A stretch of 18,485 bases of DNA from assembly GCA_046497485.1 (NCBI GenBank), contig JAWOFP010000028.1:1-18485 (forward strand). The letters run 5' to 3'. Position 1 is the stretch's first letter. Every line of letters begins with the position of its first letter. Made by a program: the position numbers and the translations under genes. This document shows positions 1 to 18,485 of this stretch, in pieces. The DNA comes from Candidatus Nanohaloarchaea archaeon (GTDB lineage: Archaea; Nanohalarchaeota; Nanosalinia; Nanosalinales; Nanosalinaceae). A model generated the notes under the pieces. The model saw nothing but the letters and a program-made list of their open reading frames with translations, did not search any database and was not told the DNA's origin.

Positions 1-861
1 GAAGTAGATGGATTTCCTCTTGTAGTGGATACAGATGAGCCAGAAGAGATAATTGAAACAGTCGAGAATGTTTCTCCAACTTTTGGCGCAGTCAATTTAG
101 AGGATATTTCCGCTCCGGAATGCTTCAGAATTGAGGATGCTTTGAAGAATAGATTAAATGTGCCAGTTTTCCATGACGATCAGCACGGCACCGCGATAGT
201 AGTCAAAGCTGCTCTAGAAAACGCATTGGAGCTCGCAGATAAATCACTGGAAGAATCCAGAATTGTCGTAGTAGGAGCAGGTGCTGCAGGAATCGCGGTC
301 TCAAACTTCCTAGTTGAAGCAGGAGCAGAAAATATTTTGCCGGTAGATTCATCAGGAATTCTTAGAACAGACGATGAGAACATCTACAAAGCCGAATTGG
401 CTGAAAATACCTTGGCTTCAGAGGAAAGCGGAGGCCTATCTGACGCGCTTGAAGATGCGGATGCGGTTATCGGGCTATCAGTTGGAGGCCTGATCTCAAA
501 GGAAATGGTAAATTCAATGGCAGAAGACTCAATTGTTTTTGCCTTAGCTAACCCCGACCCAGAGATCTTACCGGATGAAGCTCGAGAAGCAGGCGCTCTA
601 ATCACAGCGACAGGTCGATCAGACTTTAACAACCAAGTCAATAACTCTCTAGCATTTCCAGGAGTGTTCAGAGGCGCTTTAGATGTTCAAGCCTCGGAAA
701 TCAATGAAGACATGAAGTTAGCGGCTTCCGAAGCAATTCGAGAGTTTGTCGACCCTGAAGTTGAGAAAATTGTTCCTGAAACTCTAGATAAAGAGCTAGC
801 TATGGAGATTGCTGAACGAGTTAGAGAGGCTGCTAAAAGTTCGGGTGTGAACAGGAAGTAG
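1..861 (+). CDS. NAD(P)-dependent malic enzyme (5'-truncated by window edge)
   Basis: Motifs NLEDISAPECF, VFHDDQHGTA, GAGAAG (dinucleotide binding), FALANPDPEI, ATGRSDFNNQVNNSLAFPG. The frame is open from base 1 (EVDGFPLVVDTD...), so the GTG at 25 is not the real start. Confidence 0.93.
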   Translation, partial: EVDGFPLVVDTDEPEEIIETVENVSPTFGAVNLEDISAPECFRIEDALKNRLNVPVFHDDQHGTAIVVKAALENALELADKSLEESRIVVVGAGAAGIAVSNFLVEAGAENILPVDSSGILRTDDENIYKAELAENTLASEESGGLSDALEDADAVIGLSVGGLISKEMVNSMAEDSIVFALANPDPEILPDEAREAGALITATGRSDFNNQVNNSLAFPGVFRGALDVQASEINEDMKLAASEAIREFVDPEVEKIVPETLDKELAMEIAERVREAAKSSGVNRK

Positions 862-892
862 GTTTTTCACTTTACCTTTCTCTTCTCTTTCT

Positions 893-1777
893 ATGAATCA
901 GGATACAAAGGAAAAATATGTTGAAGCAGGCCTAGTTGTCCAAAAGGCCAGGAAAAAGGCTCGAGAAGTAGCAGAGCCAGGCACAAATCTAAAAGCAATA
1001 GTAGATCAGATTGAAGGCCTGATTAGGGATGAAGGTTTAGAGCCGGCTTTCCCAGTGAATGTTTCTATTGATGATGAGGCCGCGCATTACTCTCCAGGAC
1101 CGGATGAAGCTCGAGAACTGAAGGCCTCAGATGTGGTTAAAATCGATATTGGCGCACATAAAGATGGTTATATTGCGGATACTGCACTGACTTTGAACCG
1201 TTCAAATGAATACGAAGAGATGATTGGAGCGGCTGAAAATGCTTTGGAAGAGGCCTTAGACTTTATCGAACCGGGTGTAACTGTAGGAGAGTTAGGTACT
1301 AGGGTTCAGAACAGTGTTCCGGAAGAGTACAGCGTTGTTAGAAACTTGACAGGCCATTATCTAGGCCATTATGAGCAGCATGCCGGTGTTTCCATACCTA
1401 ATATTTCTACAGCAAATACTCATGTGATTGAGAAAGGGGATGCAGTTGCTATAGAGCCTTTCATAACAGATGGTTCTGGTAAAATCAAGAACGGGAAGAA
1501 AGGAAATATTTACATTCATGAAGGCGGGAAAGTCCGAGGTAGAGCCGAGAGAAAACTATTGAAGAAGATTAAAAATTATCAAGGCCTTCCATTCAGTTCA
1601 AGGTGGCTTGATATGAATGCTAGAGAAAAAATGGCGTTGAAGAAGCTGGTAAATGCAGGTGCCGTCAAGCATTACCCGATTCTGAAAGAAGTTGAAGGCG
1701 GCAGAGTCGCTCAAGCTGAACACACGGTATTAGTAGGAGCAGATAATGGAGAAAATATTGTGACTACAAGGCCTTAG
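893..1777 (+). CDS. map: Methionine aminopeptidase, type II (archaeal)
   Basis: AFPVNVS...AAHYSP, KIDIGAHKDGYIADTA, NLTGH, AIEPF and AQAEHT metal-ligand motifs, plus the type II helical insertion. Confidence 0.95.
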   Translation: MNQDTKEKYVEAGLVVQKARKKAREVAEPGTNLKAIVDQIEGLIRDEGLEPAFPVNVSIDDEAAHYSPGPDEARELKASDVVKIDIGAHKDGYIADTALTLNRSNEYEEMIGAAENALEEALDFIEPGVTVGELGTRVQNSVPEEYSVVRNLTGHYLGHYEQHAGVSIPNISTANTHVIEKGDAVAIEPFITDGSGKIKNGKKGNIYIHEGGKVRGRAERKLLKKIKNYQGLPFSSRWLDMNAREKMALKKLVNAGAVKHYPILKEVEGGRVAQAEHTVLVGADNGENIVTTRP

Positions 1778-2289
1778 ATTTTGCAGAATTTTTGCCGGTC
1801 TTTTTCCGATATATATAGTGCGGTGTAGCCAAGTAGACTTATGCCCAAGATGTTTATCTCTAATCCGTTGTATGGTAGGAAGCTTACTCCTATGCTTGTT
1901 CCTGCGAGAGAAATTACTCCGGTTGTGCATGCGGCGCATCCTGAGACTGTCATGCTGAGGATGGTTCCTGTAAGGCCTCCTGTGGCGCCTTCTTTTGTGA
2001 TTACCTGAGTTAGTAAGGCCATGTTTATTCCTACAAGTAAAGAAGTTGTTACTGTTGTTATAACGACTAAAGGTGCTGTCGCATTGTGGTAGCCTGCTAC
2101 AAGCGAGGGAATTAATGAAATAAGTACTGAAAAATTTAGCTCAAAAATATATGAGCTAACTAGGCTTGAATTAGCTACTATCGCAAGAAGAAAATATGAT
2201 GTGAGGGATGCTATCCCTGCTATAGCAGCCGATCGCAGAGTGCTGATCCTTTCCCAGATGTTTGAAAGGTTCGATCTGCTAAGCTTCAT
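1774..2289 (-). CDS. Multi-pass membrane protein with SGCAAC (CxxC) motif
   Basis: 171 aa with about 4 hydrophobic segments and a CAAC motif in a hydrophobic region. Starts 1 nt after the DsbA-like gene stops, so probably co-transcribed. Confidence 0.75.
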   Translation of the reverse strand: MKLSRSNLSNIWERISTLRSAAIAGIASLTSYFLLAIVANSSLVSSYIFELNFSVLISLIPSLVAGYHNATAPLVVITTVTTSLLVGINMALLTQVITKEGATGGLTGTILSMTVSGCAACTTGVISLAGTSIGVSFLPYNGLEINILGISLLGYTALYISEKDRQKFCKI

Positions 2290-2290
2290 C

Positions 2291-3307
2291 TTACTGAGCC
2301 AGTTTATCCTCGATTACAGGCTTAAATGAAGAGTAAGGCTGTGCGCCCTCAATCATCTCGCCTTCGACGAACTGGGTCGGTGTTGCTGTAGCTCCTAATG
2401 CTGAAGCTTCATCTGCGTGATTTTGCACGGTGCTTGACTGTTCGGAGTTATCTATACATGACTGGAAACCGTTCTTTTCCACATTTAGCTGTTCAGCCCA
2501 GGAAACCATTATGGAATCATACTCATCAGGATTCTGTTGCTGTAACTCCTGTAACTCGTCAGAGTTCTGGTAATGATTGTAGTTGAAACTCCAGTAGGCC
2601 TCGGCGTCGCCATGTTCAAGGAAGCATTCAGATACTTCTGCAGGCCTTTCACCGCCTACTACGGGGAAGTTCTTGAAGTAGTACTTGACCTCTCCTGTCT
2701 CGACGTGGTTCTTAACGATGTCTTCGAAGGCTGAATTCATGTTGTTTTCAGCCGCGAAATCAGGGTTGTGGAACCCTGTACAGAACGGACAGAAATAGTC
2801 TTCATAACCGACTATCGTTACTTCAGCATCTTCTTCACCTAGGTAAGGCCTTCCATCCAGTTCAACTTCCGTACCATCCCATTCAACGTTCTCAGAGCCT
2901 GTACCTATATTCACGTCATAAGGCATGGATTCAATCTCTTCAATATCCGAGTTATCAGCGGTCTCTTCTCCAGAAGGATTAGCTTCTTCTCCAGAAGGAT
3001 CAGGCTGATCTCCGTCTTCTGAAGGAGGTGCCGCAACCTCCTCCTCGCTTAACCCGCCTACTCCGAACACTACTGTCCCAAGTAAAAGGCCTGTTAAAAG
3101 GCCTATAAGAAAGCTTCCGTAACCTACCTGTTTGATATTAAGATTTAGGCCTTGCTGTTCTTGATTTAAATTATTCTGTTGATTTTCTGTAGTGCTGGTT
3201 GCTTCAGCACTTTCAGTATCCTCGTCCTCGTGTTTCTGGGCCTGATGTATATGAAGGCCTCTTTCGGAGTCAAACTCCTTCCCACATTTCTCACATTTTT
3301 CTGTCAT
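2291..3307 (-). CDS. DsbA/BdbD-like thioredoxin-fold protein with N-terminal C2H2 zinc finger and a TM helix
   Basis: N-terminal CEKCGKEFDSERGLHIHQAQKH; hydrophobic GYGSFLIGLLTGLLLGTVVFGVGG; C-terminal GEEDAEVTIVGYEDYFCPFC ... GATATPT ... GAQPY, typical of the DsbA family. Confidence 0.85.
   Translation of the reverse strand: MTEKCEKCGKEFDSERGLHIHQAQKHEDEDTESAEATSTTENQQNNLNQEQQGLNLNIKQVGYGSFLIGLLTGLLLGTVVFGVGGLSEEEVAAPPSEDGDQPDPSGEEANPSGEETADNSDIEEIESMPYDVNIGTGSENVEWDGTEVELDGRPYLGEEDAEVTIVGYEDYFCPFCTGFHNPDFAAENNMNSAFEDIVKNHVETGEVKYYFKNFPVVGGERPAEVSECFLEHGDAEAYWSFNYNHYQNSDELQELQQQNPDEYDSIMVSWAEQLNVEKNGFQSCIDNSEQSSTVQNHADEASALGATATPTQFVEGEMIEGAQPYSSFKPVIEDKLAQ
2964..3000. repeat. Tandem duplication (TCTTCTCCAGAAGGAT x2, 21-nt period) in the acidic linker
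   Basis: Identical 16-mers at 2964-2979 and 2985-3000, encoding DPSGEEANPSGEE. Confidence 0.8.
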
Positions 3308-3442
3308 AGTTATCTAAGAATCAATTATTCATGGTTTGATTTAATTCGTTTGGTAGTAAGAGAAATTTGAACCTTCTTCTTACAGTTTATTACAGACTCT
3401 ACTTGATATAACGCCGTTATATTAGGCCGTGAACTACAAATT

Positions 3443-3460
3443 GAAAGAGAAAGAGAAAAA
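3443..3460 (-). terminator. Putative oligo-T/pyrimidine terminator after cdc48
   Basis: The minus strand reads TTTTTCTCTTTCTCTTTC immediately after the cdc48 stop, as expected for an archaeal T-rich terminator. Confidence 0.5.
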
Positions 3461-5725
3461 TTACCCGAAGTAATCGGGTGTTGTCTCATCCTGGTCCAGA
3501 TCTTTCATCTTGCGGGTCATCTGATCATAGAGCTTTCGGTTATCCTCGTTTGCGGTTGGATTAACTTCTGACAAGGCCTTCTCAAACTCGTCCATTGAGA
3601 CTTCCTCGTCTTCAGGATCTTCTCGCAGCGAGATCATTGCGCCTTCTCTACAAAGTGATTCTATATCGCTTCCGACGAAGTGATCAGTCTTCTCAGCTAA
3701 TCTATCTAGATCTACATCGTCAGCTAGAGGCATGTCTCTGGTGTGGACTTCGAGAATCTTTCTTCTGGCTTCTAGGCCTGGAACTTCTACTTCAACGCTT
3801 CTGTCAATTCTTCCAGGCCTTGTAATCGCTGGATCGATCATGTCGGGCCTGTTAGTGGCTGCGATGACTGTTACTCCTTCAAGAGATTCAATTCCATCCA
3901 GTTCTGTGAGGAGCTGGTTTACTACTCTGTCTCCCACTCCTGAATCTGAACTTCCTCCGCCTCTTCTAGGTGCGATTGCATCTATTTCATCTATGAAAAG
4001 GATACATGGCGCGACTTGTCTAGCTTTCTTGAAGACTTCTCTGACAGCCTCTTCCGATTCTCCGACATATTTGGAGAATACTTCTGGGCCTTTAATTGAG
4101 ATGAAGTTTGCATTAGCTTCGTTAGCTATAGCCTTAGCTAAGAGCGTCTTACCGGTTCCTGGCATTCCGTAAAGCATGATGCCTTTCGGAACTTCGATGC
4201 CCATGTGCTCGAATCTTTCAGGGTATTTCTGAGGCCATTCAACCATCTCCTTTAACCGGTCTTTTGTATCGTTTAGGCCTCCTACATCTTCCCAAGAGAC
4301 CTTTGGTACTTCTACCATCACTTCTCTCATTTGGGAAGGCTCAACGTTTCTGAGCCCGTCCATCATTGCGTCTCTGTCCACAATTAGCTTCTCTAGGACT
4401 TCTGAAGGGATTTCCTCATCCATGTCGATCTCAGGCAAAATATTTCTAAGTGTGGACATGGCTGCTTCTTTACATAAGGCCTCAAGATCGGCTCCGACAT
4501 ATCCATGCGTTAAGTCTGCCATTTCTTCTAGATCTACATCTTCTTCTAATGGCATGTTTCTGGTGTGAATCTGTAGGATTTCCTTTCTACCTTTTGAGTT
4601 TGGTACTCCGATTTCTATTTCTCTGTCGAATCTTCCTCCTCTTCTTAGTGCTGGATCAATTGCTTCAGGCCTGTTTGTGGCTGCGATCACGATGACGTTT
4701 TCTCTTGATTCTAGGCCGTCCATTTCTGATAGAAGTGTTGCGACTACTCTTCTCTCGACTTCTCCGCCTGCTTCACCTCTTTTTGGTGCGATTGCGTCGA
4801 TTTCGTCGATGAATATTATGCTGGGTTCGCCTTCACGGGCTTCCTCGAACTTTTCTCTTAACTGTTTCTCGGATTCTCCGTAGTATTTGGACATTATCTC
4901 TGGTCCGTCGATGGAGAGGAAGTTCGCATCGGCTTCGTTCGCGACCGCTTTTGCAAGTAGGGTTTTACCTGTTCCTGGCGGTCCTTGGAGCAGTACTCCT
5001 GAAGGTGCGTCAATTCCAAGCTGTTGGAATACTTCTGGGTGCTTTAAAGGTAGTTCAATCATTTCTCTAACTTGTTGAACTTCGTTATCTAGGCCTCCAA
5101 TGTCTTCATAGGTTACTTCTGGCACTTTGACTTGTTGTTGTGGCTCGCTGACTGCTCTTTCTTTCATTTCGATCTGTGTTGCTTCTGTTATCTTTACTGG
5201 ACCTTTCGGTTTGGTCTTCACAACGCTTAGTTTAGTATCTCCAAAGCTGAAGGAGAAGTTGTCGGCTGAGGTCTCGAACATGTCTTCGAAGAAGCTTCTA
5301 GGCCTGTCCTGGTTTCCTGGTACGATTATGTCGCCTTGCATTAGCGGTCTTCCGACTAGGCCTCTCTTGAAGATGTTTGGATCGCTTACTTGCATCATTA
5401 CTCCGTCTTCTGCTGGCGCTAAAGTGATTTTTTTGGCTTCTTTTACTTCTGCCTGTTCTACTTGTACATGTTCTCCAAGGCTTGTTCCTGCGTTTTTACG
5501 CATGTAGCCATCCATCCTGGCGATTCCTAGGCCTTTGTCCGCTGGATAAGATCTTGCGGCGATTCCTACTGTCTGGCGGTTGCCTTCTACTGTTATGGCG
5601 TCGCCTTCTTGGATGCTTAGTTGTTCCATGATTTTTGAGTCGACACGGATTATTCCACGGCCGACATCTTGCTGTGCGTTTGGAGGTACTTCTCCTACTC
5701 TTAGTCTTACATCATTCTCTGTCAT
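3461..5725 (-). CDS. cdc48: CDC48/VCP (VAT) family AAA+ ATPase
   Basis: N-domain plus two AAA modules: Walker A GPPGTGKT and GMPGTGKT, Walker B IIFIDEID and [17 protein letters not shown]...D.A..R.GR.DR. C-terminus YFG. Confidence 0.97.
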
Positions 5726-6057
5726 GCTGTTTCACCTTCTTTTAGCTTCTCGATAATCGATTTGTCATCGACTATCACCTTGAATATGTGGTGGGAGACC
5801 TTGTCTCCCCAGTCTGAAAAGTAATCATCAACTCTGTCAGTATAGTCTTTTACGATTATGAAAACTGAGTCATCAATTCTGACGTTTGGAACCTCATCCA
5901 TCAACCCGTCTTTGTCGTACTTGTACTCCTTGCCGTTTCTCTTTACTGTCTGTTTGTAACCGAAGAGGCCTCTGTAGAACTGGTTTCTCTCGTATACTGA
6001 GTCGAATTTCTTCCTGTGTGTTCTGTAGCTCAGGAGGGATGCGGGTTTTTCTTTCAT
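5722..6057 (-). CDS. Hypothetical protein translationally coupled to cdc48
   Basis: 111-aa ORF whose TGA overlaps the cdc48 ATG (ATGA). SD-like AGGTGA near its 3' end. Confidence 0.75.
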
Positions 6058-6166
6058 ACTAACAATTCAATCGGATAGAACTATTATAAGTTTTTTTATT
6101 GACGTGAGTAAAAATTCTTGTCTCAATCCTTCCACCGATTTAAGCATTGTGAAGTAATAAATCAAC

Positions 6167-6847
6167 GTGGAAGTAGAGCGAGTATCAACCGGATCCGAAC
6201 TACTAGACGACCTTCTCAAAGGAGGCCTAGAAAAAGGAGTGATAACCAATGTCTACGGAGAATCAGGAACAGGCAAGACTAACTTTGCAGTCCAAGTAGC
6301 AGCAGAAGTAGCGAAAAACGGAAAAGTCGCCTACATCGACACTGAAGGAGGATTTTCTCCAGAAAGAATGAAACAGATCGCGGACGAAGAGGCCTTAGAA
6401 AATCTTGTGATAAGAAATCCTGTGGACTTCGAGCAGCAGGAAGACGCTGTAGACCAGTTAGAAGAGCTTGTCGAAGACGAAAATATAGACTTAGTTGTAC
6501 TTGACTCAGCAGTATCGCTCTACAGGTTGAAGGTGGATGGGGATAATGCACAGGAAATGAATCAGAAACTCTCCAATCAGCTTTCAGAGCTTTCAAAGAT
6601 CGCAAGAACCAACAATATTCCGGTAATAATAACTAATCAGGTCTATACAAGCTTTGACAAAGACGACATCGAGCTAGTCGGAAGAGATGTACCCAAATAC
6701 TGGTCGAAATGCCTTCTGAAAATGAAGGAAAACTCGGACAGAAAAATTAAGATCTCCAAACACCGATCGCTTCCGAAAGGAAGAAGCAGAACTTTTGAGA
6801 TAACAGATGAAGGCTTGGTGCCTGGAGAAGACTCAGGCCTGTTCTAA
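6167..6847 (+). CDS. radB: DNA repair/recombination protein RadB
   Basis: STGSELLDDLLKGG, Walker A GESGTGKT, YIDTEGGFSPER, LVVLDS, VIITNQV and the RadB basic KHR motif (SKHRS). No RadA N-terminal domain. Confidence 0.93.
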   Translation: MEVERVSTGSELLDDLLKGGLEKGVITNVYGESGTGKTNFAVQVAAEVAKNGKVAYIDTEGGFSPERMKQIADEEALENLVIRNPVDFEQQEDAVDQLEELVEDENIDLVVLDSAVSLYRLKVDGDNAQEMNQKLSNQLSELSKIARTNNIPVIITNQVYTSFDKDDIELVGRDVPKYWSKCLLKMKENSDRKIKISKHRSLPKGRSRTFEITDEGLVPGEDSGLF

Positions 6848-6880
6848 ACCACAACTGTAGTTACCGAAAGACAAAGAGTA

Positions 6881-6886
6881 TTTAAA
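6881..6886 (+). promoter_or_regulatory. Putative TATA box (TTTAAA) with purine-rich BRE-like sequence upstream
   Basis: Lies about 27-32 nt upstream of the ATG at 6913, the spacing expected for a leaderless archaeal transcript. Confidence 0.45.
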
Positions 6887-6912
6887 GGCCTGTTTCTATA
6901 TACTCGAATACA

Positions 6913-6990
6913 ATGGACGCATCACATTCAACCTCAGGTGGACGTTTTATTCCAATTAAAGGTGGATGCGTTCTGCAATTTTCAGAATGA
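6913..6990 (+). other. Putative 25-aa leader ORF MDASHSTSGGRFIPIKGGCVLQFSE with two copies of the AGGTGGAYG motif
   Basis: Manual translation from ATG 6913 to TGA 6988-6990. AGGTGGACGTTTT (6936-6948) and AAAGGTGGATG (6958-6968) match the serS/tyrS leader element, in the same reading frame. Confidence 0.5.
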
Positions 6991-7035
6991 ATTTTCTCAA
7001 AGATTAGACTTTTCAGGTATTATTCTGTTTTCAGT

Positions 7036-7084
7036 GAGTCTGCTGCTGCTTGGATAAAGCAGTAGCGGTCTCTTAAACCTTTTT
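7036..7084 (+). terminator. Strong hairpin followed by a T-run (terminator/attenuator-like)
   Basis: GAGTCTGCTGCTGCTT-GGATA-AAGCAGTAGCGGTCTC (7036-7072) forms a stem of about 15 bp with G-U pairs and one mismatch. TTTTT follows at 7080-7084. Confidence 0.55.
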
Positions 7085-7108
7085 CTCAACGAGGTAAGAC
7101 CGTTACAA

Positions 7109-7186
7109 ATGACACAACACAACACCAACCACACAACCGCACACAACCAGAAAACCCAGAAAAAGGCCTCAAAGGAGGTGAAATAA
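7109..7186 (+). other. AC-rich small ORF (MTQHNTNHTTAHNQKTQKKASKEVK) or unstructured leader
   Basis: ATG 7109 to TAA 7184-7186, abutting the ATG at 7187. CACAAC-type repeats. Confidence 0.35.
7174..7181 (+). promoter_or_regulatory. Shine-Dalgarno GGAGGTGA
   Basis: Perfect archaeal anti-SD complement 5 nt upstream of the ATG at 7187. Confidence 0.8.
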
Positions 7187-7465
7187 ATGGTAAAGACAGA
7201 TAAAGGAAGAGCGGTTCATGACGAGGCACAAGGATATGATGATTCTCCGCAGGTAGATGACCGTTTTGAGGATTATGATACTAAAATTCCGGACGATCTC
7301 TCAGATATGTCAGGAGAAGTAGATGATTATGATGTATCGGTAGAAGATGTTGATGTTTCAGTCTGGGATATGTTTGAAGTTAGTCAAAATCCTCTTGAAT
7401 CAGATGATGGAGAAGCAAATCAATCAGACGATAGCGACAGTTATGGTCCGACAACTATGTATTGA
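7187..7465 (+). CDS. Small, extremely acidic hypothetical protein
   Basis: 92 aa, D/E-rich, preceded by a perfect SD. No family recognised. Confidence 0.7.
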   Translation: MVKTDKGRAVHDEAQGYDDSPQVDDRFEDYDTKIPDDLSDMSGEVDDYDVSVEDVDVSVWDMFEVSQNPLESDDGEANQSDDSDSYGPTTMY

Positions 7466-7580
7466 GAGTTTTTAATTGAGATTTAATTCAAAAATAAACT
7501 CTCGGATTTTGTCTAGAATCTATGATTTATTCCCTTTCTTTCTTATTATTCCCTTTCTATATTCTTGATGTGATTCAAAA

Positions 7581-8345
7581 GTGAGAGTAGCGCTTCTAGG
7601 GCCTGAAGGAACCTATACACATCAAGCAGCTAAAAAATACTTTGGAGAATTCGAACCTGATTTCTGTTCAACTATAAGAGAAGTCTTCGAATCCGATACG
7701 GAAACAAAATTTGTACCAGTAGAGAACTCGCTTGGAGGCGGAGTATCTGATACAGTAGACCTATTGAGAGACAATGAAAACGAAATTACAGCTGAAGTAG
7801 TCCTCCCGATAAATCATGCATTAATTTCAGAATCAGATCTAGAAGAAATCGAAACGATTAAATCTCATCCACAGGCCTTGGCGCAGTCGGAAGAGATAAT
7901 TTCTGAGCATGGCTGGGAAAAAATAGAGACAGATTCAACAGCAAAAGCGGTCGAGGAGATTGAAGAAGGCGAAGCCGCATTAGCTTCAGAAATCGCAGCT
8001 GAGATAAATGATAAACCAATAATAAAAACAGCAGTTCAGGACACTGAAACAAATACCACGAGATTCTTTGTGCTGAACGGCGAGTCAGAGTCTGAGCAGA
8101 AGGCTTCAATTATACTGGAGCCGGGTGAAGATAGGCCTGGACTGCTTCACTCGATGCTCTCATGTTTTGCAGGCCATCAGATAAACTTGAGCCACATCCA
8201 GTCCCGGCCAACAAAGAAAGGCCTAGGAGAATACTTCTTCTATGTGGAAGCGGAGGCCGCAGATGAAAGACTGGAAAAAGCAGTTCAATGCCTAGAAACC
8301 TATGGAGACATCAAACTACTAGGAAAGTACAGCGAGGTAGAATAA
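7581..8345 (+). CDS. pheA: Prephenate dehydratase with C-terminal ACT domain
   Basis: LGPEGTYT, PVENSLGG, SHPQALAQ, NTTRF, DRPGLL, INLSHIQSRP, YFFYVE motifs. Confidence 0.95.
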   Translation: MRVALLGPEGTYTHQAAKKYFGEFEPDFCSTIREVFESDTETKFVPVENSLGGGVSDTVDLLRDNENEITAEVVLPINHALISESDLEEIETIKSHPQALAQSEEIISEHGWEKIETDSTAKAVEEIEEGEAALASEIAAEINDKPIIKTAVQDTETNTTRFFVLNGESESEQKASIILEPGEDRPGLLHSMLSCFAGHQINLSHIQSRPTKKGLGEYFFYVEAEAADERLEKAVQCLETYGDIKLLGKYSEVE

Positions 8346-8347
8346 AT

Positions 8348-9448
8348 ATGAGGGAAAGAATCAAAAATATCAATTTATCGATCCGAAAGATTTCGGAAAA
8401 AGCAGGGAAACAGGAAGATATAGTACGATTTGATATTGGCCAACCAAGCTTCGACACCCCCGAACATGTCAAAGAAGCGGCCAAAAAAGGCCTGAAAAAC
8501 AAGCAAGGCTACTCTCCGATGCTAGGCCTGGAAGAACTGCGAAAAGAAATCGCAGAAGAAGAGTCAATGAAAGAAGGCCTAGAGATCGATTCTGAAGAAG
8601 TCATGGTCACGACAGGAGGCATGGGCGCGCTTTACGCCGTATTCGCAGCTAGATTAGGAAAAAAAGATAAAGCAGTTTTCAATGATCCGTGCTGGGGGCC
8701 TTACAAGATGATAAGCGAAGTATCCGAAAACGAATGGAGCCAAGTCCAGTACTGGGACGAAGACAGAAATCTTAGGCCTGAAGCAAAAGAAGAAATTAGA
8801 GAGGCTGATCTCTTAGTAGTCAATACGCCAGGAAATCCTACAGGCTATGTCTTGACAGAAGATCAGGCCCGAGAGATCGCAAAGTTCGCGGATGAACATG
8901 ATACTTTCCTTGTATCTGATGAAGTCTACCATAGACTGACTTATGATAAAGAGCATTATTCGCCGGCTTCTTACTCCTCGGATTACTGCATAATTGGTTC
9001 TATGTCGAAGAACCACGCGATGACAGGCTGGAGAACGGGTTGGGTAATCGACAGTCCTGAGAACATTGAACAGTATGCAAAGGTTTCCAGAGCTTCTACA
9101 GCTTGTCCGCCGAGAATCTCTCAGTATGCGGCGATCGAAGCACTACAAAACGACCGTCATGTCAAGGAGATGCAAGAGGCCTATCATGAGAGAAGAGATT
9201 TACTAGTTGAAAGAATGAATGATCTTGGCTGGGATTTTGTCGCTCCAGAGGGTGCGATCTATGCATTCCCGGAAGTAGGAGAGGACTCCTGGAACTTCTG
9301 CATGAGAATGATTGATGAAGGAGTAGCTATGGTGCCTGGAGAACCTATGGGGCCTGAAAGCGATAAGAAAGTCAGGATATGCTTTGGATCCACCACAAAA
9401 GAAGAAATCGAGAAAGCATTTGACAAACTTGAATCAGAGTTGAACTAA
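8348..9448 (+). CDS. PLP-dependent class I aminotransferase (aspartate/aromatic)
   Basis: GQPSFDTP, GYSPMLGLEELR, NTPGNPTG, SDEVY, SMSKNHAMTGWRTG (PLP lysine), VRICF. Start placed at ATG 8348, 2 nt after the pheA stop. Confidence 0.92.
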   Translation: MRERIKNINLSIRKISEKAGKQEDIVRFDIGQPSFDTPEHVKEAAKKGLKNKQGYSPMLGLEELRKEIAEEESMKEGLEIDSEEVMVTTGGMGALYAVFAARLGKKDKAVFNDPCWGPYKMISEVSENEWSQVQYWDEDRNLRPEAKEEIREADLLVVNTPGNPTGYVLTEDQAREIAKFADEHDTFLVSDEVYHRLTYDKEHYSPASYSSDYCIIGSMSKNHAMTGWRTGWVIDSPENIEQYAKVSRASTACPPRISQYAAIEALQNDRHVKEMQEAYHERRDLLVERMNDLGWDFVAPEGAIYAFPEVGEDSWNFCMRMIDEGVAMVPGEPMGPESDKKVRICFGSTTKEEIEKAFDKLESELN

Positions 9449-9451
9449 TTC

Positions 9452-9473
9452 ATGATAGATGAAAAAATTGCGA
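9452..9473 (+). repeat. Orphan copy of the tyrA 5' end (MIDEKIA)
   Basis: ATGATAGATGAAAAAATTGCGA versus TTGATTGATGAAAAGATTGCGA at 10301-10322: 19/22 identical, same encoded peptide. Confidence 0.8.
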
Positions 9474-10244
9474 CTAATGATTCCAATAGAAAATTATTCT
9501 GACATCTCTTAATTTATTTTCTCCTAATTTTTCTATAATATTCCAAATATCTTCCCAACTTTCTCCCAGCATCTCATTCATGCTTCTCCGCTCCAATCTT
9601 AACTTTCGATTGCCTTTAGTCAGCTCTTCTCCTTTTACAAGCTGTCTTACTTCTTTTGCATCTAATTCTAAACTTTCATCATCTGTGATCCAGTTTCGCG
9701 ACTCTTCTTCATTGCCTATCAGTAGCTTGAACGCATTTTGTAATTCACTTGGGTCATATCCATATCCTGAGGCCTCCATTTCATTTCTAATTTGGTTAAT
9801 TTTTGATTCTAGAACTTTCTGATTCCATTTAATCTGTTTTAGTTGATCATATGAGATATAGAATGCTGAATGCTCAAAATTCTTGTATAAATCTAAATCT
9901 ATAGCCCATAGTTTATTACCATAGGTAGACATAGAATCTTCTCCTGTTTTACTATAAATTAGGTCCTCAGTATTCACTTCTATATCTGAGAGGTCAATAT
10001 GTCCGAATCGCACAAATGAATAAATTGTAGCCCTAGTTTCAGGAGAAATATCATCTGGGAAACTATTGTATTTTGGTATCTCTGGGAAATAGTCCTTTTC
10101 AGAGTTTTTCCAGAAGACTTCCCTCAATTCCGATTGAGCTCCCGCTATCGGTTTTGTCTTTAGAACAAGTTCCCAGTTACAAGGATCATCGCGGAAATTG
10201 TACTTTGTTTCCACAAATCCATACAGGTAACCTCCCATAAACAT
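9474..10244 (-). CDS. Hypothetical protein inserted antisense within the Phe/Tyr operon
   Basis: 256-aa ORF, visibly AT-richer than its neighbours, opposite strand, bounded by the tyrA 5' duplication. Confidence 0.8.
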   Translation of the reverse strand: MFMGGYLYGFVETKYNFRDDPCNWELVLKTKPIAGAQSELREVFWKNSEKDYFPEIPKYNSFPDDISPETRATIYSFVRFGHIDLSDIEVNTEDLIYSKTGEDSMSTYGNKLWAIDLDLYKNFEHSAFYISYDQLKQIKWNQKVLESKINQIRNEMEASGYGYDPSELQNAFKLLIGNEEESRNWITDDESLELDAKEVRQLVKGEELTKGNRKLRLERRSMNEMLGESWEDIWNIIEKLGENKLRDVRIIFYWNH

Positions 10245-10300
10245 AAGCGTTATTTGAACAATTAAATTTATTCAGGAGAAATATTTCTTGGTAATCTATT

Positions 10301-11155
10301 TTGATTGATGAAAAGATTGCGATTGTCGGGGGTACAGGAAAATTCGGCCAACACTTAGGCAGAGAACTGGAAAAAGATAACGAAATAGTTATTTCAGGTA
10401 AAACTATTGATCAGGCCTCGGAAGTCGCGGAAGAATATGGGTGGGGTTACGGTGAGAGCAAAGAAATTGTAAAAGATGCAGATATAGTGATTATCGCTGT
10501 GCCGATCGCCGTAACTGTGGAAGTTATACATGAAGTCGGGCCTCATGTTCCGGAAGATGCATTACTCTGTGATATCACTAGTGTGAAGAAGAAACCGGTT
10601 GAAGCTATGAAGGAATACTCTGATGAGGTTCTGGGGATGCATCCGATGTATGCGCCGAGTAACTCGATTAAAGGCCAGAAAATAGTCTTATGCCCTGAAA
10701 AAGGGGAGAAATGGACTTTGATGGAGACTTTCTGGATGGACAATGGCGCAGACATTCATGTAACTGAGCCCGAAAGCCATGACAAGGCAATGAGCCTTGT
10801 ACAAGGCCTAATGCATTTCTCAGAACTTGTAGTAGCAGAGACAATCAGGAAGGCAGACATGACTGGAAGCGACATGGAAGAATACTCTTCACCAGTCTAC
10901 CAGTTGATCACTGATTTAACAGCTAGAATGCTGAATCAGAAGCCAGGCCTCTATGGCAGTATTCAGGCAGAGAATCCTGAAAATGAGAAAATTAGAGAAT
11001 CATTCATTGAATCAGCCGAAGATATTAGAGAATTGATAGGTGATTATGAGGCCTTTGCAGAAAAGTTTGAAGAATTAGGTGAAGAATTTGACTTGGAAGG
11101 GGCTCAGAATCGGACTGATCTAGTGATTGAGTTTCTGTCAGATGAGGTCAGATAA
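10301..11155 (+). CDS. tyrA: Prephenate/arogenate dehydrogenase
   Basis: IAIVGGTGKFG Rossmann motif, DIVIIAVP, DITSVK, GMHPMY, HDKAMSLVQGLMH. TTG start. Confidence 0.93.
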   Translation: MIDEKIAIVGGTGKFGQHLGRELEKDNEIVISGKTIDQASEVAEEYGWGYGESKEIVKDADIVIIAVPIAVTVEVIHEVGPHVPEDALLCDITSVKKKPVEAMKEYSDEVLGMHPMYAPSNSIKGQKIVLCPEKGEKWTLMETFWMDNGADIHVTEPESHDKAMSLVQGLMHFSELVVAETIRKADMTGSDMEEYSSPVYQLITDLTARMLNQKPGLYGSIQAENPENEKIRESFIESAEDIRELIGDYEAFAEKFEELGEEFDLEGAQNRTDLVIEFLSDEVR

Positions 11156-11182
11156 TTAAAGCTGGACCTCTAGGTTTTCAGT

Positions 11183-11470
11183 ATGGTAGACAGCTCACTA
11201 GATGAAGCAAGGCAGAATATCGACAAAATAAATAATGAGATAGTTGATAAAGTCGATGAGAGAATGTCAGAAGTCCTTAGAATCGTGAAGTATAAAGAAG
11301 AAAACGATATGGATGTAAAGGATGAGGACCGTGAAGAGGCCGTTGTGAAGCAGTTTGCGGATCGTTTTGAGGAAGCTGAGCTTCCGCGTGAGAGAGGCCG
11401 ACAGCTTGGAAGATTATTGATTGATACCGCTGTAGATCTTGAAAGAGATATGATAGGTAAAAAAGAGTAG
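11183..11470 (+). CDS. aroQ: Chorismate mutase (AroQ type)
   Basis: LDEARQNIDKINNEIV...ER......I..YK......D.DRE pattern; position next to tyrA. Confidence 0.85.
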   Translation: MVDSSLDEARQNIDKINNEIVDKVDERMSEVLRIVKYKEENDMDVKDEDREEAVVKQFADRFEEAELPRERGRQLGRLLIDTAVDLERDMIGKKE

Positions 11471-11478
11471 GCCTTATT

Positions 11479-13530
11479 TTACCAGTCGTCTTTTGAGGCG
11501 CAGTCAGGATCTATACACATAGAATAATCCTTATTATTTTTCCTTTCCACAAAGATCATTGGCTTGCCGCAGGTCTCACACTCTTTATCAGAAGAGTTGA
11601 TGGTGCCGTTATTAGGCAGAGGGTAAGTGTTTTCACAATCAGGGTAGTTTGTACATCCTACAAATCTGCTTCCGTTAGTCTTGATAATCTGTAATATTCC
11701 GTCTTCTCGGTCTTCTTCCTCGCATTTGTCGCAAGGCCCTAACTTTCTCTTCCGGTTCCTTTCAGCGTCAATAGTCTCAACTAACTCAGCTCCAATCTCC
11801 TTTTGTTTTTCCTTGAACTCTCTTAGAACTTCTCCAAGATTATTCTCTGCTTCACTCAATACTTCAGGCCTGGTATTCTCGCCCGACCGGATATTATCCA
11901 TTTTTGTCTCGAAATCTCTAGTAAGATCCTGTGAGACAACTTCTGCACAGTACTTTTCCAGCACATTTACAATGGAGAGGCCTAACTTGGTAACCTCTAT
12001 AGGATCATTTTCGATATAGTCTCGGTTGTATAATCTATCTACAATCTGTGCTCTCGTCGCTTTTGTGCCTAAGTCTCTTTTTTCTAGTTCTGAGACAATC
12101 CCGGACTGAGAGTATCTTCTTGGCGGCTTGGTCTCTTTCTCCATTTTCTCAAATTCATCGACATCGAGTTCTTGTCCTTCTTCAAGTTCAGGTAGTTCGG
12201 CCTCTTCTACACGGACATATGGATCATAGAGATCAAACCAGTTTCTCTCCAAAGTGATTTTTGACTTGGCTTTGAAATCATAACCTAGCACATCAAGCGT
12301 CATTGTGATGCTCTGTCTCTGAGCGGCTTTTCCGAACACTGCAAGGAATCTCTTTACAATTAAATCATAAACTTTTCTCTCTTTCTTTGAAAGGTTTCCA
12401 GGTTGCTCTCCTGTAGGATAGATCGCTGGATGCGCGTCATCCTCTTTTTTACCTTGCTTTGGAGAAACTTTGTCCTTGTTCAAGACTTTTTTAGCAAGCT
12501 TAGTATAGTTATCCTGATTCTTAATTTTCTTCAGCAAGTTTTTGTAGCCTAGAGACGGAGGCAGTTTCTGAGACTCAGTACGAGGATAGGAAATCAAACC
12601 ATTTTCATAGAGAGTCTGAGCAATTGCTTGAGTCTGCTTAGGATTGATATTGAACTGTGATGAGGCCTCGCTCTGCAGATCGGTCAAATTAAAAGGCACG
12701 GGAACTTTATGCTTGTAGTTTCGTGTGTCTACATCGGTTACACGGGTTTTTTCCTCTCCTTCAACAGTCACGTAGATCTGTTCAGCAGTCTCTTCGTCCC
12801 AGATCCGGTCTTCATCATCGTGTTCTAGCTGGGCCTCAATCTCTGAGTTTCTCAAATAGATTTCCCAGTAAGGATCGGGCTCGAACTCCATAATCGATCT
12901 TTCTTTCTCAGCGAGCATCGCCAACGCAGGGCCTTGCACCCGACCCGTAGAAAGGGTCTTGTAACGGTCATTTGATCTAACTGCTTTCATTAAGGCTCTT
13001 GAAACATTAATACCGTAGTAAAAGTCCAGTACATGCCTAGTAAGGCCTGCTTCTGTCATGCCTTTATCAAAAGATTCAAGATTGTCGTATGCATCCTCTA
13101 AATCGCTAGCTGTGAGTGTGGAGAACTTCATCCTCTTAATTCTGTCGTCAGAGGCCTCAGTCAAATGTTTAATAACATTTGCACCGATTACGCTGCCTTC
13201 TAAATCGTAGTCGCAGGCGTTAATGTATTCATCTGCTTTATCCAGTTGGTCCTTCAGATTGTTGTAGTATTTCTTCATGTAGTCGGCTGAGTCGCTGGTC
13301 TCGAAAGTTGGAACCCATTCAACATCGAAGACGGGGTAGTCCCAGGAATCACTTTTGTCATTCAAATTGAATATATGACCTACCGCTGGAGCAATAATAA
13401 CTTTGTCGCCATCAATCTCCAAAATATAGTTTTTGACGCCTCTATTTTCTTCAATAGAATAATTTCCCAGGGCTTGGGCGAGTCTAGAAGCAACTTTAGG
13501 CTTCTCTCCAACCATCACTGTAGTAGCCAT
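11479..13530 (-). CDS. topA: DNA topoisomerase IA
   Basis: TOPRIM GEKPKVA...ACDYDLEGS, STGRVQGP, catalytic ISYPRTES, AHPAIYPT, LGTKATR, C-terminal Zn ribbons. Start moved to MATTVMV (13530). Confidence 0.96.
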   Translation of the reverse strand: MATTVMVGEKPKVASRLAQALGNYSIEENRGVKNYILEIDGDKVIIAPAVGHIFNLNDKSDSWDYPVFDVEWVPTFETSDSADYMKKYYNNLKDQLDKADEYINACDYDLEGSVIGANVIKHLTEASDDRIKRMKFSTLTASDLEDAYDNLESFDKGMTEAGLTRHVLDFYYGINVSRALMKAVRSNDRYKTLSTGRVQGPALAMLAEKERSIMEFEPDPYWEIYLRNSEIEAQLEHDDEDRIWDEETAEQIYVTVEGEEKTRVTDVDTRNYKHKVPVPFNLTDLQSEASSQFNINPKQTQAIAQTLYENGLISYPRTESQKLPPSLGYKNLLKKIKNQDNYTKLAKKVLNKDKVSPKQGKKEDDAHPAIYPTGEQPGNLSKKERKVYDLIVKRFLAVFGKAAQRQSITMTLDVLGYDFKAKSKITLERNWFDLYDPYVRVEEAELPELEEGQELDVDEFEKMEKETKPPRRYSQSGIVSELEKRDLGTKATRAQIVDRLYNRDYIENDPIEVTKLGLSIVNVLEKYCAEVVSQDLTRDFETKMDNIRSGENTRPEVLSEAENNLGEVLREFKEKQKEIGAELVETIDAERNRKRKLGPCDKCEEEDREDGILQIIKTNGSRFVGCTNYPDCENTYPLPNNGTINSSDKECETCGKPMIFVERKNNKDYSMCIDPDCASKDDW

Positions 13531-13622
13531 AAATACGGAATTAATTTTTGTTGTTTTAAAATAAGTGTGAATTAATATTGTGCAACGTAACATTTATATT
13601 TACTCTAGGGTAGCTAAAAATT

Positions 13623-13871
13623 ATGCCGCAGCCAGAGAATATTCGCCCCCGTTATGATAATGATGATGAAAAAATAGCTCACAATACCTTAAATTTAGAT
13701 ATATATGAGTCTGAGGAAGCAACAAGAGTAATCAGTTGCAGAAACAATGAATGGGTTCCTGACTCAGATGATATACATTCTTACCAAAACCATGACGGAG
13801 ATTGGGAAAATGACTATGACCATAATTTCGGGCTTTCTGAAGATTCGAGAGAATTATTAGAAGAAATTTAA
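13623..13871 (+). CDS. Small acidic hypothetical protein
   Basis: 82-aa ORF divergent from topA with halophile-like composition. Confidence 0.55.
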   Translation: MPQPENIRPRYDNDDEKIAHNTLNLDIYESEEATRVISCRNNEWVPDSDDIHSYQNHDGDWENDYDHNFGLSEDSRELLEEI

Positions 13872-13904
13872 AAAAGAAAAAGAGAATGAAATTCTGTACA
13901 AGCC

Positions 13905-14123
13905 TTAATTATTCATTATTCCTGCCAGAATTGTTGAAGCCACTAAAATCGTCGCTGAAAGCACTACAAAGTCTGCGCTTGGCTGCTCTATACCAGCTAA
14001 TGCTGCTCCCTGCACCACTACAAATACTGTGACGAAGAATGTCACGATAGCAAGGAGAATCATGACTGCGAAAGCCACTACATTACCTACCAGGCCTTGA
14101 AGCACATCTACTATATCGGACAT
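13905..14123 (-). CDS. Small two-TM membrane protein
   Basis: 72 aa with two hydrophobic helices. SD-like AGGTGA upstream. Confidence 0.75.
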   Translation of the reverse strand: MSDIVDVLQGLVGNVVAFAVMILLAIVTFFVTVFVVVQGAALAGIEQPSADFVVLSATILVASTILAGIMNN

Positions 14124-14161
14124 AATTTAATTCACCTAACAGTTATTTGGACTCAGGGCTT

Positions 14162-15430
14162 TTATTCCAACTCCAAGTACTCCTGTCCGCCCATATAACT
14201 CTGCAAGGCCTCAGGAATCCTAACTCCATTCTCAGTCTGATTGTTTTCAATAATCGCAGTCATGATTCTGGAAGTCGCACAAGCTGTCGCATTCAAGGTA
14301 TGAGCAACTTCGTTCTCATCGCCTTTTCTAATCCTGACATTGACCTTTCGAGCCTGATAATCAGTACAGTTCGAGCATGATACAATCTCTCCATACTCTC
14401 CAAGCGGAGGCCTCCAAACCTCAATATCATACTTCTTCGCAGCGTTATCATTCATGTCTCCAGTACATACATTTACGACTCTGTAAGGAAGATCTAATCT
14501 CTTAGTAACTTCCTCAGAATTTCTAAGAAGTTCTTCATGCATATCCCAGCTATTCTCGGGTTTACAGAATATGTACTGCTCTACTTTTTCGAACTGATGG
14601 ACTCTCCAAATCCCTCGAGTCTGCTGGCCGTGCTTACCGGCTTCCTGTCTAAAGTTAGTGGAAAAGCCGGCATACTTTTTCGGGAAGTCCTCTTCAAGCA
14701 GCAGATCATCTTTATGTAAAGTGGCTAAGGTCTGTTCCGAGGTCGCAATCAAGTATTTATCCTCATCCTCAATTTTGTAGAGCTGTTCCTCGAAGTCCTC
14801 TAATTCGGCTGCAGCACTCATAGCTTCATAATTCAGCATGTAAGGAGTCTGCATAGGAGTAAAGCCTTTCTCCCTCAGAATATCCATGGAAAACTGGATC
14901 AAGGCCTGATTCAATCTGAAAAGATCTCCCTTCAGATAGTAGGCTCTCTCACCTGCATTTTCAGCAGCCGTCTCGGAATGAATCAAATTATTTTCATCAA
15001 TTATATCGGCAGCAAGCCTTGCGTCTTCAACCTTTCCGCCTTCTGGTTCCCAAGTCTTAATCTCTTTATTATCGTGTTCATCTTCTCCTTGAGGAACTGA
15101 TTCATGCAGAATATTCCCGATCTCAAATCTCAATTCATCTCTCTCCTGTTTCAAGGCCTCTACTTCATCTTCAAGCTCGGAAATCTCTTCCTTAACTTCC
15201 GACATTCTCTCAATCTTATCCTCAGCGTCTTCTCCTGACTGCTTAAGCTCAGCGATTTCATCGCCTACACGGTTCCGCTCAGCTCTAAGCTCCTCGACTT
15301 TCTGAAGCTTTTCACGCCATTCTTCATCAAGATTTACTACCTCTTCTACTTTTTCAGGGTTCTTACCTCTTCTCTCCTCAGAGGCCTTAATCTCCTCAGG
15401 ATTCTCACGGAAAAGTTCAATATCAAGCAT
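14162..15430 (-). CDS. serS: Seryl-tRNA synthetase (bacterial/standard type)
   Basis: MLDIELFREN start, N-terminal coiled coil, LIATSE, motif 2 FRQEAGKHG...GIWRVHQFEKVEQ, EIVSCSNCTDYQAR, HTLNAT. Confidence 0.97.
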   Translation of the reverse strand: MLDIELFRENPEEIKASEERRGKNPEKVEEVVNLDEEWREKLQKVEELRAERNRVGDEIAELKQSGEDAEDKIERMSEVKEEISELEDEVEALKQERDELRFEIGNILHESVPQGEDEHDNKEIKTWEPEGGKVEDARLAADIIDENNLIHSETAAENAGERAYYLKGDLFRLNQALIQFSMDILREKGFTPMQTPYMLNYEAMSAAAELEDFEEQLYKIEDEDKYLIATSEQTLATLHKDDLLLEEDFPKKYAGFSTNFRQEAGKHGQQTRGIWRVHQFEKVEQYIFCKPENSWDMHEELLRNSEEVTKRLDLPYRVVNVCTGDMNDNAAKKYDIEVWRPPLGEYGEIVSCSNCTDYQARKVNVRIRKGDENEVAHTLNATACATSRIMTAIIENNQTENGVRIPEALQSYMGGQEYLELE

Positions 15431-15465
15431 AATTAACGCCTTGTAAAGAAAGTTTTAACTCTAAC

Positions 15466-15523
15466 AGGTTTTGAATCAATGTTCAAAATGCGGCCGGCTG
15501 GAAAAACATCCACCTTTCATTGT
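15466..15523 (-). promoter_or_regulatory. Conserved leader element upstream of serS; uORF MKGGCFSSRPHFEH (15520..15476)
   Basis: ACAATGAAAGGTGGATGTTTTT (15523-15502) is 21/22 identical to the element upstream of tyrS. Second shared block TTCAAAACCT (15475-15466). TTTTTAA about 30 nt upstream of the ATG. Confidence 0.7.
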
Positions 15524-15546
15524 AAATTATAATTCCAGATAAATAG

Positions 15547-15930
15547 TTAAAAATCTGCTCCTTCTAACTCAAGCAACTTTTTCTTGAGACCAAGGCCTCC
15601 ACTATAACCGCCTAAAGCGTTCTTACCAACTACTCGGTGACATGGCACAATAATTGGAACAGGATTACGGCCGCAGGCCTGGCCAACAGCTATCGGAGCA
15701 GTACCTAAAGAATCAGAGATCTCACCGTAAGATCTAGTTTCACCATAAGGAATCTTAATCATTTCTCGCATAACTCTGCCTGTAAAACTGTCTGGAAAAA
15801 CTAGTGCTAGATCAAAAGCCTTTCTCTCAGCTTTACTGTATTCCTCTACTTGTCTTCTAATTTCTTCTTCTGAGGCCTCTATAATGTTTTCATCTACTGA
15901 GGTTTCTTTATCAAAAATATTAATCCTCAT
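15547..15930 (-). CDS. ogt: Methylated-DNA--protein-cysteine methyltransferase
   Basis: IPYGETRSYG, AVGQACGRNPVPIIVPCHRVV, LGGYSGG...K..LLELEG. Start at ATG 15930 overlaps the upstream TGA (ATGA). Confidence 0.93.
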   Translation of the reverse strand: MRINIFDKETSVDENIIEASEEEIRRQVEEYSKAERKAFDLALVFPDSFTGRVMREMIKIPYGETRSYGEISDSLGTAPIAVGQACGRNPVPIIVPCHRVVGKNALGGYSGGLGLKKKLLELEGADF

Positions 15931-16667
15931 TTTTCTACTATCCAAATCATCTCCTGTTTTGAATCTTCCAGCTCTTCAAGATCAAAGCCTCCATAGACTT
16001 CCCAGTCGCTGAAACTAGAATTTTCGAGCAAAAGTTCGAATTCAGTCCTTGTTATCATCTTGGTATTTGCTTTTGAGCTCCATTTTTCTTCTCCATCTTT
16101 TACTAGTTTTTTCTCGAACTCTATTATCCAGTTCACCGAGTCGATCATTTCAACATTTTCTACAAGAGTATATTCGCCATCCTGAATTTCTCTTGTTTTT
16201 TCTTTACCGTAATTTTCAGCGATGAAATCAATGTCAGGACTGTAAAAGTTCAAAATCAGTTTCCCATCATCTTCTAGATGTCTATAGATTGAATCAAGTG
16301 TTGACAACTGATCTTCGATTGTCAGATTATGCAGGAAACTTCTGTAAGGAATTATAATCAATGAGAATTTTTCATCAAGATTAAAGTCTCTCATATCCTC
16401 TTGAGAAACATCGGGATTAAGACTTCTTTTCTCAGCTTTTTCTCTAAGCTTCTCTAGCATCTCTTCCGAAAGATCGATTCCATAGGCCTCTACGCCCTCT
16501 TCCAACATCTGGAGGTAGATTCTTCCGGTTCCACAGGCGACTTCTAGAACTTTTCCGTCAGTCTCTTTCGCTCTCTCAACATAAAAATCTATGTCATTGC
16601 CGTCGTTGTTCTCTTGAGATACTATATCGTATAGGTCGGCGTAATCCTTCACATCTTCGTAGGGCAT
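15927..16667 (-). CDS. Class I SAM-dependent methyltransferase
   Basis: VLEVACGTGR (motif I), GIDLSEEML, DMRDF, HLEDDGKLI. Confidence 0.9.
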   Translation of the reverse strand: MPYEDVKDYADLYDIVSQENNDGNDIDFYVERAKETDGKVLEVACGTGRIYLQMLEEGVEAYGIDLSEEMLEKLREKAEKRSLNPDVSQEDMRDFNLDEKFSLIIIPYRSFLHNLTIEDQLSTLDSIYRHLEDDGKLILNFYSPDIDFIAENYGKEKTREIQDGEYTLVENVEMIDSVNWIIEFEKKLVKDGEEKWSSKANTKMITRTEFELLLENSSFSDWEVYGGFDLEELEDSKQEMIWIVEK

Positions 16668-16719
16668 AATAACGAATTAGAAAAGGTATAAAGAAAAATG
16701 TGGTTGTTTCCTCAAGCCT

Positions 16720-17766
16720 CTAACTCCACTCCTCTTTTTCAGGATAAGCCCTTTCCAGTAACTCATCTTCGTCTTCAAACCTTTCTCTGATAGGCCTGAG
16801 GATGTTTGCGAGCTCTTTGCCGGTAGCTTCTTTTAAGTCTTGAGGGTGAAGCTCCTCAGAAACGAAATCTTCCTTCAAGTCCTCATAACTCGAGTATTCA
16901 AGGTCGCCTCCGTATTTTTCAGGTCTCTCAACTACAAAGTTCTCTCCGTCCTGTTCGAGGATCGGGAAAATCAAGTAATTTAGGTATTCTAGGACTCCAT
17001 TATCCTCTACTTCTCCTTGAGGGCAGTAGGCCTCGTTGATTTTTTCACTGACATCTTCTTCAGTGTCATGGATACTGATCTTCGAGTTTTCATCTGATGC
17101 ACTCATCTTTCCGCCTGTCAGGCCTGAAAGCAGAGGTGCGAATATGCTTGTCGGCTTTTTCTCTCCAATATCTGGCAGAACTTCTCTGGCGAGCATATAG
17201 ATTCTTCTCTGATCTCTTCCGCCGTAGGCAACGTCCACATCTAGACCTGGAGATGCGCAGTCCATTATCTGCATCGCGCTATAAAGCAGTCCTGAGGCCT
17301 TCATACCGTCGCTGTTTCTAACTACTTCGTTTACAGATCTCTGCATCCTGTTGACTGTGGCTTCTTCCATGATCTTCATGTAGCCTTTCTGGTATTCGGG
17401 ATCGTGCTGGAACTCGCTACCTCTGACAAACTCAATATCGTTTTCATCTATGCCTGAGGCTTCCAGCATCCCCTGAATGGCCTTTCTGTAGTACTCTGTT
17501 CTTGCGTCGACCAGTTTACGCGGTGATTTCTCTATGTCTAACTCTGCGTGTATATCCGCCAAAAGGAACTTGAAAGTGAATCCAGACTCCACGAAATCAG
17601 CGATCTTTCTGACTGTGGTGAAATGCCCTATGTGCATGGTTCCTGTCGGGGCGTATCCAATGTATGCGACAGGATTGTCTTTGTCAAGAATTCCTTCGAT
17701 TTCGTCCTCTGTTATTGTTTCAGCGGTGTTCCGCAGAAGCAGTTCTTTGCGTTCATTATTATCCAT
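16720..17766 (-). CDS. tyrS: Tyrosyl-tRNA synthetase (archaeal type)
   Basis: AYIGYAPTGTMHIGH (HIGH), LLADIHA, LYSAMQIMD, GGRDQR, KMSAS (KMSKS), AYCP, LHPQDLK. Confidence 0.95.
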   Translation of the reverse strand: MDNNERKELLLRNTAETITEDEIEGILDKDNPVAYIGYAPTGTMHIGHFTTVRKIADFVESGFTFKFLLADIHAELDIEKSPRKLVDARTEYYRKAIQGMLEASGIDENDIEFVRGSEFQHDPEYQKGYMKIMEEATVNRMQRSVNEVVRNSDGMKASGLLYSAMQIMDCASPGLDVDVAYGGRDQRRIYMLAREVLPDIGEKKPTSIFAPLLSGLTGGKMSASDENSKISIHDTEEDVSEKINEAYCPQGEVEDNGVLEYLNYLIFPILEQDGENFVVERPEKYGGDLEYSSYEDLKEDFVSEELHPQDLKEATGKELANILRPIRERFEDEDELLERAYPEKEEWS

Positions 17767-17829
17767 TATTTTGATCTACCTGTGAATTGGTTGGGAGAGA
17801 ACGCTTAAAGATTTAGAGCTGAATTTAGA

Positions 17830-17884
17830 AGGTTTTGAAACTTTTCTACATGTGTCGACGGTAAAAACGTCCACCTTTCATTGT
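17830..17884 (-). promoter_or_regulatory. Conserved leader element upstream of tyrS; uORF MKGGRFYRRHM (17881..17846)
   Basis: ACAATGAAAGGTGGACGTTTTT (17884-17863), TTCAAAACCT (17839-17830), TTTAAAA about 30-36 nt upstream of the ATG. Confidence 0.7.
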
Positions 17885-17927
17885 GTATCAAATAGGGATT
17901 CTGGACCGAATTTTAAATCATTATCCT

Positions 17928-18434
17928 CTATACCACGTCCACAACTTCAGGCTCGACGACGTTAAACAATTCTTCTCTATCAATTTTCACACCTATAACT
18001 CGAGAACCGCCAGCAGGCCTCACCTCTCCTTCGGGTATGTCATCTGATGCGTAGACTGGTATTTCTAGGTTAAATGGTGAGACTCCTCCAACTATGTAGC
18101 CAGTCTCTTCTTCTACTTCTGAAGGCTTTGCCATCCTAACCTCTCCAACTAAATCCTCTAATTTATCCTCATCTACTCGCTTATGACCGGGACACATCAC
18201 AGCGATAAAATCATCTGAGGCCTTGAAAATCAAAGTCTTGATAATCTGATATCTATCAATCGGAGAATGCTGGACGGATTCGTCGACGGTTTCGGCCTTT
18301 GCATGGACTTCAAAATCTGCATCAAGGCCTTCCAGTTTTTCAATTACTTTTCTGACATTTTGAATATCTTCTTCTAGGAAATCTAGAATTTGTTCGAGTT
18401 CTGATGGTTTCTGTGTGAAAGATTTCAGAGACAT
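17928..18434 (-). CDS. YbaK/ProX-family aminoacyl-tRNA deacylase
   Basis: IIKTLIF (conserved Lys), EETGYIVGGVSPF, PAGGS motifs. Confidence 0.88.
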   Translation of the reverse strand: MSLKSFTQKPSELEQILDFLEEDIQNVRKVIEKLEGLDADFEVHAKAETVDESVQHSPIDRYQIIKTLIFKASDDFIAVMCPGHKRVDEDKLEDLVGEVRMAKPSEVEEETGYIVGGVSPFNLEIPVYASDDIPEGEVRPAGGSRVIGVKIDREELFNVVEPEVVDVV

Positions 18435-18485
18435 AGTGAAAACTTTTGAGGTTAAGTTTAGATATATGGGGGACTCTGAAAAAGT

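Follow-up and report, generated by a model that had tools for sequence, protein, structure and literature searches.

AGGCCT is a highly iterated palindrome in a lineage of nanohaloarchaea

Results

AGGCCT copies across the window

The window, that is, the whole 18,485-nt stretch of DNA analysed here, comes from Candidatus Nanohaloarchaea archaeon (GCA_046497485.1, JAWOFP010000028.1:1-18485). It holds 20 open reading frames (ORFs), including genes for Cdc48, a RadA/RadB-like protein, an aminotransferase, chorismate mutase, a topoisomerase and a SAM methyltransferase. We observed 68 exact copies of AGGCCT, against 4.35 ± 1.84 in dinucleotide-preserving shuffles (largest count, 9; 0 of 200 shuffles reached 68). 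A sequence-only reading had counted about 67 by hand, and its 16 example coordinates were all right. Copies within ORFs fell in all three frames (AGG-CCT, n = 12; xAG-GCC-Txx, n = 23; xxA-GGC-CTx, n = 29), and the others were non-coding or at a gene junction (Table 1), as that reading had said. Synonymous-codon shuffling of the ORFs gave 8.2 ± 2.6 copies instead of 64 (largest, 19 in 500 shuffles), in line with its judgement that codon bias alone is an unlikely cause.

The closest pair is the only one of 67 gaps shorter than 30 bp and illustrates a short-range deficit seen genome-wide. The triplet in the aminotransferase gene is the densest stretch among those named in the sequence-only reading. 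Matching DNA was present in 15 public runs, all as contigs. Two copies were altered among the 40 listed of ~2900 strain differences (runs X1, X3 and X8). Because the variant of the Cdc48 copy occurs in contigs of three other runs, this copy represents a gain or loss at the strain level. Word shares in most public runs were small and gave no evidence of habitat.

Table 1. Positions of AGGCCT copies and related features in the window
Feature	Coordinates	Strand	Remarks
AGGCCT span, all 68 copies	432..18330	.	3.68 per kb; 64 in ORFs in three phases; 4 intergenic or straddling
Closest AGGCCT pair	3087..3104	.	Starts 12 bp apart
AGGCCT in Cdc48 gene	4667..4672	.	AGCCCT (4669 G>C) in contigs of three other public runs
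Intergenic AGGCCT	6886..6891	.	Downstream of RadA/RadB-like gene
Intergenic AGGCCT	7164..7169	.	Exact match, outside ORFs
AGGCCT triplet in aminotransferase gene	8488..8580	.	Spacings 36 and 51 bp
AGGCCT across chorismate mutase stop codon and spacer before topoisomerase gene	11469..11474	.	ORF 11183-11470
AGGCCT in topoisomerase gene	13152..13157	.	AAGCTT (13153 G>A, 13156 C>T) in two run X3 contigs
Intergenic AGGCCT	14092..14097	.	Exact match, outside ORFs
SAM methyltransferase gene	15927-16667		

Genome-wide enrichment

The genome of the window (G000; 967,558 bp, 66 contigs, 97% complete) belongs to a tiny salt-adapted archaeon. It contains 3249 copies of AGGCCT, 21.1-fold above the zero-order expectation of 153.7, and the word is the commonest of all hexamers. 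Each of the 66 contigs was enriched (1.83-5.84 per kb), as were all 20-kb bins of G005, a complete genome (2.55-4.85 per kb). With ORFs called crudely, coding DNA had 3.33 and intergenic DNA 3.49 copies per kb. The metagene profile around gene starts and stops was flat, with a single dip (1.86 per kb) over the opening 20 nt of genes, and showed no link of the word to either end.

The coding copies (520, 973 and 1387 by frame; 2880 altogether) far exceeded both the 404 ± 14 expected after within-gene synonymous shuffling and the 190 left after shuffling codon order. The maximal-order Markov ratio was just 1.09; this is because AGGCC and GGCCT are almost absent outside AGGCCT, and 70% of the 4609 GGCC in the genome lie inside the word. 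The enrichment thus persisted under the observed/expected and codon-preserving comparisons that the sequence-only reading had proposed and was not confined to the window, and its description of a genome-wide, HIP1-like signal at the DNA level held up. These data place AGGCCT of this archaeal lineage among the highly iterated palindromes.

AGGCCT filled 2880 of the 4324 peptide contexts in G000 that permit it. Dipeptide usage was shifted as well: Arg-Pro occurred at 1.61 times expectation vs 0.85 for Pro-Arg, and Gly-Leu at 1.44 vs 1.04 for Leu-Gly. One-off neighbours of the word were not depleted (O/E 0.77-1.54). The rRNA genes of G005 held just 3 copies over 4.4 kb, so RNA genes under strong constraint escape filling. 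Foreign-looking low-GC islands had fewer sites. A uniform DNA-level force keeps usable positions at ~0.7 occupancy, regardless of gene, frame or chromosomal place.

Spacing and flanks of the sites

AGGCCT sites avoid one another at distances of less than ~30 bp. Gaps shorter than this numbered 74 in G000 (311 expected) and 214 in G005 (462 expected), and neighbouring permissive contexts 6-30 nt apart were both filled 52 times, against 150 expected. Long gaps in G000 were not depleted (82 above 1 kb vs ~69 from an exponential with a 40-bp shift). We saw no nucleosome-type 10-bp phasing. A search for 5-200 kb periodicity in complete G005, simpler than the test of Xu et al. 2018, gave a best period of 52 kb whose power was matched by 18.6% of 500 gap shuffles.

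Flanking preferences were weak and symmetric, alike in intergenic and coding sites and unlike between lineages: G005 favoured C at +1 (0.44), T at +2 (0.45) and A at +3 (0.46), and G000 only A at +3 (0.45). Such flanks suggest a protein reading about 12 bp. The half-correct words AGGCCC/GGGCCT had an O/E of 3.15 in G005 vs 0.31 in the AGGCCT-poor relative G018, and AGGTCT/AGACCT one of 0.71 vs 1.72. The flank, half-word and spacing signature suggests the action of a protein.

Site sharing between genomes

Across 397 three-way orthologues, occupancy was 0.74 in G000 and 0.75 in G005, and contexts not shared by the two genomes were filled to the same extent (0.74). Where contexts were shared, both were filled in 431 of 738 cases, against 405 expected if filling were independent. 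Site sharing is therefore almost fully accounted for by independent saturation, and the filling pattern looks like equilibrium rather than inheritance. In G018 only 34 of 579 contexts were filled (0.059); set against the rich occupancy, this corresponds to an odds ratio of ~33 and a scaled strength near 3.5. Positional sharing between G000 and G005 reached a Jaccard index of 0.210 for AGGCCT vs 0.038 for 23 control palindromes matched in G+C.

Gain, loss and decay among relatives

AGGCCT-rich genomes, several of them 68-82% complete, made up 12 of 70 in the phylum and were spread over four genera of one family. One genus, g2, was mixed (2 rich, 4 poor). On/off contrasts were provided by G003 vs G004, and by G005 and G060 vs G059, G061, G062 and G063. 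On a TopA tree, built from this single gene by a quick method, at least 3 changes of the trait were needed. Lineages gain and lose the force behind AGGCCT as a discrete, heritable trait.

G004, the sister of rich G003, had 0.22 of its contexts filled and retained 62 of the 431 positions that G000 and G005 both fill. Among its 369 lost positions, 180 were one letter off, 116 of these by C>T or G>A. After loss of the force, sites in this genome decay through ordinary substitutions. Losses in rich G000 were few (10 of 14 were transitions); their spectrum resembles neutral decay and indicates no particular repair chemistry. Neither G004 nor 220 kb of G018 showed a replacement palindrome; the top palindrome in G018 reached 3.4x only.

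A restriction-modification target would be expected to be avoided by its host genome, and the abundance of AGGCCT in G000 is the opposite. Some relatives avoid the word when compared with control (G020, 73/491; G021, 55/362; G024, 97/344; G028, 32/86).

Search for the responsible gene

Comparison of G000 ORFs with whole G004 and whole G005 yielded 105 that were present in G005 and absent from G004, and 55 G005 counterparts were scanned with Pfam. None of the DNA-related candidates tested from this set matched the rich/poor distribution. A VRR-NUC/AbrB-like protein occurred in 12 of 41 relatives, 7 of them poor, and in all 5 other g2 genomes searched; DUF123 was found in 29, a PD-(D/E)XK-like protein of 382 aa in 20 and a PAPS-reductase-like protein in 23 of the 41. 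RadC (5/5) was likewise rejected as the determinant, as was the window's SAM methyltransferase, which had an orthologue in G005 only. The PolB/integrase island of G005 is also present in poor congeners, and a search of viral contigs with G005 PolB gave no match. Fourteen genes truncated in G004 gave no lead, lying mostly at contig ends.

Discussion

Proposed mechanism and alternatives

We tentatively favour, at a probability somewhat short of even, an AGGCCT-specific DNA protein, gained and lost among these archaea, that would bias repair or gene conversion toward the palindrome. We predict a single protein, probably a dimer, that recognises about 12 symmetric bp in a sequence-specific manner (TnnAGGCCTnnA in G000, TAGAGGCCTCTA in G005). 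Under its influence, repair of mismatches or breaks, or else gene conversion, would favour the perfect palindrome; such a molecular drive, of scaled strength ~3.5, would need neither DNA methylation nor MutS. Once the drive was lost, sites would decay by ordinary substitutions, as in G004. The bolder proposal, that one horizontally mobile, predicted protein family writes AGGCCT by such biased repair or gene conversion without methylation or MutS, saturating ~70% of permissive positions and reshaping thousands of codons and about a thousand dipeptides, is possible but more doubtful.

At equilibrium, biased conversion and weak per-site selection are indistinguishable by population genetics, and our numbers therefore also fit a selected function. 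The copies could be working binding sites, held by weak selection, for an abundant chromosomal protein in nucleoid organisation, segregation or repair-strand marking, with the function setting the density of the word; we regard this as an unlikely but serious candidate. Sites that keep a protein-footprint distance from each other, symmetric lineage-specific flanks covering about 12 bp and an even chromosomal spread in the G005 bins are all consistent with it. So is sharing well above that of control palindromes, and the same sharing test was used in the argument for selection on HIP1 given by Xu et al. 2018 (PMC5861425). Conservation of sites between genomes is, however, no proof of selection by itself, because two lineages independently saturate the same permissive positions, and such saturation explains the sharing seen here. 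Long gaps are not depleted and neither phasing nor long-range periodicity was observed. Close relatives manage without AGGCCT, and its loss in G004 brought no visible replacement. A chromatin protein site or a recombination cue, both suggested in the sequence-only reading, may still be involved.

In the classical HIP model (Elhai 2015, PMC4390886), as applied here, an orphan AGGCCT or GGCC methyltransferase together with methyl-directed or very-short-patch-type mismatch repair would create and protect the word. The sequence-only reading had placed a methylation link first, which is not supported, and had proposed a search for such an orphan enzyme. G000 does have one m5C methyltransferase, with catalytic parts like those of M.HaeIII (E 9e-33), but its middle target-recognition part fails to align with M.HaeIII, and none of the complete rich genomes G005, G010 and G022 encodes a relative. 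Moreover, its gene adjoins a McrB-like gene on the contig lowest in sites (1.83 per kb).

Across five families covered, whose specificities are not readable from sequence, none was common to the rich genomes. PF00145 occurred in 1 of 12 rich genomes vs 15 of 38 other genomes of the family, PF01555 exceeded the cut-off in G022 only among 7 rich genomes searched, and PF02086 was found in 0 of 5 genomes searched. Matches to PF02384 were type I HsdM-like only (G005 and G022, none in G000), and large type-IIG-like ORFs with PF07669 occurred only in G005 and G010. A PF00488 (MutS_V) search of G000 had no match, and NucS/EndoMS is present. The low O/E of the inner-C deamination products AGGTCT/AGACCT in G005 relative to G018 speaks for methylation, and enzymes of families beyond those searched are possible. 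With no shared methyltransferase family and no MutS found, gene content does not support the methylation-directed model for these genomes, and we consider it improbable. The relevant parts of two nanohaloarchaeal methylome papers (PMC10266531, PMC11001535) name only GDGCHC methylation, with the strain not matched to a rich genome.

GGCC is a known archaeal methylation target, and two systems resemble our case in that sequence-context-specific repair shifts word frequencies. In E. coli, very-short-patch repair acts together with Dcm (CCWGG); in Methanothermobacter, the T/G glycosylase Mig.Mth accompanies the GGCC system MthTI. Each resolves T:G mismatches in favour of the methylated word. Both differ from AGGCCT in requiring an m5C methyltransferase and in their modest effect on word counts; in addition, deamination neighbours are not depleted in G000.

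The uptake words USS (Pasteurellaceae) and DUS (Neisseriaceae) occur about once per kb in genes and spacers by molecular drive, distort peptides and have lineage dialects. AGGCCT likewise occurs in genes and spacers, distorts peptides and has dialect-like flanks, and could itself be an uptake or self-recognition word whose abundance is driven by preferred import or recombination. Its even distribution over all frames and spacers and the poverty of foreign-looking low-GC islands in sites would fit. However, USS and DUS are 9-12 nt long, non-palindromic and tied to competence machinery, six bases discriminate little, and the repulsion acts at <30-75 bp rather than at fragment scale; we regard an uptake role as quite improbable.

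Finally, the notion that amino-acid or codon usage or an assembly artefact yields the excess, for which one might cite that GGC, GCC, AGG and CCT are ordinary codons and that the Markov ratio is low, has practically no chance of being right: it is refuted by the intergenic density and both sets of shuffles, and single-contig genomes of other genera are equally rich.

Relation to HIP1 and implications

HIP1 (GCGATCGC) of cyanobacteria is described by Xu et al. 2018 (PMC5861425) as 15-300x over-represented and of unknown cause. In terms of that account, AGGCCT is likewise a short G+C-rich palindrome that is hyper-abundant genome-wide (21x), occurs in all reading frames and spacers, exceeds codon-preserving nulls and is shared between genomes far more than control palindromes. 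The sporadic presence and loss of HIP-type words among related genomes is also seen here. AGGCCT differs in having six letters instead of eight, in being denser (1 per 298 bp), in its archaeal host, in sharing that is explained by independent saturation, and in that neither a cognate methyltransferase nor MutS was found. Its 18 one-off words had a Jaccard index of 0.056, not clearly above control palindromes (0.038) and other 4-G/C hexamers (0.052). The periodicity at 10-90 kb reported for HIP1 in Xu et al. 2018 (PMC5861425) was not seen for AGGCCT in G005.

Further parallels are the alternate HIPs (GGCGCC, GCCGGC and GCsGC types, among others), which in the account of Elhai 2015 (PMC4390886) are six-letter palindromes sporadic in single cyanobacterial lineages, like AGGCCT. 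Each of these is there paired with a methyltransferase of the same specificity and the model needs MutS/MutL mismatch repair, whereas 11 of 12 AGGCCT-rich genomes are without an m5C methyltransferase. Literature searches found no paper linking AGGCCT with nanohaloarchaea and none on an archaeal iterated palindrome.

AGGCCT brings a HIP-type word to another domain of life, at higher density, in genomes of only ~1 Mb. For some thirty years HIP1 has lacked an explanation, in part because its presence in almost all cyanobacteria leaves no clean contrast; within one genus, AGGCCT is on in some species and off in others. For these genomes, the leading explanation by methylation and MutS can be set aside. 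The distortion that the word causes in codon usage, dipeptide content and k-mer signatures matters for binning, codon-bias studies and the detection of horizontal transfer in these archaea, and StuI-type enzymes would cut such DNA roughly every 300 bp. If a mobile writing protein is indeed responsible, it would constitute a methylation-independent genome-writing drive whose gene the natural on/off pairs could identify, and it would offer a general answer to the origin of HIP-type words.

AGGCCT is in excess across the window and the genome

The window, an entire contig (G000:C2), contains 68 exact copies of AGGCCT, against 4.35 ± 1.84 in 200 dinucleotide-preserving shuffles (0/200 reached 68). 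Its genes form an ordinary housekeeping set, with products that include malic enzyme, an M24 peptidase, Cdc48, a RadA/RadB-like protein, prephenate pathway enzymes, topoisomerase I, SerRS, Trp/TyrRS and Ogt (O6-methylguanine-DNA methyltransferase). The copies were spread over the frames AGG-CCT (12), xAG-GCC-Txx (23) and xxA-GGC-CTx (29), with three intergenic and one straddling a stop codon. When synonymous codons were shuffled inside every window ORF, 8.2 ± 2.6 copies were left, compared to the 64 observed.

The host assembly (G000; 967,558 bp, 66 contigs, 41.5% G+C, rated 97% complete) contains 3249 copies, 21.1 times the zero-order expectation and rank 1 among all 4096 hexamers. We observed that 70% of its 4609 GGCC fall within AGGCCT, and that the nine NGGCCN words that lack both the A before and the T after the GGCC core total only 454. 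The maximal-order Markov ratio of 1.09 is uninformative because the pentamers AGGCC and GGCCT scarcely exist outside AGGCCT. Using a crudely called set of 1039 ORFs (89.4% coding), we placed 2878 copies in ORFs, 357 between ORFs and 14 straddling. The sequence-only reading had inferred a genome-wide signal, and this was borne out: every contig was enriched (1.83-5.84 per kb), and intergenic density was close to coding density (3.49 vs 3.33 per kb). It had also deemed codon bias alone an unlikely cause, in agreement with a within-gene synonymous shuffle that yielded 404 ± 14 coding copies (n = 50, largest 444) compared to 2880 observed. Shuffling codon order yielded 190 ± 13. Permissive contexts, peptide positions able to spell AGGCCT synonymously, were filled in 2880 of 4324 cases (67%). 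Arg-Pro and Gly-Leu dipeptides occurred at 1.61 and 1.44 times expectation, compared to 0.85 for Pro-Arg and 1.04 for Leu-Gly; the force therefore shifts protein sequence too.

Occupancy is held at equilibrium and appears to have decayed in a close relative

We compared G000 with the whole genomes of G005, an AGGCCT-rich relative from another genus, and G004, from the window's genus, using 397 three-way orthologues (codon-aligned, 339,870 nt, pairwise identity 0.62-0.68). Occupancy of permissive contexts was 0.74 in G000, 0.75 in G005 and 0.22 in G004; it was 0.059 in G018, a relative poor in AGGCCT (220 kb). Among the 431 positions that both G000 and G005 fill, G004 retained 62. Of its 369 losses, 180 were one letter off AGGCCT; in 116 of these, one of the four inner letters had changed by C>T or G>A, mostly at a codon position where the change is synonymous. 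This pattern looks like plain neutral decay, and G004 therefore appears to have lost the force. The decay products AGGTCT/AGACCT had an observed/expected ratio (O/E) of 2.32 in G004.

By the criterion that Xu et al. (2018) used, AGGCCT counts as conserved between G000 and G005: its Jaccard index was 0.210, and that of 23 control palindromes matched in G+C was 0.038; all other four-G/C hexamers gave 0.052 and one-off words 0.056. Both genomes filled 431 of 738 shared permissive contexts, compared to 405 if independent (odds ratio 2.4), and G000 contexts not shared by G005 likewise had an occupancy of 0.74. Independent saturation thus accounts for nearly all of the sharing. Each permissive position acts as if it had two states, with the filled one kept at ~0.7; set against the 0.059 background, this gives an odds ratio of ~33 and a scaled strength of ~3.5.

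Sites have symmetric flanks and short-range repulsion

We found no core longer than the hexamer in G000. Its flank is weak and symmetric (A 0.39-0.45 at +3/+4, T mirrored upstream), and the same whether sites are intergenic (297) or coding (2877). The G005 flank differs and is stronger: positions +1, +2 and +3 favour C (0.44), T (0.45) and A (0.46) respectively, and A makes up just 0.10 at +1; this preference is alike in spacers and genes. In G005 the word extends to TAGAGGCCTCTA, and we counted GAGGCCTC 690 times (O/E 62).

One-off neighbours of AGGCCT in G000 had O/E of 0.77-1.54, transitions being highest. AGGTCT/AGACCT were low in G005 (0.71 vs 1.72 in G018) and AGGCCC/GGGCCT were high (3.15 vs 0.31). 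The agent in G005 therefore seems to grade its recognition, with a strict GGCC core and a preference for the outer A/T.

Copies of AGGCCT were evenly distributed. Their profile was flat around gene starts and stops, and only the first 20 nt of genes fell lower, to 1.86 per kb. Site density in G005 was 2.55-4.85 per kb in every 20-kb bin. We found no 10-bp phasing of sites and no significant periodicity at 5-200 kb. Short-range repulsion was clear: gaps <30 bp numbered 74 in G000 and 214 in G005, compared to exponential expectations of 311 and 462, and neighbouring permissive contexts 6-30 nt apart were both filled in 52 cases vs 150 expected from global occupancy. Long gaps were not depleted, and the longest lay in foreign-looking low-G+C stretches.

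The rich genomes of the phylum fall in one family, and the excess switches between relatives

Twelve of 70 genomes in the phylum collection were rich, all in one family: 4/5 in the window's genus (g1), 3/3 in g7, 3/3 in g19 and 2/6 in g2. G004, sister of the rich G003, was intermediate (762 copies in 815,638 bp). In the remaining genomes, AGGCCT did not exceed the reversed-word control, and it was clearly depleted in G020 (73/491), G021 (55/362), G024 (97/344) and G028 (32/86). This depletion looks like restriction-site avoidance of AGGCCT or GGCC. G020 and G024 encode similar m5C methyltransferases of 338-340 aa.

A TopA tree (38 genomes, one gene, quick method) placed g1, g7 and g19 in one clade with the poor G024 (support 94) and nested the rich pair G005 and G060 (support 99) among poor congeners, so that the state must have changed three or more times. 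The topoisomerase I ORF of G063, another relative, is 1244 aa compared to the usual ~690; the match splits near query residue 390-400, which suggests an intein-like insertion. Archaeal rRNA was identified in G005 and a partial 16S of 92% identity in G000, and the proteome is acidic and archaeal-type.

The excess does not follow the DNA methyltransferase families tested

The possible link to methylation raised by the sequence-only reading was not supported, as no methyltransferase family tested was common to the rich genomes. G000 has one m5C methyltransferase (388 aa). Its catalytic parts match M.HaeIII and its middle part is unaligned; no relative of it turned up in G005, G010 or G022, all of them complete and rich. 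Its gene sits beside that of a McrB-like ATPase on contig C53, where AGGCCT is sparsest in G000 (1.83 per kb). This pair resembles an LlaJI-type restriction-modification or methyl-dependent restriction module. Across the family, PF00145 occurred in 1/12 rich genomes vs 15/38 others. PF01555 was above cut-off only in G022 among seven rich genomes searched; a weak match in G000 was a THUMP tRNA methyltransferase. Type I HsdM-like genes (PF02384) occurred only in G005 and G022, with no match in G000. PF02086 had no match in five rich genomes, and large type-IIG-like ORFs (PF07669) were limited to G005 and G010.

MutS was not found in G000, and NucS/EndoMS was present. Given these negatives, the model of Elhai (2015; PMC4390886) is left without either of its parts here. 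Methyltransferases of as yet unrecognised families may be present.

The SAM methyltransferase gene of the window had an orthologue only in G005 among 41 relatives (67% identity).

Search for the agent

We identified 105 of 1039 G000 ORFs that were matched in G005 but not in G004; this filter would miss a broken or retargeted gene, and some of the absences may be assembly gaps (G004 is 92% complete). None of the DNA-related candidates that we followed in relatives tracked the trait; the rest were mostly transporters, metabolic enzymes or unknowns. An integrated element of G005 carries a family B DNA polymerase (698 aa), an unknown 244-aa gene and a tyrosine integrase. Matching pieces occur on G000 contigs C25 and C28, and parts of the element occur in poor congeners too. 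By eye, the helicase fragment on contig C62 has a Cas4/RecB-type nuclease end, so G000 may have a helicase-nuclease like those that recognise Chi in bacteria.

Coordinates of features in the window, G000 and relatives
Location	Strand	Feature	Remark
window:13531-13889		Strain-variable spot between topoisomerase and SerRS genes	Replaced by ~1225 other letters in contigs of public sequencing runs X1 and X8, by 401 in X3
window:13623-13871		82-aa ORF	Inside the strain-variable stretch
window:15547-15945	-	Ogt gene	
window:15927-16667	-	Class-I SAM methyltransferase gene	Overlaps start of Ogt gene by 19 nt
L001:98-1264	-	m5C methyltransferase, 388 aa	G000 contig C53
L001:1322-2728	+	ORF of at least 469 aa, McrB-like AAA domain	Contig C53, head to head with m5C methyltransferase
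C7:15056-15370		NucS/EndoMS gene	L266 (G000:C7:13556-16870); adjoins RadC-like JAB gene
C7:15831-16490		RadC-like JAB gene	L266
L002:1-975	+	UvrD/AddA-like helicase, C-terminal part	G000 contig C62
L192:6224-11976		Integrated element	G005:686224-691976; next to tRNA gene, near type I HsdM gene
Within L279/L280		Topoisomerase I ORF of G063	G063:C1:16729-23298

Discussion

The AGGCCT excess is real and genome-wide, acts at the level of DNA and sits at equilibrium. It can be switched on or off from one close relative to the next, and it does not depend on any of the DNA methyltransferase families that we tested. Our literature searches found no publication on AGGCCT. Selection of each site for a function seems to us rather unlikely; because drive and site selection predict equal counts at equilibrium, only experiments or polarised population data would separate them. 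Our tentative reading is instead that a putative protein, gained and lost among these genomes, would read ~12 symmetric base pairs around AGGCCT and may bias repair or gene conversion toward the palindrome.

Follow-up and report, generated by a model that had tools for sequence, protein, structure and literature searches.

A leader element with an exchangeable cognate codon upstream of nanohaloarchaeal aminoacyl-tRNA synthetase genes: a candidate hungry-codon frameshift switch

The serS and tyrS loci and their leaders

The window (the whole 18,485-nt stretch of nanohaloarchaeal DNA that was analysed) contains genes for a seryl- and a tyrosyl-tRNA synthetase, each preceded by a short leader ORF (uORF) built around a common nucleotide motif. 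Both uORFs, and a TATA-like run upstream of each, had been described in a sequence-only reading of this DNA. Translation gives the same peptides and the same seventh codons (TCC at 15502-15500 before serS, TAC at 17863-17861 before tyrS), and the TATA-like runs (15553-15546 and 17917-17911) lie 33-37 nt before each uORF ATG. The serS locus comprises:

14162..15430, minus strand: serS, seryl-tRNA synthetase, 422 aa, ATG at 15430 (TIGR00414 serS, E 1.9e-140)
15433..15501, minus strand: +1 frame ORF, translated as PAGRILNIDSKPVRVKTFFTRR, with stop codon TAA at 15435-15433, 2 nt before the serS ATG
15452..15458, minus strand: TATA-like TTAAAAC, probable second promoter P2, 28 nt before the serS ATG
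15466..15475, minus strand: motif 2, TTCAAAACCT, from alignments of leaders
15476..15520, minus strand: leader ORF, frame 0, MKGGCFSSRPHFEH and stop, probably leaderless (translation, promoter spacing)
15500..15502, minus strand: sensing codon TCC (Ser), which would occupy the A site during the shift
15503..15517, minus strand: conserved motif AAA-GGT-GGA-TGT-TTT, with Shine-Dalgarno (SD)-like GGTGG, putative E-site codon TGT and P-site codon TTT
15546..15553, minus strand: TATA-like box P1, read from the sequence, overlapping the stop codon of an upstream MGMT-like gene

The tyrS locus is laid out in the same manner, with the stop codon of the +1 frame overlapping an SD-like AGGT. Its synthetase belongs to the minority 'type A' of the two TyrRS types of the phylum.

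16720..17766, minus strand: tyrS, tyrosyl-tRNA synthetase, 348 aa, ATG at 17766 (tblastn, 42% identity to a TyrRS of a relative)
17776..17862, minus strand: +1 frame ORF, translated as TVDTCRKVSKPSKFSSKSLSVLSQPIHR, with stop codon TAG at 17778-17776, 9 nt before the tyrS ATG
17830..17839, minus strand: motif 2, TTCAAAACCT (sequence and alignment)
17846..17881, minus strand: leader ORF, frame 0, MKGGRFYRRHM and stop (translation)
17861..17863, minus strand: sensing codon TAC (Tyr)
17864..17878, minus strand: conserved motif AAA-GGT-GGA-CGT-TTT, with SD-like element, putative E-site codon CGT and P-site codon TTT
17911..17917, minus strand: TATA-like box P1, read from the sequence

Among the 60 leaders that directly precede a synthetase gene in the genomes compared below, 49 have a TATA-like hexamer 28-43 nt before the uORF ATG, and the leader ORFs are probably leaderless. 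A hexamer resembling P2 lies at -27 to -29 in 21 of the 60 leaders and within -50 to -24 in 41, and is kept in genomes that lack the uORF. P2 would probably give a leaderless serS mRNA. Motif 2 is likewise retained before serS genes without a uORF, and is read in different frames in different leaders; it acts at the nucleotide level, possibly as part of the internal promoter. Its interpretation as a conserved +1-frame peptide (S-K-P) was rejected, as the same nucleotides occur in other frames in leaders L012 and L019, and inspection by eye found no pairing that would support a tRNA T-arm mimic or an anti-SD sequence.

Spread of the motif and its match to the downstream gene

The window holds exactly two matches to the 22-mer ACAATGAAAGGTGGAYGTTTTT, both on the minus strand (15523-15502 and 17884-17863), where 0 matches are expected by chance (200 dinucleotide-preserving shuffles of the window); no other copy within 4 substitutions exists in the whole 967,558-bp assembly. 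In its general form the motif reads AAR-GGT-GGA-YGY-TTT, followed by one variable codon. With up to 2 mismatches allowed, it is present in 58 of 70 genomes of the phylum and in 33 of 41 relatives searched, the latter with 81 matches against 8 for the reversed control. A search of genome G000 by nhmmer with the 21-nt motif returned 6 further plausible copies and overlooked a diverged thrS leader, found only by inspecting the region upstream of that gene. The exact motif in 41 unrelated genomes is accompanied by the leader frame pattern described below in only 11 of 41 cases, compared with 37 of 37 nanohaloarchaeal loci.

A synthetase gene lies directly downstream in 60 of the 81 copies examined (33 genomes), and in all 60 the variable codon specifies the amino acid of that synthetase. 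Eleven amino acids are covered: Thr (19 copies), Ser (17), Gly (9), Tyr (7), Val (2), and Cys, Lys, Phe, Trp, Pro and His (1 each). The codon is TCC or TCT in 17/17 copies adjacent to SerRS and TAC or TAT in 7/7 adjacent to TyrRS, with eight further copies from a survey of tyrS genes. In six more copies the cognate CysRS, TrpRS or HisRS gene lies 0.6-1.3 kb downstream, and other copies precede TrpB (codon TGG) and IlvA (codon ATT). No copy among the 81 is followed by a non-cognate synthetase gene. The sequence-only reading had proposed, from two examples and with coincidence as its own caveat, that an element shared by serS and tyrS senses an amino acid through a variable codon naming it. The element proves real and recurrent, its pattern now exceeds chance by far, orthologues keep their specifier codons, and nine further synthetase classes carry their own. 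The leader is thus very probably a uORF that acts as a cognate-codon sensor.

Chance, or a promoter or initiator DNA element unlinked to amino acids, would suit the position of the motif at the predicted transcription start, but neither accounts for the codon/enzyme match across 11 amino acids, for the frame statistics below, or for the restriction of the frame pattern to the phylum; the comparative data refute this explanation as far as sequence can tell, leaving it a negligible probability.

A second non-translational explanation is a T-box-like riboswitch, in which an uncharged tRNA would pair with the displayed codon, while its NCCA end would bind the motif's UGGA. The element shares the regulon logic of T-boxes (synthetase and biosynthesis genes, a specifier codon matching in every synthetase-adjacent copy, tandem copies), and the GGGUGGA of the motif presumably resembles a T-box sequence. 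In 80 of 81 copies, however, the motif is part of a frame that starts with ATG, where a T-box leader would be untranslated, and the codon is only 6 nt from UGGA. The A of UGGA is invariant, although the discriminators in G000 are G, A, U, A, A and C (tRNA-Ser, -Tyr, -Thr, -Gly, -Pro and -His). Neither a Stem I-like structure nor long helices proved to be conserved. The window and 15 other loci, whose leaders represent 10 amino-acid classes, were compared with all Rfam families, T-box among them; at E<=1 nothing relevant matched, and the search yielded only an SRP RNA and two sub-threshold chance matches. Direct tRNA pairing, which the sequence-only reading had offered as one of two mechanisms, is therefore not supported and is highly improbable.

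Reading frames and the candidate shift site

In 19 copies the motif is without its own ATG; an in-frame ATG lies upstream of it, before any stop, in 18 of them, and in 17 no ATG lies a short way upstream in the +1 frame. In all 60 synthetase leaders frame 0 stops 9-75 nt (3-25 codons) past the sensing codon, and the +1 frame behaves quite differently from the other two:

Frame 0: 155 stops in 1736 codons; ends within -14 to +12 nt of the synthetase start in 0 of 60 leaders
+1 frame: 1 stop in 1717 codons; ends within -14 to +12 nt of the synthetase start in 58 of 60 leaders
-1 frame: 80 stops in 1682 codons; ends within -14 to +12 nt of the synthetase start in 7 of 60 leaders

In shuffled leaders (1000 shuffles), the +1 frame ends at the synthetase start in 16.6 of 60 on average and never in more than 28, and in 16 of the actual leaders its end overlaps the synthetase start as ATGA. 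A frame 0 that closes while the +1 frame continues is characteristic of +1 frameshift sites of the prfB kind. This strongest feature of the leaders, absent from the sequence-only reading, argues for frameshifting rather than stalling alone. The proposal made there of a stalling uORF is accordingly upheld in part: a translated, probably leaderless uORF is consistent with the in-frame ATGs and the promoter spacing, while stalling by itself does not explain the open +1 frame.

The nucleotides around the sensing codon point in the same direction. GGTGGA is found in 76 of 80 copies whatever the amino-acid class, synonymous variation is never seen, and the variation at the motif Y is non-synonymous (Arg/Cys), suggesting constraint on the RNA. 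The 3' tail of the 16S rRNA (...GGATCACCTCCA, also read as ...CACCUCCA) is complementary to RGGUGG, with 6 pairs possible in the predicted pairing, and the distance from GGUGG to the P-site codon is 3-4 nt (spacer A-YGY or YGY). The Atkins 2016 review puts the SD spacing that stimulates a +1 shift at 3 nt, as a rule, and that for -1 at 9-14 nt, so that an SD-like stimulator is predicted at the place where a +1 site would have one. The register of this pairing on the 16S tail differs from that of the bacterial RF2 site, and the argument from strained spacing may not carry over. The putative P-site codon is UUU in 70 of 80 copies and otherwise GUU, CUU, AUU or CCU; diverged copies have CCC (thrS of G000; serS of G010, G057 and G058), GCG (G024) or CUU. 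Of these slip-prone codons, CUU, CCC and GCG are listed as +1 shift sites in the same review. As judged from sequence, the layout matches that of a +1 frameshift site.

The best reading, with a probability of roughly 0.6, is that of a hungry-codon programmed frameshift in the leader ORF, translationally coupled to the synthetase gene. A ribosome would begin at the leader ATG and decode K-G-G-(R/C)-F, placing the slip-prone codon, usually UUU, in the P site and the single cognate sensing codon (TCC for serS, TAC for tyrS) in the A site, with GGUGG 3-4 nt upstream able to pair with the 16S 3' tail. With plentiful cognate aminoacyl-tRNA the codon would be read and frame 0 would end 3-25 codons on, to no effect. 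With scarce aminoacyl-tRNA the A site would stay empty, the peptidyl-tRNA would slip by +1, and the stop-free frame up to the synthetase start codon would be translated. Termination at this point, either in an ATGA overlap or at a stop codon a few nucleotides off, would allow the ribosome to start on the synthetase gene; alternatively, continued translation of the leader may let transcription and translation go on. The second promoter inside the leader would probably supply a basal, leaderless synthetase mRNA. We infer the slip, its dependence on tRNA charging, leaderless initiation and the coupling to the downstream gene from these arrangements. The 17 sequencing runs listed for positions 14100-18000 are recorded as probable DNA, with no RNA run among them.

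Several observations count against the frameshift reading. Sensing codons that start with A or G (Thr, Gly, Val, Ile, Lys) would leave tRNA-Phe imperfectly re-paired after the slip, and the probable internal promoter implies basal synthetase expression independent of the leader. The leader is absent from 42 of 57 tyrS genes and 11 of 57 serS genes. In the serS leader of G055 the -1 frame is open and not the +1 frame, contrary to a shift by +1.

The long frame could in principle be translated without any frameshift, since each of the 80 copies of the motif (type I, as distinct from the type II leaders below) holds a GTG in its +1 frame, as G-GTG-GA. The leader would then consist of two overlapping ORFs, the longer starting at this GTG (M-D-V-F...), with ribosomes on the short frame modulating access to it. 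Where the new frame is the coding sequence of the regulated gene itself (the fused cases L077, L063 and L189), such a start gives N-termini of ordinary length, as in the HisC-like aminotransferase of L077, whose profile match begins at residue 32. Against it, about 145 matches allowing 2 mismatches include none with ATG or TTG in place of the GTG, which is odd for a mere start codon; the GTG has no SD sequence before it and lies 7 nt from the presumed 5' end; and the always slip-prone P-site codon is left unexplained. Stalling at the sensing codon would leave the GTG hidden under the ribosome, so that starvation would lower synthetase synthesis, and single units and two-step cascades (see below) would regulate oppositely. 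The type II leaders described below, moreover, have no conserved start codon in their long frame. Two overlapping ORFs are, on balance, unlikely.

In stalling-only attenuation, a pause at the cognate codon would make the synthetase start available by remodelling the leader RNA or shielding it from termination, with no change of frame. Cognate codons in a short translated leader ORF, which define leader-peptide attenuation, are indeed present. The Cys leaders have 6-7 Cys codons in frame 0 (e.g. MKGGCVCGDGDDDGCGCGGDCDC and stop), and in the Gly class alone a covarying hairpin begins within the sensing codon (8 leaders). Most leaders, however, have just one cognate codon, and both the scarcity of +1 stops and the ending of this frame at the gene start would go unexplained. 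Conserved alternative hairpins were also lacking: an RNAalifold consensus of 12 Ser leaders contained a single 4-bp helix, without covariation, and neither the consensus folds of 12 Ser and 8 Gly leaders nor the folds of all 60 leaders revealed a terminator/antiterminator pair 3' of the leader ORF. A pairing of the motif GGAYGU with a downstream ACRUUU, seen by eye in several Ser leaders, is absent from the consensus fold. No general excess of structure, and no universal stimulatory hairpin 3' of the sensing codon, was found either (mean z -0.58; z < -1.5 in 18 of 60 leaders). Stalling without a frame change is accordingly improbable.

Variant leaders, known systems and significance

A further leader of the same family in the window, for Ile and Leu, holds two sensor modules in one shared frame:

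6880-6887, plus strand: TATA-like box (sequence)
6913..6990, plus strand: leader ORF, MDASHSTSGGRFIPIKGGCVLQFSE and stop (nhmmer, translation), with an Ile module (GGTGGACGTTTT and ATT at 6949-6951) and a Leu module (GGTGGATGCGTT and CTG at 6973-6975)
6950..7057, plus strand: +1 frame ORF (translation), ending in ...GIILFSVSLLLLG, then TAA at 7055-7057

The end of this +1 ORF is a run rich in branched-chain residues, with similar endings in the Ile-class leaders of relatives, and the Ile and Leu pair recurs in L067. Where two close motifs do not share a frame, the second lies in the +1 frame of the first (6/6), forming cascades. A second leader type (type II), found before eight serS genes, has its -1 frame open to the gene start. 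It has no conserved start codon in this long frame (G035 has none at all), and a weak SD-like GGG lies 9 nt before the putative P site; no convincing slippery sequence was identified at the shift site of these leaders.

The closest parallel is the +1 frameshift of the RF2 gene prfB, which likewise has a very short frame 0 and an internal SD-like stimulator placed some 3 nt before the shift codon. According to a review, the prfB P-site tRNA slips from CUU to UUU with a frequency set by slow A-site decoding, the frameshift being both sensor and effector. Here, by contrast, the A-site codon is a sense codon, one aminoacyl-tRNA rather than a release factor is the proposed signal, the module recurs with 14 or more different codons, in an archaeal host, and the new frame is mostly a spacer that stops where the regulated gene begins, suited to coupling, instead of coding sequence. 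In ketolide-induced frameshifting in the ermC leader, a bacterial single-gene case, the trigger is an antibiotic on the ribosome rather than a hungry codon. The sites of yeast Ty1/Ty3, EST3 and antizyme, according to the review, also place a slow A-site sense or stop codon beside a P-site CUU or GCG, codons that occur among the variants here, but they set a product ratio or sense polyamines and form no amino-acid sensor family.

Bacterial attenuation of amino-acid operons and pheST similarly relies on a short translated leader ORF whose cognate codons report on charged tRNA, and the Cys and branched-chain leaders here have runs of such codons. The element described here differs in usually having a single cognate codon, fixed in place behind a conserved nucleotide motif, and its read-out appears to be a change of frame, with no terminator/antiterminator. 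The mycobacterial polycysteine short ORFs are also leaderless Cys-rich uORFs that respond to cysteine (compare Cys leaders L006, L010 and L034); these bacterial ORFs are described as attenuators without frameshifting. With the T-box the element shares one cis element with an exchangeable specifier codon, placed before synthetase, biosynthesis and other amino-acid genes and sometimes in tandem, and it differs in being translated, in its length of about 20 nt, and in having neither Stem I and antiterminator, Rfam match nor discriminator covariation.

How archaea match the expression of synthetase and amino-acid genes to tRNA charging is largely open. To our knowledge, no T-box, attenuator or comparable cis system is known for archaea; a literature search found none and no paper describing this leader element, in agreement with the sequence-only reading, which knew of no such system for archaeal synthetase genes. 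The exchangeable sensing codon also labels the genes downstream, assigning GNAT proteins to Trp, an AbrB-type protein to His and an M20 deacylase operon to Arg. More broadly, the leaders may form a phylum-wide codon-programmable switch and the general means of sensing each amino acid, a functional counterpart of the bacterial T-box regulon made out of the ribosome itself, in which hungry-codon frameshifting by +1 (SD at 3-4 nt) or -1 (SD at 9 nt) would act through termination-reinitiation on synthetase genes, and through cascades would gate an AbrB-type regulator, GNAT proteins and biosynthetic enzymes; the odds of this wider scheme are evenly balanced. The 2016 review states that hungry-codon frameshifting had no known example of use for starvation-specific products at that time, and a 2021 review counted a single -1 frameshift case in Archaea. 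If the frameshift reading is true, these leaders would represent the first case in nature in which hungry-codon frameshifting serves to sense an amino acid, and more than 100 conserved recoding sites would be added in Archaea, in a module of about 20 nt that offers a compact design for synthetic sensors.

The leader element and its codon

The sequence-only reading had reported a repeated element, each copy opening a short leader ORF, before the serS and tyrS genes of the window, and this is confirmed by two copies of the 22-mer ACAATGAAAGGTGGAYGTTTTT, whose leader ORFs translate as claimed, MKGGCFSSRPHFEH for serS and MKGGRFYRRHM for tyrS, each ending at a stop. No other copy was found in the window, none is expected from 200 shuffles of it, and a search of the whole assembly (967,558 bp in 66 contigs, 41.5% G+C) at up to four substitutions recovered only these two. 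TATA-like runs lie 33-37 nt 5' of both leader ATGs. Because the ATG of the motif is kept in only part of the copies found in relatives, the conserved core is AAR-GGT-GGA-YGY-TTT; the variable codon right after it is termed the sensing codon, motif and sensing codon together a module, and the leader ORF frame 0, relative to which the +1 and -1 frames are counted. A third unit of the window carries two modules in one frame.

Features of the window
6913-6990, + strand: Ile/Leu leader ORF, MDASHSTSGGRFIPIKGGCVLQFSE then stop, with an ATT (Ile) and a CTG (Leu) module sharing a frame
7055-7057, + strand: TAA of the Ile/Leu leader +1 frame, which ends in the branched-chain-rich run GIILFSVSLLLLG
7110-7465, + strand: CA-rich mini-ORF (MTQHNTNHTTAHNQKTQKKASKEVK then stop) abutting the ATG of a 92-aa acidic ORF without a Pfam family
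15435-15433, - strand: TAA of the serS leader +1 frame (PAGRILNIDSKPVRVKTFFTRR), 2 nt 5' of the serS ATG
15452-15475, - strand: motif 2 and TATA-like run before serS
15523-15502, - strand: 22-mer before serS
16720-17766, - strand: tyrS
17778-17776, - strand: TAG of the tyrS leader +1 frame, 9 nt 5' of the tyrS ATG
17804-17839, - strand: motif 2 and TATA-like run before tyrS (in both cases 27-43 nt 5' of the aaRS ATG)
17884-17863, - strand: 22-mer before tyrS
17928-18431, - strand: YbaK-type aminoacyl-tRNA editing-domain gene, directly upstream of the tyrS leader

The spread of the motif, like all the results reported here, was studied by comparative sequence analysis of metagenome-assembled genomes. 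Searching relatives with ATGAAAGGTGGAYGTTTT at up to two mismatches gave matches in 33 of 41 related genomes (81 matches, versus 8 for the reversed control) and in 58 of 70 genomes from across the phylum, here represented by one order with five families. An exact scan of one genome per species, across 185,579 species, matched 108 stretches, 80 of which were retrieved. Among these, 32 are titled Nanohaloarchaea, Nanohalobium, Nanosalina, Nanohalarchaeota or Asbonarchaeum, five are titled 'uncultured archaeon', and 41 belong to bacteria or, in two cases, Thaumarchaeota, roughly as many as chance would give. The remaining two (loci L123 and L149) are titled as a Colwellia MAG, probably wrongly; their motif coordinates are the same as those on contigs C10 and C2 of the nanohaloarchaeal genome G023.

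The 81 copies from the 41 relatives were collected with their flanks, and the downstream ORFs were named by NCBIfam. Sixty lie directly 5' of an aaRS gene, and the next codon is cognate in 60 of 60, a count that, like the others here, overstates the number of independent events since the genomes are related. The match between the sensing codon and the downstream synthetase, first noticed in two genes, extends to eleven synthetases.

Next codon in the 60 copies directly 5' of an aaRS gene
ThrRS: 19 copies; ACC / ACA / ACT
SerRS: 17 copies; TCC / TCT
GlyRS: 9 copies; GGA
TyrRS: 7 copies; TAC / TAT
ValRS: 2 copies; GTA
CysRS: 1 copy; TGT
LysRS: 1 copy; AAG
PheRS-alpha: 1 copy; TTC
TrpRS: 1 copy; TGG
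ProRS: 1 copy; CCG
HisRS: 1 copy; CAC

In six further copies the cognate aaRS gene lies 0.6-1.3 kb downstream (CysRS behind a Nudix gene, TrpRS, HisRS). Other copies precede TrpB (TGG), threonine ammonia-lyase IlvA (ATT), endonuclease V (AAA), a HisC-like aminotransferase, GNAT proteins and an M20 deacylase (all TGG), or ORFs without a family; none of the 81 precedes a non-cognate aaRS gene. This tabulation, the check proposed in the sequence-only reading, clearly favours an amino-acid-specific element. Cys-class leaders at three loci encode frame-0 peptides with 6-7 Cys codons (e.g. MKGGCVCRGGDDDDGCGCGDGCGCC then stop). Two of them (L006, L010) adjoin a Nudix gene and then cysS; behind the third (L034), the downstream ORF has no family and no CysRS was found. 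Polycysteine leaderless ORFs have reportedly been described in a preprint on mycobacteria.

Reading frames and the proposed shift site

Frame 0 appears to be the translated frame at the motif. The motif lacks its own ATG in 19 copies, 18 of which have an in-frame ATG 2-12 codons upstream with no stop between; the exception, at L051, comes second in a cascade, a tandem of two motifs in which the second lies in the +1 frame of the first. No nearby upstream ATG occurs in the +1 frame of 17 of the same 19 copies. A TATA-like hexamer begins 28-43 nt 5' of the leader ATG in 49 of 60 leaders, a promoter spacing from which the leader ORF is probably leaderless or nearly so. Conservation acts on the RNA and not on the peptide: GGTGGA is present in 76 of 80 copies, GGT GGA shows no synonymous variation even in high-G+C genomes, and the first Y of the motif switches Arg and Cys.

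In the 60 aaRS-adjacent leaders, frame 0 stops 9-75 nt past the sensing codon. The frame end lies within -14 to +12 nt of the aaRS start for the +1 frame in 58 of 60, for frame 0 in none and for the -1 frame in 7; in 1000 leader shuffles, +1-frame ends fell near the aaRS start in a mean of 16.6 and at most 28 of 60. Across the leaders, stops account for 155 of 1736 codons in frame 0, 80 of 1682 in frame -1 and 1 of 1717 in frame +1. The +1 stop most commonly overlaps the aaRS start as ATGA (16 leaders), followed by positions 5 nt (11 leaders) and 10 nt (8 leaders) past the A of ATG. Of the two exceptions, L047 fits if the SerRS start is placed 9 nt later, and L053 (Pro) has a degenerate motif. 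Attenuation by stalling only, one of the mechanisms that could link a cognate codon to a synthetase gene, leaves this open frame unaccounted for.

When the sensing codon occupies the A site, the P site holds UUU in 70 of 80 copies and GUU, CUU, AUU or CCU in the others, and the E-site codon is CGY or UGY. The 16S rRNA of the window's own genome (G000) ends in GGAUCACCUCCA, so RGGUGG can form six pairs with this tail, A and G at the R position both pairing with its U, and the spacer from this SD-like element to the P-site codon is 3-4 nt. We infer its role in the archaeal ribosome. In the excerpted text of Atkins et al. (2016, PMC5009743), an SD spacing of 3 nt stimulates +1 frameshifting and one of 9-14 nt stimulates -1 frameshifting, the slip at the RF2 site, from CUU to UUU, is controlled by how the following codon is decoded, and known +1 sites include CUU (RF2, Ty1), CCC (pheL, Listeria phages) and GCG (Ty3, yeast antizyme). 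In diverged copies of the motif, a different slip-prone codon has come to occupy the P site. The thrS leader of G000 (MKRGRPTIR then stop) has CGT-GGT-CGT-CCC followed by ACT, its +1 frame ending in an ATGA overlap with thrS, and diverged serS leaders have CCC then TCT (G010, G057, G058) or GCG then TCT (G024).

A programmed frameshift at a hungry codon is the simplest explanation that accounts for all of these features together. In the leader, frame 0 is translated and soon stops, a single cognate codon follows a slip-prone codon in the P site, an SD-like element stands at the spacing associated with +1 shifts, and the +1 frame runs free of stops to the gene start. Scarcity of the cognate aminoacyl-tRNA would leave the A site empty, allowing the peptidyl-tRNA to slip and the ribosome to travel on to the aaRS start, where it would reinitiate, or the leader would stay translated. 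The main rival, rated lower, has ribosomes start the long frame independently at a GTG within the motif. This GTG is never replaced by ATG or TTG and is not preceded by an SD; a ribosome stalled at the sensing codon would cover it, giving the wrong regulatory sign, and single units and cascades would receive opposite signs. Nor is GTG initiation applicable to a second type of serS leader, described below. Direct tRNA pairing, which the sequence-only reading had entertained, fares worse, as the element lacks three of the four defining features of a T-box.

The excerpted text of Atkins et al. (2016, PMC5009743) states that no hungry-codon frameshifting giving starvation-specific products was known and that the pheL frameshift seems incidental, and describes ketolide-induced frameshifting in the ermC leader that activates the downstream gene. 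The part of PMC8211752 on recoding in Archaea reports a single -1 case and leaves Nanohaloarchaea unmentioned. A full-text literature search, subscription journals not covered, found no paper on the element or on any cis-acting amino-acid sensor of archaeal aaRS genes, in agreement with the sequence-only reading, which knew of none.

Variant leaders, cascades and the genes behind them

Conservation among orthologues, proposed as a check on the element, was assessed for serS, which is present in 62 of 70 genomes, in 57 upstream regions (17 already collected and 40 added). A type I leader, bearing a Ser codon with the +1 frame open to the start, was found in 35 of 57; eight have a type II leader, with the -1 frame open, eleven have no evident leader, one is masked by N, one is too short to judge, and one (G055) has the motif with the -1 frame open. 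In this last region (L219), the motif GGCGGACGCGCG is followed by TCT, GTG is absent, the -1 and not the +1 frame reaches the serS start, and a T6 run lies downstream; either a genuine variant or an indel in the assembly could explain this.

Type II leaders (L204 in G026, L205 in G043, L207 in G029, L210 in G031, L211 in G035, L226 in G030, L230 in G037 and L224 in G027) come from genomes of families f3 and f4 and encode the peptide M(T/Q/K)G(F/C)(Y/C/S/L)RQS... All eight have a Ser codon at position 8 and a -1 frame open to +1 to +5 of the serS start. This frame has no conserved start codon among the eight and, in G035, no start codon at all. The presumed P-site codon is preceded, at 9 nt, by a weak SD-like GGG; no slippery sequence was identified in the eight leaders. 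In types I and II alike, the direction of the open frame thus follows the bacterial spacing rule.

For tyrS, present in 64 of 70 genomes, 57 upstream regions comprised 14 with a clear leader, one unclear and 42 with a promoter only. The window TyrRS is of a minority type, with 61-73% identity to ten others. Because none of these ten closest orthologues has a leader, and the window leader resembles those of majority-type tyrS genes, the comparison suggests that the window tyrS ORF was replaced in place behind a retained leader. In many relatives tyrS is preceded by the same YbaK-type neighbour, recognised by its C-terminal sequence.

The Ile and Leu module pair of the window is also present in L067, and comparable branched-chain runs are found at the ends of Ile-class leaders in relatives. 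Thr/His/Asn-rich mini-ORFs similar to that of the window follow Ile- and Val-class leaders in L041, L059, L067 and L074. Elsewhere in G000, a CCA (Pro) module on contig C32 has a +1 frame that overlaps (ATGA) the start of a class II aaRS with an HGTP anticodon domain, and a module on C46 (2200-3110; L188), with P-site GAA and sensing codon AGA (Arg), has a +1 stop that overlaps (TAATG) the start of a 260-aa ORF without a family, followed by an M20 (ArgE/DapE-like) deacylase.

Close motif pairs in different frames are cascades in 6 of 6 cases across all loci (His 3, Trp 2, Ser 1); another two pairs lie in a common frame, and the third register is not represented. In the Trp class (L063, L048, L077, L078), the regulated ORF continues directly from the shift site in the +1 frame, a fusion like that of prfB, the fused products being GNAT proteins, a HisC-like aminotransferase and an M20 deacylase; a first Trp module lies upstream, and its +1 peptides have ISS-x-K...SW in common. 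On G000 contig C17 (26800-27215; L189), two CAC (His) modules form a cascade, and the +1 frame of the second encodes a 103-aa MazE/AbrB-type DNA-binding protein, 1.8 kb upstream of hisS and followed by GNAT, AstE-like and hisS genes. This two-step design recurs in L043 and L055, and a shortage of His-tRNA may be the only condition under which such a transcription factor is produced.

A TATA-like run lies 27-29 nt 5' of the aaRS ATG in 21 of 60 leaders, and within -50 to -24 in 41 of 60. Together with motif 2 (TTCAAAACCT), it is retained before serS genes without a leader ORF (L220, L223), and the two elements probably constitute an internal promoter from which a leaderless aaRS mRNA is made. 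The leader would then contribute regulated expression through transcripts that begin at the upstream promoter, on which the internal aaRS start, often without a good SD, would depend on coupling.
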